NCBI GenBank assembly: GCA_038245295.1
Contig: JBBRSP010000032.1
Location: 7,410-71,409, forward strand
From: Candidatus Binatia bacterium
Lineage (GTDB): Bacteria; Desulfobacterota; Binatia; HRBIN30
Length of the DNA: 64,000 nucleotides
Reading direction: 5' to 3'
This document shows positions 1-64,000 of this stretch, in pieces. Within the stretch, counting starts at the first letter, position 1, and every line of letters starts with the position of its first letter. The translations under genes and the position numbers were made by a program. The notes under the pieces were generated by a model that made no database searches, had not been told where the DNA came from, and saw only the letters and a program-made list of their open reading frames with translations.

Positions 1-1
1 C

Positions 2-1189
2 CTGGATCGTCGAGTTGCGTCCGACATCGGCGACCGGATGAAACGACGGATTGCGCGGATCGATCTGCAGCCGAACGTTGCTTACCTGGTCGACACGGTA
101 GACGATCGGGTCGCGGTCCTCGGTGACACCGTGGCACTTGAGGCACACTTCGTACTCGAACGTAGCTTCCCGCAGGAAAGTACCGCCGATACTGATTCCC
201 GAGACGCCAGTCAGCGGGCCCGGCAGTTGGCCGGCCGGCGCCGTACTGCGCGCCTGGTGGGGGTTGTGGCAATCGACGCACTCCACGTGCGGTGGCATGA
301 AATTGGGGTTCTCGATTGGATCGTGGACATCGGTGAAACGATCGACGCGGTGGGCACTGAGCTTGTACGATTCGCGCCGCAAGTCTTTGGCGGCACTGCG
401 CCCGTCGTGGCAGTCGAGGCAGACCGCTTCCTCGGTTGGCGCCGTCAGCAGCCGTTTGGGGTGCGGCGCCGCGTGTGAGCGATGGCAACTGAAGCAGCCG
501 TTCTGTCCCACCGTAGCCTGGGCGGTTCCAGGCACGGCGCTCGCCTGCCCGGCACTCGCCGAGGATGTTGCGTGTGCCGACTCCTGCCAGTGCGGCAGCT
601 TGTGACAGGTGACGCAGAGCCCGGAGTACGCCGGGTCGGTGACCAGAAACTTGGGATGGCGGTCGAGGTGCGCGTCGTGGCAGCTGGTGCACTGCATCTG
701 CCGGGTGTCGTCGAGGCGCACGTTGCCGGTCAGGCTCGACGGGCTGACGAGCTCGCGCCGTCGCGTCGCCAGTGACTGGTCGTAGACGAAGGAGACCGGA
801 TGGTCGTCGGACAGATCGGTGCCGAGCGTCGAGTCGGCGTCACCCTTGATTCCGCCCTTGGCGATCACGCCGTCGTGACACGATAGGCACAAACGTGAGC
901 TGCCGGTCGGTTGCTGAACCTGCGCTTGCGTCGTGCTGCTCTCGTAGAGCTTGTAGATGACCGGTGCCAATTCCTGATTCCACAAGCCGCGCTGGGCGGC
1001 GGCGCTGTGGGGCGTGTGACAGAAGAAGCAGAGGTCGTCCCGACCAGACATCGGGACCGAGCGACCTGCGGCGGCGACTCCGCCGCGACGCGGACTGAGG
1101 TTGTGTGGTGTTTCGCGCAAGCCCGCCGAAGCGGTCAACGGGAGAACCGACACGACGATGACGACAAGCCGCCGGGCGACGCGTTTCAC
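2..1189 (-). CDS. Multiheme c-type cytochrome (at least 8 hemes), N-terminal OmcE-like tetraheme module; 3' end runs off the window
   Basis: Not in the ORF track; translated by hand. GTG start overlaps the upstream stop (GTGA). Signal peptide MKRVARRLVVIVVSVLPLTASA. Motifs CFFCH, CLSCH, CTSCH, CVTCH, CFSCH, CLDCH, CVDCH, CLKCH; also TPHNLS, LWNQ, LGTDLSDDHPV. Confidence 0.9.
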   Translation of the reverse strand, partial: MKRVARRLVVIVVSVLPLTASAGLRETPHNLSPRRGGVAAAGRSVPMSGRDDLCFFCHTPHSAAAQRGLWNQELAPVIYKLYESSTTQAQVQQPTGSSRLCLSCHDGVIAKGGIKGDADSTLGTDLSDDHPVSFVYDQSLATRRRELVSPSSLTGNVRLDDTRQMQCTSCHDAHLDRHPKFLVTDPAYSGLCVTCHKLPHWQESAHATSSASAGQASAVPGTAQATVGQNGCFSCHRSHAAPHPKRLLTAPTEEAVCLDCHDGRSAAKDLRRESYKLSAHRVDRFTDVHDPIENPNFMPPHVECVDCHNPHQARSTAPAGQLPGPLTGVSGISIGGTFLREATFEYEVCLKCHGVTEDRDPIVYRVDQVSNVRLQIDPRNPSFHPVADVGRNSTIQ

Positions 1190-2226
1190 GATGCACCCCC
1201 AAGCGAGCGAAATATCTGGACGCGTTGATTGTAGGTGTCGACGACGTAGATGCGGTCGCCATCGACGGCCAGGCCCGACGGGAGCCAGAACTGACCGGGG
1301 TCGTGACCGCGGCCGCCGAATACCATGAGGTAGCGGCCGTCCCCGTCGAACAGCTGGACGGCATCGAAGAGAGCGTCGACAAGGTAGACGTGTCCGGCCG
1401 CATCCACGCCGATGCCCTTGGGCCGGGCGAGTTCACCGGAGCCATCACCCTGCTGACCGAAGACCCCGAGGCAGCGGCCATCGGGGTCGAAGCGCTGGAC
1501 GCGAAAGTTGAGCCCGTCGGTGACATAGAGAGTGCCGCCGGCATCGACGGCCATCCAGGTCGGAAAATTGAATTCCCCCGGAGCCGCGCCGCGTTCGCCA
1601 AAACGCAACTGCAGCGCGCCCTGCGGATCGAAGACCAGGACCTGATGCTTGCCGCTGTCACTCACGTACAACCGCGAACGCGTGGCGTCGGCGGCGAGAC
1701 CCGCCGGGCGCGCCCCTTTCTCCAGATCCCAGCCGCCGACGCACTCACCGTCCGCGTCGAAACTGTCGATGCGGCCGCGCGCCGCGTCGGCAACGAAGAG
1801 GCGCTGCCCGAGAAACGCCACGGCGACCGGCTCAGCGAATTTGCTCGCATCGCAGCTGGTAAGCGAGTGGGCTTTTTGCGCCGTCAGATCATAGAGCTGC
1901 ACACGCGCCGCACCCGGATCCGCCACCGCGATGCGTCGCGCGTCTACGGCGACTCCGGTTGGACGCACGATCTCAGGATCGTCGGCACCACCAACAAGGG
2001 TGGCGAGCCGCGACCACAGGGACGGTTTGATGCCGAGATCGGCCGCGCCACCGAACGCGGAGACCCACTCGACGCGCGCCTGGTCGGGCGGAGAAGGCCA
2101 CACGAGCCGCACCGCCTCGACGCCCGGGCGGCCGGCGTCCCCCCAGTGACAGGATGCCACTAGGCTGGCGAGCAAGGGCACGAGGATCAGGAGGCGCTGC
2201 CGCCAGAGTCGACGTTCGGTACCCAT
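1186..2226 (-). CDS. NHL-repeat beta-propeller lipoprotein
   Basis: Lipobox LVASC, WPSPPDQAR motif, repeated GxxxGxFxxPxGxAVD...YVxD blades. Start placed at MGTERR. Confidence 0.88.
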   Translation of the reverse strand: MGTERRLWRQRLLILVPLLASLVASCHWGDAGRPGVEAVRLVWPSPPDQARVEWVSAFGGAADLGIKPSLWSRLATLVGGADDPEIVRPTGVAVDARRIAVADPGAARVQLYDLTAQKAHSLTSCDASKFAEPVAVAFLGQRLFVADAARGRIDSFDADGECVGGWDLEKGARPAGLAADATRSRLYVSDSGKHQVLVFDPQGALQLRFGERGAAPGEFNFPTWMAVDAGGTLYVTDGLNFRVQRFDPDGRCLGVFGQQGDGSGELARPKGIGVDAAGHVYLVDALFDAVQLFDGDGRYLMVFGGRGHDPGQFWLPSGLAVDGDRIYVVDTYNQRVQIFRSLGGAS

Positions 2227-2234
2227 ACGAGTTC

Positions 2235-4283
2235 TCAGAAGAACCGCCGTACCATGCGTAGTTCGGCGCGCATATCGTTTAGCCGCCCGCGATAGTCGGT
2301 CCAGGTGAAGCTCGGCGCAACCTCGAAGTTGCGATACGTCCAGTGCAGCCGCACGCCGCAGTCGGCGATCTCGTCGCTGGCGACCGACGAATCGTCGAAG
2401 GCGCGGTAGCCGGCGAAAGAGGATACCGATACGCCGAGCGGCGTGAACCAATCGACCGAGGCGCGTGCCAGATACGACCGGGAGTGGCGCTGTTGCCCCG
2501 GGTAGTCGACGAAGTACTCGTCACCACTCAGCTGAGCGCTGACGTCCTGCACCGGCTGGTACACCAGCAATTGCCCAAAGCGCAGGGCATTGGAGTCGAC
2601 GATCGTCGATCGCACGAGCTCGTAGGCGGCGCTCGACTGCACGCGCACCGTGCTCCACTGCTGGCGCAATTCCAATTTGAAGCGATCGAGATTCTGGTCG
2701 ATCAGAAAGTTCGAACTCGAGGAACCGGAAAGACGCGTTTGGTCGCTGAGGATGTGCTCGTACGATGTCGCGCCCCACGGGAACTCGACGCCGGTCCTGA
2801 CATCGGCCGAGGTGGTCGAGAAGTGAATGCTCGGATCGAGGTTGCTCGTGTAGCTGACCTCGAGTGGGTCGCCGGGTCGGATCACCGGACTCGTGGGCAG
2901 AATGATGATGCGCGTCAGGCTGCCTTCCTGACTGAGCACGTAGTCGACGTTCAGCGTCGTCGGTAGGCGCGAGCCGCCGCGCACGTCGACCATGACGATG
3001 GTGTCGTTCTGCACAAACGGATTGTTCAGCGTGAATCCGGCGCCCACACCAAACACCGCCGGTGCGGTGTGCGGCTCGTCGACAACGTCGAGCTGCGACG
3101 AGGTGAAGTTGTTCTGGTCGATCTGATAGCCGCCGGAGCAGGCGGCGAAGAATTGCGCCCCCCAGGGGATCGAGCGCCGGTAATCCAAACCAGTCTGGCC
3201 GCCGTAAACCATTCGGTCTCCGGTCTGGAAGTCTTGACGCATGGCGCGAACGTTCGCCGTACTGATCAACGTGCGGTAGAGGCGGTGCAGCAGTCCGGCC
3301 GTCGCCACGTTGGTTGTGGTGACACCGCTGGTCGAGTCGCTCTGCGAGAAGCTGTAGCGGTAGTCGGTGTTGAAATCGGCGCTGTGGTCGAGGCGCATGG
3401 CCTCGTCGAGCGAGATGAAGCTTCCGGGCGACGTGCCGGTGCGTTTGAAGTAATAGAAGGCGGAATCGAGCCTGCGGTTGAGGGTGGGCCCGAAATCGAA
3501 GCTGTCCAGCGCGCGCACCGTGTGACGGTCGAAGATGTCGGTCGGATTGAGCGGGTCATCGACGTTGTTGAACTCGTAGCGCAGATCGAGGTCCGACGTT
3601 TCCCACCCCTTGTGTCCCTGGTAGCGCACCACGTTGCGCGTCTCGTCGCGTCGAAACGGGCTGCCGAAGACCGCAGAGTCCTCTTTGACCAGCTCCTGGT
3701 GCACGTCAACCAGGGAGCTGAAATTGAGCAGTCCATACTCCTTCAGGAGGCTATTCTCGCGCAGCTCGAAAACGCCGCCGTGGGTTGCGAACGTACTGTC
3801 GGACCGACCACCGAATCCCTGCGACAAGATGCTCTGATTGCGGTTGGCGAAAAAGTTCAGGAGGTACGGACGATCGGCGAAGAGGATTCCGTCGATCGCG
3901 TAGTCGTAGAGATCACCGTTGCCATAACGCAGTGGCTCGCTGGTGACGTTGATCGCTTCCTCTTGCGACAGCCCGAAGGAGCCGCCGAAATTGAAGGTCA
4001 GGACGCGCGGATCAAGCAAGTACGCTCCAACGTTGCGCAAGCCAATCTTCTCCTGGAAGAAAATCGTCTCGTAGATGTTGTCCGAGCGTTTGTCGTCCTG
4101 TTTTTGCCAGTTGGTGAGGAAAGAGGCCTCGCCCTGCCAACGACCGAGCGACCACGCGGCCTGGGCTCGCGCCGTGTGGGTCAGAGCCACCAGCGCGAGG
4201 CCGACCAGCGCCACGGTGCACAACCCGCTCGTCCAGCTTACCGTGACGGGGAAGCCGCTGGTCCGTTGGACCGCTGAGATCAC
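2235..4283 (-). CDS. Outer-membrane beta-barrel protein (porin/secretion channel of the cytochrome cluster)
   Basis: Signal peptide ending ARA-QA, alternating aromatic/polar beta-strands throughout, C-terminal ...ELRMVRRFF beta-signal. GTGA-coupled to the upstream cytochrome. Confidence 0.75.
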   Translation of the reverse strand: MISAVQRTSGFPVTVSWTSGLCTVALVGLALVALTHTARAQAAWSLGRWQGEASFLTNWQKQDDKRSDNIYETIFFQEKIGLRNVGAYLLDPRVLTFNFGGSFGLSQEEAINVTSEPLRYGNGDLYDYAIDGILFADRPYLLNFFANRNQSILSQGFGGRSDSTFATHGGVFELRENSLLKEYGLLNFSSLVDVHQELVKEDSAVFGSPFRRDETRNVVRYQGHKGWETSDLDLRYEFNNVDDPLNPTDIFDRHTVRALDSFDFGPTLNRRLDSAFYYFKRTGTSPGSFISLDEAMRLDHSADFNTDYRYSFSQSDSTSGVTTTNVATAGLLHRLYRTLISTANVRAMRQDFQTGDRMVYGGQTGLDYRRSIPWGAQFFAACSGGYQIDQNNFTSSQLDVVDEPHTAPAVFGVGAGFTLNNPFVQNDTIVMVDVRGGSRLPTTLNVDYVLSQEGSLTRIIILPTSPVIRPGDPLEVSYTSNLDPSIHFSTTSADVRTGVEFPWGATSYEHILSDQTRLSGSSSSNFLIDQNLDRFKLELRQQWSTVRVQSSAAYELVRSTIVDSNALRFGQLLVYQPVQDVSAQLSGDEYFVDYPGQQRHSRSYLARASVDWFTPLGVSVSSFAGYRAFDDSSVASDEIADCGVRLHWTYRNFEVAPSFTWTDYRGRLNDMRAELRMVRRFF

Positions 4284-5530
4284 GGAGCATCCTTGATCCC
4301 GCTGTGACAGCGCTCGCACTGGCCGATCAGCTCGGTTGCCACGTCACCATGACAGGTCGCGCAATACTTGCCGCCGGCGAGATCAGGCATGCCGAGTCTG
4401 CTGGCGCTGGTAGCCGCATCATAGAGGTTGGTGTGACAGTTGGCGCACTCGAGATAGCGGTGTGTCTTGTGAGAAAAGCTGGTGGCGCCTCCGGATGCGG
4501 CGATCGGGCCGACCGGCACGTCAAGGTCGAGTGTGCTCTCGTGGTGCCGCGCTTGCTCGAAGCTGGGGTGGCACGGCCGGCAGGTGGTGGTGATGCCAAA
4601 GGCGACCGATCCGTGGCACGAGCCGCAGTAGCGTCGCGAGTGCAGGTCGATCGCTTTAACTCCTTCCAGCTTGCTGGCGGTGGGGAACAATCGTGGATGG
4701 CAGTTTTGACAGGACAGCCATTTGGTGTGGCTGGCGTGTGCAAAGATGGCTTTGAACGTAGGCTGCCCCGAGGACTCCATCACGACGTCGAGATCGAGCT
4801 GTGGCTGTGGCTCGGCGTTTGCCATGCGTCCCGGCCGCGGCGAAATCAGATTGTCGTTCAGGGCGCGGTTCCAATCGACGCGCCCGGTCGGATCGCGCGG
4901 AATGTTTTGCAGGTGGCACAGGGTGCAACCGCTCTTGGTGTCGAACGCCACCGGTCCGTGGCAAGTCGCGCAGTAGCGGTTGGTGTGCACGTCCGGCGCC
5001 GGCAGCACGTCGCCGCTTTTCATCTCAAAGATGCTGTCATGGCAGTTCGCGCAGCTCAGCCATTGCCCGTGCTTCGCATGCGAGAAGGTCACCTTGAACG
5101 CCGGATTGGCGGGGGGAACGAGATCGATATCGAGCTCGATGACGTCCTGCTGCTTGGCGTCCGGCTCGCGCCCAGGCCGTGGGGCAATCACCTTCTCTTC
5201 TGCGGCCCGCGTCCAATCGGGATTTCCGACCGCGTCCTTGGGAAGCTTACGCACCACGTCGTCGAAGGTGGCGAACGCGTTGGGCCCACGTGCCTCGGCA
5301 CCAAGCTGCACGTCATCCTGCGGTGGTACCGTCGGGGTTGGCGTGGCGGACGGCGGATGGCGCGGGCTGCGCGCCACCTGAGGCGGGGGCGTCTCGTCTG
5401 ACGGAATATCCGCGAACAAGAACGCGAGAACGCGCTGACGGTCCTCCGCGCCGCATCCGACAACCCCTGCCACGAAGGCCAGAGCGAGCAGCAGCAGAAC
5501 GACCGGCCTTGCCTGGGCCACCGACGTCAC
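4280..5530 (-). CDS. Nonaheme lipoprotein cytochrome c with three c7-type triheme domains
   Basis: Lipobox VVGC, Pro-rich linker, 9 CxxCH, three FxHxxH...CxxCH...CxxCHG..AF..CxxCH repeats. Confidence 0.9.
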   Translation of the reverse strand: MTSVAQARPVVLLLLALAFVAGVVGCGAEDRQRVLAFLFADIPSDETPPPQVARSPRHPPSATPTPTVPPQDDVQLGAEARGPNAFATFDDVVRKLPKDAVGNPDWTRAAEEKVIAPRPGREPDAKQQDVIELDIDLVPPANPAFKVTFSHAKHGQWLSCANCHDSIFEMKSGDVLPAPDVHTNRYCATCHGPVAFDTKSGCTLCHLQNIPRDPTGRVDWNRALNDNLISPRPGRMANAEPQPQLDLDVVMESSGQPTFKAIFAHASHTKWLSCQNCHPRLFPTASKLEGVKAIDLHSRRYCGSCHGSVAFGITTTCRPCHPSFEQARHHESTLDLDVPVGPIAASGGATSFSHKTHRYLECANCHTNLYDAATSASRLGMPDLAGGKYCATCHGDVATELIGQCERCHSGIKDAP

Positions 5531-5856
5531 GGCCCGATGTGGCAACGCTGGCACATGTCGGTGCCAAACGCGGCCTTGCCATTGTGGCAGGCTCCGCACG
5601 ATTGCCCCTTCGCCATCGCCGCCATGGTCGGCGCTTCGCCTCGCTTCATGGCGAAGAGATCGTCGTGGCAGGCGTAACATTTGTATTGGATGCGATGCAC
5701 CCAGTGCGGGAAGTAGGCGATGGCGATCTCACCGGCGGGGCGTTGGCGCGGATAGACGATGTCACCCAGCGTCCCGGCGCGCGCCGGCAAAGCGCCAGTG
5801 ACCAGAAGCCCCAGCATCAGGCCGAGGAACATGCGTGCGAGATGGTGGCGGGCCAC
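5527..5856 (-). CDS. c7-type triheme periplasmic cytochrome c
   Basis: Signal peptide, FPHWVH, CYACH, CGACH, CQRCH. Confidence 0.9.
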   Translation of the reverse strand: MARHHLARMFLGLMLGLLVTGALPARAGTLGDIVYPRQRPAGEIAIAYFPHWVHRIQYKCYACHDDLFAMKRGEAPTMAAMAKGQSCGACHNGKAAFGTDMCQRCHIGP

Positions 5857-5881
5857 GTCCTAAACCTCCGGGGAGAACCTG

Positions 5882-5929
5882 CGTTCGGCGAAGAAGCCCA
5901 TGGGTGCTGCGGGGCCTCTTCGCCGAACG
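5882..5929. terminator. Stem-loop just downstream of the tetraheme gene (mRNA-stabilising or attenuating)
   Basis: Perfect 13-bp arms cgttcggcgaaga / tcttcgccgaacg; no U-tract. Confidence 0.55.
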
Positions 5930-5937
5930 AGTCACGA

Positions 5938-6588
5938 CTAGATGTCGTGGCAGGTGCTGCAGATCGCGCTGCCGCCGTTGTCGATCTTCAAGAACGGCGG
6001 ATACGCGTTGTCATGTGGATTGTGGCACGAGCCACACTGGACGAAGCCTGCCGAGTCGTAGTTGACTGCGTTGCCGGCCGGCACCGTCTTGAAACCGGTG
6101 AAGCCGGTAACGTTCGCCGGCTTGGTGACGCCCAACGGATGGTTCGTCCCCATGGCAGCCGGGTTCAGGAAGGCGGCGGACCCGGACGTCAACTTCCCTG
6201 CCGTGACGTTGGGGCCACTGACGGTACCACCTGTGTCGCGGATCAAGTCACCCAGGGCAATCGTGCCGTCATGACAGCTCATGCAGGCGCGCGATCCCGC
6301 CAGGGCGGTGCTGGTCATGGAGGTCGGCAGAGTCGTCCCCCGGACCGTCGTGGTGGGTGCCCAGGTGAGGTTCTGGATCGTCATATTGTGATTCCACAGT
6401 GGCCGGGCCGCTGCCGGCTGGCTGTTGTGAGTCACGTGGCAGAACACGCATGTTTGCGTCTGCGTATTCGACTTGATTGCCCCGCCGCCCGTCGAGCTCA
6501 AGTCGTGCTTCGTGCCGGCAATCGGCAAGGCAAGTGCAAGCCCCGGCGTCAGCAGGGCAAGAGCGAGAAAGACGAAGCGCTTTCTCAT
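5938..6588 (-). CDS. OmcE-like tetraheme cytochrome c (candidate nanowire subunit)
   Basis: Signal peptide; motifs TKHDLSS, CVFCHxxHN, PLWN, CMSCHDG, NHP, CGSCHxxHDN..PFL, GSxxCSTCH at the C-terminus; 216 aa; strong GAGGAGG RBS. Confidence 0.85.
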   Translation of the reverse strand: MRKRFVFLALALLTPGLALALPIAGTKHDLSSTGGGAIKSNTQTQTCVFCHVTHNSQPAAARPLWNHNMTIQNLTWAPTTTVRGTTLPTSMTSTALAGSRACMSCHDGTIALGDLIRDTGGTVSGPNVTAGKLTSGSAAFLNPAAMGTNHPLGVTKPANVTGFTGFKTVPAGNAVNYDSAGFVQCGSCHNPHDNAYPPFLKIDNGGSAICSTCHDI

Positions 6589-6678
6589 GATGTACCCTCC
6601 TCGTATGTGTTGTGATTGTTTCTGAGACATCTAAGGGCCTCGTTTCCTTTCAGCTGTGTTTCCGTTTCACCCCCGCCC

Positions 6679-7767
6679 TCAACGTCCTCCTTTCTCGCCT
6701 CGCGGAATGGCCGCACCGGACGACAACTGGACGCTGTCTTCGACGGCGGTGCCGATCAGCTCGTAAACGCCGACCCGTTTTCCGAACGTGTCGGAAACGT
6801 AGATGCGGTTGCGGTTGTCGATGGCGATGGCGGTAGGATTCGTCAGCAGCCCCGGATAGGAGCCGACGCCGCCGAAGATCATCAGCAGCTGACCGTGCTG
6901 ATTGAACATCTGCACGTTGCTCCAACGCGAGTCGACGACGTAGATGTTGCCGAACGTGTCGATGGCGACGCCCTTCGGTCGCGCGAAGTTGCCGAGCTGG
7001 TCGCCCGACTCACCAAACTTCCAGAGAAACTTGCCGCTCGAGTCGAAAACTTGAATGCGATTGTTGACCGAGTCGACCACGTAGAGCCGGCCGTCAGCGT
7101 CGAGGTTGGCGAATGTCGGGAAGTTGAATTCGCCGTCGGCGCCGCCGCGCTTGCCGATTTCCTGCACCAACTGGCCGCCGAGATCGAAGACGCGGATGCA
7201 ATGCCCTTGCGGCGTATCATTGCGGCCAGTGTCGACGACGTAAAGGCGCTGCCGCGTGTTGTCGACGGCGATGCCGGTCGGATGAATCAAGAGGTCCTTG
7301 CCGATGTTGCGCAGGAAGCCGCCGCCTCTGTCATAGACACGAACGCTCTGCGTCCCGGTGTCGGTGACGTACACGTTCTCCGCATCGTCGAGGGCGACGC
7401 CCACCGGCATCGCCAGGGCATACCGCTCGTCGTCGCCGATGCTGCGTAACGTGCCAGTCTTGGAATCGAAGACGAACACGGCGTTCCACACGTGGTCGGC
7501 GACGTAGACGCGCTCGCCGTCCGCCGACACGGCCAGACCCATCGGCTGGTAGAGGGCGCGCGTCTTGTCGCTGCCGGCCAGCAGTTCGCGCACAGACGGA
7601 CCGCCGACATCATCGCGCGACTGGAGCGTGCCGATGAGCTTGATGCGCGGCGCGTCGGGCGGATCCGGCCAGAATACTTCTGGAAGTTGGGATTGCTGCG
7701 TCGCGCAACCGGTGCAGTTTAAGGCGACGCTCATGACCAGCATGACGGAGACGGTGAGTGTTTTCAC
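6679..7767 (-). CDS. NHL-repeat beta-propeller lipoprotein
   Basis: Signal with CTGC, FWPDPPDAPRI motif, about six NHL blades. Exact start uncertain. Confidence 0.88.
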   Translation of the reverse strand: MKTLTVSVMLVMSVALNCTGCATQQSQLPEVFWPDPPDAPRIKLIGTLQSRDDVGGPSVRELLAGSDKTRALYQPMGLAVSADGERVYVADHVWNAVFVFDSKTGTLRSIGDDERYALAMPVGVALDDAENVYVTDTGTQSVRVYDRGGGFLRNIGKDLLIHPTGIAVDNTRQRLYVVDTGRNDTPQGHCIRVFDLGGQLVQEIGKRGGADGEFNFPTFANLDADGRLYVVDSVNNRIQVFDSSGKFLWKFGESGDQLGNFARPKGVAIDTFGNIYVVDSRWSNVQMFNQHGQLLMIFGGVGSYPGLLTNPTAIAIDNRNRIYVSDTFGKRVGVYELIGTAVEDSVQLSSGAAIPRGEKGGR

Positions 7768-7780
7768 AGCGTCTCGCAAA

Positions 7781-7796
7781 TGCAATTCCCGTGCTC
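7781..7796 (-). promoter_or_regulatory. Imperfect sigma54 -24/-12 promoter
   Basis: GAGCACGGGAATTGCA against consensus TGGCACNNNNNTTGCW; one conserved G is missing. Confidence 0.4.
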
Positions 7797-7849
7797 TGCA
7801 GCCATGCATCGTGACACGATATAGAACGATCCCATTTTAGTGTTCTCTC

Positions 7850-7894
7850 TGCAAATGCTTGCATGGTCTGATGGCTGTTCCGCAGAGCTTTGCA
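7850..7894. promoter_or_regulatory. Paired palindromic upstream sites (putative enhancer-binding-protein UAS)
   Basis: TGCAA-atgc-TTGCA at 7850 and CGCAG-agct-TTGCA at 7881, 31 bp apart. The same pair recurs at 16064/16096. Confidence 0.55.
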
Positions 7895-7936
7895 GGCGAA
7901 TGAATGACGCAGTGACGTGCGAGTGACACCACGGGC

Positions 7937-10597
7937 TCAGCGCGCATAGTTGATTCTGTAGGATTCCGTTCCGTGGCAGGTTGGCGTGCAGGTACCGCCG
8001 GTCGTCGTTTCCGTATAGCTGATGATACCTGGCGTTCTTCCGGTGGCGATGAGGTGCGGCTGGGTCGCCACGCCGTGCGAGTCGTGGCAGGCGTAACAAG
8101 GGTATTGATGATCGCCGAGATGTTTCGTGTGGCCTTCGTCCGTCGCCGGTAGATTGAAGCGACTGTAACTCTTCTCGGTGATGGTCGCTCCCTCGTTGGC
8201 GTAGGTGTTGTAACGATGACAGGCGAAGCATTCTTCGGTGGACGCCATGACGCGCCGTGCGCTGGACGCAATTGCCGGCTGCTTGAGCAGGTAGCGATTC
8301 TGCGACCCGTGCGGGCCGCGCACCGTCGGGTCATCGCTGCTGTGGCAGTCGCCGCAGTACATCTGCGCCGAGCCGGTCCAGCCATTGATGAAGGAGAGGA
8401 CGTTGACGTTGGTGTTCTTCCCGACAGCCTCAACCGGATGGTACGAGCGGTTGTTGCTGTTGAAGACGACGGCGAGATTCGACTGACCGGCCGGCTGCGT
8501 CGTCCAGGAGGAGTGGCACTTGAAGCACATCTGGTACTCGGCGACGGGCGCTGTCGAATCGCTCTTGTTGCGAAACGTGTATGCCGGGGTCGTTCCTGCC
8601 GCACCGTTGGTGACGGCGACACGTGATACGCCGCGAAGGTGATTGGAGAGGGCCGGCGCCGCAGGGGCTGCCGAGTCGGCGCGCGCCGCATGGGAGTTGT
8701 GACAATCCTCACACTCGGCGTGACGGTTGGCGTTTCCAAATGCCGCCGAAGTGCCAGCCTCGGTGTTGCTGTGGCGGCCGCTGTAGTCGTCGGTCGGATG
8801 TCGGTAGGTCTTGGTATCCTGCAGCAGGATGTTCTTTGCCGCCGGGCCTCCGTCGTGGCAGGCGTAGCAAAGCTTCTCTTCGCGGTTGGCCAATAGGTTC
8901 GGATAGTCCTGCGTCGGCGTGCTGCCATCGGGCCAACCGTGGGTCATGTGACAATTCGTGCAAGACCCACGCTTCGTTGTGTCGATGACACGCGGCAAAC
9001 GCGTGCCGAACGACGGCCCCGGCCACAACGCGCCGGTCGTTGGATTCAAGTGCGCCGCCGGGGAGACCGTGTCGGCGAGGCTGTGGCAGTCAGTGCAGAG
9101 GGCGTTGAGATTCGACAGGCGCGCCAATGTCCCATCCGTGGCTCCGCCGTTGTTATGGAGCTGATGACACGACATGCACTGCACTTTGTGGGTCGTCTTG
9201 TCCAAGGGAATGGTCGACGGCGTCTTGTAGGCACCGGCCGGCAACACGACACCCACCGGGTGCGAGCCGAGAGCCGAGCCGTTGACATTGCGGGCACTGT
9301 GACAGTCGAGGCACGTTTGGTTGGTGTCGTCGTCCAGACGCTGACAATGGCGGCCGTTGCCGCCGGGGCCGGGCGTGCCACTCGGGCCGGGGGTCGGATA
9401 GGCCGGAGCTGTCGGATCGAACGGTTGGGCCATCTGGCTGTGCTCGTTGTGGCACGACGAACACGTAACCTTGCCGCTCGCCAGGCGCGCCGCCAGGGCC
9501 AGCGACGTTGGCTGATTGATGTCGCTGTTGGCATAGACGGTCCACTGATCGTTCAGCTTGAACGCCGGTGGTGGCGTGGCGTTCGCGAACGTTATGTTGA
9601 TGCCCTCGTCGAGGCCGACATTGCTGCCGGTCGTGATGCCCGTGGTTGCCGGTGCGGCGACGAGGTACTCGATCTGGACATCATCGACGTAGACAAAGTC
9701 GGTCGCTCCCGCGGTGCCGCTCCCGAGAAAGCGAATGTACGTGGTGGTTGCGATGAAAGCGCTGAGGTCGAAGGCTTGCGCTACCACGGCATTGTCGCAG
9801 GCATTGAGATTGTATGTAGCGAGCGTTGTCCATGTTGCACCGTCGGTGCTGGCCTGCAGCGCCACATTCGCGGTGCTGGTGTTCGGACACGTCGCCAGTT
9901 GACGTCGGTAGCTGAAGCTCAGTAGCGCGGAAGTGGCGCCGGTTGATGTGGACGGTCGTTGGATGGCCCTGGTGTTGATCGTGCCGCCGCCAATGCGCAA
10001 GCAATTGCCGGCGACACAGGCGGCGTTGGCGACGACACGCAGGACGCCGGCGTTGACGCCGTCCGCCTCGACCACCTCCTGCCACGGTGTGGCTGTCCAC
10101 GTTCGAGTGCCGTTGCTCCCGTTGAAAGCGATGGTCGTAAACTCGTCGCGATAGGTCTGCGCCGCCGGCAACGAGGTCGTCCATCCAAACTTGGCAACGC
10201 CCACATCACCGGGCGTCGTGATCGTCAACGTGTAACTCTTCGAGTAACGCCCGCTGAAAGTACCTGCCGAGGTTACCTTGCCGGGCGACGTGTTGGCCGG
10301 GCTCGCCTTGACCCAACCCGAAGCGCCCGAGTCCCAGCGATGTGATGTGCCTCCCACTCCCGGCACCGCCTCGTCGGAATCGGCAAACGGCATGGTCGCG
10401 GCCAAACCGCCGCTACTGTGGCAGCTCATGCACAAGTTCGGATTGCCGGCGATCTTGGTGATCGCTCCGCCAGGGGCGTGGTGTGTGATGTGGCAACTGG
10501 CGCAGGTGATCGAGTTGCTGGAGTCATGCGGCGGGTCGAGGGCCAGCGCCGGCGTCGTGAACGCGAGGAGGACGAGCAGCAGCAATCGTGCGCTCAT
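7937..10597 (-). CDS. Large multiheme cytochrome c (13 CxxCH + 1 CxxxCH) with a heme-free beta-rich insertion
   Basis: Signal peptide; 2 hemes, then about 270 aa without heme motifs, then 11 CxxCH and a terminal CTPTCH. ATGA-coupled to the upstream gene. Confidence 0.9.
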   Translation of the reverse strand: MSARLLLLVLLAFTTPALALDPPHDSSNSITCASCHITHHAPGGAITKIAGNPNLCMSCHSSGGLAATMPFADSDEAVPGVGGTSHRWDSGASGWVKASPANTSPGKVTSAGTFSGRYSKSYTLTITTPGDVGVAKFGWTTSLPAAQTYRDEFTTIAFNGSNGTRTWTATPWQEVVEADGVNAGVLRVVANAACVAGNCLRIGGGTINTRAIQRPSTSTGATSALLSFSYRRQLATCPNTSTANVALQASTDGATWTTLATYNLNACDNAVVAQAFDLSAFIATTTYIRFLGSGTAGATDFVYVDDVQIEYLVAAPATTGITTGSNVGLDEGINITFANATPPPAFKLNDQWTVYANSDINQPTSLALAARLASGKVTCSSCHNEHSQMAQPFDPTAPAYPTPGPSGTPGPGGNGRHCQRLDDDTNQTCLDCHSARNVNGSALGSHPVGVVLPAGAYKTPSTIPLDKTTHKVQCMSCHQLHNNGGATDGTLARLSNLNALCTDCHSLADTVSPAAHLNPTTGALWPGPSFGTRLPRVIDTTKRGSCTNCHMTHGWPDGSTPTQDYPNLLANREEKLCYACHDGGPAAKNILLQDTKTYRHPTDDYSGRHSNTEAGTSAAFGNANRHAECEDCHNSHAARADSAAPAAPALSNHLRGVSRVAVTNGAAGTTPAYTFRNKSDSTAPVAEYQMCFKCHSSWTTQPAGQSNLAVVFNSNNRSYHPVEAVGKNTNVNVLSFINGWTGSAQMYCGDCHSSDDPTVRGPHGSQNRYLLKQPAIASSARRVMASTEECFACHRYNTYANEGATITEKSYSRFNLPATDEGHTKHLGDHQYPCYACHDSHGVATQPHLIATGRTPGIISYTETTTGGTCTPTCHGTESYRINYAR

Positions 10598-13572
10598 GGC
10601 GCCACCCACCCGACGAAGCCATGCAAATCCACGGTGGAGCTCGGGGCCAGGTCAATCGCCTCCCCGAGCAAGGCGCCGTGAATTGCCGCGGCGCGCCCGA
10701 CATGAATACGTCGGCTTGCCACGATCGAGCCGGTGACGGCGGACTCCCGCTTCAGTGCAGCCGACTGGTCCACGACGAACAGCACACGCTCGGGCGATAG
10801 GCCCTCGGTGTCGATGCGTGCTGCCGAACCGAGGATGAGACGGCCGTGTACGCGCACGATCACTGTATCGGTGCCGCCATCACCGGCCAAAGTCAGTCGA
10901 CTTCCGGGGCCGAGGATGAGGTTGTTCAGGTCGACGACGACTTGTCCGCCACCAAGACTACCGGCAGCCGGGAGGCGGCGGCTAGCGGCGCGCCCCAGCG
11001 TTAGCGTGCCAAGAATGAGATCCGGTCGCGGTGCGAGGCCGGCGAGCTGCGCCAGCCGACGTGTCGCCAATGTCCGCGCCGCGACACACTCGGAGAGCGC
11101 CACGCTGTTGCCGGTTGTATCAACGCGTCCACTGACGCTGGTGGCCTCGATCCCGCTGACACTACCGCCGCCGGTGCTGGCATCGCCGCTGGTCGAACTG
11201 CCATGGCGAAAGGCGACGGCACGGCCGCTGTCGGCCCACGCTGTCAGGTTGCCGTCGACGCGCGCGAAGAGACCGAGCTTCAACTCCTCGACACAGATCT
11301 CGCCGAGGACGATCGTATCGCTGCCGAGTTTGGTCGTGCGACGCACGTGTGTAGGCAGGGGCCAGCGCAGCAGGGCGTAGTTCGCGGTGACGAAGCGGCC
11401 GCGACAGGAACCGGCTCCGTTACAGGTATCACCCACGGTCGCGGCATCCAGGTCATCGCAAGGCTTTGTGGAGAATGGGTGTCCACAAGTGCCCGCCGAG
11501 TCGCAAATGTCGTCCGTGCAGTCGTTGCCATCGTTGCAGTCCCGTAAGGCGCCCCGGCACACACCGCCGGCGCAGTTGTCACCGAGCGTGCAAGCATTGC
11601 CGTCGTCGCACGCAGCCGAGTTGTTGCCGCGGGCGCAGCCGCTAGCCGGATTGCAGCTGTCATCGGTGCAGTCGTTGGCGTCATTGCAATCACGCGCCGC
11701 GCCGCGGCAGGTGCCGTCGCCGCAGGTGTCACCCACGGTGCAGGCATTGCCGTCGTCGCACGCAGCCGAGTTGTTGCCGTGGGCGCAGCCGCTCGTCGGA
11801 TTGCAGCCGTCATCGGTGCAGTCGTTGCTGTCATTGCAGTCGCGCGGCGCGCCGCCACAAATGCCGCTGCCGCAGGTGTCACCCAGGGTGCAAGCGCTGC
11901 CGTCGTCGCAGGGCGAGATGTTGTCGGCGTGGAGGCAGCCACTGGCGGGGGCGCAGCTGTCGTCGGTGCAGGTATTGTTGTCGTTGCAGTCGAGCGCCGC
12001 GCCGGTGCAGACTCCGCCGCCGCAGGTATCACCCGAGGTGCAAGCGTTGGCATCGTCACAGGCTGCCGTGTTTGGGCTGAAGACACAGCCGTTCGGCGCA
12101 TCACACGAATCGTCGGTGCAGACATTGCCGTCGTCGCAATGGAGCGCCCGTCCGACACAGACTCCGGCGCTGCAAGTATCTTCGATAGTGCAGGCGTCGC
12201 CATCTTCGCAGCCACCGCCGTCCGCCTTGGCCCGAACCGTGCAGCCGCTGGGGACAAGGCATACCGCCTCGCTACACTGCGGGTCGGCGTCGCCGAGAGG
12301 GCAGAGGGTGCCCGGGCCACAGATCGTCACCTGCAGCGCCGTCGAGCCCTCGAAGTGCATGGCGCCGATGGAACCGGTGAGCTGGACGGTCGCGGCACCT
12401 TGCGCCGGCAGTGTGGTGAGCAACTGGGCTGTATCAAATTCGACGCGCAGGTCGGCCACACCGTTGTTGTCATGATCGCCGCTGGTGACGGTGGCGGAAG
12501 CGTGGATGCCATTGGCGGTGATAGTCGATGGGTCGATCTGGTCCGGTGAGTATCCCGGCACTTCGATGTAGGCCGCGACTACCGGCGGCGGCGTCGCACG
12601 TTCGATGGGATCCGGAGCGATCTGGGCCACAGCGGGTGCGACGCTTTCGGGATCGGTGAAGGTGCCGAGACTGAAGACTTCGAGGCGAGCGTTATTGGCG
12701 GCGGCGATGAAGAGGCGATTAGAGGAATCAATCGCCAGACTCACGGGGATCCTCAACTGGCCCGGGGCATCGCCGAAGTCGCCGAGATAACTTACGAAGT
12801 CGCCGTTACGATCGAGGACCTCGACGCGGCCTTCGACGGAGTCCGCCACGTAGACGCGCCCCTGGGCGTCGAGAGCGATTCCTTGCGGCATGTTGAACTT
12901 GCCGGCGCTGTTTCCCTGGGCGCCGAAGCAGGACAGGAATGTGCCGTCGGCGGCGAAGGTCTCGACGCGATAGTTGAGTTGGTCGACAACGAGGACCTGC
13001 CGTGTCGCCGCATCTACAGCGACGGCGACGGGGACGTTGAACTGGCCATCGCCGCTGCCTTGTCCTCCGAACGCGAACAGGGGAGCACCACCGGCCGCGT
13101 AGACTTTGACGCTGTGGGCGGCGCTGTCGACGATGTACAGATTACCGGTAACGGCCTCGATCGCGATGTCGTTCGGCAGCCCGAGCTCGCCGGCGCCGCG
13201 GCCGCATTGAAAGAGCTGCTGCCAGGCGGCGTCGAACGCCGTGACACTGCCCGTGGCGGCATCGCCGACGTAGATTGTGTCATTGCCGGCGACGGCAACA
13301 CTTGTTGGGCGAGCAACGGGCTTGGTCCGCGACAAGACCCGGCCGTTTGCCGCCCGCACGACGATCTCGTTGAGCGCCGAATCGACGATGTAAAGGTTGC
13401 CCGACGGAGTCGCGGCGACACGACTCGGCACGCCAAAAGGGGCTCGATAGGCGCGCAGGTATGACGCCGGTGGTGCCGGCAATGCTGAGGTGCCGCCACC
13501 TCCACACAACCCATGCGCCGTCGAGGAGAGTAGCAGCGCGGGAAGAACGAGAAGTCGTATTGGGAGTGACAT
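10594..13572 (-). CDS. Secreted protein: NHL propeller + Cys-rich CxDGNxCT repeats + C-terminal beta-helix-like domain
   Basis: Signal peptide, NHL blades (about aa 45-300), GDHDNNGVADL motif, many CDDGNACT/CNDxNxCTDDxC repeats (Dictyostelium-type), beta-solenoid-like C-terminus. Confidence 0.8.
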   Translation of the reverse strand: MSLPIRLLVLPALLLSSTAHGLCGGGGTSALPAPPASYLRAYRAPFGVPSRVAATPSGNLYIVDSALNEIVVRAANGRVLSRTKPVARPTSVAVAGNDTIYVGDAATGSVTAFDAAWQQLFQCGRGAGELGLPNDIAIEAVTGNLYIVDSAAHSVKVYAAGGAPLFAFGGQGSGDGQFNVPVAVAVDAATRQVLVVDQLNYRVETFAADGTFLSCFGAQGNSAGKFNMPQGIALDAQGRVYVADSVEGRVEVLDRNGDFVSYLGDFGDAPGQLRIPVSLAIDSSNRLFIAAANNARLEVFSLGTFTDPESVAPAVAQIAPDPIERATPPPVVAAYIEVPGYSPDQIDPSTITANGIHASATVTSGDHDNNGVADLRVEFDTAQLLTTLPAQGAATVQLTGSIGAMHFEGSTALQVTICGPGTLCPLGDADPQCSEAVCLVPSGCTVRAKADGGGCEDGDACTIEDTCSAGVCVGRALHCDDGNVCTDDSCDAPNGCVFSPNTAACDDANACTSGDTCGGGVCTGAALDCNDNNTCTDDSCAPASGCLHADNISPCDDGSACTLGDTCGSGICGGAPRDCNDSNDCTDDGCNPTSGCAHGNNSAACDDGNACTVGDTCGDGTCRGAARDCNDANDCTDDSCNPASGCARGNNSAACDDGNACTLGDNCAGGVCRGALRDCNDGNDCTDDICDSAGTCGHPFSTKPCDDLDAATVGDTCNGAGSCRGRFVTANYALLRWPLPTHVRRTTKLGSDTIVLGEICVEELKLGLFARVDGNLTAWADSGRAVAFRHGSSTSGDASTGGGSVSGIEATSVSGRVDTTGNSVALSECVAARTLATRRLAQLAGLAPRPDLILGTLTLGRAASRRLPAAGSLGGGQVVVDLNNLILGPGSRLTLAGDGGTDTVIVRVHGRLILGSAARIDTEGLSPERVLFVVDQSAALKRESAVTGSIVASRRIHVGRAAAIHGALLGEAIDLAPSSTVDLHGFVGWVAP
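11430..12230 (-). repeat. Intragenic ~126-bp (42-aa) Cys-rich tandem repeats
   Basis: Near-identical units such as gcattgccgtcgtcgcacgcagccgagttgttgccg at about 11594 and 11744. Confidence 0.75.
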
Positions 13573-13586
13573 GGTGCGGCTGTCCG

Positions 13587-14969
13587 TCAGTGGGCGACCT
13601 GTTTGGAGCGGAAGGTGGCGGTGTCATGGCACGTTGCGCATTGTGTTCCCTGCTTGGCGCAGCTGGCCGTGGTGTTGCTGTGGCACGAGACACATTGGCG
13701 ACCGACCTCGCTGTAGGAGCGCGAGCGGTGGCACTGGCTACAGATCAGGCGCGTGTGAGCGCCGGTGAGAGGGAAAGGGCTGGCGTCGTGATCGAACAGC
13801 ACCTGGCGGCTCCAGCCCCGTTCATCGTGACAGCTCTCACATCGGGTTCCTTGTTGATGATTGTGCACGTCGTCATCGCGGTGGCACGAGTAACAGGTGG
13901 TCGACTGCCGCTCGGCGCGTGGCTCGGCGCGGTGGCAATTCGTGCACGGTGTCTCCTTGTGGCGGCCACGCAGCGCGAAATGTGTGTGGCGATCGTGGTC
14001 GAAGGTCGGTCGGCGCCAGTCGATGGGTGTGTGACACGACTCGCAGGTGTTGCCGAAATGCCCCTGATGCCTGTCGTCGCGGGCGTGGCAGCTGACGCAG
14101 GTGGCAGAGGTGTGGTCCGCCGCCGTGCCGGGTTTGTGGCAGCTGACACAGGCGGTTGCCGCGTGCCGACCGATCAAGGGGAAGGATGTCTTGCGCGCGT
14201 GGTCGAAGATGGCGCCGGTCCAACCGCGCGTCGTGTGGCACGCCAGGCAGTTGCTGCCGAAGGTTCCCTGGTGGCGGTCGTTCTTAGAATGACAGGCAAC
14301 GCATTCTGTGGGCGTCGGCTTGAAGCGCCGACTCGTATGGCAGCTCTCGCAGCGCAGCGTCTGATGTCGATCCCGCAAGGGGAAGCGAGTTGCGCTGTGG
14401 TCGAACTGTGCCGGCTTCCAGCCGCTCTCGTCGTGGCAACTCGTGCAGGCCATACCGAGTGTGCCGTCGTGCGGATCCTTTGTCTGGTTGTGGCAGTCGC
14501 TACACGCCGAGGGGGCGTCGCGAAAGCGGGTGTCGGCGGGATGGCAACCTTCACAGTCGAGCTTGGTGTGACCTCCGACGAGCGGCATGTCGGTGAGGCG
14601 ATGATCAAAGGTGCGGCGTTCGAGATGGATCAGGGTCGCGTCGCGGCCCTTGTGTTCAGCGTGGCAGGATTTGCATTGCTGCGCCTTGACTGTCGGCTCG
14701 TGCCCGTGGAAGCCGCGGCTGGAATCGAGATCGCCGGCGACGTCCGTATGGCACGCCAGGCAGAGACGGTCCTGCGACGCCTTTTCGAAAGGCTCATGGC
14801 ATTTGCCGCACGCCTTCTCCGTCGCCGCATGCTTCTCTGTGACTTGTCCAGGCATAACTAGTGATTCAACCCATGTGGCTCGCGCCGGCCCAGGGACCCA
14901 GATCATCAACACAGCGGCCATCACGATCACGCACGCTCTGGATCGGGTCGCCCACAGTCCCCACCGCAT
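13587..14969 (-). CDS. 18-heme periplasmic cytochrome c
   Basis: Signal peptide; 18 CxxCH counted, in repeated FDH...FPLxGxH..CxxCH units. Confidence 0.92.
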   Translation of the reverse strand: MRWGLWATRSRACVIVMAAVLMIWVPGPARATWVESLVMPGQVTEKHAATEKACGKCHEPFEKASQDRLCLACHTDVAGDLDSSRGFHGHEPTVKAQQCKSCHAEHKGRDATLIHLERRTFDHRLTDMPLVGGHTKLDCEGCHPADTRFRDAPSACSDCHNQTKDPHDGTLGMACTSCHDESGWKPAQFDHSATRFPLRDRHQTLRCESCHTSRRFKPTPTECVACHSKNDRHQGTFGSNCLACHTTRGWTGAIFDHARKTSFPLIGRHAATACVSCHKPGTAADHTSATCVSCHARDDRHQGHFGNTCESCHTPIDWRRPTFDHDRHTHFALRGRHKETPCTNCHRAEPRAERQSTTCYSCHRDDDVHNHQQGTRCESCHDERGWSRQVLFDHDASPFPLTGAHTRLICSQCHRSRSYSEVGRQCVSCHSNTTASCAKQGTQCATCHDTATFRSKQVAH

Positions 14970-14972
14970 GGC

Positions 14973-15923
14973 TCAATACATGTTCACCGCGATGACGTGC
15001 AGGACTCCTGCAAGCACCAACATAATGAACAGCGGAATGTGCAGCGCGTGCCAGAGCGAGAACAGTCGCTCGAAGGCGCCGAACTGCAGATCTTTGACAA
15101 GGGCGTTCATGTAGTCGCGGATGACCTCGGCGGTTTCCTCCTCGTTCAGGCGAGTACCGCAGCCTTCGGGTTGAGTGCCCCGGGTGGCCGCCAGCAGATC
15201 ACGATGCAGGTCGCGTACAATGCGACGCTGCACCCAGGCGGCATAAAACGGCAGGACCAGGATCCGAAATAGACGACTGACGAGACCCGTGCGTTGGGCT
15301 CCGGCACGACGTGCGAACCGTGCCAGGCGCTGTGCGGCGTCGGATGTCGGGGGTAGCCGTTCCTCCAAGGTGTGGGCGGACGAGTCGAGCATCGCATCGA
15401 GGTCTTTGATGGTGGCGCGTGCGCCGTAGAGGCCGTGGCTGATGCGTGTGTAGATGTAGCGGCCGACGACGCCGCTGGCCGACACGATCAGCATCGAAAA
15501 CAATGCGACATTACTGTTGGGCGCCCCCAGGTGGAAGCCACAGTGGAATAGGATCAGCACGGGGCCGATGACCCCGAGCAGCATGTGCGTGCGGAACCAG
15601 TGGCTCAGGGAACCCCAGGAGCGCATGAAGCGTAGCGACTTGCGGGCCGGGTACAGGGCCAGAATAAGCATGGCTGAGGCGCCGGCGATGCCAAGTCCGT
15701 AACCGAGCCCATGTTTTGGTGTGATCCCGAGATGATCCCGGGAACTCCAGCCGAGAGTCACGGTGATCGCGACGACGCCGGTAAACAGGATGGCGGAAAG
15801 GCTCGGGTTGTGTGCCTTGCGGTGGACCCGCCGCGGTCGCGTCGCCGATTGTGAATCGTCATCACGGGCACGCCCGGTAAGATGGATCGAGAAGGGGCGA
15901 GCAACACTCATCGTCGACTCCAT
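14973..15923 (-). CDS. Inner-membrane protein, cytochrome b/ferric-reductase-like
   Basis: About 5 hydrophobic helices with His in WFRTHMLLG, ILFHCGF, LWHALHIP and VLHVIAV. Confidence 0.65.
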   Translation of the reverse strand: MESTMSVARPFSIHLTGRARDDDSQSATRPRRVHRKAHNPSLSAILFTGVVAITVTLGWSSRDHLGITPKHGLGYGLGIAGASAMLILALYPARKSLRFMRSWGSLSHWFRTHMLLGVIGPVLILFHCGFHLGAPNSNVALFSMLIVSASGVVGRYIYTRISHGLYGARATIKDLDAMLDSSAHTLEERLPPTSDAAQRLARFARRAGAQRTGLVSRLFRILVLPFYAAWVQRRIVRDLHRDLLAATRGTQPEGCGTRLNEEETAEVIRDYMNALVKDLQFGAFERLFSLWHALHIPLFIMLVLAGVLHVIAVNMY

Positions 15924-15990
15924 TCCCCGTCGCCGGTTCCCTGCATTGGTTTGGACTTCGTCAGCATCATCAAATCCGTGAGTGCGTCAG

Positions 15991-16006
15991 TGCAAACCTC
16001 ATGCCC
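15991..16006 (-). promoter_or_regulatory. sigma54 promoter for the cytochrome operon
   Basis: GGGCATGAGGTTTGCA, with exact GG-N10-GC spacing. Confidence 0.65.
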
Positions 16007-16063
16007 TGATTTGAGGGGGCTGTGCGAAGCACGGGAACCTTGCCGAAGTGGCAATTCGGCAAA

Positions 16064-16112
16064 CGCAAGAGTTTGCGGAGCGGCAAGGTTGTCACTGCAA
16101 ACGCTTGCAGTG
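16064..16112. promoter_or_regulatory. Paired palindromic UAS between the divergent sigma54 promoters
   Basis: CGCAA-gagt-TTGCG at 16064 and cacTGCAA-acgc-TTGCAgtg at 16093-16112; cores 32 bp apart. Confidence 0.6.
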
Positions 16113-16161
16113 CAGTGGGTACGTTGCGCAGGCGAGGTCTACATCGTTCTTGTCGGCTGAG

Positions 16162-16177
16162 CGGCATTGCACTTGCA
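16162..16177 (+). promoter_or_regulatory. sigma54 promoter for the oxidoreductase
   Basis: CGGCATTGCACTTGCA, GG-N10-GC spacing, about 43 bp upstream of the probable start. Confidence 0.6.
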
Positions 16178-16219
16178 TCGTCGGCGGTATGTGGATGGCC
16201 ATGGCAGGATGAAGTTGGG

Positions 16220-17563
16220 GTGAGCAGTCAGTTCGAAGCAGCGGTGCGTGCTTTGTGGAGCGAAGAGTTCATTCGCTTCCCAATTTACGCGATGACGATG
16301 AGCCTGATCTGGGCTGCGTATTGGACCCGTCGCCTGAGGCAGCAGCGGCGCACGGTGCGCATGCTGGAGACGGCGGTCGCGGCTGGTCTGAGTGATCCGC
16401 CATCCCTGCACCCCGTCATCAATGAGGCGCACTGCATCGGTTGCCGGTCGTGCGTTACCGCTTGTCCGGAGGGTGATGTGCTCGGCGTGATCGATGGTAA
16501 GGCACGTCTGGTCAATCCAAGTCACTGTATCGGTCACGGCGCCTGCAAGCGCGCTTGCCCGATGAACGCCATCGACCTTGTCTTCGGCACGGAGAGGCGT
16601 GGCGTCGACATCCCGTTTGTCAGCAGCGAGTTCGAGACCAATGTTCCCGGGGTGTTCATCGCCGGCGAGCTCGGCGGAATGGGGCTGATCCGCAATGCCG
16701 CCGAGCAGGGCCAGCAGGCAATCACCGCGATTGCCGAGCGTCGTGACAAAAGCGGTGACGCCGAGCTCGACGTGTTGATCGTCGGAGCGGGACCGGCCGG
16801 AATCGCCGCGTCATTGGCCGCCGCCGAGAAGCGGTTGCGTTATGTGACGATCGAGCAGGAAGTGCGCGGCGGAACCGTGGCGCACTATCCGCGCGGCAAG
16901 ATCGTCATGACGGAGCCGGTGAATTTGCCACTGGTCGGCAAGACCCGCCTGCGTGAGACAACCAAGGAAGCCTTGCTCGCCTTCTGGGAAGCGATCGAGA
17001 AGGAACACGGGCTGAGCATTCATTACGCCGAGCGCCTCGAATCGATCATCGCGGAGCGCGACGGGTTTCTTGTGCGTACCTCGAGTGCCGTCTACCGTGC
17101 GCGCGCCGTGTTGCTGGCGATCGGCCGCCGTGGTTCACCGCGCAAGCTTGATGTTCCAGGTGAGGAGGTTGCGAAGGTCGTCTATCGCCTGATCGATGCG
17201 GCGCAGTATGACGGCAAACACGTACTGGTGGTCGGTGGTGGCGACAGCGCGATCGAGGCGGCTGTCAGCCTGTCCGAGCGACCGGGGACACAGGTAACCC
17301 TGTCCTACCGCGGCGCGGCGTTCTCGCGCACCCGCGAGAAAAACCGCCAACTGCTTGCGGCGGCCGCCGCCAAACATCGGCTCAGCGTCGTCCTCGAATC
17401 GTCGGTTCGAGAAATTCTGGCCGCCGATGTGATTCTGGAACACCACGGTGCACAGCGCCTTATCCCCAACGACGCGGTGATCGTCTGTGCCGGCGGCATC
17501 CTGCCGACGCAGCTGCTCAAAGACATTGGGGTGCGCGTCGAAACCAAATATGGAACCGCATGA
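16220..17563 (+). CDS. Membrane-anchored 2[4Fe-4S] ferredoxin + FAD/NAD(P)H oxidoreductase (thioredoxin-reductase-like)
   Basis: N-terminal TM; CIGCRSCVTACP and CIGHGACKRACP; GAGPAG, LLAIG, GGGDSA. Start uncertain (16220 GTG or about 16291 ATG). Confidence 0.85.
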   Translation: MSSQFEAAVRALWSEEFIRFPIYAMTMSLIWAAYWTRRLRQQRRTVRMLETAVAAGLSDPPSLHPVINEAHCIGCRSCVTACPEGDVLGVIDGKARLVNPSHCIGHGACKRACPMNAIDLVFGTERRGVDIPFVSSEFETNVPGVFIAGELGGMGLIRNAAEQGQQAITAIAERRDKSGDAELDVLIVGAGPAGIAASLAAAEKRLRYVTIEQEVRGGTVAHYPRGKIVMTEPVNLPLVGKTRLRETTKEALLAFWEAIEKEHGLSIHYAERLESIIAERDGFLVRTSSAVYRARAVLLAIGRRGSPRKLDVPGEEVAKVVYRLIDAAQYDGKHVLVVGGGDSAIEAAVSLSERPGTQVTLSYRGAAFSRTREKNRQLLAAAAAKHRLSVVLESSVREILAADVILEHHGAQRLIPNDAVIVCAGGILPTQLLKDIGVRVETKYGTA

Positions 17564-17592
17564 CATATGGGACGAATGGGATGGATTGCCCG

Positions 17593-18498
17593 TTAGGAGG
17601 CCAGCAGCCCGGCGCGCCGCAGGACCCCGTCGAGCTTTTCCTCCAGTTGATTGGTGGCGGGGACCATCGGCAAACGATGCTCGTTGCGCGGCAGCAGGCC
17701 GAGTCGCTTCATCATGTATTTCATCGGAATCGGGTTGGTGTCGAAGAACACCGCCTGGTTGAGCTCGAACAATGTGTAGTGGAGAGCCCGCGCCGCGGCG
17801 AGGTTGCCGCTGGCGACGGCATCGTAAAGTTGCACCACCTTCTGCGGCGCCAGGTTGCCGACGGCGTTCATCATGCCGCAGGCGCCGAGCGCCAGCATTG
17901 GGAAGCTCAACTCTTCGAGACCAACGAAGATGCGGAACTCGAAGCCGAGTTTGGTCAGCGCCTGACTGACATACGTCAGATCGTTAGCGGCGTGTTTCAT
18001 CCCGACCAGTTGTGGCACCTTCTCGGCGATGCGTTCGAGAGTCTCGACCTCGACGTTCACGCCGGTGCGCCCCGGGATATTGTAGATGAGGAGCGGCAGC
18101 TCGGAGCGTGAGGCGAGATCGACGTAGTAGTCGACGAGGCCGCGTTGCGGTGGGCGAATGTAGTAGGGCGTAACAATGAGCAGCGCATCCGCACCTACCG
18201 CTTCGGCTTGGGTCACCAGATCGAGTGTCTCGTGGTGCGACTGCGCTCCGACGGCGGCGACCACAGGCACGCGTCCGGCGGCCGTGTCGATCGCCACCTC
18301 GAGGAGCTGGGCGCGTTCGGCAAGTGTCAGTGTGCTCGGCTCGGCGGTGGTACCGCAGACGACGATGCCGTGGGAGCCCTGCTGGATCTGGCGCTCGACG
18401 GTCTCGGCGAACGTGTCGTAGTCGACGTCGCCGTCACGAAACGGCGTGACGAGCGGAGGGTAGGAGCCGCGCAACGCATCTTTGTCGAGGCCAATCAT
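17593..18498 (-). CDS. DapA/NAL-family class I aldolase (HpaI-like rather than true DapA)
   Basis: GSYPPLVTPF, CGTTAE, IYNIPGRT, Schiff-base Lys in GMKHA. Confidence 0.85.
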   Translation of the reverse strand: MIGLDKDALRGSYPPLVTPFRDGDVDYDTFAETVERQIQQGSHGIVVCGTTAEPSTLTLAERAQLLEVAIDTAAGRVPVVAAVGAQSHHETLDLVTQAEAVGADALLIVTPYYIRPPQRGLVDYYVDLASRSELPLLIYNIPGRTGVNVEVETLERIAEKVPQLVGMKHAANDLTYVSQALTKLGFEFRIFVGLEELSFPMLALGACGMMNAVGNLAPQKVVQLYDAVASGNLAAARALHYTLFELNQAVFFDTNPIPMKYMMKRLGLLPRNEHRLPMVPATNQLEEKLDGVLRRAGLLAS

Positions 18499-19598
18499 TC
18501 GTCTCCCTCCCGTCCCTCCCGATTCGTATAAAACCCCTGCTGCGCCCCAAGCACCGCAAACGGCTTCTTCAGATCTTCCTGCCAGAGCAATGACTCCATA
18601 GCGATGTTGAGCGGGCTATCCTGGATGGTGAGCTCATAGACCGGCTGGTCGTGCGAGGCGTGATTGTGCACACCCCAACCCGGGGCGGAGAGCATCAGAT
18701 CGCCCGCCTTCCACTCATAGATCTTGCCTTCCACCGTGCTGCGCCCGCTGCCGGCAAAGAAGTAGTTGATCGCCGCCGAGGTGTGGCGGTGTGGGCGGTC
18801 GACGATCCCGGGCGGACGAATGGTGATGGTGGCGAAGAAGTTCTGGGTTGTGCCGTTGGTGCGGCCTGTGGCTGGGTTGTACATGAGATACAGTCGTCGT
18901 CCGATGTACGACTTCCCCAGCGCCTCCAGTTTGTCGAGATGCTCTTTGACGAGTTTCCATGGCCAGTGCAGCGAGCGCGACTCGACAGGTTGCGGACTGA
19001 TGAGTTGCTCATACGGCTTCAAGAAGGCGCCATCCGACGTCAGTTGAAAGGTGCCGAACGGACTCTGGCGCCGCGGGTCGGCATCGTTGCCGTCGCCGAT
19101 TTCGCCCGCACCGGTCGCTGTTTCCTCCGGCGGATGTTCGTCCACGACGTGGACGTTCATTTTCTCGAGCAGTGGCGCATTGCTGTAGGTCAGGCGAACT
19201 TGCAGCTCGGCACCATCATTGACGACGCTGTAGGTGTGCATCGACGGCGTATTCCACACATCGTAGCGGGAGAATGGAATCCGCCGGCCGCCGACGCTGG
19301 CCGCACCGCTACCGGCAATGCAGAAGTTGACCTGTGTCGAGTTGTGGCGCATCGGCGCCGTCCGTTCGCCCGGATGCAGCACGTCGATACTGACGCGAAT
19401 ACCCGGCGCCAGGCCGAGACCTGGAGCGGTGGCCCGTGGGTGAACGATCGACGTCGAGCGCCGGCCATTCGCCGGCGGTGCCAAAGCCGCGAGGCGGGCA
19501 ATCTCCACGTCGATGGAGGCCTTCGGAATGAGCAGCGCCGGCCACAGGTCGAGGTCGGGGCTGTGTGTGTCGGTGAGATCGATGAACGTTGCTTCCAT
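18495..19598 (-). CDS. Bicupin, gentisate 1,2-dioxygenase-like ring-cleavage dioxygenase
   Basis: Two cupin repeats (APMRHNS...GSG and RPHRHTS...GSG...WGVHNH), HWPW motif. Confidence 0.75.
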   Translation of the reverse strand: MEATFIDLTDTHSPDLDLWPALLIPKASIDVEIARLAALAPPANGRRSTSIVHPRATAPGLGLAPGIRVSIDVLHPGERTAPMRHNSTQVNFCIAGSGAASVGGRRIPFSRYDVWNTPSMHTYSVVNDGAELQVRLTYSNAPLLEKMNVHVVDEHPPEETATGAGEIGDGNDADPRRQSPFGTFQLTSDGAFLKPYEQLISPQPVESRSLHWPWKLVKEHLDKLEALGKSYIGRRLYLMYNPATGRTNGTTQNFFATITIRPPGIVDRPHRHTSAAINYFFAGSGRSTVEGKIYEWKAGDLMLSAPGWGVHNHASHDQPVYELTIQDSPLNIAMESLLWQEDLKKPFAVLGAQQGFYTNREGREGDE

Positions 19599-19602
19599 AC
19601 TC

Positions 19603-20556
19603 TTACTCCGGTGGCAGAGGCTTGCCGCGTCCGGCGGCTTTGGCGCGTCGTAGCACTTCCAGGCCGAGCGAAACATCGGCGAGGCCGGTGCCCATTGCTT
19701 TGAACAAAGTTAGGTCGGCGCCGGCTGGTCGCGTCCAATTCTCCGCGACCAACTGGTGTAACGGCACAACTCGCTTCCACGAGTCGGGCGTCGTGAAGTG
19801 GGCGCGAAACTCGGCCGAAAGCTTCTGTGTCGCAGCCACCGAGTCGGCGCTGACGGTGGTGCAGCGTTCCAGAATATCGCTGGTGAACTCCTGTCTTTCC
19901 GGTGTGATGGCGCCGATGGCGTTGATGTGAGTCCCGGGCCCCAGCATGGCGGCATGCAGGAACGGCTGACGCGCGCGCGTTGCCAGGGTGACGATGGTAG
20001 CGCCGACGAGAGCTTCCTCCAGTGAAGCGCTGTCGATGACGTCGATCGGCAACGTCGCGGCGATCTTGTCACGCAACGCGGCGCGGTGATTGGCGGTCGG
20101 GCTGAAGACGTGGACTCGTTTGAGGGGGCGAACGACGGCGGTGGCCTCGACTTGTGGCAGCGCCTGCTTACCGGTGCCGATGATTGCCATCACCGTGGCG
20201 TCATCGGCAGCCAGGCGCTGCGTCGCGACGGCAGAAATGCCGGATGTGCGCATCTGGCCTAAACGGAAGGCCTCGATGATCGCCAACAACGTGCCGCAGT
20301 CACTGTCGAAGAGGATCAAGAGGGGAGATGCGCCGCCGCCGGTATGAGCCCAGGTCTTGGTCCCGGCGACGTGTTCTCCTGGCACCGTCGCACCGATCGC
20401 GTGTAGCGTATGGCTGGCGCCATAGGTGACATGGGTCTTCACCATATTTTCGGCTGCGCCGCTCGCTTCGAGGCGCAGCCCACGTTCGAGTGCGGCGATG
20501 GCACTCGGCAGATCGAGTAATAACTCGACGTCGCTTTCGGTGAGCCATAAGGCCAT
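19603..20556 (-). CDS. Ornithine cyclodeaminase/mu-crystallin family protein
   Basis: LFDSDCG, GQMRT, IIGTGKQA, HINAIGA, LFKAMGTGLAD. Confidence 0.88.
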   Translation of the reverse strand: MALWLTESDVELLLDLPSAIAALERGLRLEASGAAENMVKTHVTYGASHTLHAIGATVPGEHVAGTKTWAHTGGGASPLLILFDSDCGTLLAIIEAFRLGQMRTSGISAVATQRLAADDATVMAIIGTGKQALPQVEATAVVRPLKRVHVFSPTANHRAALRDKIAATLPIDVIDSASLEEALVGATIVTLATRARQPFLHAAMLGPGTHINAIGAITPERQEFTSDILERCTTVSADSVAATQKLSAEFRAHFTTPDSWKRVVPLHQLVAENWTRPAGADLTLFKAMGTGLADVSLGLEVLRRAKAAGRGKPLPPE

Positions 20557-20671
20557 ACGATCATTCCATCTCGCGAAGGACGAGCGATGTCCAGTAGAGC
20601 CCGGGTACGCTACCGCGAGCATCCTTCTGCCCTCGGCGGGCCCCCGCCTGAATGAATTCGCCGCGCGGACC

Positions 20672-21475
20672 CTATCCGGCGGCCGCTTCCAGCGGCGCAA
20701 AGGCACGCCGCATCTCGTCGTGAATCCGGCCGTTCGATGCGAGGGTATGCTCGCCGAACAAATCAAAGGCAGCGCCGTGGAAGTTGCTCAACCGCCCGCC
20801 TGCTTCCTCGACGATCAGCCAGCCGGCCGCTGTATCCCACGGATGTAGTCGCCACTCCCAAAACCCCTCGAAGCGCCCGCAGGCGACGTAACAGAGATCG
20901 AGCGCGGCCGAGCCGAAACGCCGCACGTCGCGTGCTTCGCGGATGAAGGTGGCGAAGTAGGGGAGGTAGGAGTTGAGCCGCTCACGCCTGTCGTACGGGA
21001 AACCCGTGGCGAGCAGCGAGTCCTGCAATCGCTCGGTGGCCGAAACATGGATCGCGGCGCCGTTGAGCCATGCCCCCTGGCCGCGTCGCGCCGTGAAGGT
21101 CTCGTTGGCGACGGGATTGTGGACGATGGCGAACTCGACACACGTGCCACGCGCCGCGGCCAGTGAGATGGCGAAATGCGGCACGCCGTGCGCGAAGTTC
21201 ACCGTTCCGTCGAGGGGGTCGAGATACCAGACCCACTCGTCTGCTGCCGGGCGCGTGAGGTGATGGCTCGCGGCGGCTTCCTCGCCGATTACCCGATGGG
21301 TCGGGAAGGCCTGCCGCAATTTGTGGGTGACGAGCGTTTCGATCTCTCGGTCGGTTTGCGTCACCAGATCGACCGGACCTTTGAAAGCGATTTCCTTGGC
21401 TTGCGCCCAGGCGAGTCGCATTTGCGGCGATACGTCCGCCACAATTTGCTGCGCCACGCGTGCGATGTCGTCCAT
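20672..21475 (-). CDS. suhB: Inositol monophosphatase
   Basis: DLVTQTD, IGEE, WYLDPLDGTVNF, RRFGSAALDLC, WDTAAG. Confidence 0.9.
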   Translation of the reverse strand: MDDIARVAQQIVADVSPQMRLAWAQAKEIAFKGPVDLVTQTDREIETLVTHKLRQAFPTHRVIGEEAAASHHLTRPAADEWVWYLDPLDGTVNFAHGVPHFAISLAAARGTCVEFAIVHNPVANETFTARRGQGAWLNGAAIHVSATERLQDSLLATGFPYDRRERLNSYLPYFATFIREARDVRRFGSAALDLCYVACGRFEGFWEWRLHPWDTAAGWLIVEEAGGRLSNFHGAAFDLFGEHTLASNGRIHDEMRRAFAPLEAAAG

Positions 21476-21584
21476 TCCGCCGCCCTCGCAGAATGGCTTT
21501 GGGCGCGCAAGAACAGGGCTCGGCTCCCTGTGGGCCAGCAGGGCGTGACCCATTCCTGTCGTGACGCTTAGCGGGGGTCGAATC

Positions 21585-21608
21585 GGGCGGTTCTCGAACC
21601 GCCCCTAC
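21585..21608. repeat. GTAG-family REP-like palindrome
   Basis: gggcggttctcgaaccgcccctac; related copies at 53698, 59367 and 62672. Confidence 0.7.
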
Positions 21609-21685
21609 AGCCGTTCTACGAGCTCGGGTTGGCCAAGTCGCAACCGAGATGGACAGTTGCCCGCCGACTAAAGTAGGAGAAGACC

Positions 21686-22621
21686 ATGCTGACGAAGCCG
21701 CACAAGCTCTCCCACGAGGACATGGATCGCCTGCGTAGCGCCTGCGGTCGGCGCGACGTCGACCTGACGCGCAGCGTGTTTGGACCTGACAGCATCACCT
21801 GGCGCGTCAATCGCGAGATCGCACTGCTGGGTGGCGGCGGGTGCGCGCTGTTCTTACAGGTGGCCCACCCGTTGGTTGCCGCGGGCGTCGCACGATTCAG
21901 CAATTTCAAAGGCGACCCGCTCAAACGGCTGTACCGCACGCTGGAACTGATGCTGACCATCACGTTCTCCGATGCCGCAAGTGCCATCGGCGCGGCGCGT
22001 GAGATCGAACGTATGCATCGACGTGTTCACGGATTACTCGACGCGGCTGTCGGTCCGTTTCCGAAGGGTACCGAGTACGATGCCAACGACCCGGACTTGC
22101 AGTTGTGGGTGCATGCGACCTTGGTCGAAACCGGGCTGCGGGTCTACGAAATGTTCATCGGCCCGCTCAGCGAAGACGAGCGTGAGCAGTACTACGATGA
22201 GTCGAAGGTCGTCGCGCTGATTCTTGGAATTCCGGGCCTCAAGATCCCGCGCGATTGGCGGCGATTCGTGCAGTACTACCGCGACACGGTCGAGAGCGAC
22301 GCACTCACGATCAGCCCCGCGGCGCGCGACATCACAACCGCGATCATGGCGCCTGATACGCCGTTCGGACTGAAGTTTGTCCTGCCACCAGTCAATGTGT
22401 TGAGCGTCGGTTTGCTGCCCGATGTGATCCGTACACGCTACGGATTATCCTGGGGCACTGTCCAGGAGGGCATTCTCCGGGCCGCAGTTCTCGCGATACA
22501 AGCCGTGATACCGCTGTTGCCCGAGATGGCGCGCTTTTTCCCGCAAGCGCGCGAGGCCGCGATTCGCGACGGGTTACATAGCGAGGCCGTTCGGAACCAC
22601 ACGGCCGCAGTGTCGGTCTAG
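21686..22621 (+). CDS. DUF2236 / MpaB-like oxygenase family protein
   Basis: FGPDSITWRV, LQVAHPLVAAGV, RLYRT, HRRVHG, YDANDPDLQLWVHATL. Confidence 0.88.
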   Translation: MLTKPHKLSHEDMDRLRSACGRRDVDLTRSVFGPDSITWRVNREIALLGGGGCALFLQVAHPLVAAGVARFSNFKGDPLKRLYRTLELMLTITFSDAASAIGAAREIERMHRRVHGLLDAAVGPFPKGTEYDANDPDLQLWVHATLVETGLRVYEMFIGPLSEDEREQYYDESKVVALILGIPGLKIPRDWRRFVQYYRDTVESDALTISPAARDITTAIMAPDTPFGLKFVLPPVNVLSVGLLPDVIRTRYGLSWGTVQEGILRAAVLAIQAVIPLLPEMARFFPQAREAAIRDGLHSEAVRNHTAAVSV

Positions 22622-22623
22622 TC

Positions 22624-23733
22624 ATGGCTGTCGATTTCGTACGCACGGGCATCATCGGCTGTGGTCGCATTTCAACGCTGCAGGCGCTTGGCTACCTCGA
22701 CCATCCGCGGGCGCGCGTCCAGGCGGTCTGCGATTCGAATCTTGCCTTGGCACGACAGCGGGCCGGTGAATGGGGGTGTGAGCGGATCTACGAGCGAGTC
22801 GACGACCTGCTGGCCGATGACACGGTGGACGCGGTTGAGATCCTCTTGCCGCATCACTTGCATCGCGACGTGGCGGTAGCGGCGCTGCGTGCCGGCAAAC
22901 ATGTCTCGCTGCAAAAGCCGCCGACGCTGACACTCGGCGAGTTGGCCGAGATCGATGCCGCGGCGCGCCAGACCGGGCAGGTGTTCCGCGTGTTCGAGAA
23001 CTTCATGTACTACCCGCCGCATCGGCAGGCGCTCGAGTTGATCCACGGCGGCGCCATCGGTGAGCCGTTGTCGGTGCGTATCAAGACCGCCGCCGGCCGT
23101 TTTGGTGACGGTTGGGACGTACCCGGATCGGCAACCGCATGGCGCATGAACCCGGCGAGCTGCGGCGGTGGGCCGACGTGCTTCGATCACGGTTACCACT
23201 GTTACAACATGGCGCGTTTCTTCGTCGCCGAGCCGGTCGAGCGCGTGCATGCCTTCATCCATGTCAACCACTTCGGCGACAGCGCCCTCTACGATGGACC
23301 GGCGCTCATCTCATGGAAGTATGCCGGTGTGGCCAAGTACGGCAGCTGGGAAGTGATCGCGTCGCTCGGGATGCGCGTGCGCTCGCGCTACTACGCGTCC
23401 GACGACCGCATCGAGATCCACGGCCACGACGGCATACTCTGGATCAATCGCTGCACCGGCAAGCTGCTCGATGAGCCGTCGGTGGTACTGTATCGCGACG
23501 GCGAAACGCGTGCCTGGCATGATCTCGCTACGGACTGGGCGGAGAGCTTTCGCTTAGGAGCACACGACTTCATCGATGCTCTTCTCGAGGGCAGGCCTGT
23601 GTCGCAAGGCTATGCCGATGCCGAAGCGACCCTGCGCTTTGCCATCGCCGCGCACGTGTCCGCGTGCGAAAAACGCGAGGTTGCTCTCTCCGAGATCGGC
23701 GCAGAAACACCGGCGCGCCTGCCTGACAATTGA
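22624..23733 (+). CDS. Gfo/Idh/MocA family oxidoreductase
   Basis: GIIGCGRIS, PHHLH, AGKHVSLQKP, DHGYH. Confidence 0.9.
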   Translation: MAVDFVRTGIIGCGRISTLQALGYLDHPRARVQAVCDSNLALARQRAGEWGCERIYERVDDLLADDTVDAVEILLPHHLHRDVAVAALRAGKHVSLQKPPTLTLGELAEIDAAARQTGQVFRVFENFMYYPPHRQALELIHGGAIGEPLSVRIKTAAGRFGDGWDVPGSATAWRMNPASCGGGPTCFDHGYHCYNMARFFVAEPVERVHAFIHVNHFGDSALYDGPALISWKYAGVAKYGSWEVIASLGMRVRSRYYASDDRIEIHGHDGILWINRCTGKLLDEPSVVLYRDGETRAWHDLATDWAESFRLGAHDFIDALLEGRPVSQGYADAEATLRFAIAAHVSACEKREVALSEIGAETPARLPDN

Positions 23734-23776
23734 TACCGAGCCGTTGCTGTTTGTAAGGGAAAGAGTGTTAGGGGGC

Positions 23777-23840
23777 AGGGGCACGGGGGGACCGTGCCCC
23801 TGGCACGCCGATGTGTTTATTGGGGGCAAAGCATCGGCGT
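23777..23840. repeat. REP-like palindrome plus a second hairpin between convergent genes
   Basis: aggggcacgg-N5-ccgtgcccct, then cacgccgatg...catcggcgtg. Confidence 0.55.
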
Positions 23841-23907
23841 GTCCCATTTTCTCTAGCGCATCTTATTTCGTTTTCCTACCCGCCCTTTTCAAAAAAGTTG
23901 GCGATTG

Positions 23908-26900
23908 TCACGGTGAACACGGCGTGCTGCACGTCATGCAGGCACCGCTCGCATCGAAGGCGCTTTGCGGGCACCACGAGACCCCCAAGGGCAAGCCGGC
24001 AGTGCTGGCCAGTTCGCAACACTTCGTCTGCAAGGTCGGGAAATAGCGACTCGCCTCACACGTCGATGAGCCGACGAAACAGACACCGTCGGCGTCGATC
24101 ATCGTCGGTGGAGGAGGCGTTGTCCCGACCACGACGGACGTCGGATTGCACAAGCTGGGAAGTGAGTTGCCGCGGGGATCACTCGCCACCTGGCCGGTGC
24201 ATCCAACCGGATAGCTACCGTTGGGCGCGTTGGCGGGGACGCTGACAACGCAGCTGAACATCGGCGCGCCGTCGGGGATGGGCGCGACATTGTCGAGCGC
24301 GAAGATCAGGGCACGAACCGTCGGGCATTGCCCATCCGGCGTGCACTTGTCTGCCACGAATCGGAACGCCGACTGCGGCTTCTCAATCGCGGGATTTACC
24401 TTGCACACGGGAGCCCCCGTCGTGTCACGAGTGATCTCGAGCGGAGCGACCGGTTGTAGGTCCACCTGGACCCCGGCAACCGCCAGACCAGCCGATGCCA
24501 GGTACGCTTCGATCGTTGCTGAACCACCCGCCAACGTCGTGTTGCTCACGAGGCGAATCGCGACGGCACGCATGGGGTCGATGATTGGTGTCGACGTTGG
24601 TTTAGGGGTCGGGCGCGCCGTTGGAGTTGGCTTGCTGCCATCCGGGTTAAAGACCGTCACGCCGATACGCACGACCGGATCGTAGTAGAGGTAGAAGCGA
24701 CCGAAGATGGTGTAGTCGCCAGGCACCACCGTGTTGCCGCGATCGTCCTTGAGATCCCAATAAGCGCGCAACTGGTACTTGAGCGCTGCGTCGTCACGAC
24801 CCGGGGCTGCGCTGGGCAGGAACGGTTCACCACAGCCTTCCTCGCGGATCGTTCGCACGCGCTCGTCGCCGCGATAGACGTACAGGTCGAGGCATGGGTC
24901 GAAGATGCCGCCGTGCGGTTGGGTTTCGGTGACAGAGTAACGCAGCGTCACCAGGCCCGGAGCCGTGTAGGTATCGCAGTCCGATTCGAGGGTGACGCGG
25001 TTGAAGTCATCCGACCATAAGGCCCGGTTGACATTCTGCGCATCGCAATAGGCGAGCTCCGATGTCTCGAAGACTTCGATCGACAGTTCGTTGCTGCGCT
25101 GCCCGTTGAGTTCGGCCCACAAGCGGACCGTGCCTGCCGCGCGCGCCGTAAGAACGCCAGGGGTGTCGAAGGAAGCAAGGTTCGCATTACTCGTCTTCCA
25201 TGTCGCTGTGGGCGTTATGTCGCGACTTATGCCCACGTCGTAGGTTGCCGTTGCATGGAAGAATCGTTGGTCGGCCTTTGCCACGACACGGTCGCCGCCT
25301 TCTTGATAGATCGACAGGTTGGTGAGAGTTGCCTCGTTGACGATGCGAAGGTCAACCCGGTCGCTATTGTTCCCGGCGAGCGAAGCGGTGACCCCGGCGC
25401 TGCCGGCCTGCTTGGCTGTGAACACGCCGGACGCGTCGATCGTGCCGATTGTTTCGTCGCTGCTGAGCCAGGTGACTTCCTTCGTCACCTCACGCCATTC
25501 GCCGGTATCGTAGTGGGCGGTGGCGTGGAAGCTCACCATGTCGCCGCGCAGCAGGGTGAATGAGTAGCCGCAGTCAAAACAAGGACTGCTTCCATCGGAG
25601 GCAATCGGACCACCGGTGATTGCCGGATAGGCGATGTCGCCGGGGTAGATGGACAACGAGACCAAAGTCGATTCCGCGACGATGCGGATCTCAAGCTTGT
25701 CGCTGGAAACACCAGCGAGGGACGCCGTAACCCCGGCGGTTCCCGCGGCCGTCGCTGTGAACGTCCCTTTGTCGATTGTGGCGCTCGCGGCGGGGTCGAC
25801 AGTCCATTCGACCTTGTCGGTTACGTTTTCATAAGAGCCATCGGCAAACTCGGCGTAGGCGCCAAACTGTAGGGTGGTTCCGAGACGGACGACCTGACCG
25901 CAGTTGGGCCGCGGCAACAAGTCGGCCGTCGGTGCCGCGTAGTAGCAAGGCGGTAGGGACGAGGGCAGGGCGGCGCCCGGAGCACCGCTGGCGCGATCGT
26001 CAGCGAAGATCGGACCACAGAAGCAAGATTCGTTCTGGACGCTGAGCTGGCGCACGGCCGGACGATCAACGACGGCCAGGTTGGCGGAGCGATCGGTGTC
26101 TCCAAGCTTGGCGTGGATTGCTGTGGTGCCTGTACGCAGAGCGTTGATGCGGCCCCACGAATCGACTGTCGCGATAGTGTCATCCGACGACGACCATTGC
26201 ACCAGATAGGTGACGTCCACCACGGAGCCGTCTGAGAGTTGTGCCGTTGCGAAGGCCTGCACCGTTCGTCCAACGACGAGTTGCGGCTGGATGGCAATCG
26301 TGATGTCGGTGAGGTCGATGGGATCACAAGAGGGAAGGCACGCCGTGCGTGGACAATCGTCGCAGCCCTCGCAACTCGGCACACACACGCAGCGGTCGCC
26401 CGGCATTTTGCAAGTGGAATCCTCGGAGCAACGATATGGCCGGGTGCCCGGGGTATCGACGCAGATGCCGGGACTTTCGCAGTTATCACAGAAGGGGCAC
26501 GCCGCCAGACAGGCGCACAGGTAGGCGTCGCCGCAGCCGCCGTCTCCGGCGCAGGACCATGTCGAGGTCTGACAACCGCGCGCGTCGAAGTGGCCATCGC
26601 GATCCAGATCGCTGTAGGTTGCGCGTGGGTCGCCAAGCTCCACCACCTTGCCGTTTTCGAACACAACCACAGTGGCGTAGGGCCCGTGGATTTCGCGTAT
26701 CGTATGGCCATCCTGTAAGTAGGTGATGTCGCTACGGAGTAGGCCTTGGCCAACCTCGGCGCGTACCGTGGCGCTGCCGTCGGCCCCGACCACAAAGGGG
26801 AGGTCGATCGGCACGAGGTTGCCGCCGACCGTCTTGGTCAGACGGAGCGTGTAACGACCAGGAGCCAGGTTTTCGATGCGGAACTGGCCGTCTTTCCCAG

Positions 26901-27261
26901 TGACTCCGACCTTGGCGTTGTTCTCATCGACGATCCAGTCGGCGTTTGAAAGAGAATGTTCGAAGGAAGCCTCGTCGCCTTTTGAACCCCAACCCGGCGG
27001 TGGCGCGCCCAGGTCGACCGCACCCTGGGCGGCGACGTCGCTGCCGACCACGACGAGTCCCGCGACGGCGTTGCTGCTCACCGTGGTCGGCGTCGCGGTC
27101 GGCCGTGACGTGGCCGTACGTGTCGGGCTCAAAGTTGCCGTTGCGACGTTTCCCGGGATCGTCAGATCCGAACCACCGCCGCCGCAACCGGCGGCGAGCG
27201 TGATCAGGATCGCGAATGTTGCGGTGGCCCATGTGTGGAGAACGGCGTGGCGTGCGGTCAT
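23908..27261 (-). CDS. Large surface lipoprotein: Cys-rich segments, about 4 Big_2 Ig-like domains, cohesin-like C-terminal domain
   Basis: Lipobox LAAGC; repeated A.A.(Y/F/L).DG...DVT..V.W.SSD..IA.VD..G...A..G...I.A.L; PT linker; VAGVQVDL...VRALIF...IPDG..MFSC domain. Start at MTARH with GAAGGAGG RBS. Confidence 0.8.
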   Translation of the reverse strand: MTARHAVLHTWATATFAILITLAAGCGGGGSDLTIPGNVATATLSPTRTATSRPTATPTTVSSNAVAGLVVVGSDVAAQGAVDLGAPPPGWGSKGDEASFEHSLSNADWIVDENNAKVGVTGKDGQFRIENLAPGRYTLRLTKTVGGNLVPIDLPFVVGADGSATVRAEVGQGLLRSDITYLQDGHTIREIHGPYATVVVFENGKVVELGDPRATYSDLDRDGHFDARGCQTSTWSCAGDGGCGDAYLCACLAACPFCDNCESPGICVDTPGTRPYRCSEDSTCKMPGDRCVCVPSCEGCDDCPRTACLPSCDPIDLTDITIAIQPQLVVGRTVQAFATAQLSDGSVVDVTYLVQWSSSDDTIATVDSWGRINALRTGTTAIHAKLGDTDRSANLAVVDRPAVRQLSVQNESCFCGPIFADDRASGAPGAALPSSLPPCYYAAPTADLLPRPNCGQVVRLGTTLQFGAYAEFADGSYENVTDKVEWTVDPAASATIDKGTFTATAAGTAGVTASLAGVSSDKLEIRIVAESTLVSLSIYPGDIAYPAITGGPIASDGSSPCFDCGYSFTLLRGDMVSFHATAHYDTGEWREVTKEVTWLSSDETIGTIDASGVFTAKQAGSAGVTASLAGNNSDRVDLRIVNEATLTNLSIYQEGGDRVVAKADQRFFHATATYDVGISRDITPTATWKTSNANLASFDTPGVLTARAAGTVRLWAELNGQRSNELSIEVFETSELAYCDAQNVNRALWSDDFNRVTLESDCDTYTAPGLVTLRYSVTETQPHGGIFDPCLDLYVYRGDERVRTIREEGCGEPFLPSAAPGRDDAALKYQLRAYWDLKDDRGNTVVPGDYTIFGRFYLYYDPVVRIGVTVFNPDGSKPTPTARPTPKPTSTPIIDPMRAVAIRLVSNTTLAGGSATIEAYLASAGLAVAGVQVDLQPVAPLEITRDTTGAPVCKVNPAIEKPQSAFRFVADKCTPDGQCPTVRALIFALDNVAPIPDGAPMFSCVVSVPANAPNGSYPVGCTGQVASDPRGNSLPSLCNPTSVVVGTTPPPPTMIDADGVCFVGSSTCEASRYFPTLQTKCCELASTAGLPLGVSWCPQSAFDASGACMTCSTPCSP

Positions 27262-27285
27262 GGCGGACCCTCCTTCAATGGTTGG

Positions 27286-27336
27286 GAAGTAAACAAAAGT
27301 TGTTTGCTTGTCAATCAAAAAGGTTTTGTGTAGGTT
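27286..27336. promoter_or_regulatory. Overlapping divergent sigma70 promoters with an operator palindrome
   Basis: + strand TTGTCA-N17-TAGGTT; - strand TTGACA at 27314-27309; palindrome AAACAA-aag-TTGTTT at 27291-27305. Confidence 0.55.
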
Positions 27337-27345
27337 GCGCTGCGG

Positions 27346-28155
27346 ATGGCGGCGACGACTACAACCCTCAAGCGTATCGGCGACGTGTTCTACGAAACAC
27401 GCGTGATGGCAGGCCGGCAATTCACGGTCCGGCGTTATGCCGCCGAGGTTCTCGGTGATGCCGTCGACGCGGTGATGCTCAGTTACATCGAGAAGGGCAA
27501 ACGATTCCCGAGCGAGGCTTTGGTGCGACGGTTGGCCGCGGCAAGTGGCCAGGACGCGCATGATGTGCTTGCCATTCTGTGGCGCGATCGGATGCTCTAC
27601 GGATTTGCCAAGGAACTGCGCCGCCTTCTGACTGCACCGCGCGCTCTCGACGGTGTTGAGGACGCGGAGCTGGCCGTGCGCATCAGTCAAGCGATCGCGG
27701 CGTTGCCCGATGACGAGAGCTGGATCACACGCCGCGAGTGGCGTGCCGAGTTTGTCGGTGCATCGCGGCGCGCGGCACGCACGAATCCAAAGCCGGCCGA
27801 TGTCGGTGACCTGGTCGAACAGACGCTGCGTGAGCGCGGCCTGATTGAAGTGCGTGGCCAGAAGGTGCGCCGCAAGGGCCGCCACTTCGTCGCCGAAGGA
27901 GTAGAGGAGCGCCAAGCGCTGGCGATCGAGTTCTGCACTTTGTTCGCCAAGGGCCTTGTCGACAAGCTGGCGCTCGCTGACCAAGACACCGGTACGTATC
28001 TGCGTAATCACTATCTCAACATCGAGACCAAGCGACTTGCCGAGTTTCAGAAGCGTCTCGACGCGGCTTTGCGTGGGTTGGCGCAGGAGTTTGCGGGCGA
28101 TGCCTCGGACGACACGAAGTTCCTCAACGTGCTCGTCACGTCGACGCCCCTCTAG
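27346..28155 (+). CDS. XRE-type HTH transcriptional regulator with an uncharacterised C-terminal domain
   Basis: MLSYIEKGKRFPSEALVRRLA HTH; winged-helix-like middle; C-terminus resembles DUF4423-type domains (tentative). Confidence 0.65.
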   Translation: MAATTTTLKRIGDVFYETRVMAGRQFTVRRYAAEVLGDAVDAVMLSYIEKGKRFPSEALVRRLAAASGQDAHDVLAILWRDRMLYGFAKELRRLLTAPRALDGVEDAELAVRISQAIAALPDDESWITRREWRAEFVGASRRAARTNPKPADVGDLVEQTLRERGLIEVRGQKVRRKGRHFVAEGVEERQALAIEFCTLFAKGLVDKLALADQDTGTYLRNHYLNIETKRLAEFQKRLDAALRGLAQEFAGDASDDTKFLNVLVTSTPL

Positions 28156-28167
28156 GAGATTTGCACC

Positions 28168-28785
28168 ATGACCCTGCTCCCACTTGCTTCGATGATCCGT
28201 CGCTGTGCCGTTGCCCTCGTGATGGCGCTGGTTGTCGCCGGTTGCGGCGGCGGTAGCGGCTCGAGCGGCTTCGATGCGGCGTTCAGTGAGAACGGGGCAA
28301 TCATGCAAGCGCTGGCCGAGTCGCACTGTGTGGCACATGCGGGATTGTCGATCTGTCCGGCCGACGTGGCCACACCACCCGGTGCTCCAGGGGCCGTGGA
28401 AACCGGACTCGATCAGGCGGGTAGCGTGGCGTGTGCGCCGTCGACCGATGGAGCTTGCAGCTTCTCCTTGCCGTTCATGCCACTGGGTTTTCCGTCGAAT
28501 GCCGCCTTTCGCGTCGTCAGTCGCTCGGTGGGCCCGCTGAGGCCATGGCGCATGGGGGCGTTGCCGATGCCCAATGGCCCCCCCGATAGTGGAGACCTCG
28601 AAGTGCCGGTCAATTTCCCGGCGGCGGGTGGTGATCGTCCGGCGCCACTTCACGTACAGATCGCGGTTCTCGTTTATCTGAAACCGTTGCCGAGCAACGT
28701 GCCTTCCATGGCTGACGGCTTGGCGTCCTTCGATGCCGACTTTGCGTTTGTGACGCAGCAACTGACGGCAGGGGTGCAGCCGTAG
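28168..28785 (+). CDS. Hypothetical lipoprotein
   Basis: Lipobox VVAGC followed by GGGSGSSG; AGGAG RBS. Confidence 0.7.
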   Translation: MTLLPLASMIRRCAVALVMALVVAGCGGGSGSSGFDAAFSENGAIMQALAESHCVAHAGLSICPADVATPPGAPGAVETGLDQAGSVACAPSTDGACSFSLPFMPLGFPSNAAFRVVSRSVGPLRPWRMGALPMPNGPPDSGDLEVPVNFPAAGGDRPAPLHVQIAVLVYLKPLPSNVPSMADGLASFDADFAFVTQQLTAGVQP

Positions 28786-28811
28786 GGTGAGGCAAGGCTT
28801 GGGTGTTACGC

Positions 28812-28900
28812 CGCAGGCTAAAGCCTGCGCCTACCGGGCTCAGGCGCCAACCGAAATGGTAATAAGGCAGCCTGCGGGAGCGCGGTAGGCGCAGTCCTGC
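28812..28900. repeat. REP-like pair (GTAGGCGCAGGCTTTAGCCTGCG family)
   Basis: 28812-28835 is the exact reverse complement of 40056-40079; a degenerate inverted copy lies at about 28884. Confidence 0.7.
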
Positions 28901-28910
28901 CCGCCAACTA

Positions 28911-29954
28911 CTAGGGCAGCGGCTGCTGCTGCGTCACGCAGTGGAAGGCGCCGAGACCCCAGACGAGCTCACGTGAGGAGATTCCCACAACCCGACGGGT
29001 AGGGAAGCAATCCCGCAGCACCGCAAGCGCGGCGGCGTCTTTCGGATCGTCGAAGATCGGTACCAGCACGGCGCTGTTGCCGATGTAGAAGTTGGCGTAA
29101 CTCGCCGGTAGTTGCTGGTCCTCGTAAATGACTGGTCGCGGCATCGGTAGGGTCAGTACACGCAGGGGCTGACCATCCTGGTCGGTCATGCCGCGCAATC
29201 GTTTCAAGTTGTCTTGCAGGGGCGCGTAGTTCGCATCGTTCGGGTCGTCTTCGACAACCGTCACGACCGTTGTCGGATCAACAAAGCGCGTCAGATCGTC
29301 GACGTGTCCATCCGTATCGTCCCCGACAATCCCATCTCCCAGCCACAAGACATTTCGCACTCCAAGGTGTGACGCGAGGATTGCCTCGATCTCGGCCTTC
29401 TTCAGGTGTGGGTTGCGATTCGGGTTGAGCAGGCACGCTTCCGTGGTCAGAACCGTGCCGGCACCATTCACGTCGACCGACCCACCTTCGAGGACAACGC
29501 CGGGCTCGAACAAGGGTAGGTCGAGAATCTCGGCGACACGTTGTGGAACGACGTCGTCTTGCTCCCACGGCGGATATTTCCCACCCCACGCATTGTAGAT
29601 CCAATCGATGATCGCCAGTTCCCTGCCATTGGTGACGAACATCGGGCCGTGATCACGTGCCCAGGCGTCGTTGGTCGGCACGACGTGCAGGCTGACGTGG
29701 TCGAGATTGACGCCCGCTGCGCTCAACTGGGCGCGGACATTGGACTGCATGGGCGTATTGAGGACGAGGATGTTGACGTGCTCGCCGGGCGTAAGGGCGC
29801 GTACCATTTCGACCCAGATTGCCGGAATCGGTTCGAAGTTGCCCGGCCACGAAGCTTCCTTGTGCGGCCAAGACAGCCACGTCGCCGCATGCGGAGCCCA
29901 CTCGGCCGGCATGCGCCAACCCTGCGCGGCCGGTGTTCCCGTCAATCGCCGCAT
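28911..29954 (-). CDS. aguA: Agmatine deiminase
   Basis: MPAEW, WARDHGP, LEGGS, DDTDGHVD, ASYANF, GLGAFHCVTQQQP. Confidence 0.95.
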   Translation of the reverse strand: MRRLTGTPAAQGWRMPAEWAPHAATWLSWPHKEASWPGNFEPIPAIWVEMVRALTPGEHVNILVLNTPMQSNVRAQLSAAGVNLDHVSLHVVPTNDAWARDHGPMFVTNGRELAIIDWIYNAWGGKYPPWEQDDVVPQRVAEILDLPLFEPGVVLEGGSVDVNGAGTVLTTEACLLNPNRNPHLKKAEIEAILASHLGVRNVLWLGDGIVGDDTDGHVDDLTRFVDPTTVVTVVEDDPNDANYAPLQDNLKRLRGMTDQDGQPLRVLTLPMPRPVIYEDQQLPASYANFYIGNSAVLVPIFDDPKDAAALAVLRDCFPTRRVVGISSRELVWGLGAFHCVTQQQPLP

Positions 29955-29957
29955 GAT

Positions 29958-30842
29958 CTACTCGCGATCGAGGTAGCGCTTTACCAGACCACCGTAAGCG
30001 TCGATTCGCCGATCACGCAGAAACGGCCAGTTGCGGCGCGTCTCTTCAATGAGGCGCCGATCACAATCGACAATCAGGATCTCCTCACGATCGTGACTGG
30101 CCTGCGCCAGGATGCGACCGAACGGGTCGGCGATGAACGAACCGCCCCAGAATTCGAGAGTGCCTTCGTGGCCGACGCGATTAGCGACGGCGACAAAGAT
30201 GCCGTTCGCCACGGCATGACTGCGCTGGATCGTTTGCCAGGCGTCGTGTTGAGCGGGACCGAACTCGTCTTTCTCGTGTTTGTGCCAGCCGATCGCCGTC
30301 GGGTAGAAGAGCACCTCCGCACCACTCAAGGCGGTGAGCCGGGCGGCCTCGGGGAACCACTGATCCCAGCACACGAGTGTGCCGATGCGGGCGTTTCCCG
30401 CTTCAAAGCTGCGGAACCCCGTATCGCCGGGGGTGAAGTAGAACTTCTCAAAATAGAGCGGGTCGTCCGGGATGTGCATCTTGCGATACAGGCCCGTCAG
30501 AGTGCCGTCCGGACCCATCACGATCGCCGTGTTGTGATACACGCCGGCAGCCCGCTTCTCGAAGATGGAACCGACAACCGTAATGCGGTGCTTGGCGGCG
30601 ACGCGTCCGAGCGCCTCGCTACTGGGTCCAGGAATGGTCTCGGCGAGGTCGAACAGCGCGGCATCTTCGCGCTGACAAAAGTACTGCGACGTGAACAGCT
30701 CTTGCGTGCAGACGACCTGGGCGCCCTTCGATACTGCCTCGTTGATGCGATCGACGGCCTTGGCCAGGTTTGCCGCCACGTCGGTGCCGCAACTCATCTG
30801 CACCACGGCAACACGCAAGGAGGAGCTTGCTGGTGTGCTCAT
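29958..30842 (-). CDS. aguB: N-carbamoylputrescine amidase (C-N hydrolase)
   Basis: QELF, YRKMHIPDDPLYFEKFYFTPGD, CWDQWFPE; adjacent to aguA. Confidence 0.9.
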   Translation of the reverse strand: MSTPASSSLRVAVVQMSCGTDVAANLAKAVDRINEAVSKGAQVVCTQELFTSQYFCQREDAALFDLAETIPGPSSEALGRVAAKHRITVVGSIFEKRAAGVYHNTAIVMGPDGTLTGLYRKMHIPDDPLYFEKFYFTPGDTGFRSFEAGNARIGTLVCWDQWFPEAARLTALSGAEVLFYPTAIGWHKHEKDEFGPAQHDAWQTIQRSHAVANGIFVAVANRVGHEGTLEFWGGSFIADPFGRILAQASHDREEILIVDCDRRLIEETRRNWPFLRDRRIDAYGGLVKRYLDRE

Positions 30843-30965
30843 GCGGCGCTCGATAAGCTGCGCCGGAGAGTGATGCAAGAGCGTGTCGCAAGTCCACGGC
30901 GGATTCGATGGCGCTAACGCGCTCGCAGCCCGCTCACCGCGATCTGCGATCGCTCGAAGAAGCGG

Positions 30966-30991
30966 TCAGCGCAAGCTTTTGCTTGCGCTGA
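30966..30991. promoter_or_regulatory. Perfect 11-bp inverted repeat in a divergent intergenic region
   Basis: tcagcgcaagc-tttt-gcttgcgctga. Confidence 0.4.
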
Positions 30992-31080
30992 GCCTTGTGG
31001 CGGGACCCAAACTGACTTCGTTGACTTAACTCCGGTTGCGTTCCACAACCACAGATCATCTCAAGAGGGCGAGGAGAGTT

Positions 31081-32178
31081 ATGAATTTTGACTTCTCAGA
31101 CGAGCAGAAGTTGCTGCGCCAGACCGCGCGAGAATTTCTGGACAAGAATGCACCGCTGACCTTGTGCCGAGCCGTGTTGGAGTCGGACGCTTCCTTCTCC
31201 GATACTCTGTGGAAGAGTGTCTCGGAGCTCGGCTGGCTTGCCACGTCGATTCCCGAAGAGTTCGGTGGCGCCGGCTTCGGGCGCCTCGAGATGGCGGTCC
31301 TGGCCGAAGAGGCCGGTCGCGTTCTGGCGCCAATCCCGTTTTCGTCGACCGCCTACCTGGCGACCGAAGCGCTGCTGCTCGCCGGAACGGAAGAGCAGAA
31401 GAAGCGCTTCCTGCCGCGTATCGCCACCGGCGAATGGATCGGTGCCTTCGCGCACAATGAAGGTGCCGGCGAGCCCGGACCCAAGCAGATCGCCACGGCG
31501 CTGAAGGACAAACTCAAGGGCAGCAAGTCTCCCGTCGCCGACGGGGATATCGCCCACTTCGCGATCGTCACCGCCAAGAGCGGCAAGGAAGTGGGTCTCG
31601 CGATCGTCGAGCTGGGCGGCCGCGGGATCACCCGCAGCACTCTGCGCTCGATCGACCCGAGCCGGTCGCTTGCGACGCTGACCTTCAAGAACGCCCCGGC
31701 CGAATGGCTAGGCGGCGCACCGTGCGGCTGGGATAAGATCCAGAACCTGCTCGATCGCAGCGCCGTCCTGATGGCCTTCGAACAACTTGGTGGGGCGACG
31801 CGCGCCTTCGAGCTGACGCGCGAATATGTCCTCGGCCGCTACGCCTTCGGGCGGCCCGTCGCCTCCTTCCAGGCGATCAAGCACCGCCTGGCCGACCTCT
31901 ACGTCGCCATCGAGCTGGCGCGTTCGAATTGTTACTACGCCGCCTGGGCTCTGGAGAACGACGCACCGCAGCTCGGTGTCGCTGCGTGTGGCGCGCGTGT
32001 CAGCGCCAGCGACGCCTTCGAGCTCGCCAGCAAGGAAATGGTTCAGATGCACGGCGGTGTCGGCTTCACCTGGGAGTTCGACTGCCATCTCTTCTACCGC
32101 CGCGCCAAGTACCTCGGCAGTATTCTCGGGAGTCCCAACCTGTGGCGCGAACAGTTGGTGCAGCGCCTCGGCGCCTGA
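31081..32178 (+). CDS. Acyl-CoA dehydrogenase (probable partner subunit of an alpha2beta2 pair)
   Basis: MNFDFSDEQ, IPEEFGG, FQAIKHRLAD, HGGVGFTWE. Confidence 0.92.
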   Translation: MNFDFSDEQKLLRQTAREFLDKNAPLTLCRAVLESDASFSDTLWKSVSELGWLATSIPEEFGGAGFGRLEMAVLAEEAGRVLAPIPFSSTAYLATEALLLAGTEEQKKRFLPRIATGEWIGAFAHNEGAGEPGPKQIATALKDKLKGSKSPVADGDIAHFAIVTAKSGKEVGLAIVELGGRGITRSTLRSIDPSRSLATLTFKNAPAEWLGGAPCGWDKIQNLLDRSAVLMAFEQLGGATRAFELTREYVLGRYAFGRPVASFQAIKHRLADLYVAIELARSNCYYAAWALENDAPQLGVAACGARVSASDAFELASKEMVQMHGGVGFTWEFDCHLFYRRAKYLGSILGSPNLWREQLVQRLGA

Positions 32179-32195
32179 TCTGAAGGAGAGAAGAC

Positions 32196-33434
32196 ATGGA
32201 CTTCAACGATACCCCCGAAGAAGCAGCATTCCGTGCCGAAGCGCGGGCGTGGCTCCAAGCCAACGCCGAACCCCTGACCGCCGGCGAAAGCCCGGGCGAG
32301 CTCGAACGCACCAATCCCGAGATCGTCAAACGCTCTCAAGCCTGGCAGGCCAAGAAGGCCGACAACGGTTGGGCCTGCATCACCTGGCCGAAGGAGTTCG
32401 GTGGTCGCGGCGCCACGTCGATTCAGTCGGTCATCTGGGGCCAGGAAGAGGGCAAGTTTCGTACGCCTCCCAACATCTTCGGCATCGGCCAGGGCATGCT
32501 TGGACCGACGATCATGGTGCACGGCACGCAAGAGCAGAAGGATCGCTACATCCGCCCGATGCTGCGCGGCGAAGAGATCTGGTGCCAGATGTTCAGCGAG
32601 CCGAGCGCCGGCTCCGATCTCGCCGGCTTGCGCACGACCGCCGTGCGTGACGGCGATGACTGGATCATCAACGGCCAGAAGATCTGGACCACCGGCGCGC
32701 AGTACTGCAAGTGGGGCATGATCGTCACCCGCACCGACCCCAACGCAGAGAAGCACAAGGGCATTACCTACTTCATCCTCGATATGGAGTCGCCCGGCAT
32801 CGAAATCCGTCCGATCAAACAGATCAACGGCATGTCGGGATTCAATGAAGTGTTCTTCACCGACGTGCGCGTTTCCGACAAGAACCGCGTCGGCGCCGTG
32901 AACGACGGCTGGCGCGGCGCCTTGACGACCTTGATGAACGAGCGCCACTCGATCGGCGCCGGTGGCGGCGGGCCGGACTTCAACGATCTGATTCGCCTCA
33001 CCAAGGAAGTCCAGTGGAACGGCAAACCGGCCTTCGAGGACGCGGGTGTGCGCCAACGCCTGGCCGACTTTTATGTTCGCTTGAAGGGTTTGCAGTACAC
33101 CGGCTATCGCGGCCAGACGGCACTGTCGCGTGGTTCTACGCCGGGCCCGGAGAGCTCGATCGGCAAGCTGGTCGGTGCACCCCTGCGCCAGGATATCGCC
33201 GCATTCGCGATCAGCCTCCAGGGTGCGGCCGGCGCCATTCTCGATCGCGGCGACGGGGTCGAAGAGGGCGTCTGGCAGCAGATGTACCTGGGGACCCCCG
33301 GGCTGCGCTTGGCCGGTGGCACAGACGAAATCCTGCGCAACATCATCGCCGAACGTGTGCTTGGCCTGCCCCCGGAAATTCGCGCCGACAAGGGGATGCC
33401 GTTCAAAGACATCCCCACAGGCCCGAAGAGCTGA
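32196..33434 (+). CDS. Acyl-CoA dehydrogenase
   Basis: WCQMFSEPSAGSDLAGL, NGQKIWT, FNEVFF, GGTDEILRN. Confidence 0.93.
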   Translation: MDFNDTPEEAAFRAEARAWLQANAEPLTAGESPGELERTNPEIVKRSQAWQAKKADNGWACITWPKEFGGRGATSIQSVIWGQEEGKFRTPPNIFGIGQGMLGPTIMVHGTQEQKDRYIRPMLRGEEIWCQMFSEPSAGSDLAGLRTTAVRDGDDWIINGQKIWTTGAQYCKWGMIVTRTDPNAEKHKGITYFILDMESPGIEIRPIKQINGMSGFNEVFFTDVRVSDKNRVGAVNDGWRGALTTLMNERHSIGAGGGGPDFNDLIRLTKEVQWNGKPAFEDAGVRQRLADFYVRLKGLQYTGYRGQTALSRGSTPGPESSIGKLVGAPLRQDIAAFAISLQGAAGAILDRGDGVEEGVWQQMYLGTPGLRLAGGTDEILRNIIAERVLGLPPEIRADKGMPFKDIPTGPKS

Positions 33435-33549
33435 ACCACCGTTCATCCACCACGCCCGACGCCCTCTACCCAATACGCCCGACCCCACCCAATTGGTGGT
33501 AGGGCGTGGTGGGTAGGGCGCCGGGGGTGGATGGCGGCCTCATAGAAGT

Positions 33550-34746
33550 ATGGTTCATCGTCGCGCCTTCGCACTCCTCGTCGTTTGTCTCGTGTCGGTG
33601 GGCATGGGGCAGTCGATGTTATTTTCGATCTTGCCGCCGGCGGCGCGGCAGATCGGCATTTCACCGTTTCAAGTTTCAACGATTTTTTCGACCTCGGCCT
33701 TTCTATGGGTGTTCGTTAGCCCATGGTGGGGACGGCGCAGCGATACCAGTGGGCGGCGCAAGATCATTCTCATCGGCTTGCTCGGCTACGCGCTTTCGAT
33801 GGCGTCGCTCGGCGGGGTGATTCAGATCGGCTTGTGGGGTTGGCTGCCGGCGATCTTCATCTATCCGATGATGATCGCCTCGCGTTGTATCTTCGCGCTC
33901 ATCGGGTCGGGGACTGGTCCGGCCGCCAACGCCTACATCGCCGATCGTACGACGCGCGCCGAGCGCACCGCCGGCGTGGCCCTGGTCAGTGCCGCGATGG
34001 GTATGGGCGAAACGATCGGCCCTGGCGTCGGCGCGGCGCTGGCCAATGTTGGTCTGCTGGCGCCTCTCTTCCTGTCCGCGGCTCTGGCTGTCGTCAGTGC
34101 GTTTACGATCTGGAAGTTCCTCCCGGAGGAGGGCACGCCACACGGCAAGACCGAGCAGCGACCGCCGATGATGAGTCCGCTCGATGGGCGCGTCCTGCCA
34201 TTTCTGGCGGTGACGACATCCCTGCAGGCCGTGCGGGCGACAACCGTCATCACGTTCGCGTTCTTCCTGCAGGATAGTTTGAAACTCGATCAGACGGCAA
34301 CCGTTCGATACTCGAGCCTCGGCTTCGTTGTGCTCGCTGTGTCCGGCTTGTTTTCGCAATTGGTCATCGTCCAACGCTTTCGACCGCGAGCCCAGACGAT
34401 GATGCGAGTCGGTGTACTGCTGATGATCGGCGCCTTCGCCATGCTTGTGTTCGGCAACGATTATGCCGTGTTTGTCGGTGCCCTGTGCAGTCTTGGTCTT
34501 GGTCTCGGTCTCGTGCGACCCGGTTCGGCCGCCGCTGCCTCTCTGTCTGTCGAACCGAACGAGCAAGGTTCCGTGGCGGGGGTTCTGGGTGGCGTGTCGG
34601 TGATCGGCAACGTCTTCGGGCCACTGCTGGGGACGCGCCTCTATGAATACTCTCATGTCGCACCCTATCTCATGAACCTGATCATCATGAGTTTGTCCGC
34701 CGTGCTCATCTTTACCAGTCGGCGCGTGAGACGGGTCCACGTATGA
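33550..34746 (+). CDS. MFS transporter
   Basis: About 12 TM helices, GRRSDTSGRRK motif A. Confidence 0.9.
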   Translation: MVHRRAFALLVVCLVSVGMGQSMLFSILPPAARQIGISPFQVSTIFSTSAFLWVFVSPWWGRRSDTSGRRKIILIGLLGYALSMASLGGVIQIGLWGWLPAIFIYPMMIASRCIFALIGSGTGPAANAYIADRTTRAERTAGVALVSAAMGMGETIGPGVGAALANVGLLAPLFLSAALAVVSAFTIWKFLPEEGTPHGKTEQRPPMMSPLDGRVLPFLAVTTSLQAVRATTVITFAFFLQDSLKLDQTATVRYSSLGFVVLAVSGLFSQLVIVQRFRPRAQTMMRVGVLLMIGAFAMLVFGNDYAVFVGALCSLGLGLGLVRPGSAAAASLSVEPNEQGSVAGVLGGVSVIGNVFGPLLGTRLYEYSHVAPYLMNLIIMSLSAVLIFTSRRVRRVHV

Positions 34747-35729
34747 AGCGGTTCTTTACGCATGCGGAGTTCTTGCGCGACTACGGCGAACGTTTCACGA
34801 CCGTGTGTCGGCAGTACGACGCGTCGCTCGAACCCTTACTTCTGCCCGACGATGTCAACCTGCGCCTCGACGACGACACGTTGGCGAGTATCGAGGTCGC
34901 TTGTTTCACCGGTACATTCGAGTCGGACGGCGTGTTCACCAAACGCTACCTCGGCAGCACGCTACGTGCGCCGAATCTGCGTTGGATGCACTTGCCCAAC
35001 GCGGGCGTCGACCATCCGGTGTTTGGGCAACTACTGGCCAAGGGCGTGCGTCTGACCAACTCATCGGGGGCCACCGCCGAGCCGATCGCCCAGACGGCGA
35101 TTGCCGGCATGTTGGCCCTGGCGCGCGGCTTCCCGGATTGGTGGCGCGCCCAACAGCAGCACGAGTGGCGACCGCATTCGTATCGGCCGCGCGACCTGCG
35201 CGGCCAGACGATGGTGATCGTTGGCCTCGGCGCCATCGGCAACGAGATCGCGCGTTTGGCGCGCGCCTTTGGCCTCCGCGTGGTCGGTGTCCGGCGCAGT
35301 CCTCAACGCGCCGACGATCACGCCGATCAGGTTGTGCCCGTCAACCAACTCGATGGCGTGTTGCCGCAAGCCGACTGGCTCGTGCTAGCATGTCCGCTCA
35401 CCGACGAGACACGCGGTCTGATCAACGCCGCTGCGTTGGCGCACCTGCGTCCAAGCGCTCGTATCCTTAACGTGGCCCGCGGACCCGTGGTGGAGGAAAG
35501 CGCGATGGTCGAGGCGCTGCGCAGCGGGCGCCTGGCGGGTGCCTATCTCGATGTCTTCGAAGAAGAACCATTGGCGTCTGCATCGCCGTTGTGGGACCTG
35601 CCGAATGTCATCGTCACACCACACAACTCAGCGGCATCCGATGGAAACCGCGCCCGTGTGACGGAGATCTTCTTCCGCAACCTGGAGGATTGGCTGCGCG
35701 GTGAGCCGCTGGAGAACGAGGTGCGTTAA
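34743..35729 (+). CDS. D-2-hydroxyacid dehydrogenase
   Basis: GLGAIG, PLTDETRGLI, NVARG, LDVFEEEPL, TPHNS. Confidence 0.9.
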   Translation: MKRFFTHAEFLRDYGERFTTVCRQYDASLEPLLLPDDVNLRLDDDTLASIEVACFTGTFESDGVFTKRYLGSTLRAPNLRWMHLPNAGVDHPVFGQLLAKGVRLTNSSGATAEPIAQTAIAGMLALARGFPDWWRAQQQHEWRPHSYRPRDLRGQTMVIVGLGAIGNEIARLARAFGLRVVGVRRSPQRADDHADQVVPVNQLDGVLPQADWLVLACPLTDETRGLINAAALAHLRPSARILNVARGPVVEESAMVEALRSGRLAGAYLDVFEEEPLASASPLWDLPNVIVTPHNSAASDGNRARVTEIFFRNLEDWLRGEPLENEVR

Positions 35730-35913
35730 ACCTGCCCACGCAAAATTCAAGGCGCAGGGTCGTCATCCTGACCACGCTTCGAACCACTCGCCTTCGCCTC
35801 GCTCCGGCGCGCAAGCAGGATGTTGACCGATTACTCGGATAGGATCCGTGATGGTTGACTGGCTCCTGCTCCGCCGGGTGGAGTTCCTCCGCGGCGCCGG
35901 AAAGCGCAGCGAG

Positions 35914-36630
35914 TCACGGACGCGCGCAGGTTCCGAAGCCGGCGTAACATGAGCCATTGATGCAATGGCCGTCGCCGCAGACGACGTCGCTTTGGCAACT
36001 CGTGCGCGCGCACCTCCCCAACTCTTCGTCGTGGAGGAGCCCCTTGGACATGTAGTTCGACCCGCAGTCTTCGTCAGAAGAGCAGTACGCAGGCTGGCAG
36101 CGGTCGTCCGCCCCGCAGATTGATGCCTGCCCGCAATCGGCATCAGTCGCGCAGATCTGCCGACACACATGTGCCGGGGCACAAGGACAGAGTGACGGTG
36201 GTACCGGGTCGCAGACCGTGGAGCCGAAACGGAGCCCTCGTGATGTGCAGTCGAAAGTGGTGACACAATCACTGTCAAAGTGCTGGCACGAGGTGCACCC
36301 GGCGAATTCGCCGGGACTCACGCATGTCATCCCTAGCTCGCAGTCTCCCGTGAATTGGCAGGGGCAGCCCTGAAGCGAGTGAATCGTAGCGATAGTCAAT
36401 TCATCCACGGAGACGAACCCGTCATCGTTTAGATCTGCGGGCCTGCATTGGCGAAGCGCGCTACCATTTCTGCTGTCCAGGGCGATCGTGACGCCGAGCA
36501 CTATTTCGTCAACGCCAACTTCCCCATCCCTATTGCAATCACCACCACAGCGGAGCTGGCTCGCCGCGGGCGACGCGAAGAGCAGTGCTCCCAAGAGCAG
36601 GATCGAACACGTGGCATTCGGACCAATCAT
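35914..36630 (-). CDS. Secreted Cys-rich protein with an N-terminal dockerin-like double EF-hand
   Basis: Signal peptide; CGGDCNRDGEVGVDE...ADLNDDGFVSVDEL; CxxDxDC repeats; GGAGG RBS. Confidence 0.7.
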   Translation of the reverse strand: MIGPNATCSILLLGALLFASPAASQLRCGGDCNRDGEVGVDEIVLGVTIALDSRNGSALRQCRPADLNDDGFVSVDELTIATIHSLQGCPCQFTGDCELGMTCVSPGEFAGCTSCQHFDSDCVTTFDCTSRGLRFGSTVCDPVPPSLCPCAPAHVCRQICATDADCGQASICGADDRCQPAYCSSDEDCGSNYMSKGLLHDEELGRCARTSCQSDVVCGDGHCINGSCYAGFGTCARP

Positions 36631-36718
36631 CAATTGCCTCCCAACCCGAACCGCGTCGTCTCGTCCCCCTCGCCAGTTGTCAACCACGTTTCTCACGGCT
36701 CGCGCACAACGCATCAAG

Positions 36719-37525
36719 TCATCGCCGACGTCTGGGAGACGCTTCGATCGCGCGTAATCGGGCGAGCGCCGCTTCCTTCTCGGCACGCTCCTGCTCGAGC
36801 AGGGCTCGTGCGGACGCTGCATCGGCGCGGGCGGCCTCTTTCTCTAGGCGCTCGTGCTCCGCTGCGGCGCGGGCATCTTCTTTTGATTGTCGTTCGTGCT
36901 CTTTCTCCAACCGCTCCGCCTCCTCGGCAGTTGCGAAAAACTCGCTACCGTTGGCACCGATACCAATGCGAAGACGCGTCTCGCCGTTGGCCCCCACTGC
37001 CACCAGCCAGCAACCAAGAACCTTGGAACGCACGCGATCGTCATTGGTCGATTCGATTCGTACCAGGCCGCGTTTCCCAACCGGGCGGAACACCTGCCAG
37101 CGTACTCGTTGCTTGTTCTGGCGATGATCCGGGTCGAAGACGAGTAGTTCCTTGATGCCGAGGTCGTCATAGCGATCGATGACCTCGATGTAGTCCTTCT
37201 CCCAGTCATGCGACACCACCTCGAGGGCAAACGACGGGACAACCTCGTCCACCCATGTCTTCCAACTCCGTACCCGGCGACGCGGGCTGATGCCTGGGAG
37301 GACGTAGATATCGGGCGACACACGCGCGTGCGCGTCGTGCGGCCGGTAGTAGATGAACTGGTCGGCGCCAACGAGAGCGACGATGCGTCGGCTGCTGAGC
37401 CAGCGCTGCAAGAGGGGACGCAACATCTCCACGATCCAGCGTTGTAGGATGTCCTCGCCCAGGCGCTCCTCCTCAGGATAGATGGTCGGATCGGGAACTC
37501 GTCGCCCGGCAGCACTGCCCTTCAT
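36719..37525 (-). CDS. Uma2 (DUF820) family endonuclease-like protein
   Basis: VSPDIYV, FALEVVS, YDDLGIKELLVFDP, coiled-coil tail. Confidence 0.85.
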   Translation of the reverse strand: MKGSAAGRRVPDPTIYPEEERLGEDILQRWIVEMLRPLLQRWLSSRRIVALVGADQFIYYRPHDAHARVSPDIYVLPGISPRRRVRSWKTWVDEVVPSFALEVVSHDWEKDYIEVIDRYDDLGIKELLVFDPDHRQNKQRVRWQVFRPVGKRGLVRIESTNDDRVRSKVLGCWLVAVGANGETRLRIGIGANGSEFFATAEEAERLEKEHERQSKEDARAAAEHERLEKEAARADAASARALLEQERAEKEAALARLRAIEASPRRRR

Positions 37526-37687
37526 GACTCGACCCTATCGTCAACGAAACGAGCAGGCAACGACTGCAACACATCTCTGCGTTGCATCTATGGCTTGCCC
37601 ACCTGTGCCTCTGCGGTGAGAAATTCCTCCGTAGGCTCGGCGGAGGAGGCTTGAATTCCCGCGCCGATCATCCAATGAACTTGATCC

Positions 37688-38317
37688 ATGGAATTCCAAT
37701 CGGTCATCGAGTCCACTCCGGCGTGCCGCTTCTACCGCTCTGATCCGGTTCCTGACGACGTGCTGCGTCGCATCCTCGATGCGGCGCGCTTTGCGCCGAC
37801 CGGTGGCAATCGCCAACCCGTCCGCCTGATCGCCGTGCGCGATGCGGGTCTGCGGCAACAGCTTGCGGATCTGTATCTGCCGCTGTGGAAACGTTTCATG
37901 GAACGTTACGCCAAAGCCGGCGTGACGCCGGCCACGTCGAAGGTCATCGCCAATTCCGACGCGATGGCCGAGAACCTGGCGCAGATACCTGTACTGATCG
38001 TCGTGTGTGCCGTCTTGGGAGATGTCTTGGCAACGGACCGCCAACTCGACCGCCTGAGCATCGTCGGCGGCGCATCTGTTTACCCGGCCGTTCAGAATCT
38101 CATGCTGAAGGCGCGTGACGAAGGACTCGGCACCGCCCTGACGACGTTGCTGTGTTACGTCGAGGCGGATGTGAAGAAGCTACTGGGAATTCCAGACGAG
38201 GTCTCGACCGCAGCGATGTTGCCGCTCGGCTATCCGTCGCAACCGTTCCCAAAGCGAGTCCACCGCCGGCCGCTGGCGGAGATCGCTTTCGTCGATCGCT
38301 TCGGTTCGGCTCTGTGA
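37688..38317 (+). CDS. Nitroreductase family protein
   Basis: APTGGNRQP, AVQNLMLKARDEGLG, PLGYP. Confidence 0.9.
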   Translation: MEFQSVIESTPACRFYRSDPVPDDVLRRILDAARFAPTGGNRQPVRLIAVRDAGLRQQLADLYLPLWKRFMERYAKAGVTPATSKVIANSDAMAENLAQIPVLIVVCAVLGDVLATDRQLDRLSIVGGASVYPAVQNLMLKARDEGLGTALTTLLCYVEADVKKLLGIPDEVSTAAMLPLGYPSQPFPKRVHRRPLAEIAFVDRFGSAL

Positions 38318-38328
38318 GCAGCGAAGTC

Positions 38329-38410
38329 TTCACCGCAGAGGCGCAGAGAACGCAGAGAGGATACGGGGAACATTCTTAGGGCTCTGCGCGCTCCGCGACT
38401 CTGCGGTGAG
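38329..38410. repeat. Palindromic CACCGCAGAGGCGCAGAG element
   Basis: tcaccgcagaggcgcagagaacgcagag ... ctctgcgcgctccgcgactctgcggtga; a half-copy lies at about 37604-37621. Confidence 0.65.
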
Positions 38411-38424
38411 AGTTCGCGTGAAGG

Positions 38425-38775
38425 TTAGAAGCCTTCCGGCGCCGCGCCCTTGTGGTCGCGGTGGTGACCCATCATCCCAGGGCCCATCGGCCGACCTGCA
38501 TCGAGCTCCTCTTTCGAGAGGGCCCCGTCACCGTTGGTGTCGAGGTGCTTGAAGCGCGCCGCTTCCATTTGCTGGCGCACGAGCTCGTGAAATTTGGTGA
38601 ACTCCGCCGGGCTCAGTGTGCCACTCTTGTCGGCGTCGGCCTGCACGAAAGCAGCGTCTCGCGCCGCCGTCATCTCGGCGCGACGGTCCGTGCCGGCAAT
38701 TGCGGTGCCGTTGAGCACCCACATCGCGCCAATGACGATGACGCCGGTGCAGAGAAATGCGCTTGTTCGGTTCAT
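38425..38775 (-). CDS. Secreted EF-hand protein
   Basis: Signal peptide; DADKSGTLSPAEF and DTNGDGALSKEEL. Confidence 0.85.
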   Translation of the reverse strand: MNRTSAFLCTGVIVIGAMWVLNGTAIAGTDRRAEMTAARDAAFVQADADKSGTLSPAEFTKFHELVRQQMEAARFKHLDTNGDGALSKEELDAGRPMGPGMMGHHRDHKGAAPEGF

Positions 38776-38992
38776 ATCCTTGTCCTCCTTCGGACGTCGA
38801 TGGGTCATAGACCTATGCGACTCATACGACCTATATCCTGTATGTCTTCAACGGCCGAGACGGAAAAATCCGTCGCTGCTTGACCTGCATCTAGGCTGGC
38901 GCGCCGAGTGGCCGCCCTCTCAAGGTCCCTCTCTCGCTCACGCGAGAGAATTCCGGTATCGTCCGCCCACTTTTCGCTCGGGAGGATGCACG

Positions 38993-39997
38993 GTGAAACT
39001 CGATACCGGTTTGCCAACAGGACTCAGTGAATGTGGCGCGGCGGCCAAGACGGCCGAGGAGATGGGCTTCGACGGCTTGTGGACCGCGGAGACGGCTCAC
39101 GACCCGTTCTTCCCGTTGGTCGTGGCAGCGCAGCAGACCTCACACGTGAAGCTGGGCACGTCGATCGCCGTCGCCTTTCCGCGTAGCCCGATGGTGCTGG
39201 CGCAGATTGCCTGGGACCTGCAGGTCCATTCTCAGGGCCGTTTCATCCTCGGTCTGGGCACGCAGATCAAGGCGCACAACGAACGTCGCTTCGGCATCAA
39301 GTGGGAACATCCAGGGCCGAAGTTGCGCGAGATGATCCAGATGATCCATGCCATCTGGGATTGTTGGCAGACCAACGCGCGGCCGAACTTTCAGGGGCAG
39401 TTCTACAACTTCTCGTTGATGACCCCGTTCTTCAACCCGGGCCCGATCCCGTACAAACTGCCGGAGATCTACATCGCCGGAGTCAACGAATACATGTGCC
39501 GCCTGGCCGGCGAGCTCTGCGAAGGGTTCCACGTGCACCCGTTCCATTCGATCCAACACCTTGACGAAGTCGTGCTGCCGAATATCGCCAAGGGCACGGA
39601 GAAGGCTGGCCGCAAGCGCAGCGACCTGGCGTTGTCGAGCAGTGTCTTTGTGGTCACCGGTAAGAACCGGGACGAGGTCGAAGCAATGAAGGCACCGGTG
39701 AAACAGCAGATCGCCTTTTATGCGTCGACTCCCGCCTACGTCGGCGTCCTCGATGTACACGGTTGGGCCGACGTTGGTCCGCGTCTTACCGAGCGCTCGA
39801 AGAAGGGCGACTGGGCCGGCATGGCCGACGAGATCACCGACGAGATGCTCGAGCACTATGCCGTCGTCGCGACCTACGACGACCTCGTCGATCGCATCAA
39901 GAAGAAATACACCGGCTATCTCGATCGCCTTGGGTTCTACTTCCCGATCAAGCGGGAAGGCCCGTGGCCGGAGATCGTCAAGGCGTTCAAGGGCTGA
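38993..39997 (+). CDS. LLM-class F420-dependent oxidoreductase (TIGR03617-like)
   Basis: GFDGLWTAETAHDPF, AFPRSPM, GRFILGLGTQIKAH, FYASTPAY; GTG start after GGAGG. Confidence 0.9.
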   Translation: MKLDTGLPTGLSECGAAAKTAEEMGFDGLWTAETAHDPFFPLVVAAQQTSHVKLGTSIAVAFPRSPMVLAQIAWDLQVHSQGRFILGLGTQIKAHNERRFGIKWEHPGPKLREMIQMIHAIWDCWQTNARPNFQGQFYNFSLMTPFFNPGPIPYKLPEIYIAGVNEYMCRLAGELCEGFHVHPFHSIQHLDEVVLPNIAKGTEKAGRKRSDLALSSSVFVVTGKNRDEVEAMKAPVKQQIAFYASTPAYVGVLDVHGWADVGPRLTERSKKGDWAGMADEITDEMLEHYAVVATYDDLVDRIKKKYTGYLDRLGFYFPIKREGPWPEIVKAFKG

Positions 39998-40002
39998 CCT
40001 TC

Positions 40003-40079
40003 CGTCGCAAGCTGAAGCTTGCGACGACCGAACTCGGCTTCTGCCGGGCATAATCGGTAGGCGCAGGCTTTAGCCTGCG
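40003..40079. repeat. Two REP-like palindromes
   Basis: cgtcgcaagctgaagcttgcgacg and ggtaggcgcaggctttagcctgcg. Confidence 0.65.
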
Positions 40080-40126
40080 ATCGGCCTGCCACCAGACGTC
40101 CACCCTCCTGCATCGAAGGAGATCCA

Positions 40127-40486
40127 ATGCCCGACCTGACCCGCTACGCCAAAAAGAATACCGTGAACCTCACCACCACCGGCCGCAAGTCGGGAAAGAA
40201 GTTCACCGCGCCGATCTGGTTCGTCGTCGACGACCCGTCGACTGTACTGGTGCAACACGTCCGCGGCGAGCCGTCGAACTGGTACAAGAACCTCCTGAAG
40301 AACCCGGATGTCGAAGTCGACTTTGGGGAAGGCCCACTCAAGGCCACGGCGAGACCTATCACTGATGCCGCCGGGATCGCGCGCGTTCTTGTTCTGATCC
40401 GCAAGAAGCACTGGATTACGGCGCGGTTTCTGCAGCGTGGTGCGATCAAACCGGTCGCGGCAACGATTCGGTTGGCACAGGCATGA
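40127..40486 (+). CDS. Deazaflavin-dependent nitroreductase (DDN-like split barrel)
   Basis: LTTTGRKSG, NWYKNLLKNPDVEV. Confidence 0.85.
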   Translation: MPDLTRYAKKNTVNLTTTGRKSGKKFTAPIWFVVDDPSTVLVQHVRGEPSNWYKNLLKNPDVEVDFGEGPLKATARPITDAAGIARVLVLIRKKHWITARFLQRGAIKPVAATIRLAQA

Positions 40487-41370
40487 AGACCATCGGACTC
40501 ATCGGCCTCGGCATCATGGGCCGCCCGATGGCCCGCAACCTTCTCAAGGCCGGCTTCGAGGTTGTCGTCCACTCGCGTACCCAGGCGAAGGTCGACGAGC
40601 TTGTGACCGCCGGTGCGCGAGCGGCAAAGACTCCCGCCGACGTCGCGCGCCAGGTCGAAGCGGTGATCACGATGGTTCCGGACACGCCGGATGTGCAGGC
40701 TGTGATGCTCGGTGCCAACGGCGTCATTGCTGGGGCGCACGACGGACTGATCGCCATCGACATGAGTACCATCTCGCCCCAGGCGACGAGCGAGATAGCC
40801 GCGGCGTTGGCGCAGCGTGGCGTGGCGATGCTCGACGCGCCGGTCTCCGGCGGTGAGGTCGGCGCGATCAACGGCAATCTTTCGATCATGGTTGGTGGCG
40901 AGACGGCGGACTTTGAACGATGCAAGCCGGTCTTCGAAGCGATGGGCAAGAAGATCACTCACGTCGGGCCGACGAGCCACGGCCAGATCACCAAGCTGTG
41001 CAATCAGGTCGCCGGCGTTTTGAGTCTGCAGGCGGTGTGTGAGGCGTTAACCCTCGCGGCCAAGGCGGGAGTTGATCGCGCGAAAGTCATCGAAGCCTTG
41101 TCGGGTGGCTCGGCCGATTCGTGGAACATGCGCAACCAGGGGCCGAAAATGTTGAAGCGCGACTTTGCACCCGGCTTCTTCGTCCACCTGCAGCAGAAGG
41201 ATCTTCGTCTGGCGCTGGAGTTGGCGCAAACGCTGCACGCACCGCTGCCAGGGGCTGCCTTGCTGCACGAGCTGTTCAGTGTCGTCGAAGCGGCGGGTGG
41301 GCGCGAGCAGGGTGTGCAAGCCTTGGTCCGGGCGCTCGAGATCATGGGTGGGACAGAGGTCGGTCCGTAG
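40483..41370 (+). CDS. 2-hydroxy-3-oxopropionate reductase / beta-hydroxyacid dehydrogenase
   Basis: IGLGIMG, DMSTISP, LDAPVSGG, KLCNQ, KDL. Confidence 0.9.
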   Translation: MKTIGLIGLGIMGRPMARNLLKAGFEVVVHSRTQAKVDELVTAGARAAKTPADVARQVEAVITMVPDTPDVQAVMLGANGVIAGAHDGLIAIDMSTISPQATSEIAAALAQRGVAMLDAPVSGGEVGAINGNLSIMVGGETADFERCKPVFEAMGKKITHVGPTSHGQITKLCNQVAGVLSLQAVCEALTLAAKAGVDRAKVIEALSGGSADSWNMRNQGPKMLKRDFAPGFFVHLQQKDLRLALELAQTLHAPLPGAALLHELFSVVEAAGGREQGVQALVRALEIMGGTEVGP

Positions 41371-41391
41371 CTCGCTACCGCGCGTGAGCCG

Positions 41392-42918
41392 ATGGATGAA
41401 TCAGTCGAGATCCGCCGCGGCAACTCGCGCATCCTCCTGGTGGCGCCGCATGGCGGGCGCCGCGCTCCCGTCGATGCACTCAACCCGCCACCAAACCTGC
41501 GTGTGAACGACGTCTTTACACCCGACCTCACACGGCTGCTCGCCGAGCGCCTCGACGCGACGGCGATCATCAATGAGACAATCGATCGCAACGACATCGA
41601 CCTGAACCGCATCTCACAAGTCACCAAGCGCGCCGCCTGGTTCCTCGACGTGTTGCATGTCGAGATCGAGCGCTTGCGGCAGCGGCATGGAGTGGTCGTC
41701 GCTTTGTTCGTGCATGGTTGGAACACCGGGCAACCAATCTGCGATCTCGGCATCGGTGGTTCGTTGATCGACGAGGCATTGGTTGTTCCAGAAGGCGCCG
41801 GGCTGACGGTAAGCGAGAGCTTTCGCGTCAATGCGCTTCAGCAACTGAGAGAGGAGTGTGCGGTTCGTCGCATCGCGACCGCGGTTGGTGAACGCTACGC
41901 GGCGAGCCATCGTAACAACCTCCTGCAGTTGTTCGCCCTCGAACGGCACCACCACGTCGAGGCCGTGCAGCTCGAGCTGGCCATTCCGCTGCGGATGCCC
42001 GGCGAGTGGCGCGATCGCTTTCTCGACGCATGCGTGGCGACCTTCACGGTCCCGCAACGCGTGCGGAGCCCGTTCGAGATACCGTCGCGCCGCGATGAAT
42101 CGGCACCGTTGAGCCTGCAGTTCTACGACCCGCGTGCCGCCGTCGGTCTCTTCACCGGAACAGGCCGGCTCGGCGCGATGCTCGGTGGTCGTCTGCTGTT
42201 GTTCCTGGGGGAGAAGCGTATCGCGCTGTTCACCGGCGAAGCAGCGGTGCGCGGAGGTCGCTCGCTGCTGCCGCTGCGCCTGACGGGGCAGGGGAGTGAG
42301 GTGGACCTGTCGTTTGACGGCCCGATGCTATTTCTCGAAGACGGCGCCGACTACCTCGATCTCGAAGCGGCCTTTGGTCGCTCGCGCCTCATCCATGCCG
42401 AAGTCGAGATCCATTTCACGGCGTCGGTGGGTGAAGCAGCACAGCTGGGACATTGTGTCGGTCGCCTGCGCGCCGATGGAAACGAGCACATCATCGAGGC
42501 GAATGGCTTTGCCAATGCCGGAGCCTGGCGCGGCAGTGGCGCGCACGAGCAGACAATGCTGAGTGCGGCGTTTGCCAACGGCGCCGGAGAGCTCGTGCGC
42601 TACGATCACAGTCGCGACGAGTTCCTGGAGATGCGGTTCTCTCCGGCCGGTGTGACGACGGGGACAAACGGCAGGGTGGAGATCACGCCCGAGGAAGATC
42701 CCTACGTGCCGCAATCCCTGGCGCTGCATGCCGATGATGCTGCGCCGATGCGGGTTGTTCCGCTCTCCCGGATGAGCATCCTGCGGACCGCTGGCGGGGG
42801 CGCCGCCCGCGTCACCTTCGGCGTCGCCCGCTTCGAAGCGGAGAGGGGCGATGGTTTTGGTGTCTTCGAGTACACACGCCCGATCGGCGCGCCAAGTGGT
42901 CAGCGCAAGGCGCCGTGA
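41392..42918 (+). CDS. Hypothetical protein with an N-formylglutamate-amidohydrolase-like N-terminus
   Basis: LLVAPHGG, ND, DLN, FVHG, VQLEL; beta-rich C-terminal half. Confidence 0.5.
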   Translation: MDESVEIRRGNSRILLVAPHGGRRAPVDALNPPPNLRVNDVFTPDLTRLLAERLDATAIINETIDRNDIDLNRISQVTKRAAWFLDVLHVEIERLRQRHGVVVALFVHGWNTGQPICDLGIGGSLIDEALVVPEGAGLTVSESFRVNALQQLREECAVRRIATAVGERYAASHRNNLLQLFALERHHHVEAVQLELAIPLRMPGEWRDRFLDACVATFTVPQRVRSPFEIPSRRDESAPLSLQFYDPRAAVGLFTGTGRLGAMLGGRLLLFLGEKRIALFTGEAAVRGGRSLLPLRLTGQGSEVDLSFDGPMLFLEDGADYLDLEAAFGRSRLIHAEVEIHFTASVGEAAQLGHCVGRLRADGNEHIIEANGFANAGAWRGSGAHEQTMLSAAFANGAGELVRYDHSRDEFLEMRFSPAGVTTGTNGRVEITPEEDPYVPQSLALHADDAAPMRVVPLSRMSILRTAGGGAARVTFGVARFEAERGDGFGVFEYTRPIGAPSGQRKAP

Positions 42919-43340
42919 ACCGCCGGCTTGCCGCTCAACACGACGACGGTCTGTCTCACCGCGCAGATGCGCCAGCCATCAGCGTGGCGCTGCAAGCGAT
43001 GCTCGTAGTTGCCGGCCGTGTCGAGACGGTCGGCTACATCTTTCTGTGACACGCGAAAGATTTGGTAAGCCGAGTAACACGTCGCCTCGTCCCCGCTGAT
43101 TGTAACCTCGTGATTGGTGCTCAGGTGGAGCGTGCGCACGCCCGCCAGTCCGGTCTCCCGCGCTCGCACGTAATCATTGGCTGATACCCGCGCTGGCGGT
43201 TCGCCACGGAACTCGGAGTAGTCGGTGTCGAGCTCGTCGGTGAGCAGCGATCGCAGGCGCGGCCAGTCTTGCCGATCAAAGGCATTCGCGAAAGCGACGA
43301 TGGTATCGATGACTGCGGCGCGGTCGATGAGACGTTGCAT
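42900..43340 (-). CDS. SnoaL/NTF2-like protein
   Basis: DRAAVID...FDRQDW, HLSTNHEV, GNYEHRL...DGWRI. Start approximate. Confidence 0.85.
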   Translation of the reverse strand: MQRLIDRAAVIDTIVAFANAFDRQDWPRLRSLLTDELDTDYSEFRGEPPARVSANDYVRARETGLAGVRTLHLSTNHEVTISGDEATCYSAYQIFRVSQKDVADRLDTAGNYEHRLQRHADGWRICAVRQTVVVLSGKPAVHGALR

Positions 43341-43352
43341 CGGAGGATGAGG

Positions 43353-44390
43353 TCAAACAGCCAACAGTGCTCGAGTGCGGCGGATCACATCCTGCCAGCG
43401 CTCCATCACAGCTGCCCCCTTCTCCCACGACTCGCTGGCGAAGTAGTGAATGATGTGGTCGGCGATGCCCTTGTACCGATCGACGATCTTCTGCGGCAGC
43501 TCGGCCCAGGTGCTGGTGATGGCGTAGACTTCGAGCATCTCGTCGGTGATCATTGCGGCCATTCCTGGAATGTCGCCCTGGCGTTGCAGCGCGGTCAGAC
43601 TTTCTGAGACGCCACTCCAGCCGTGGATCTCGAACACCTCTTTGTAGGCCGGCGTCGAGCCGTAGAAGGCGATCTGGAAGCGGGCGCGCTGGCGCCACTC
43701 CTCGCGTTCTTCGACGCTGTCGCCGACGATGGCGAAGATCGGGCAGGCGAGTTTCACTTGCTTCGGATCGCGCCCGGCCTTCTTGGCCCCGGCGGCGACA
43801 TTCGGGATCAGAACCTCGTCGAGAAACTTGCGCGAGTGGAACGGGTGGACGTGGACGCCGTCGGCGACCTCGCCGCAGGCGCGCAGCATCCATGGACGCA
43901 CCGCCGCAAGGTAGATCGGGATCTCCGGGTAGTCGATTGGTCCGGGAGTCCAGATGCCGAGCAGGCTGAAGTTGTAGAAGTCGCCTTTAAAGCTGAGACG
44001 CTCCTGTCCCTGGAAGGCCCGGAAGATGGCGCGCAAGGCAAGCACATACTCGCGTAGTCGCGCGCCCGGGTGATCATAGGTGGTGGAGAAGCGACGCTCG
44101 ATATGTGCCTTGATTTGAGTGCCGAGGCCGAGAATGAATCGGCCCTTGGTTGCTTCGGCAAGCTCCCAGGCGATCTGAGCTGTCACCATTGGGCTGCGTG
44201 GGAAGGCCGTGGCGATGGCGGTTCCGGTGCCGAGGTCCGGTGCGGCGATCGTGCTGGCGGCGCAGTTGAGGTAGGCGGTGCGCCCCGCCTCGGCGAGCCA
44301 CAAGCGATCGTAGCCGGCCGCCGCCAGAGCGCGCGAACGCTCACCGGCTTTGTGCAGCTCGAGTCCTGATCCGAACGCGTCGATTTCCAT
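43353..44390 (-). CDS. LLM-class F420-dependent oxidoreductase (TIGR03617-like)
   Basis: AFPRSPM, GRFILGLGTQIKAH, HVHPFHS, FYGSTPAY; paralog of 38993-39997. Confidence 0.9.
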   Translation of the reverse strand: MEIDAFGSGLELHKAGERSRALAAAGYDRLWLAEAGRTAYLNCAASTIAAPDLGTGTAIATAFPRSPMVTAQIAWELAEATKGRFILGLGTQIKAHIERRFSTTYDHPGARLREYVLALRAIFRAFQGQERLSFKGDFYNFSLLGIWTPGPIDYPEIPIYLAAVRPWMLRACGEVADGVHVHPFHSRKFLDEVLIPNVAAGAKKAGRDPKQVKLACPIFAIVGDSVEEREEWRQRARFQIAFYGSTPAYKEVFEIHGWSGVSESLTALQRQGDIPGMAAMITDEMLEVYAITSTWAELPQKIVDRYKGIADHIIHYFASESWEKGAAVMERWQDVIRRTRALLAV

Positions 44391-44486
44391 AAAGCCCTCA
44401 CTCGGGCGGAGCACGCCACTCTGTGGCGCCCGGCTGCGGAATTTGCGGAGCCAGCGTTGGGCGGCGCCGAGCGCTGTGCTTCGGCA

Positions 44487-44924
44487 TCAAGGGCGCGTCG
44501 GAAGCTCAGCGGTGAAGCTGCCGCTGATCGCAGTCTCGCCCTTCTGATTGAGGGCCACGACATCGCCCTCGATGAAGTGCTTGCCGTCGCTGTCGCTCTT
44601 CTTCGTGACCTTGCCTTTGCAGGTGATCGTGTCGCCGGGCCACACGCGCGTCGCGAAGCGCACCTTGAACTTGCGCAGATTCTCGCGGCCGACGTAGTCG
44701 GTGACACACTTGCTGACGAAGCCGGCGTTGAGCATGCCGTGCGAGAAGGTGCTCGGCAGGCCGACCTTCTGTGCGAACGGCTCGTCGTGGTGCATCGGGT
44801 TGAAGTCGCCGGAGGCGCCGGCGTACTTGACGAGGTCGGTGCGCGACAGATTCTCGACGACGAAAGCCGGCACTTCGTCGCCTTCCTTGACGTCTTCGAA
44901 GAAGAGTTTCTTTAGCTCAGCCAT
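44487..44924 (-). CDS. MaoC-family (R)-hydratase
   Basis: YAGASGDFNPMHHD, HGML, VWPGD. Confidence 0.9.
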   Translation of the reverse strand: MAELKKLFFEDVKEGDEVPAFVVENLSRTDLVKYAGASGDFNPMHHDEPFAQKVGLPSTFSHGMLNAGFVSKCVTDYVGRENLRKFKVRFATRVWPGDTITCKGKVTKKSDSDGKHFIEGDVVALNQKGETAISGSFTAELPTRP

Positions 44925-44939
44925 GATTCACCTCGTTTT

Positions 44940-44988
44940 GTGAGTTCCCATGGAACCTATGCGACCCATGGGACTCATAGGTCGTATG
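44940..44988. repeat. CCTATGCGAC-type short internally repeated element
   Basis: cccatggaacctatgcgacccatgggactcataggtcgtatg; related copy at about 38803-38835. Confidence 0.5.
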
Positions 44989-44992
44989 CTCG

Positions 44993-46156
44993 CTACGCTG
45001 TCGCCTGCAAGCTTTCTGGATGATCAAGCACCACCTGAGCTACGAGCTCACGATTCCAGGTGGCGTCACCGAAGGTCACTTCCGATCCCTTCGCCCGCTT
45101 GAAGTACAGGTGCATGTCGTGCTCCCACGTGAAGCCGATGCCGCCATGGATCTGGATGCCCTCGCCGCTGACGATGCGATAGGCATCGGAGCAATAGGCC
45201 TTGGCCATGCAGGCGGCGAGATGTGCTTCGGTAACGTTGTTGGCGACGGCCCAGGCGGCGTAGTAGGTCGCTGACTTCGAGCTTTCGACCTGTACCATCA
45301 TGTTGGCGCACTTGTGTTGAATCGCCTGGAAGCTGCCGATCGGCTTTCCGAACTGCTCGCGCACCTTGGCGTAGTCGACGCTCATTTCGAGCACCTTCTG
45401 CATGCCGCCGCACATCTCGGCGCACAGGGCGACCTTGGCGCGATCGATGAGACGTCCGAGCAGCGGCCATCCCTGCCCTGCTTTGCCGAGCACGGCGTCT
45501 TTGCCGACGTTGACGCCGGTGAAGGTGACTTCACAGAGCTTGCGCGTCTGATCCATCGTCTTGAGGACCGAACGTTTCACGCCGTCGGCCTTGGCATCGA
45601 CGATGAATAGCGTGATGCCCTTTTCGCCCTTCTTGCCGGCGGTGCGGGTGGGGACGATCAGGATGTCGGAGTTGTGTGCGTCGTGCACGAATAGTTTTGT
45701 GCCGTTCAGTGTGAAGCCGTCGGCCGTCTTGGTTGCGGCGAGCATGATGCCATCGGCATCCCAGCGGCCGCTCTCCTCGACTTGCGCCAGCGTCGCCTTC
45801 AGCGTGCCGTCGCAGATGCCGGGCAGGTACTTCTTCTTCTGCGCCTTGCTGCCGCCGAGGTCGATCGCCAGGCCGCCCAGGATGACGGTCGAAAAGTACG
45901 GACCCGGCATGACGCAACGGCCCATCTCTTCCAGAACAACGACGAGGTCGACCATGTTGAGGCCGCTGCCGCCGTATTCCTCCGGGAAGATGAGGCCGGT
46001 CCAGCCGAGGCCGGCAAGCTTGTTCCACTGCTCCCCGGAGTAACCGGTCTCGTCATCCATCATCTTGCGCACATAGGTCATGGCGCATTCGGTATCGAGA
46101 AATTGGCGCGCACTCTGGCGCAGCATGTCCTGCTCTTCACTGAATCCGAAATCCAT
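44993..46156 (-). CDS. Acyl-CoA dehydrogenase
   Basis: MDFGFSEEQ, REQFGKPIGSFQAIQH, IHGGIGFTWEHD. Confidence 0.93.
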   Translation of the reverse strand: MDFGFSEEQDMLRQSARQFLDTECAMTYVRKMMDDETGYSGEQWNKLAGLGWTGLIFPEEYGGSGLNMVDLVVVLEEMGRCVMPGPYFSTVILGGLAIDLGGSKAQKKKYLPGICDGTLKATLAQVEESGRWDADGIMLAATKTADGFTLNGTKLFVHDAHNSDILIVPTRTAGKKGEKGITLFIVDAKADGVKRSVLKTMDQTRKLCEVTFTGVNVGKDAVLGKAGQGWPLLGRLIDRAKVALCAEMCGGMQKVLEMSVDYAKVREQFGKPIGSFQAIQHKCANMMVQVESSKSATYYAAWAVANNVTEAHLAACMAKAYCSDAYRIVSGEGIQIHGGIGFTWEHDMHLYFKRAKGSEVTFGDATWNRELVAQVVLDHPESLQATA

Positions 46157-46247
46157 CTAAAGCGTCCTCCGCCGGTTTGCTGAACGTTCGTTAACCCGGG
46201 GGATTTATGCGTTCTGCAACCAAGAAGCAACGGGGCGGGTTCCCGCC

Positions 46248-46333
46248 AAAGGGTCCTGTCCCCTTTTTCGGCAGGCTCAAGCCTGTTGGCGCCTCGATGT
46301 TTCAGCTCGGCCAAAAGGGTCCTGACCCCTTTG
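46248..46333. repeat. Two AAAGGGTCCTG(A/T)CCCCTT palindromic elements
   Basis: aaagggtcctgtcccctttt and aaaagggtcctgaccccttt. Confidence 0.6.
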
Positions 46334-46378
46334 GCTTCACTGGTGCCGCGCTAAGAGTGGTGGTCTCGGAGCACGACG

Positions 46379-47509
46379 TTGTCACAAGCCATCAAAGATC
46401 AGATCCGTGCCGCCGCCCTCGAGCTCGGCTTCGCCCGTTGCGGCTTCGCGCGCCCGACCCGTCCGCCGCACGCCGATTTCGTCGAGCTTTGGGTGGAGGA
46501 GGGCAATGCCGCCGGCATGGCCTACCTCGGTAAACGCCTGGGGCGCCGCCTCGATCCGACAAACGTTCTCAAGACGGTGCGCAGCATCATCACTCTCTCG
46601 AATCGTTATGCCCCGCCGCCACTGCCGCCGCACGACTGGCGTGAATCGTTGCGCGGGCGCATCGCCGCCTACGCTCTCGGCGGCGACTATCACAAAGCGA
46701 TTGGGCCGCGGCTGGCGCAGCTGGCGCGTCAGATCGAAATGCTGACGCCGGGCTCGCGCGCACTTTGGTACATCGATACCGGCGCCATCCTCGAACGCGA
46801 ATGGGCCAGCCTCGGCGGCATCGGCTGGTTCGGCAAGAACACCAACATCCTGCGGCGCGATGACGGCTCGTGGTTCTTCCTTGGAGAGATCTTCACGTCG
46901 CTCGACCTTGAGCCGGATGCGCCGGTCGCCGACCACTGCGGCACGTGTACACGCTGTCTCGATTCATGCCCGACGGGGGCGCTGGCGCCAGGGTACAAGC
47001 TCGATGCGCGGCGTTGCATCTCGTATTGGACCATCGAGCACCGCGGCGCCATTCCGCTGGAGATGCGGCCGCTGCTTGGCAATTGGATTTTCGGTTGTGA
47101 CGAGTGCCAGGAGGTTTGTCCCTGGAACGACGATCACAAGCCGCCCGAGGCCGCTGCCTCGCCGCTGTTGCCCTATCTCCCCGATCTTCTCGCGCTGGAT
47201 GATGCGGCGTTCGAAGCAACCTATCGCGATACGTCCCTGTGGCGCACCAAACGCGACGGCTTGTTGCGTAATGTGGCGATCGCCCTCGGCAACAGTGGCA
47301 ACCCCGGGGCCGTACCGGCACTCGGCACGGCTTTGCGCTCCGACGCATCGCCTCTAGTACGTTTGCACTCGGCGTGGGCGCTGGGTGTGCTTGGGACGAG
47401 TGCGGCGCGAACTGCTCTCGATCGTGCCTTGGTGTCGGAAGCCGACGACAATGTGTTGAACGAGATCCACGACGCGCTCGCCGGTGGTCCAACGTCAAAG
47501 TCAAATTGA
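46379..47509 (+). CDS. queG: Epoxyqueuosine reductase
   Basis: DYHK, DTGAILER, GWFGKN, CGTCTRCLDSCPT, CISYWTIE, FGCDECQEVCPWN, HEAT tail. Confidence 0.95.
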   Translation: MSQAIKDQIRAAALELGFARCGFARPTRPPHADFVELWVEEGNAAGMAYLGKRLGRRLDPTNVLKTVRSIITLSNRYAPPPLPPHDWRESLRGRIAAYALGGDYHKAIGPRLAQLARQIEMLTPGSRALWYIDTGAILEREWASLGGIGWFGKNTNILRRDDGSWFFLGEIFTSLDLEPDAPVADHCGTCTRCLDSCPTGALAPGYKLDARRCISYWTIEHRGAIPLEMRPLLGNWIFGCDECQEVCPWNDDHKPPEAAASPLLPYLPDLLALDDAAFEATYRDTSLWRTKRDGLLRNVAIALGNSGNPGAVPALGTALRSDASPLVRLHSAWALGVLGTSAARTALDRALVSEADDNVLNEIHDALAGGPTSKSN

Positions 47510-47587
47510 CGCGGCGCGCGAGAACTTGCGGCGCGCACCTTGCGCGGCGCGGGGGCTGAAGTCTAAAGCGCCTTTACCGGAGACTGG

Positions 47588-48412
47588 ATGTCGGAAGCAC
47601 GCGAGAGATTCATGGCGATTGCGCGCCAGGACGACGACGCGATCGATGTTGCAGAAGCGGCGTTGTGGATCGCCAAGGAGGAGTACCCTTCCCTCGACGT
47701 CAGCCAATGTCTCTCCGAATTTGATCGTCTGGCGGCGCGTCTCGATGCGGAACGCGCCAAGAAGCTGTCGATCGCCGAGCGCGTCGCTCGACTCAATCAC
47801 TTCCTGTTTGTCGATTGCGGCTTCAGCGGTAACCAGGACGACTACTACGATCCACGCAACAGTTTCCTCAATGACGTCATGGAGCGCCGCACGGGAATTC
47901 CGATCACGTTGAGCACCGTGTATTGCGAAGTCGGCCGCCGTGTCGGCTTGCCGCTCCGCGGCGTCGCCTTTCCCGGGCACTTTCTGGTGAAGTACGAGAG
48001 TGATCCCGCCATCATCATCGACCCATTCTACGGCACGACGCTGACGCACGAGGAATGCGAAGAACGCCTACAGAACATCTATGGGCCGAAAGCCCGGCTT
48101 GATCCGCGCCTGCTGCAGGCGGCATCCCCGCGCGAGATCTTGGTGCGTTTGCTCAGCAATCTGAAACAGGTGTGGGTCGAGAAGAGTGACTCGATGCGGG
48201 CTCTCGCCTGTGTTGATCGGATCCTGCTGTTGACGCCGCAAGCGCCGCGCGAGCTGCGCGACCGCGGCATCCTCTACCAGAAGCTCGAGTGTTACTCGGC
48301 GGCGTTGCGCGACCTGGATGCGTATCTGCGTCTGGCTCCGAACGATGATGCCGCCGATGCCATCCGCGCCCTCCTGCCTGATTTACATCGCCAGGCTTCG
48401 CAGCTGCAGTAG
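47588..48412 (+). CDS. SirB1-family transglutaminase-like/TPR protein
   Basis: GFSGNQDDYYDPRNSFL, GIPITL, FPGHFL, RDRG. Confidence 0.9.
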   Translation: MSEARERFMAIARQDDDAIDVAEAALWIAKEEYPSLDVSQCLSEFDRLAARLDAERAKKLSIAERVARLNHFLFVDCGFSGNQDDYYDPRNSFLNDVMERRTGIPITLSTVYCEVGRRVGLPLRGVAFPGHFLVKYESDPAIIIDPFYGTTLTHEECEERLQNIYGPKARLDPRLLQAASPREILVRLLSNLKQVWVEKSDSMRALACVDRILLLTPQAPRELRDRGILYQKLECYSAALRDLDAYLRLAPNDDAADAIRALLPDLHRQASQLQ

Positions 48413-48431
48413 TGCGGTTCCTGACGCGCCC

Positions 48432-49529
48432 TCAGGACTGGATGTTGTCGCGTCCGAGACCGGCAAACCACTCGAGGATGCGCACGTTCTCCGAACGCGG
48501 ATAGGTGTGCGAGAGTTCCGCGAGCTCGCGATAGGTGAGGTCGGCGCCGGCGCGCTCCAGGACGTCGCGCGTGAAGCGCGCCATCTGTACCGGGAACAGG
48601 AAGTCGAGAGCGCCGTGCACGAGATAGATCGGTTTGCCGGCAGCGCGTTCGAGGTTGCCGACGTCTTCGTTGGCCGGATGTAGGACACCACACAACGGCG
48701 CAATGGCGCGGTAAACGTCGGGATGCAACAGGCCATAGAGCAGGCCAAAGGTGGCGCCGTCCGAGAGCCCGGTCATGAGAATGCGCCGGCGATCGATACG
48801 GTAGTGGCCATCAAGCCAGACGAGAATTTGCAGGATGCCCGTATCGTCGCCTTCGCCCCACGTATCGAGTAGCGCGCTCGGTGCCAGCAGAATGTAGCCA
48901 AGGCTGCGCGCCTCGCGCACCCAGGTCCACAGAAAGTCGCGGCCATTCCCCGAGCCGCCGTGTAGCGCGACGATCACCGGCCACTCGCGCTCCGGTGTAT
49001 AGGACTCCGGCACATACAGACTGAAGCCGCCGTGCTCGCCGCCGCGGCTCACATGCGTCAGGCCGACCCGCTCGTTGGCATTGGGGTTGGGCTCATCCGA
49101 TGGCGAACTCCCCGGCAAATCCCAGAACCCTGTAAACGGCTGCAGCGCCTGGCGCAGGATGTAAAACATCTCGGTGGCGCAGGCACAGTGATGCATGGCG
49201 GCGAGGATGCGCTCGATACTCTCTGGAGGGAACATCGTGGGGAACGCGGCGAAGTTTTCGTAGGCTTGCACGATGTGGGTGAAGCCCTCGCGGAAGCGCT
49301 CGGCGAATGGTTTGAGCTCTTCCGGCGGCGGGCTGTGCTCGAGCTCCGCGTCGGCTGCCGCGATGGCGTTGCCGAACAGGGCGGTTGCCTCGACGGCAAG
49401 GGCGGCACTGCGTTGCGGCGCCAACTTCTCGAAGGCGCCTTCCATCCACTCGAGATAGCGACGGGCGATCTTGCTCGCAGCGACAGTGGCGGCGAGATAC
49501 TGAGTTTCTTCGGGGCTGTAGTCGGCCAT
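48432..49529 (-). CDS. Phospholipase/carboxylesterase (alpha/beta hydrolase) with a helical N-terminal extension
   Basis: YVPESY, LHGGSG, GLSDG, HGALD, SHTYP. Confidence 0.82.
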   Translation of the reverse strand: MADYSPEETQYLAATVAASKIARRYLEWMEGAFEKLAPQRSAALAVEATALFGNAIAAADAELEHSPPPEELKPFAERFREGFTHIVQAYENFAAFPTMFPPESIERILAAMHHCACATEMFYILRQALQPFTGFWDLPGSSPSDEPNPNANERVGLTHVSRGGEHGGFSLYVPESYTPEREWPVIVALHGGSGNGRDFLWTWVREARSLGYILLAPSALLDTWGEGDDTGILQILVWLDGHYRIDRRRILMTGLSDGATFGLLYGLLHPDVYRAIAPLCGVLHPANEDVGNLERAAGKPIYLVHGALDFLFPVQMARFTRDVLERAGADLTYRELAELSHTYPRSENVRILEWFAGLGRDNIQS

Positions 49530-49546
49530 TGCCGTCGGGTGCCGGG

Positions 49547-50299
49547 TTACCGGAACAGATCCATCTCACGTGGGCGGATCAGCGGCTTGGCGCTGCCTTC
49601 GGCTGGTGCGAATTCGTAGCCGCGCACGAGAACCGCCGGTACACCGTCACCTTTTTTCATCAGCAGACCAGCAGCGGCGGCGAGGGCGTCGCCCTGGGCC
49701 ATGAAGGTGTGGTGCAGCTCGCGGCCGTTCATGTCGGTCGACCCTCGTAGGTCGAGGATGGCGTCCATGCCGGCGAGGCCAAGGGCGAAGTCGACGAGGC
49801 CGTCACGCCAAGGGCGGCCAAAGGTATCGGTGATGATGACCGCGACGGCGACACCGGTGCGTTTGCGGATCTCGCTTCGCAGTGCCTGCGCCGAAGCGTC
49901 CGGGTCGACAGGCAAGAGGATCACCGTGTCGGGCGCGAGCGCATTGGATTCGTCGACGCCGGCGTTGGCGCAGACCCAGCCCGGACCCGTTTCGACGATC
50001 AGATGGCCGCGGTCCATCTTGATGATGCGGCTCGTCTCACCCAGGATGACCTCGACGATACGCGGATCCTTATCCTCCGTTTGCGCGGCGATGCTCTTGG
50101 CGAACGGTGAGGCTTCGATGTCGGCGAGGCGGACGATGCGGCCCTCGGCTTTGGAGACGACCTTCTGACACACGATAACGATATCGCCGTCGGCGAAATC
50201 GATCTTCGACTGACGCGCGCCATCTAGGATGAGGGTCGCAAGATCGTCTCCCGGTTTTACCGGTGGGATACCGTTGATTGGCGCGAGACTCAGGCTCAC
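49547..50299 (-). CDS. cofE: F420-0:L-glutamate ligase
   Basis: PGDDL, KVVSKAEG, ANAGVDESN, DTFGRPWR. Confidence 0.93.
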   Translation of the reverse strand: MSLSLAPINGIPPVKPGDDLATLILDGARQSKIDFADGDIVIVCQKVVSKAEGRIVRLADIEASPFAKSIAAQTEDKDPRIVEVILGETSRIIKMDRGHLIVETGPGWVCANAGVDESNALAPDTVILLPVDPDASAQALRSEIRKRTGVAVAVIITDTFGRPWRDGLVDFALGLAGMDAILDLRGSTDMNGRELHHTFMAQGDALAAAAGLLMKKGDGVPAVLVRGYEFAPAEGSAKPLIRPREMDLFR

Positions 50300-51243
50300 T
50301 GGTCGAGCTCCTTTAGGACAGCCGCGGCGAGGCGTTTCGACTTCGCCGGTGTGGTCATCAGGGTGTCGGTCACCAAGACCCGCATGCCCAGACGCGCGAT
50401 CGACGGCGCGTAACGCACGTCTCGCTCGTCGATGACGAACAGGTCCACGAAATCGGTGTAGAGCTTGGCAACGCCGAGCGGCGACACGTCGTGCCCGAGG
50501 CCGCGTAGCATGCGATGCAGGGGACCTTTTACGGGCAGACCTCCAACAATGGGACTAATCGCGGCGACCTGAGCCGAGGCCTTGGCCAGCGCCTGGCGCA
50601 CACCCTTGAGCGCGACGATCGGGCCGATGCTCACGAAGGGGTTACTCGGCGGTAGGATGATGTGCTCCGCCGCACGAATGGCGGTAAGTACTCCCGTCGC
50701 CGGTGCCGCGGCTTTGGCGCCGCGTGCCTCGATGCGTTGGACAACACCGATGCCGCGTTGGTGTACCAGGTATTCTTGAAAGGGTAGGGCGCCGCGCTTC
50801 GCTACCGTCACGAAGGTGCGCACCGAAGCGTCAGTCATCGGCAGAACCGTGGGCTTCACCTCGAGCGCACGCGCCAACTCGGCCGTTACCTTCGATAGCC
50901 TGACGCCGCGCCGCAAAGACTCGGTGCGATAGATGTGTGTCGCCAGGTCGCGATCGCCGAGCTGAAACCACGCATCCGGATAGAAGCGGCGTAGGGCATC
51001 TAGACTCGTGTAGGTGTCGCCGGCGATACCCCAGCCCTGTTGCACCGACGCGAGGCCGGCGAGGGTGTAGAGGATTGTGTCGACGTCGGGACTGACGTGC
51101 AGCCCGAAAAACGTCTCATCGTCACCGGTGTTGACAATGACGGTGAGACGTCGCGGGTCAATGAGTGAGTTGAGGCCCCGCAGAAACCGCGCTGCGCCCA
51201 CTCCTCCAACCAGAACTGTTATGCGCTTCGTGTACTTGGCCAT
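50296..51243 (-). CDS. cofD: 2-phospho-L-lactate/PEP transferase
   Basis: GGVGAARF, VNTGDD, PDVDT, LGDRDLATH, PSNPFVSIGPI. Confidence 0.93.
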   Translation of the reverse strand: MAKYTKRITVLVGGVGAARFLRGLNSLIDPRRLTVIVNTGDDETFFGLHVSPDVDTILYTLAGLASVQQGWGIAGDTYTSLDALRRFYPDAWFQLGDRDLATHIYRTESLRRGVRLSKVTAELARALEVKPTVLPMTDASVRTFVTVAKRGALPFQEYLVHQRGIGVVQRIEARGAKAAAPATGVLTAIRAAEHIILPPSNPFVSIGPIVALKGVRQALAKASAQVAAISPIVGGLPVKGPLHRMLRGLGHDVSPLGVAKLYTDFVDLFVIDERDVRYAPSIARLGMRVLVTDTLMTTPAKSKRLAAAVLKELDQ

Positions 51244-52402
51244 CGGAGACCTTGCCATACAGGGTTGTACGCTCTTCGGGAATACGCCCCACGCCTTCAA
51301 TTAACGCGCGGATGCTCTCGACCGGCAGGTACTCGCCGGCGTCGGCGCCGGCCGACTTGGAGATTTGCTCTTCCATCAGCGTACCGCCGAAGTCGTTGCA
51401 ACCGGCACCCAGCGTGATCTGCGACAACTCGAGGCCCAACTTGACCCACGAGGTCTGCAGGTTGTCGATCCAGCCGCGCAGCATGAGACGCGAGAACGCG
51501 TACATGCGCACGTCCGGGATGCCCTTTGGTGGGGGATCAACCAGGCCCTTCTGGTACAGCGCCGTGTAGGTATGGATGAAACGCAGCGGCACGAACTCGG
51601 TGAAGCCGCCGGTCTCCTTTTGAATCGTGCGCAACAGCTCGAGGTGGCGCACCACGTGTTCGGGCTTCTCAATGTGTGCGTACATCACGGTCGATGTCGT
51701 GCGGACGCCGACGCGATGCGCCGTGGTGATGATTTCCACCCAGGTGCGCACGTCGACTTTCTTATGACTCAAGACTTCTCGAATCTCGTCGTCGAGGATT
51801 TCTGCCGCGGTCCCAGGGATCGTTCCCAGCCCCGCATCGCGCAGCATCGAGATGTAGTCGTGGTAATTCATGCCGGTGCGGCGCGCGCCGTACATGATCT
51901 CCATCGGCGAGAAGGCGTGCACGTGTAGCTGCGGGAAGCGCTTCTTGATGTCGACCAGGAGGTCGCGATAGCCGAAGGCGTCCATCTCGGGATTGATGCC
52001 GCCCTGCATGCACACTTCGGTGGCGCCGCGATCGATGGCGTCCTGGATCTTTCCGAGGACGATCTCATTCGAGTCGGTGCGTGCGTCTTCGTCCTTGCGA
52101 TGCCGCGCGAAGGCGCAGAACTGGCAGCCTACGAAACAGACATTGGTGAAGTTGACGTTGCGGTTGACGACATACGTGACGACGTCTCCCACATCCTCGC
52201 GGCGAATGTGATCCGCCGTACGAATCAGTGCCGCCAGATCGGTGCCGGTGGCGTGGAGCAACGCCAGACCGTCTTCGAAGCCGAGCTCTTGGCGATTGAG
52301 CGAGCGTTCGAGAATCGCGCGCATCGTGGGCGACGCTTCACCAAGAAGCGAGTCGAGCGAGCCCGACTCGAACACGAGATCACGCAGTTTGTGGATCAAC
52401 AT
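51158..52402 (-). CDS. cofH: FO synthase subunit 2 (radical SAM)
   Basis: NRNVNFTNVCFVGCQFCAF, PGTAAEIL, QTSWVKLG, NDFGGTLMEE. Confidence 0.92.
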   Translation of the reverse strand: MLIHKLRDLVFESGSLDSLLGEASPTMRAILERSLNRQELGFEDGLALLHATGTDLAALIRTADHIRREDVGDVVTYVVNRNVNFTNVCFVGCQFCAFARHRKDEDARTDSNEIVLGKIQDAIDRGATEVCMQGGINPEMDAFGYRDLLVDIKKRFPQLHVHAFSPMEIMYGARRTGMNYHDYISMLRDAGLGTIPGTAAEILDDEIREVLSHKKVDVRTWVEIITTAHRVGVRTTSTVMYAHIEKPEHVVRHLELLRTIQKETGGFTEFVPLRFIHTYTALYQKGLVDPPPKGIPDVRMYAFSRLMLRGWIDNLQTSWVKLGLELSQITLGAGCNDFGGTLMEEQISKSAGADAGEYLPVESIRALIEGVGRIPEERTTLYGKVSDGQVHEAHNSSGWRSGRSAVSAGPQLTH

Positions 52403-53610
52403 AGTTCAACTCCTCTGTCGGCGGCACAGGCTACTACATGGGGATGTAGGCTGGAATCGAGGAACTCCGAACGCTCGACGTAGTCGGCGTAGATCGGCAA
52501 ACGCGGCCGCAGGGCAAAGCCCGCTTCCGTGCAGGTTTGCGCCAGAGCGGCGATGTGCGGCCAGGGCGCCTCGGGATTGACGAAGTCCGGCGTCAGCGGC
52601 GAGATACCGCCCCAATCGTTGATGCCGGCATCGATCAGCAAGCGATGGTCCGATGGGCTGAGGTTGGGTGGCGCCTGAATGTTCATGTCAGGCATCATCA
52701 GCCGTGCGATGGCAATGACCTTGGCGATCTCGACGTTCTCCGGCTCCGGATGGGCCGCCATCTTGGTGGTCGGCTTGGCGCGGAAATTCTGAATGATGAT
52801 TTCTTGAATGTGACCAAAGTCGGCGTGTGCTTGGGCAATGGCAACGAGGCTATCGATGACCTCGGCGCGGTTCTCGCCGATGCCGAGCAGGATCCCGGTC
52901 GTGAACGGAATCTGCAGCTCGCCGGCCTCGCGAATCATTTGCAGGCGCCGCACCGGGTCCTTGTCGGGTGCATGGTGATGCGCCTCACCCTTGCCGCGCA
53001 AACGCGGGCTGATGTTTTCGAGCATCAGACCCATACTGACGTTGACCGGCTTCAGGGCGCGCATCTCGTCGCGGCTCATCAAGCCGGCGTTGGTGTGCGG
53101 CAAGAGGCCTTCTTGGATGGCGATCTCGCAGGCCTGACCGACGTAGCTGATCGTCGACTCATGCCCGAGCGCCGCGAGGGTATGGCGATAGCTCTTGAAC
53201 GCAACTTCCGGCTTGTCGCCGAGGCACATGAGCGCCTCGATGCAGCGCAGTTTATTGGCCTGACGACTGCTGGCGCGAATCTCTTCAGGGAGCATGGTCC
53301 ATGCCTGTGCATCCTCCGGGTCAGCACGGAATGTACAGTAGGCGCAGCGGTCGCGGCATAGGTTGGTCACCGGCACGAAGACCTTGGGCGAGTAGGTGAG
53401 GCGGCGCCCCTTACGGGAAGTACGCACAAATCCGGCGGTAGCGATCAGCGCGCCAATCTCAGCGCTCGTCTCCGTGTTCAATAGTTCAAGCGCCTTGGTT
53501 GGCTTGAGTGGCTCGCCGCGTAGGGCGCGCTCGAGTGTGGCACCCGCGGTGGCGCTGACGGCGGAAAGTCCGGGCGCCTCGTGTGCGGCAGGCGCGGCTG
53601 CGTCGAACAT
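52396..53610 (-). CDS. cofG: FO synthase subunit 1 (radical SAM)
   Basis: TYSPKVF, CRDRCAYC, PFTTGILLGIGE, QAPPNL, DWGGISP, NPEAPWP. Confidence 0.93.
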   Translation of the reverse strand: MFDAAAPAAHEAPGLSAVSATAGATLERALRGEPLKPTKALELLNTETSAEIGALIATAGFVRTSRKGRRLTYSPKVFVPVTNLCRDRCAYCTFRADPEDAQAWTMLPEEIRASSRQANKLRCIEALMCLGDKPEVAFKSYRHTLAALGHESTISYVGQACEIAIQEGLLPHTNAGLMSRDEMRALKPVNVSMGLMLENISPRLRGKGEAHHHAPDKDPVRRLQMIREAGELQIPFTTGILLGIGENRAEVIDSLVAIAQAHADFGHIQEIIIQNFRAKPTTKMAAHPEPENVEIAKVIAIARLMMPDMNIQAPPNLSPSDHRLLIDAGINDWGGISPLTPDFVNPEAPWPHIAALAQTCTEAGFALRPRLPIYADYVERSEFLDSSLHPHVVACAADRGVELC

Positions 53611-53697
53611 AGCGTCGTTGCTACCACAACCGAATCGACTGCCATAGTGGGTGTCGCATTCTTGGGAAGGATCGCCTGTTTACCGAGATTCCTGTTC

Positions 53698-53724
53698 GTG
53701 GGGCGGTTCGCGAACCGCCCCTAC
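53698..53724. repeat. GTAG-family REP-like palindrome
   Basis: gtggggcggttcgcgaaccgcccctac. Confidence 0.7.
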
Positions 53725-54428
53725 GATGGGTGTCGGGCAGGAGGCGCGAGGCCTGCATCGGCTTGCGGCTTGAAGCGGCGACGCACGCGCAGCGTCAGCA
53801 CCCCGTCGTCGGCGCGATGTGTCTCGAGGCAAACGCGTAGGCGTTCAAGGTCGGCGCCGCTGAAGATCGCCGCGCTCAGGGCGACGATGGTCTCGAAAAG
53901 AGCTTCCGGCATGCGGCCGATCGTCACATCGGGGTCCACCGCGTCATCAAAGAGGAGCTCAATCACGCTGGCATCGGTTCGGCCGACCGTTTCGCGCACC
54001 ATGCCGATGAAGCGATCGAGCTTCGTCGGACCGAGTGTGAGAGGATAAAATGTCTGCTCGACGGCACGTCGCAGATGGGACTCCTCGATGCTGACGGAGG
54101 CTTCGACGAGGCTCAGGCTTCCGGGACGGAAGTGCACCGTGGGCGGCGCGTCAATCGAGTCGCGGCTGAGGCTCAGGACGAACGACTTCTCGCCGTTGGT
54201 GACTTGAATCTGCGCGCTGGCGGCGGGATCCCACATGGGGTGTGTGCTCTGAATGGCGTCGCCGTCGATGCGTAGGTGCGTCAGACTGTGCCCGGCATGG
54301 GCTGCGAGAAATGTGGTCAGATCCGTGTCGTCGGCCGCGACCAGGGCGTGCGACAGGAGGGGTAGGGCGGTGCCGCAATCACGGCAGCCGAGCCAACCTG
54401 ATGCGGCACTAGTGGAGGGACGAGGCAC
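53721..54428 (-). CDS. Hypothetical protein with a CxxC...HxxH motif
   Basis: Coupled to the upstream kinase; CRDC and HAGH. Confidence 0.5.
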   Translation of the reverse strand: MPRPSTSAASGWLGCRDCGTALPLLSHALVAADDTDLTTFLAAHAGHSLTHLRIDGDAIQSTHPMWDPAASAQIQVTNGEKSFVLSLSRDSIDAPPTVHFRPGSLSLVEASVSIEESHLRRAVEQTFYPLTLGPTKLDRFIGMVRETVGRTDASVIELLFDDAVDPDVTIGRMPEALFETIVALSAAIFSGADLERLRVCLETHRADDGVLTLRVRRRFKPQADAGLAPPARHPS

Positions 54429-55503
54429 TCGGCGCTCCGTTGGGAAGGCGTAGTTCGACGTAGGTCCCAGCCTGGGTCTTGCTACGGACGTCGAGCTCGC
54501 CGCCGAGCAGGTTGGTCAGTCTCGTCGCCAGACGCAGCCCAAGCCCGAGGCCACGATGGCTGCGCGAGTGTGAGGCGTCGGCTTGTGTCAGCCCCTGCAG
54601 AGCGCGCCGCAAGTCCTCGTCGCTCATGCCAACCCCAGTGTCTTGAATGCCGATGCTGAGCATCTTGTTGCCCACGGCGATCCGAACGTCGAGCTGGCCG
54701 CTGCCGGTGAACTTCATGGCGTTGTCGAGCAACGCGTCGAGGATGCGTTCCACCATGCCCTCGTCGCTGAACAGATGGTACGCGTCCGGCGCTCCCACCA
54801 GGCTCACATCGAGATGTTTAGCGAGAGCGATCGGGCGGGCGCGGTCGATGGCGCGGCGCACGGTGGCGACAATGTCGAACGTGTCGGCGAACGGCTCGAC
54901 GTCGCCCGCCTCGATGGCGTTGAGCAACATGACATCTTCGATGAGCTGCAACAGGTCGACCGAATTGGTGCGGATACGTCCGAGCGCAAACCGCTGATCC
55001 TCGGTGAGGATCGGATGCAATTCGTCGCCGAGAATCGAGCTGTAGCCGATGATGGCGCTCAACGGCGTGCGCAACTCGTGCGACAGATTGGAGAGAAAGT
55101 CTTCCTTGGCGCTGCGACTACGCAGGCGCGAGCGTCGCCGAGCCACGGCGCGACGCACCAGCTCGGTTACCTGGGGTACGTCGAATGGCTTGGCGATGTA
55201 GTCGAAGGCGCCGAACCGGATACCGTCGAGCGCCGTGTCGAGGGAGCTGTATCCGGTGACGATGATCACCTCGATGTCCGGGTCGAACTGTTTGATGCGT
55301 TCGAGGACTTCAACCCCCGGCATCACCGGCATGCGTAAATCGAGCGTCACGACGTCGACCGAACGCTGTCGGATGACTTCCAACGCCTCCATCCCACCGC
55401 TGGCCACCACCACATCGTACGACGTCTTGAAGATCATCCGCAGCGACTCGGCCGGACCGCGTTCGTCGTCTACAATTAAAAGCGTTGCGCGTTCATCGGC
55501 CAT
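54409..55503 (-). CDS. Hybrid REC-histidine kinase
   Basis: IVDDE, LDLRMP, KPF; SHELRTPL, NAMKFT, DTGVGM, GLGLGL. Confidence 0.93.
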   Translation of the reverse strand: MADERATLLIVDDERGPAESLRMIFKTSYDVVVASGGMEALEVIRQRSVDVVTLDLRMPVMPGVEVLERIKQFDPDIEVIIVTGYSSLDTALDGIRFGAFDYIAKPFDVPQVTELVRRAVARRRSRLRSRSAKEDFLSNLSHELRTPLSAIIGYSSILGDELHPILTEDQRFALGRIRTNSVDLLQLIEDVMLLNAIEAGDVEPFADTFDIVATVRRAIDRARPIALAKHLDVSLVGAPDAYHLFSDEGMVERILDALLDNAMKFTGSGQLDVRIAVGNKMLSIGIQDTGVGMSDEDLRRALQGLTQADASHSRSHRGLGLGLRLATRLTNLLGGELDVRSKTQAGTYVELRLPNGAPSASSLH

Positions 55504-55532
55504 CGAGTCCCCTTCTGCAATGTGCAGAACGG

Positions 55533-55548
55533 AGCACGTGTGGTGCCA
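55533..55548 (-). promoter_or_regulatory. sigma54 promoter
   Basis: TGGCACCACACGTGCT, 30 bp upstream of the kinase start. Confidence 0.6.
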
Positions 55549-55726
55549 ACCGAGCCGTGGCGAGCGTGATGCGCTGGGGGAATGGACCTAAGCAGTTGGT
55601 CTCAGGGATAAAACTCGATGAAAATCGTTCGGTGTCGAACCCCCGAACGATCCTCTGCCGTACTCTTGCAGTTCGAAATTGTACGACGCGGCCCTGGGCC
55701 GTTCGCTTCTGTACGGACCCGCCAGG

Positions 55727-56143
55727 TCACTTTTCTTGGAGCGAACTCACATACTCGGTAATCTGTAGTGCCTTGCCACGCGCTCTGGTCTCCGCATTCA
55801 AGCTCATGCCGTCTTCGGCCCGGAAGATGTCGCCCCACACCGGCATGTCGGCATCACCATGGGCGCGGACCGTTTCACGGCCGTCAATGATTCGAATCAT
55901 ACGGTTGAACGGGAAATCACCGTGGTTCGCCTTGGCGATCTGGGTCAGATCCGACGGTTTCGGCCGCAGGTACTGCGAGACGACACCTTCGCCTTTGCCG
56001 TTTTCGCCATGACAGGCGCTGCAGTAACGCATGTAGGCCGCCTTCGACGGGCCGCGGGGTTCGGCGGTGACGGCCGACACCGAGGCCAGCGCGAGCAGCA
56101 TGCTCGTCGCGACCACGCCTTGAACGATCATTCGGACATTCAT
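55727..56143 (-). CDS. Monoheme class I cytochrome c
   Basis: Signal peptide, CSACH, PSDLT, HG..DMPVWG. Confidence 0.9.
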   Translation of the reverse strand: MNVRMIVQGVVATSMLLALASVSAVTAEPRGPSKAAYMRYCSACHGENGKGEGVVSQYLRPKPSDLTQIAKANHGDFPFNRMIRIIDGRETVRAHGDADMPVWGDIFRAEDGMSLNAETRARGKALQITEYVSSLQEK

Positions 56144-56170
56144 GAGAGATCTCCTTCGAACGATTAGCCG

Positions 56171-56186
56171 TGCAAAGTACCTGCCA
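56171..56186 (-). promoter_or_regulatory. sigma54 promoter
   Basis: TGGCAGGTACTTTGCA, 28 bp upstream of the cytochrome start. Confidence 0.65.
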
Positions 56187-56470
56187 TCGTACCGGCACGC
56201 AGGCAAGACAGGAAAAACACGAACGGAGCTGAGTCGGTTCCCATTGGCAAGAACGTTACGCCTCAAGTTGGGTCGGACGTCCGCTGTCCGCAGCAAACGA
56301 GATCCCTGAGTTGCATCGCTTCTCTGTTGCTGTGCGGTGGCGTATGGTCAGGCGACTCGAGGAGTATCGGTTTGAGTTCAACCAATCCGGCCTCGAGCCC
56401 GGTCAAACCGAATGTGCCAACCAACCTCGCCTCGTATTACTGATGTTCGAATTCGTTGCCGGACGCGCAA

Positions 56471-56590
56471 TTTGACAGGATGGACAGGATATACAGGATG
56501 AACCCGACAAGAACGCGCTCTCTGTTCCATCCTGCTTATCCTGCCTGTCCTCCGGAGCCTCAGCGCAGGTGGGTCCATCCTGTTGAATTT
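56471..56590. repeat. ACAGGAT-repeat palindromic element
   Basis: tttgacaggatggacaggatatacaggatg ... catcctgcttatcctgcc ... ccatcctgttgaattt. Confidence 0.6.
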
Positions 56591-56602
56591 GTTCCGCGGG
56601 GT

Positions 56603-58135
56603 GTGGGGTTGGGTTGCGGGCAAAGCCCGCGTCGTGCTCTCTCCTTCTTGACGGCGGCCTTGGGGCTTCTTGCCTCTGTTGCCGTCGCCCCCGCAGCGAC
56701 CGTGCGATTGAATCCGGCGGCGGCAACCATTGTTGCACCGGGAGGGTCGACTACGCTGGCTCTCGAGATCGACGAGTCGACATCCGTGGCAGGTTTCAAC
56801 CTCGGACTCATCTATGACGCTAGCGTCCTCACTGCCGCGCCCACCGGGGTGATGCAGGGCGGTGAGCTCTTAGCCGCCGGATGCTCCTTGTTCTTCAACG
56901 TCGGGAGTCCCGGCCGGATCTGCCTGGCGGCCGCGTGCCTCGGTAATCTTGGTGGTGGGCCGGCGACCATTGCGACGATTACCTTCGTCGCCGTTCGCAT
57001 CGGCAACACGGCCGTCTCGTTCGATCCCGCCGGCTGCTTGAATCCAGTCATTCCTCATGGCTGCCTCCTGGAGACGGATGCGGGGACGGTCAGCTGTCTT
57101 ACCAACGATGGGCAGGTCACCGTCGCGATCCCGAGCCCGACGCCCACCACCCAACTGGTGGGCACGGCCACGCCTACCGCGTCAGCGACACGCGCGGCGA
57201 GCTCGACGCTCCCGCCCGCGTCGTCAACACCTAGCTTCACGCGCAGTTTCACCGCGATGGTGGCGCGGACTCCGACACCGTCGCCGAGCCCTTCCCGGAC
57301 GTCGAGCTCGCTTCCAACCCGTTCGCCGAGCCCTTCCCGGACGTCGAGCTCGCTCCCGACCCGTTCGCCGAGCCCTTCCCGGACGTCGAGCTCGCTCCCG
57401 ACCCGTTCGCCGAGCCCTTCCCGGACGTCGAGCTCGCCTCCGACCCGTTCGCCGAGCGCGACGTTTACCGTGACGCGGACAAGTTCGCCGATACCCACGA
57501 CGACGTCGACACGCTCCTCGACATCGACCGCGTCGCCAACCTTCAGCGCTTCGGCGCGACCAAGCCCCACGGCGACGGCGTCGCGATCACCGACAAGGAC
57601 CGCGCTCGTATTGGCGAGTCGGACTCCGACTCAAACCGCCATGGGTACAGCGACACGCAGCGCGTCGGCAACCGCCACGTCAAGCCGCTCCATCACCACT
57701 GCGCCGACGGCGACAGCGAGCGCTAGCTCAACCGCACCGCCAGCGTTCACGGCAAGCGCGACGGTCACCATGTCTCGCACGAGCACCAACACCGCGAGTC
57801 CAACCGCGACCAACTCGCCAATGCCGACATCGTCGCCTACGGCGAGTACGACTCCAACGGCAACGTCGTCGCCAAGCCCGAGCCCGACGCCTTCACGCAC
57901 CAACACCGCAAGCTCCACACCGACCGCATCCGTCAGCCCAACGCCATTGCCCGTCTGCCGCGGCGACTGCAACGGCGATGGTGTCGTGACGGTGGACGAA
58001 TTGCTCGCGATGGTAAACATCGCGCTCGGGCTCAGGGAGCCATCACGATGTCCGGGCGGTGACGCCGATGGCGACGGCCGGGTTACCGTGGATGAAATTC
58101 TCGCCGCCGTGCGACGAGCCGCACAAGGTTGTTGA
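56603..58135 (+). CDS. Secreted protein: cohesin-like domain + S/T/P-rich stalk + C-terminal dockerin-like domain
   Basis: Signal peptide; VAGFNLGLIYDASVL...IATITF; about 280 aa of S/T/P; CRGDCNGDGVVTVDELL...DADGDGRVTVDEIL. Start uncertain. Confidence 0.75.
   Translation: MGLGCGQSPRRALSFLTAALGLLASVAVAPAATVRLNPAAATIVAPGGSTTLALEIDESTSVAGFNLGLIYDASVLTAAPTGVMQGGELLAAGCSLFFNVGSPGRICLAAACLGNLGGGPATIATITFVAVRIGNTAVSFDPAGCLNPVIPHGCLLETDAGTVSCLTNDGQVTVAIPSPTPTTQLVGTATPTASATRAASSTLPPASSTPSFTRSFTAMVARTPTPSPSPSRTSSSLPTRSPSPSRTSSSLPTRSPSPSRTSSSLPTRSPSPSRTSSSPPTRSPSATFTVTRTSSPIPTTTSTRSSTSTASPTFSASARPSPTATASRSPTRTALVLASRTPTQTAMGTATRSASATATSSRSITTAPTATASASSTAPPAFTASATVTMSRTSTNTASPTATNSPMPTSSPTASTTPTATSSPSPSPTPSRTNTASSTPTASVSPTPLPVCRGDCNGDGVVTVDELLAMVNIALGLREPSRCPGGDADGDGRVTVDEILAAVRRAAQGC
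57281..57457 (+). repeat. Intragenic 42-bp tandem repeat, 4 copies (SPSPSRTSSSLPTR)
   Basis: Four near-identical units tcgccgagcccttcccggacgtcgagctcgctcccgacccgt. Confidence 0.92.
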
Positions 58136-58185
58136 CCGTTCACTCGGCCTGTTTCATTGCCGCGGCGGTGCGCCGCTTCGACGGG

Positions 58186-59355
58186 TTACCGCTGCACGGT
58201 AGCAACGATGTCGTTGAATAGCTGATTCACCGTGTGTGTCATTTGTAGGGAGCCGTAGTCTCCAGCGGTGATCACCACGGTCAGGTCCAACTCGGGGAGC
58301 ATGAACAGACGTTGGCCGCCGTTGCCGAAGCCGGCGCTCCAAGCGAGGGATTTGCCCTGCCATGGGCTCGTGCCCATCCACCACTGATAGCCATACTGCA
58401 GTTCGCTCGCGGCATTCGGTGGGCTGTGGAATCCGGTCGAGATGTGGGGTCGCAGCGATTCTGTCACCCACGCGGCCGGAACGATTTGTTGGCCGTGCCA
58501 CTGGCCATGGTCGAGCAACAACCGCCCGATCTTCAGCAGGTCACGTGGCCGCATGCGTAGGCCCGTGAAGGCGAGGTTGCGTCCGTGCAGGTCGACCACC
58601 CATCCCCAGTCGGTGATGCCGAGCGGCTCGAACAGCTGCGTGCGGACCAGCTCATTGAGCGGCTTGCCGCTGCGGCGAAGGAGGATGTCCGCCAATACCG
58701 CCGTGCCTCCCGAGTTGTAATTGAACCGAGCACCGGGCGGCGCAACGATCGGCCGGCTCAGTACGTAGCGGTATGGCGCCCAGTGCCAATACAGCTTGGT
58801 TTCGTCGTTGGGCAGCGCGCCTTCGTCCCATGCCAGGCCGCTGCTCATCGTCAAGAGATGCTCGAGGTCGATGCGTTCGCGATCGGCCGCGCGCAGCTCG
58901 GCATATTCGGGGTAGAAGGCGAGGGCCGGCGTCGTCAGGTCAGTGATGACGCCGTGCTCCTTGGCGATGCCAATCAACAAGCCGATTATGCTTTTGCTGA
59001 TGGAGCGTATGTCGTGGCGCTTGGTCGGTCCGAACTCGACTGGGGAGGCAAAGGGATGCCACAGGCCGAACCAGACGTCGATCGAAAGGTCGGGCCCCGT
59101 ACGATAGAGCTCGGCGACCAAATGGCCGTGACGCTCGATGACGACGCCGTGGATGTTGTCAGCGCCACCGGCGACCTTCGCAAGGACGGCGCCGAGGGCC
59201 GCGCTGTTGAAGTCGGCCGCTGCCGGATTGGCGATCTCCCAGCCATCACCAATGGCGGCTGGTGGTGCACACTCCGCGGCTCGGGCGGGCGCCAACGCAA
59301 GCAGGAAGCCGGCAAGCAGTGCGACTGCGAACCGGTCGGCGCGAAATGCTCCTAT
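58186..59355 (-). CDS. Beta-lactamase-family serine hydrolase (NylB-like)
   Basis: RSISKS (SxxK), LLTMSSG, FNYNS, YGYQWW, GNGGQ. The signal peptide extends upstream of the TTG at 59295. Confidence 0.88.
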   Translation of the reverse strand: MGAFRADRFAVALLAGFLLALAPARAAECAPPAAIGDGWEIANPAAADFNSAALGAVLAKVAGGADNIHGVVIERHGHLVAELYRTGPDLSIDVWFGLWHPFASPVEFGPTKRHDIRSISKSIIGLLIGIAKEHGVITDLTTPALAFYPEYAELRAADRERIDLEHLLTMSSGLAWDEGALPNDETKLYWHWAPYRYVLSRPIVAPPGARFNYNSGGTAVLADILLRRSGKPLNELVRTQLFEPLGITDWGWVVDLHGRNLAFTGLRMRPRDLLKIGRLLLDHGQWHGQQIVPAAWVTESLRPHISTGFHSPPNAASELQYGYQWWMGTSPWQGKSLAWSAGFGNGGQRLFMLPELDLTVVITAGDYGSLQMTHTVNQLFNDIVATVQR

Positions 59356-59383
59356 GACCGCGGCGAGGGGCGTCGAACCGCCC

Positions 59384-60757
59384 CTACTCGGCGATGCCGA
59401 GCTTGTCCATTTTGTACTTGAGGATGCGGCGCGTCGTGCCGAGTAGCTCCGCGGCGCGCGTCTGATTCTGCTTCGCCTCGTCGAGAGCGCGTTTGATCAG
59501 TTGTTGCTCGAACTGATCGACGGCTTCAGCCAGGCGGGTTTCGCCGCGCAGTACGCTCTGCTGCGACGGATGTTGAGTGTTCTCCGAGGAATGCAGGTAG
59601 TCGGGCAGGTCGCTGCCGCCGATTTCGGCGCGCGGCGTCAGTACCAGGGTTCGTTCGATGACATTCTCGAGCTCGCGCACGTTACCCGGCCAGGAATACT
59701 GCAGCATCAGGTCGAGGGCGTCGTTGGTGAGTACTTTCTCAGGCAAGCCCAGCTCGCGGATCTTCAATCCCATGAAGTGGCGAATCAGCGTCACCAGGTC
59801 GTCGCGGCGCTCGCGCAGCGGCGGCAAGTGGATCGACACGACGTTCAAGCGATAGAAGAGATCGGAGCGGAACGAGCCGTCGCGCATACCGGCGTGCAGG
59901 TCGCGATTGGTGGCGGCGACGACACGCACGTCGACCTTTACCGACTGACTGCCGCCGACGCGGATGAACTCCGATTGCTCCAGAACGCGCAAGATCTTTG
60001 CTTGAGTCGCCGCCTGCATTTCACCGATTTCGTCGAGAAAGATCGTCCCGCCGTCGGCGTTCTCGAATTGCCCCAGTTTCTTGCTGATTGCATCGGTGAA
60101 GGCGCCGCGCTCGTGGCCGAACAGCTCGCTTTCGAGCAGCTGCTCGGGGATGGCGGCGCAGTTCAACGTGACCATGGGTTTGCTGGAGCGCGGGCTGTTG
60201 TAATGCAGTGCCTTGGCGATCAGCTCTTTGCCGGTGCCACTTTCGCCGGTGATCAGCACGGTGGTCTTCAAAGGCGCCACCATTGAAACGGTGCGCAGCA
60301 CGTCTTGCATCTTGGCCGACCGGCCGATGATGTTCTCGAAGCCGTACTTGATGCCAACTTCCGAGCGCAGGCATTCGACCTCGCGGGCCAGCTCGGTCGA
60401 CTGAACAGCGCGTTCCACCTGGATGGTCAGCTCTTCGACGTCGAAGGGTTTGGTGATGTAGTCGAACGCCCCCAGCTTCATGGCGTTGACCGCGGTCTTC
60501 ACAGTCTTTGTCGCCGTCAGCATGATGACTTGCGGCGGCGCCGGGCGTTGGCGGATCTTTTCGAGCGCCTCCATGCCGTCCATGCCCGGCATGAGTAGGT
60601 CGAGCAAGACGACATCGACGGGCTCACGTTCGATCGTATCGAGCGCGGCCTGACCGGACGTTGCGACGCCGATTTCAAAGCGGTCCTTCAGCACCATCCG
60701 CAACGATTCGCGGACGCCTAGCTCATCGTCCACTATGAGAACGCGACGCTTCTCCAT
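59384..60757 (-). CDS. sigma54-dependent response regulator (NtrC/AtoC family)
   Basis: REC domain, GESGTGKE, ELFGHERGAFTDA, FLDEIGE, WPGNVRELEN, Fis HTH. Confidence 0.96.
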   Translation of the reverse strand: MEKRRVLIVDDELGVRESLRMVLKDRFEIGVATSGQAALDTIEREPVDVVLLDLLMPGMDGMEALEKIRQRPAPPQVIMLTATKTVKTAVNAMKLGAFDYITKPFDVEELTIQVERAVQSTELAREVECLRSEVGIKYGFENIIGRSAKMQDVLRTVSMVAPLKTTVLITGESGTGKELIAKALHYNSPRSSKPMVTLNCAAIPEQLLESELFGHERGAFTDAISKKLGQFENADGGTIFLDEIGEMQAATQAKILRVLEQSEFIRVGGSQSVKVDVRVVAATNRDLHAGMRDGSFRSDLFYRLNVVSIHLPPLRERRDDLVTLIRHFMGLKIRELGLPEKVLTNDALDLMLQYSWPGNVRELENVIERTLVLTPRAEIGGSDLPDYLHSSENTQHPSQQSVLRGETRLAEAVDQFEQQLIKRALDEAKQNQTRAAELLGTTRRILKYKMDKLGIAE

Positions 60758-62537
60758 ACTCCGTGTTTCCCTTCGCAGATGGAAGGTGAACGGTCAGAAC
60801 CGTTCGTCCTTCATTTCCTTCGACACTCAGGCGTCCGCCGTTCTTCTCGATGACGGAACGGCCAAGCAAAATCCCCAACGGCAGCCAGGTTGGCGCGGCA
60901 TCGCCCGACGAATCGAGCCAAGTCTGCAGGCTTTCGACCGTGCTGCGGCGCGAGGTCTTGAACTCAATGGCAAACGCCGGTGATGGCAGCGCCGGTCGGA
61001 TGTTTAGCGTGCCACCTTCTTCCAGCTCGGCGATCACCGCCTCGAGCAGATGGGTGACGGCATAAGACAGTTGGTCCGGATCGGTGACGGCTTCGCCGGC
61101 ATCCGCCGGTTGGTAGTTGAGGACCAGGTGCCGTTCGGTCAAGGTCGGGGCGAGCTCGCGCACGGCCGGCCCGAGCACGGCGTTGATGGCGACGTTACTG
61201 CGTTCCGGCACCCCGAACTCGGTGAAGCGCACCAGTCCGTCGAGTACCCGATCCATGCGTTCGATGGCCTCGCCGGTGAGCTGCGCCAGTTGAACGCGTC
61301 CTTCGGGATTCTCCATGAGCCGATCGATGTGCTGGCCAATCGTCTTGATCGTGCTCATAGGGTTGCGGAATTCGTGGCACAGCTCCTGGATGATGAGCTC
61401 CGCCGGCGGGAGCGTCAGTGACGGTGTTGTTGGTGCGCCGGCGGTGACGGCAACCCCCTCGCTGTCGTCCAGTCTTGGTTCGGGGGAGGCCGGGCGCACG
61501 GTGCTGACCCTCGGCGCGGCGAAGCCGAACTGCAGATCGTCGACATCGAGGCGCGGCACGTCGCACAATGCCACGCTGCGAGCGACGACGGATTCGAGCT
61601 CCGCCAGATTGCCGGGCCAGGTGTAGTGTGTCAGGCGCGTGATGGCGCGTTCGCTGAAGCTCACGACTGGCCGGCGTAAGCGCTTCGTGGTGTCGAGTGC
61701 GACAGCCGCAACCAGGGCGGCGATGTCATCGGCGCGCTCGCGCAGCGGTTTGAGCTCGAGCGACATCGTGCCGAGGCGTAGCTCCAGGGTCCGGTCGAAG
61801 TCGGCGAGGCGTTGCAGCGCGCGCGGGTCGAGGCGCGTTTGGGCGATGACGCGCACACGTTGAAATCCCGAGTCGTTGTCCCAACCGCCGGCTTCGATGA
61901 CATCGAGGAGCCAGCGTTGCGCGCCGCGCGACAGGCGATCGACGTTGCCGACGCAAAGGGTGAGCGGACCTTTCCATCGTGTGGTGAAGCCGGCGAGATC
62001 AGCGGGCCACGAGTCGGCCGCCAGGGACACGAAGCGCGCCGCGCCGGAGCAACGGTGCAGGGCGCGCGCCACGCGCATCTTGCCGCAGCCGGGTTCACCG
62101 CTGATCAGGCAGGGCAGGTCGGTGTTGGCGAGCACTGCGGCGATGTGTGCGGCATCGGCATCGAGTCGGGGCGTTGCGAGGTCGGGGTCGTGGTTTGAAT
62201 CGTCGGCGGCTGCGCCCCTCGCGTTTAACGCCGTGGTGACGGCGTCGAGCAGCTCAATCGGAGAACCGAAGCGGGCGAGGTGTGATTGGTTGCCTCGGGA
62301 TGGTGACGCGGTTGTCGACATCCACAAGATCGGCGCTTGCCCGGCCAGCCGATCTATCGTCGCGGCCGAGAGCAGTCGCTCTTCAATGAGGAAAAGGACG
62401 GTGTCGAGCGGGGGGGGAGTGCGTTCGGCGGCGTCCGCGTCGAATGCTTCGACGACGCAGGTTGCTCCCAACACTGCTGAAACGGTTTCGCGAACGACAG
62501 GCGAACTGTCGATCACGCAGACCCGCGGGTTCCCCAC
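60723..62537 (-). CDS. Degenerate REC + degenerate sigma54 AAA+ + HisKA/HATPase-like fusion protein
   Basis: GEPGCGK, PLRERADDI, WPGNLAELE but no GAFTGA; CHEFRNP H-box; eroded N/G boxes. Confidence 0.7.
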   Translation of the reverse strand: MGNPRVCVIDSSPVVRETVSAVLGATCVVEAFDADAAERTPPPLDTVLFLIEERLLSAATIDRLAGQAPILWMSTTASPSRGNQSHLARFGSPIELLDAVTTALNARGAAADDSNHDPDLATPRLDADAAHIAAVLANTDLPCLISGEPGCGKMRVARALHRCSGAARFVSLAADSWPADLAGFTTRWKGPLTLCVGNVDRLSRGAQRWLLDVIEAGGWDNDSGFQRVRVIAQTRLDPRALQRLADFDRTLELRLGTMSLELKPLRERADDIAALVAAVALDTTKRLRRPVVSFSERAITRLTHYTWPGNLAELESVVARSVALCDVPRLDVDDLQFGFAAPRVSTVRPASPEPRLDDSEGVAVTAGAPTTPSLTLPPAELIIQELCHEFRNPMSTIKTIGQHIDRLMENPEGRVQLAQLTGEAIERMDRVLDGLVRFTEFGVPERSNVAINAVLGPAVRELAPTLTERHLVLNYQPADAGEAVTDPDQLSYAVTHLLEAVIAELEEGGTLNIRPALPSPAFAIEFKTSRRSTVESLQTWLDSSGDAAPTWLPLGILLGRSVIEKNGGRLSVEGNEGRTVLTVHLPSAKGNTEYGEASRSHSGR

Positions 62538-62907
62538 TCACCAACCTCCAAAGGAGTTGCCCTGCAGGACAACCCTGTTCCACATCCCGTGCGGAAGGTA
62601 TTCGGTACATCCCGCGAAGTCAATTCGGTGGATGGTGCCCGGGTTCGTGGCCGCACGATGTGAAGCGGAATGGGGCGGTTCGAGAACCGCCCGGTTTCCA
62701 ATGCCTACCGTCCGTGCTTGCCAGTACCGCCGACCGCCGGGCGGCTCCCGAGCCGCCCTACCTGATCGCCGCCGGCCACTGGCGTTCGATGATGGCGCTG
62801 AAGTTCGTGCACGGCGCCAGGGTTCCGAATGCCATACCATGTTCACCACCAAGGCGTGACCCGACAAACGCGTCGGCGACGGCCGTGTCGCTGTGACGGA
62901 TCAACAG

Positions 62908-62960
62908 AAATGCGCTTGTTGGACACCCACTCAAATGCGCTTGTTGGACACCCACTCAAA
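62908..62960 (+). repeat. 25-bp tandem duplication
   Basis: aaatgcgcttgttggacacccactc, 2 copies. Confidence 0.9.
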
Positions 62961-63260
62961 AGACTCGGCGATTGCGCCGTGAGATCAGCGCCTTGGATGA
63001 ACGCCCGCTCGGCGGCTGTCGCCGGGCGGAGATGGGTGTCCTTCTTGCAGAGACGTTTTGTTGAAATGGCGAAACAGCAGCCGGATCGTCAATCTTCGAC
63101 GCAATATGACGAAACAGCATCTCGTTCGTCTAACTTGATAGCGGAATGACGAAAAAATTAGTTATTCGCCGAATCGTTTACTAGAAACAACGAAACACAA
63201 ACTGATAAGCCTATCGTGATTCAAGATTACCGTACCAGAAAGTCATACGTCATTTTGCGG

Positions 63261-63845
63261 TCAGATTGACTTGGATTGGGCAGTCTTGCGCAGGTCGGCC
63301 AGCAGCTCCTCGGCACGCTTGTGGCCGGCGCTGGTCAAGCGATAGGCAGTGGATTTGCGTGCTCCCACCGTAGCGACGAGTTGGTTGCGGATGTGGTGTG
63401 CGAGCAGCCGGTCGATACGCTTCGAGGGAAATCCCGAGGCGGCGAGCGACTTGTTGAGTAAGGCGGCCCGGGCTTGCCGGCCTTCTTCGCCGAAATGCTG
63501 CTGGCAACCATAGAGAATGAGCAACAGAGCATCCTCGGCAGACCTCTTGCCCGCGGGGTGAGCCAGCAGAACGATGCGGTTGAGCCGATGGTCCGGACGC
63601 ACGATTTCCGGGCCGCGCTCATCGGCTGCCGCCAGCTCGGCCAGAGCAGCCGGCCGCAGCACCGGCTCGCCGCCGGCGTGCACCAGAGGCTGCGTAACGA
63701 TGAGCTTCTTCCACGCCTCGAGGTGCGCCTCGACCACCGGGCGCGATCCTTCGGCGTCGAACTCGTACGGTCCCAGCTTGATCCGCAGTCGCAAAGCCTC
63801 TGTTGCATCGGAGGGCATGCCCGCTTGTGCCACATCGGCGGCCAC
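63261..63845 (-). CDS. Hypothetical protein with a probable C-terminal winged helix
   Basis: IKLGPYEFDAEG N-terminal motif; YRLTSAGHKRAEELL wHTH-like end. Confidence 0.6.
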   Translation of the reverse strand: MAADVAQAGMPSDATEALRLRIKLGPYEFDAEGSRPVVEAHLEAWKKLIVTQPLVHAGGEPVLRPAALAELAAADERGPEIVRPDHRLNRIVLLAHPAGKRSAEDALLLILYGCQQHFGEEGRQARAALLNKSLAASGFPSKRIDRLLAHHIRNQLVATVGARKSTAYRLTSAGHKRAEELLADLRKTAQSKSI

Positions 63846-63895
63846 ACTGCACGGGTCGATAGTTTTCCCATCTGCGGCCGATCACCGGAACGGCG

Positions 63896-63973
63896 GGAAC
63901 TTGAGGGGAACTTGAGGAACTTGATGGACATCCACTCTCGGGGGCGGGAACTTGATGGACATCCACTCTCGGG
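63896..63973 (+). repeat. Short direct repeats (ggaacttga x4; 27-bp unit x2)
   Basis: ggaacttgatggacatccactctcggg at 63916 and 63947. Confidence 0.85.
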
Positions 63974-64000
63974 TGGGTCGCGTCGAAGGCTCGGGTTGCG

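Follow-up and report, generated by a model that had tools for sequence, protein, structure and literature searches.

The cytochrome-rich cluster at one end of the 64,000-nt stretch of Candidatus Binatia bacterium DNA analysed here (the window) raises the question of whether its genes encode a single electron conduit across the cell envelope, and from which donor such a conduit would be fed. The reading favoured here, with a probability of roughly 0.6, is that the locus encodes one trans-envelope multihaem conduit composed of two earlier-described module types and fed by NAD(P)H. The cluster consists of 11 co-oriented genes on the minus strand and one divergent gene on the plus strand (Table 1). 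Its reading frames contain 55 CXXCH motifs between 145 and 14810 in a six-frame scan, and one CX3CH motif brings the c-haem motifs within the window to 56, or 60 when the gene truncated at the window edge is followed to its end on the contig. The same scan finds two CXXCH motifs on the plus strand inside the cluster region and six in the other 46 kb of the window (from 17,564). The preliminary description of this DNA, which listed 11 genes plus one and at least 56 haem motifs, is thus borne out. The gene junctions calculated from the ORF coordinates are tight (3, 14, -16/-4, 127, ~48-90, 81, -4, one open junction, 8 and -4 nt), the open one being that of the barrel gene, with a 40-nt overlap if the start is 4319 and a gap of ~32-53 nt otherwise. 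A Pfam scan of one side of the cluster (window 17.6-21.6 kb) identified no adjoining block of glycosylation genes. The host genome encodes CofD and numerous luciferase-like enzymes, which fits the F420 use that had been proposed for this organism.

Table 1. Genes of the Binatia cytochrome cluster, with positions in the window
Feature	Coordinates	Strand	ORF extent	Remarks
12-haem cytochrome, UetJ-like, first 396 of 559 aa in window	1..1189	-	2-1189	11 CXXCH + 1 CX3CH
NHL beta-propeller lipoprotein, 346 aa	1186..2226	-	1186-2451	Pfam NHL E 1e-28; lipobox LVASC
Predicted outer-membrane beta-barrel, ~30 strands, C-terminal end RRFF	2235..4319	-	2235-4319	start uncertain
Nonahaem lipoprotein, three c7-type trihaem domains	4280..5530	-	4280-5530	9 CXXCH; lipobox VVGC
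Trihaem c7 cytochrome, 109 aa, signal peptide	5527..5856	-	5527-5856	3 CXXCH; Pfam Cytochrome_C7 E 9.2e-16
OmcE-like tetrahaem cytochrome, 216 aa	5938..6588	-	5938-6630	ORF open to 6630; 4 CXXCH
NHL beta-propeller protein, 376 aa	6679..7809	-	6679-7809	Pfam NHL E 9.2e-29
14-haem cytochrome	7937..10609	-	7937-10609	13 CXXCH + 1 CX3CH
992-aa protein: NHL propeller, Cys-rich repeats, C-terminal ice-binding-like (beta-helix) region	10594..13572	-	10594-13572	
18-haem periplasmic cytochrome	13587..14969	-	13587-14969	18 CXXCH; 25.6 aa per haem
Inner-membrane protein, 312 aa, putative dihaem b carrier	14973..15911	-	14973-15923	ORF open to 15923
Flavoprotein with N-terminal membrane anchor, divergent, 439 aa	16244..17563	+	16022-17563	ORF open from 16022

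The tetrahaem gene product is an OmcE homologue, as had been proposed, and matches the solved OmcE filament subunits 7TFS_A (E 3.7e-21) and 9YUQ_N (E 1e-20) over its full length. Its four CXXCH motifs and H28, H54, H150 and H192 are unchanged in 18 homologues. A porin-cytochrome complex that forms no polymer, with the tetrahaem as a monomeric cytochrome at the surface or in the periplasm and no wire through the barrel other than the 12-haem protein, is a possible reading but not the favoured one. Identity to the solved subunits is modest (79 and 78 bits), OmcE-like tetrahaems are described as widespread and not all of them need be filament subunits (PMC13712944), and the authors of the Uet study treat polymerisation as a possibility only (bioRxiv 10.1101/2022.05.06.490989). 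However, the distal His in the N-terminal TKHDLS arm is among the four invariant ones, and the locus pairs a large barrel with a propeller lipoprotein, the context by which likely nanowire formers were chosen in PMC13712944.

An OmcE-like tetrahaem module also makes up residues 1-200 of the 12-haem cytochrome (7TFS, E 2.7e-18 over residues 7-197), with all four CXXCH motifs and all four distal His aligning with those of OmcE. This gene passes the window edge by 488 nt and ends at C32:6922; it had earlier been labelled "8+-haem", with eight CXXCH motifs inside the window, and the full gene encodes 12 haem motifs. The protein is 40% identical to a homologue in a Geobacteraceae MAG locus (L012). 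The 14-haem cytochrome is a paralogue of the 12-haem protein (27-30% identity over the C-terminal half) that carries ~285 aa of non-haem sequence inserted after haem 2, and it has no sequence match in the PDB. Together with the 992-aa protein (Pfam NHL 5.5e-21, Dicty_CTDC 7.6e-10 and Ice_binding 2.5e-6, the last just below the cut-off), this paralogue is a lineage-specific addition to the outer module.

The barrel gene product does not match any Pfam or NCBIfam entry, and a signal-peptide-like stretch follows a possible start near 4247. The AF2 model has 30 long strands (pLDDT 89.7, pTM 0.76), and its fold matches in the PDB are generic large barrels, with a top TM-score of 0.45 for MtrB (6r2q_B). 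An HMM of the barrel family finds matches in 41 of 80 OmcE/Uet-type loci and in 0 of 80 PCC3-type loci. In L012 the match (E 4.9e-22) lies exactly between two NHL genes, so the predicted outer-membrane barrel of the preliminary description is a homologue of barrels in OmcE-type clusters, including that of a Geobacteraceae. The NHL protein encoded at 1186..2226, for which the Met start at 2226 and the lipobox were read from the sequence, shares 41-44% identity with the NHL gene that stands before the UetJ-like gene in L012 and in a Rhodocyclales locus (L014), and that at 6679..7809 has orthologues 65-73% identical in the same position in five relatives. The nonahaem protein has three Cytochrome_C7 stretches (Pfam, E 1.9e-27) and scores 140.5 bits against the TIGR04257 nanowire_3heme model (cut-off 40). 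Both c7 proteins had been called lipoproteins, which holds for the nonahaem with its clear lipobox and not for the trihaem, in which an ordinary signal peptide is read.

The omcE clusters of G. sulfurreducens and Desulfuromonas soudanensis (PDB 7TFS, 9YUQ), as described in PMC13712944, have parts that match the Binatia outer module, with a tetrahaem carrying four CXXCH motifs and four distal His and two NHL lipoproteins. The order in the Binatia cluster is NHL, OmcE-like, c7 units, barrel, NHL and 12-haem, whereas in L012, which shares the barrel family and the 12-haem homologue, it is OmcE, NHL, barrel, NHL and 12-haem. Relative to the omcE clusters, the Binatia cluster adds the c7 trihaem and nonahaem, the 14-haem paralogue with its insert and the 992-aa NHL/Cys-rich protein, and has an inner-membrane module and flavoprotein attached. 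Occurrence outside Geobacter is not in itself new, as OmcE clusters are already reported in five phyla (PMC13712944), although Binatia lies outside these five. Nor is the list of parts, which was already named uetABCDEFGHIJ in Candidatus Tenderia electrophaga (bioRxiv 10.1101/2022.05.06.490989) and by description of its parts comprises a tetrahaem (UetA), a barrel predicted to have 28 strands (UetC), c7 trihaems (UetD/E/G), a pair of NHL proteins (UetH/I) and a cytochrome with 11 CXXCH motifs (UetJ). The PPIase (UetB) and cupredoxin (UetF) genes of that cluster are absent from the Binatia cluster, and the c7 units hold 3 + 9 haems compared with 3 x 3 in uet. Among 80 named OmcE/Uet-type loci from many phyla, NHL matches occur in 78, a long UetJ-like homologue in 71, a separate small OmcE-like gene in 52 and both of the latter in 44.

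These proteins could alternatively belong to a periplasmic redox system that acts on a soluble substrate, in detoxification or in the assimilatory reduction of metals, and that merely shares its cytochrome folds with extracellular electron transfer systems, as flavoproteins of the NADPH type would typically serve assimilation or protection and not respiration. This is very improbable given that the operon contains a conserved ~30-strand barrel of the OmcE/Uet-cluster family, that the tetrahaem is homologous to the experimentally extracellular OmcE, and that 60 haems would be a large investment for a soluble-substrate reductase.

The inner module begins with the membrane protein, which has five predicted transmembrane helices, two W-x3-H-x13-H motifs and SGxxG, the signature of the PCC3 IMP described by He et al. 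2017 (PMC5566968). It has 2475 representative homologues, and H113, H127, H292, H295, H309, S150, G151 and G154 are invariant in the family. In the sequence, the N-terminus and the loop between TM2 and TM3 are seen to be rich in Arg and Lys. The AF2 model (pLDDT 86.4) predicts a conserved cytoplasmic helical domain of ~120 aa, which could serve as a docking platform. Because the protein has no Pfam or NCBIfam match and no PDB fold match at E <= 0.001 (Foldseek), its putative haem b binding is read from the motif. The PCC3 systems of Sideroxydans, Leptothrix and other Proteobacteria are described in PMC5566968 with an IMP of ~300 aa and five helices (SGxxG in TM4, W-x3-H-x13-H in both TM3 and TM5) and, immediately after it, a periplasmic cytochrome of about 18-21 haems, of which the Binatia 18-haem protein is the counterpart. 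The "His-rich cytochrome b-like" protein and 18-haem cytochrome are therefore present as first described, but they are not unreported parts. Of 60 metagenome loci that extend 1 kb or more downstream of the membrane-protein gene, 56 have a homologue of the 18-haem gene, with 18-21 haems, as the next gene downstream. The outer half differs; PCC3 has an extracellular cytochrome with tens of haems and its own porin (PMC5566968), in place of which the Binatia cluster has the OmcE/Uet-type module.

The divergent gene encodes a flavoprotein with a transmembrane helix, two Fe-S cluster motifs and a thioredoxin-reductase-type FAD/NAD(P)-binding domain, in that order (Pfam Pyr_redox_3 1.7e-39, Fer4_10 1.4e-11). 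The most likely start is 16244, which gives 439 aa, compared with mostly 429-453 aa in the 38 homologues with ORFs listed. The helix is followed by RRLRQQRR and no export signal is seen, as judged from the sequence. PDB matches include YpdA/Bdr (7A7B, E 8.2e-23) and thioredoxin-reductase-type ferredoxin-NADP reductases. The redox-active CxxC is absent from this domain, and the invariant Cys are confined to the Fe-S motifs (C64/C70/C74 and C95/H98/C101/C105 in 28 of 28 sequences; C67 in 24 of 28). Among metagenome loci that reach 4.5 kb or more upstream of the membrane-protein gene, 29 of 33 carry a homologue of the flavoprotein gene, and of the 45 loci with such a homologue 40 have it divergently upstream. 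The main text of PMC5566968 contains neither "FAD" nor "ferredoxin" and does not discuss this neighbour.

In an unlikely alternative explanation of these two genes the conduit is coupled to quinones. The membrane protein would then act as a quinol:cytochrome c oxidoreductase or quinone reductase, and the flavoprotein would either supply the same pool as a dedicated NDH-2-like NAD(P)H:quinone reductase or be a neighbour with a separate function. By Pfam, the flavin domain falls in the pyridine-nucleotide-disulfide oxidoreductase superfamily, to which NDH-2 also belongs, and the Listeria extracellular electron transfer locus provides a precedent in carrying a dedicated NDH-2. He et al. 2017 (PMC5566968) likened the His-x13-His pairs of the IMP to quinone-reactive cytochrome b and proposed that it exchanges electrons with quinones. 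On the other side, the two conserved Fe-S motifs of the flavoprotein suit protein-to-protein transfer better than quinone reduction, the cytoplasmic domain of the membrane protein could dock such a partner, and the divergent pair is tightly conserved, usually 150-800 nt apart. In two-component NOX-like systems (MsrQ with the flavin reductase Fre, and the eukaryotic NOX/FRE ferric reductases), a cytoplasmic NAD(P)H flavoenzyme reduces a membrane protein in which His pairs spaced by 13 residues bind haem b, and this protein in turn reduces a periplasmic or external partner without an obligatory quinone, a concept that matches the Binatia trio of flavoprotein, membrane protein and 18-haem cytochrome. 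The Binatia proteins have no Pfam FRD match and no Foldseek match at E <= 0.001 to indicate such a relation; the membrane protein has five rather than six helices, and the flavoprotein carries a membrane anchor of its own as well as two Fe-S motifs. The Hmc/Tmc complexes of sulfate reducers also form a quinone-optional transmembrane path from a periplasmic multihaem c, a membrane cytochrome b and a cytoplasmic Fe-S protein. The sole similarity to these is a weak HmcA match of the 18-haem cytochrome (22 bits against a cut-off of 400), and in Binatia a flavoprotein takes the place of the HdrD-like CCG protein as cytoplasmic partner.

The host genome has a single copy of the trio, which, in line with the preliminary description, is syntenic with the outer module in four of the five relatives carrying the cluster. 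Synteny extends over the whole cluster in G036, G023 and G007, and in G029 the cluster is rearranged yet contiguous; a search of 41 genomes found close membrane-protein orthologues (E < 1e-90) in these four and the window genome only. A flavoprotein homologue adjoins the cluster in four of five Binatia relatives and in one Rhodocyclales genome. In L014 the full trio lies on one strand, with genes 44-57 nt apart, beside an OmcE-type core, and in a betaproteobacterial locus (L052) the membrane-protein and 18-haem genes lie at the cut edge. The fifth relative, G015, has the outer module and an 18-haem gene without the oxidoreductase or IMP within the 30 kb examined, and the only IMP matches in its whole genome are distant ones on other contigs (28% identity). 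An outer module can thus occur without the trio, which counts against the favoured reading and for quinone coupling. As the trio stands next to OmcE-type genes in 0 of 80 PCC3-type metagenome loci, the coupling is lineage-specific, which also counts against the favoured reading.

Electrons in the proposed conduit would pass from NAD(P)H to FAD and two Fe-S clusters of the ferredoxin-FNR-like flavoprotein, anchored on the cytoplasmic side, and then to one haem b near the inner and one near the outer face of the membrane protein. From there they would enter the haem-dense 18-haem periplasmic wire and the c7 units and reach the 12-haem cytochrome, which would pass through the barrel or dock to it and whose OmcE-like N-terminal domain may be the seed or anchor for an extracellular polymer of the secreted tetrahaem; the two NHL (lipo)proteins also belong to the outer module. 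Counting against this route, it would dissipate membrane potential and conserve no energy by itself. The opposite direction, in which extracellular donors (Fe(II) minerals, reduced humics or other cells) are oxidised and electrons flow inward to the respiratory chain, was proposed for PCC3 in Gallionellaceae (PMC5566968) and for Uet in the autotrophic, cathode-oxidising Tenderiales (bioRxiv 10.1101/2022.05.06.490989). Multihaem chains are reversible and the DNA probably originates from a sediment metagenome, yet uptake is improbable here. Inward transfer to NAD(P)+ through the transmembrane haem pair would run energetically uphill, against the redox potential difference as well as the membrane potential, so that uptake would leave the conserved flavoprotein unexplained, and the homologous OmcE filaments of Geobacter and Desulfuromonas serve export (PMC13712944).

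The OmcE/Uet-type and PCC3-type modules have each been described before, and their joint occurrence appears not to be reported in the literature searched. What appears to be new in the Binatia cluster is this combination of modules, the OmcE-like domain on the 12-haem protein and the flavoprotein link; the conserved flavoprotein may tie the cluster directly to cytoplasmic NAD(P)H.

The cluster is composed of eleven ORFs on the minus strand, running from position 15923 down to the window edge, and one divergent ORF on the plus strand (16022/16244–17563, with 16244 as the probable start of the encoded oxidoreductase). ORF calls on both strands therefore reproduce the preliminary description of eleven co-oriented genes and a single divergent one. 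The gene junctions are mostly overlaps of 4–16 nt or gaps of less than 130 nt, and the G+C content of the window is 61–66% with no compositional break at the locus. A six-frame scan identified 55 CXXCH motifs in the frames of six cluster ORFs (positions 145–14810) and only six in the other 46 kb, from position 17,564 onward. The gene at the window edge had been described as encoding eight or more haems; it does encode a multihaem cytochrome, but it extends 488 nt past the window on the contig, and the full-length 559-aa product contains 12 haem motifs (11 CXXCH and a C-terminal CX3CH). The 14-haem gene ends with one extra CX3CH. With the edge gene completed on the contig, the cluster encodes 60 c-haem motifs in total (18 + 14 + 4 + 3 + 9 + 12). 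The two genes located downstream of the 12-haem gene and the DHDPS flank were ruled out as cluster members because they have no counterpart in the loci of relatives.

Coordinates of the genes and regions discussed (window positions unless a contig or locus is named, the window being C32:7410-71409; C, contig; G, genome of a relative; L, metagenome locus)
Feature	Coordinates	Strand	Remarks
Flavoprotein gene	16244-17563	+	439 aa
Fe-S motifs of flavoprotein	16430-16560	+	residues 64-105
Membrane-protein gene	14973-15911	-	312 aa
18-haem cytochrome gene	13587-14969	-	
992-aa NHL protein, C-terminal two thirds	10594-12200	-	Cys-rich repeats
14-haem cytochrome gene	7937-10609	-	
Insert of 14-haem protein	9500-10355	-	residues ~85-370
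Tetrahaem cytochrome gene	5938-6588	-	216 aa
Barrel gene	2235-4319	-	663-694 aa
NHL protein with lipobox	1186-2226	-	LVASC
344-aa protein after 12-haem gene	C32:5849-6880	-	not conserved beside cluster in relatives
Repeat protein	C32:4726-5760	-	two LPTSLGFVS...DWSC-type units; presumably DUF11-like in appearance; not conserved beside cluster in relatives
CofD gene	50314-51222 (C32:57723-58631)	-	2-phospho-L-lactate transferase
Second OmcE/Uet-type core, same genome	C19:5032-17824		paralogous
Membrane-protein copy in a relative	G027:C3:4234867-4235676		42% identical; genome has no OmcE-type cluster
Tandem tetrahaem genes in a relative	G036:C39:8518-9920		
Tandem tetrahaem genes in a relative	G007:C1:11717-13053		second copy split across two reading frames
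Ankyrin + Sel1 gene, PCC3-type locus	L133:6360-8339		640-690 aa
Ankyrin + Sel1 gene, PCC3-type locus	L182:6220-8145		640-690 aa
Ankyrin + Sel1 gene, PCC3-type locus	L104:4625-6682		640-690 aa

The tetrahaem cytochrome of the outer module matches both G. sulfurreducens OmcE (7TFS_A, E 3.7e-21) and the D. soudanensis filament subunit (9YUQ_N, E 1e-20) over its full length. Its four CXXCH motifs and residues H28, H54, H150 and H192 are invariant among 18 homologues of 34–70% identity, and it thereby has the features given for OmcE in the relevant part of Petersen et al. 2026 (PMC13712944), namely OmcE homology, four CXXCH and four further conserved haem-ligating His residues. The barrel ORF does not exhibit any family match, nor do its 97 detectable homologues. 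Its AlphaFold2 model, obtained with a 44-sequence alignment, is confident (pLDDT 89.7, pTM 0.76) and features 30 long antiparallel strands with a small insert, which bears out the predicted beta-barrel. Foldseek analysis of this model returned generic large barrels only, with MtrB as the top hit (TM-score 0.45), and the barrel-family HMM matches the barrel gene of a Geobacteraceae MAG locus (L012) with an E value of 4.9e-22. Three NHL propellers were identified in the cluster by Pfam and NCBIfam, one of which has a lipobox read from its sequence. The trihaem and nonahaem proteins are made up of c7 or 'nanowire_3heme' domains (TIGR04257, scoring 140.5 bits with the cut-off at 40). Both had been proposed to be lipoproteins; the nonahaem protein has a clear lipobox, whereas none is clear in the trihaem protein. 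The C-terminal two thirds of the 992-aa NHL protein contain approximately eight Cys-rich, Dicty_CTDC-like repeats with the pattern CxDxNxCTxDxC, followed by an ice-binding-like beta-helix region, and paralogous repeat proteins are encoded on contigs C57 and C30.

These genes correspond exactly to the parts list of the minimal omcE cluster that Petersen et al. (PMC13712944) describe for Desulfuromonadia in their account of its composition: two multihaem cytochromes, two propeller lipoproteins, OmcE and a large barrel. Here, the large outer-membrane barrel is represented by the predicted model of about 30 strands and its HMM match to L012, the propellers by three NHL proteins, and the further multihaem cytochromes by the 12-haem and 14-haem proteins. 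The uetA–J cluster of Tenderiales, as outlined in its preprint (bioRxiv 10.1101/2022.05.06.490989), encodes a tetrahaem (UetA), a 28-strand barrel (UetC), c7 trihaems (UetD/E/G), NHL proteins (UetH/I) and an undecahaem (UetJ). All of these part types are present in the window cluster, the likeness being one of part type. The same preprint also lists a PPIase (UetB) and a cupredoxin (UetF), whereas Pfam identified neither domain in any of the 12 genes.

A survey of one genome per GTDB species recovered at least 485 related stretches across many phyla. Of the best 80 of these loci, 78 have NHL matches, 71 encode a long 12-haem (UetJ-like) homologue, 52 have a small OmcE-like gene standing on its own, 44 have both of these genes, and 41 are matched by the barrel-family HMM. 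The Geobacteraceae locus L012 has the gene order OmcE-like, NHL, barrel, NHL and 12-haem homologue (40% identity). The novelty previously attached to an OmcE-like cluster outside Geobacter does not stand, since omcE-cluster homologues are reported from five phyla in the corresponding section of PMC13712944, the uet cluster from Tenderiales, and OmcE-like cytochromes in porin clusters from Acidobacteriota and Verrucomicrobiota (2026 preprint); such a cluster is by itself no longer new. The system described for a Methylobacter bioanode is of the MtoAB type and has no bearing here.

An unexpected match to OmcE (E 2.7e-18) was found for residues 7–197 of the 12-haem protein. Each motif of this N-terminal domain has its colinear counterpart in the tetrahaem family (TPHNLS, CFFCHTPH, LWN, CLSCHDG, DDHP, CTSCHDAH, CVTCH), so the 12-haem protein is a fusion of an OmcE-like module with an extension of eight haems. 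In the part of Petersen et al. (PMC13712944) that deals with the OmcE operons, no anchor or tip candidate is recognised, and the homology of the 12-haem domain offers a candidate for that role. The domain would offer the free tetrahaem a stacking face and an N-terminal His arm for polymerisation. The 14-haem protein is a paralogue of the 12-haem protein, with 27–30% identity over the C-terminal half, and tentatively contains the same OmcE-like module interrupted by a non-haem insert of approximately 285 aa. The insert has a weak F5/8-type-C match only (E 0.0086) and no usable match in the Atlas. The 14-haem orthologue in three relatives (G036, G023 and G015) aligns as two blocks with approximately 0.9 kb extra between them. 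A PDB sequence search with the 14-haem and 18-haem proteins gave no match.

The inner module, of the PCC3 type, is composed of the membrane protein and the 18-haem cytochrome; these two and the flavoprotein are hereafter called the trio. The membrane protein does not match any Pfam or NCBIfam entry, but its family is large: 2475 representatives are found at E ≤ 1e-3, of which 479 remain at E ≤ 1e-30. Residues H113, H127, H292, H295, H309, S150, G151, G154 and W291 are invariant among 56 aligned sequences and W109 is nearly so; the motifs W109-x3-H113-x13-H127 and W291-x3-H295-x13-H309 lie on two helices and S150-G151-x-x-G154 on a third. The AlphaFold2 model (pLDDT 86.4) contains five membrane helices and a helical domain of approximately 120 residues between TM4 and TM5. 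The protein matches exactly what He et al. 2017 (PMC5566968) define as the signature of the 'IMP' of their porin-cytochrome cluster PCC3 (about 300 aa, 5 TM, SGxxG on TM4, W-x3-H-x13-H on TM3 and TM5), and the modelled helices agree with it. The same passage takes the IMP to bind two b haems. The charge distribution, read from the sequence, assigns the N-terminus and the 120-residue domain to the cytoplasm, which would place one His pair near each membrane face.

Foldseek provided no match for the membrane protein at E ≤ 0.001, and no solved structure is alike. The FRD domain of NOX and ferric reductases (PF01794) was found neither by Pfam nor as a fold match at that threshold; the automatic Atlas cluster name, 'ferric reductase like', is treated as a lead only, and the named matches in the homologue search are all 'hypothetical protein'. 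No redox fusion was identified in ten longer homologues, which have TPR, SPOR or no domain at the N-terminus; P0287 and P0282 are family members with such TPR or SPOR extensions of 350–400 aa.

The 18-haem gene begins 3 nt downstream of the membrane-protein gene and encodes 18 CXXCH motifs. Similarly, the PCC3 multihaem gene adjoins the IMP gene, and its periplasmic product has a median of 21 haems in the data summarised by He et al. (PMC5566968). This pairing was followed in 80 metagenome loci encoding the membrane protein. In 72 of them, the next gene downstream, on the strand of the membrane-protein gene, encodes an 18–21-haem homologue; for the 60 loci whose downstream flank is at least 1 kb long, the count is 56. 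In eight long loci, the homologues carry 18–21 CXXCH, and the next genes encode cytochromes with 13–43 CXXCH and a non-haem protein of 640–890 aa, which is the PCC3 layout. OmcE-type genes beside the membrane-protein gene were found in none of the 80 loci, and the window barrel HMM has no match in them. Conversely, the outer half of PCC3, a porin with an extracellular cytochrome of tens of haems, was not found here, where the outer genes are of the OmcE/Uet type.

The flavoprotein begins with an N-terminal transmembrane helix followed by RRLRQQRR, two Fe-S cluster motifs and a thioredoxin-reductase-type FAD/NAD(P) domain, and is read as a ferredoxin–FNR fusion anchored at the cytoplasmic face. 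In the first Fe-S motif, C64, C70 and C74 are conserved in all 28 aligned sequences and C67 in 24. The second, C-x2-H-x2-C-x3-C-P, has its His in 28 of 28, and this residue could indicate that the cluster here, where electrons likely leave, is His-ligated or of the 3Fe type. The Rossmann motifs G181-x-G183-P-A-G186 (FAD) and G331-G-G-D-S-A336 (NAD(P)) are invariant in the same 28 sequences. A Y-R...F-x-R motif presumably resembles the NADPH-specific motif of thioredoxin reductases. The nearest solved relatives are YpdA/Bdr and the TrxR-type ferredoxin-NADP reductases (7A7B, 5YGQ, 3AB1, 3LZW). The flavoprotein scores 150 bits against the YpdA equivalog cut-off of 339.9, and no redox-active CxxC is conserved, the only invariant Cys residues being those of the Fe-S motifs.

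Of the 33 metagenome loci that extend at least 4.5 kb beyond the membrane-protein gene on its upstream side, 29 encode a flavoprotein homologue (430–530 bits). Altogether, 45 loci encode one, and in 40 of these it is found upstream of the membrane-protein gene on the opposite strand, mostly 150–800 nt from it. The main text of He et al. 2017 (PMC5566968) contains neither 'FAD' nor 'ferredoxin', and the partner does not appear in the PCC3 passages of two Gallionellaceae papers. A literature search of main texts found no paper naming the ES-1 neighbour genes Slit_0865, Slit_0866 or Slit_0871, and one for a pyridine nucleotide-disulfide oxidoreductase with multihaem and porin returned nothing pertinent. 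The membrane protein may alternatively have a quinone-coupled role. Complex prediction of the flavoprotein and membrane protein with two haems and two [4Fe-4S] clusters scored 0.40, 0.44 and 0.48, against 0.28 for one control, and speaks neither for nor against binding. The strongly conserved flavoprotein partner suggests a direct link to cytoplasmic NAD(P)H, a logic that differs from that of the quinol-oxidising ImcH, CbcL and CymA.

In all three PCC3-type loci scanned from among the eight long ones (L133, L182 and L104), an ankyrin and Sel1 protein is encoded by a gene that adjoins the flavoprotein gene on the same strand. Two further scanned loci (L127 and L137) have CcmH/CycH-like TPR genes between the flavoprotein and membrane-protein genes. 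The window has neither kind of neighbour.

The window genome is a MAG of 6.6 Mb (96.6% complete, 3.35% contaminated). It is assigned to Binatia because NCBI gives the label Candidatus Binatia bacterium to the orthologues from contigs of G023 (same family) and G036 (same order). Three DNA sequencing runs from a single sediment study were listed, one of which is probably the source, and no RNA run. A close tetrahaem orthologue (E ≤ 2e-80) is present in six of the 41 genomes searched, the window genome included. All twelve genes are syntenic in G036, G023 and G007; in G029 the blocks are rearranged, but the trio remains within the cluster. The 30 kb retrieved from G015 lacks both the oxidoreductase and the membrane protein, and the only genome-wide matches to the latter are distant (28% identity) and on other contigs. 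Close membrane-protein orthologues (E < 1e-90) occur among the 41 genomes only in G036, G023, G007, G029 and the window genome. Since related genomes are not independent samples, this synteny is read as co-inheritance, not as statistics. Outside Binatia, a Rhodocyclales locus (L014) encodes the full trio beside an OmcE-type core, with the three genes on one strand and 44–57 nt apart, and a betaproteobacterial locus (L052) shows only the membrane-protein and 18-haem genes, at its cut edge. The anticipated synteny of the trio with the outer module is thus recovered within and beyond Binatia, G015 being the exception among the relatives.

The trio is single-copy in the window genome, which has 33 ORFs with at least three CXXCH. 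The second core on contig C19 comprises an 8-haem ORF, a tetrahaem-like ORF, NHL, a 5-haem ORF, NHL, a 10-haem ORF and a 13-haem ORF; its 10-haem product has an OmcE-like N-domain and is 36% identical to the window 12-haem protein. No copy of the membrane protein, 18-haem cytochrome or flavoprotein was found in this core. The membrane-protein copy in relative G027 may be part of a PCC3-type locus within this order. The proposed use of F420 fits with CofD of F420 biosynthesis in the window (311 bits, above the NCBIfam cut-off) and with 38 luciferase-like monooxygenase matches in the genome.

In the most likely reading, the cluster encodes a single conduit that spans the envelope and carries electrons outward from NAD(P)H; we infer how its proteins touch, that haem b is bound, that filaments form and in which direction electrons flow. 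Electrons would pass from NAD(P)H to the flavoprotein and, by way of the two b haems, to the 18-haem wire with the c7 units and on to the 12-haem protein at the barrel. Inward flow would be the alternative, as both PCC3 and Uet have been proposed to serve electron uptake; however, transfer in that direction to NAD(P)+ would be uphill on two counts. The outward route from NAD(P)H would consume membrane potential and so would be better suited to balancing redox state than to conserving energy.

All parts are of kinds already described (OmcE/Uet, PCC3, TrxR-type FNR). Within the reach of the searches, the new features are the combination of modules, the conserved flavoprotein partner, the OmcE-like N-domain on a UetJ-like cytochrome, and the Binatia host. 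A joint reading, tentatively given a probability of about 0.3, is that the trio is a quinone-independent, NOX-like NAD(P)H:multihaem-cytochrome oxidoreductase and the 12-haem protein a nanowire anchor subunit. The trio would then be a previously unrecognised two-component transmembrane system made up of a membrane-anchored ferredoxin–FNR fusion, a membrane protein with two b haems and a wire of 18–21 haems that spans the periplasm. It would provide the missing point of entry at the inner membrane, for PCC3-type conduits generally and, in Binatia and some Rhodocyclales, for those of the OmcE/Uet type. The UetJ-like 12-haem protein would be the long-sought base or anchor, with the N-domain nucleating the tetrahaem filament and the C-terminal eight haems wiring it through the barrel.

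Two open questions become testable with defined genes: how PCC3-, Uet- and OmcE-type conduits are joined to metabolism at the inner membrane, and how cytochrome nanowires are anchored and initiated. For the latter, the OmcE-like module is found on the multihaem gene after the second NHL gene in both the window and the Geobacteraceae locus, and the long homologue in 71 of the best 80 loci. The cluster also adds Binatia, which are uncultured and widespread in sediment and soil, to the candidates for extracellular electron exchange.
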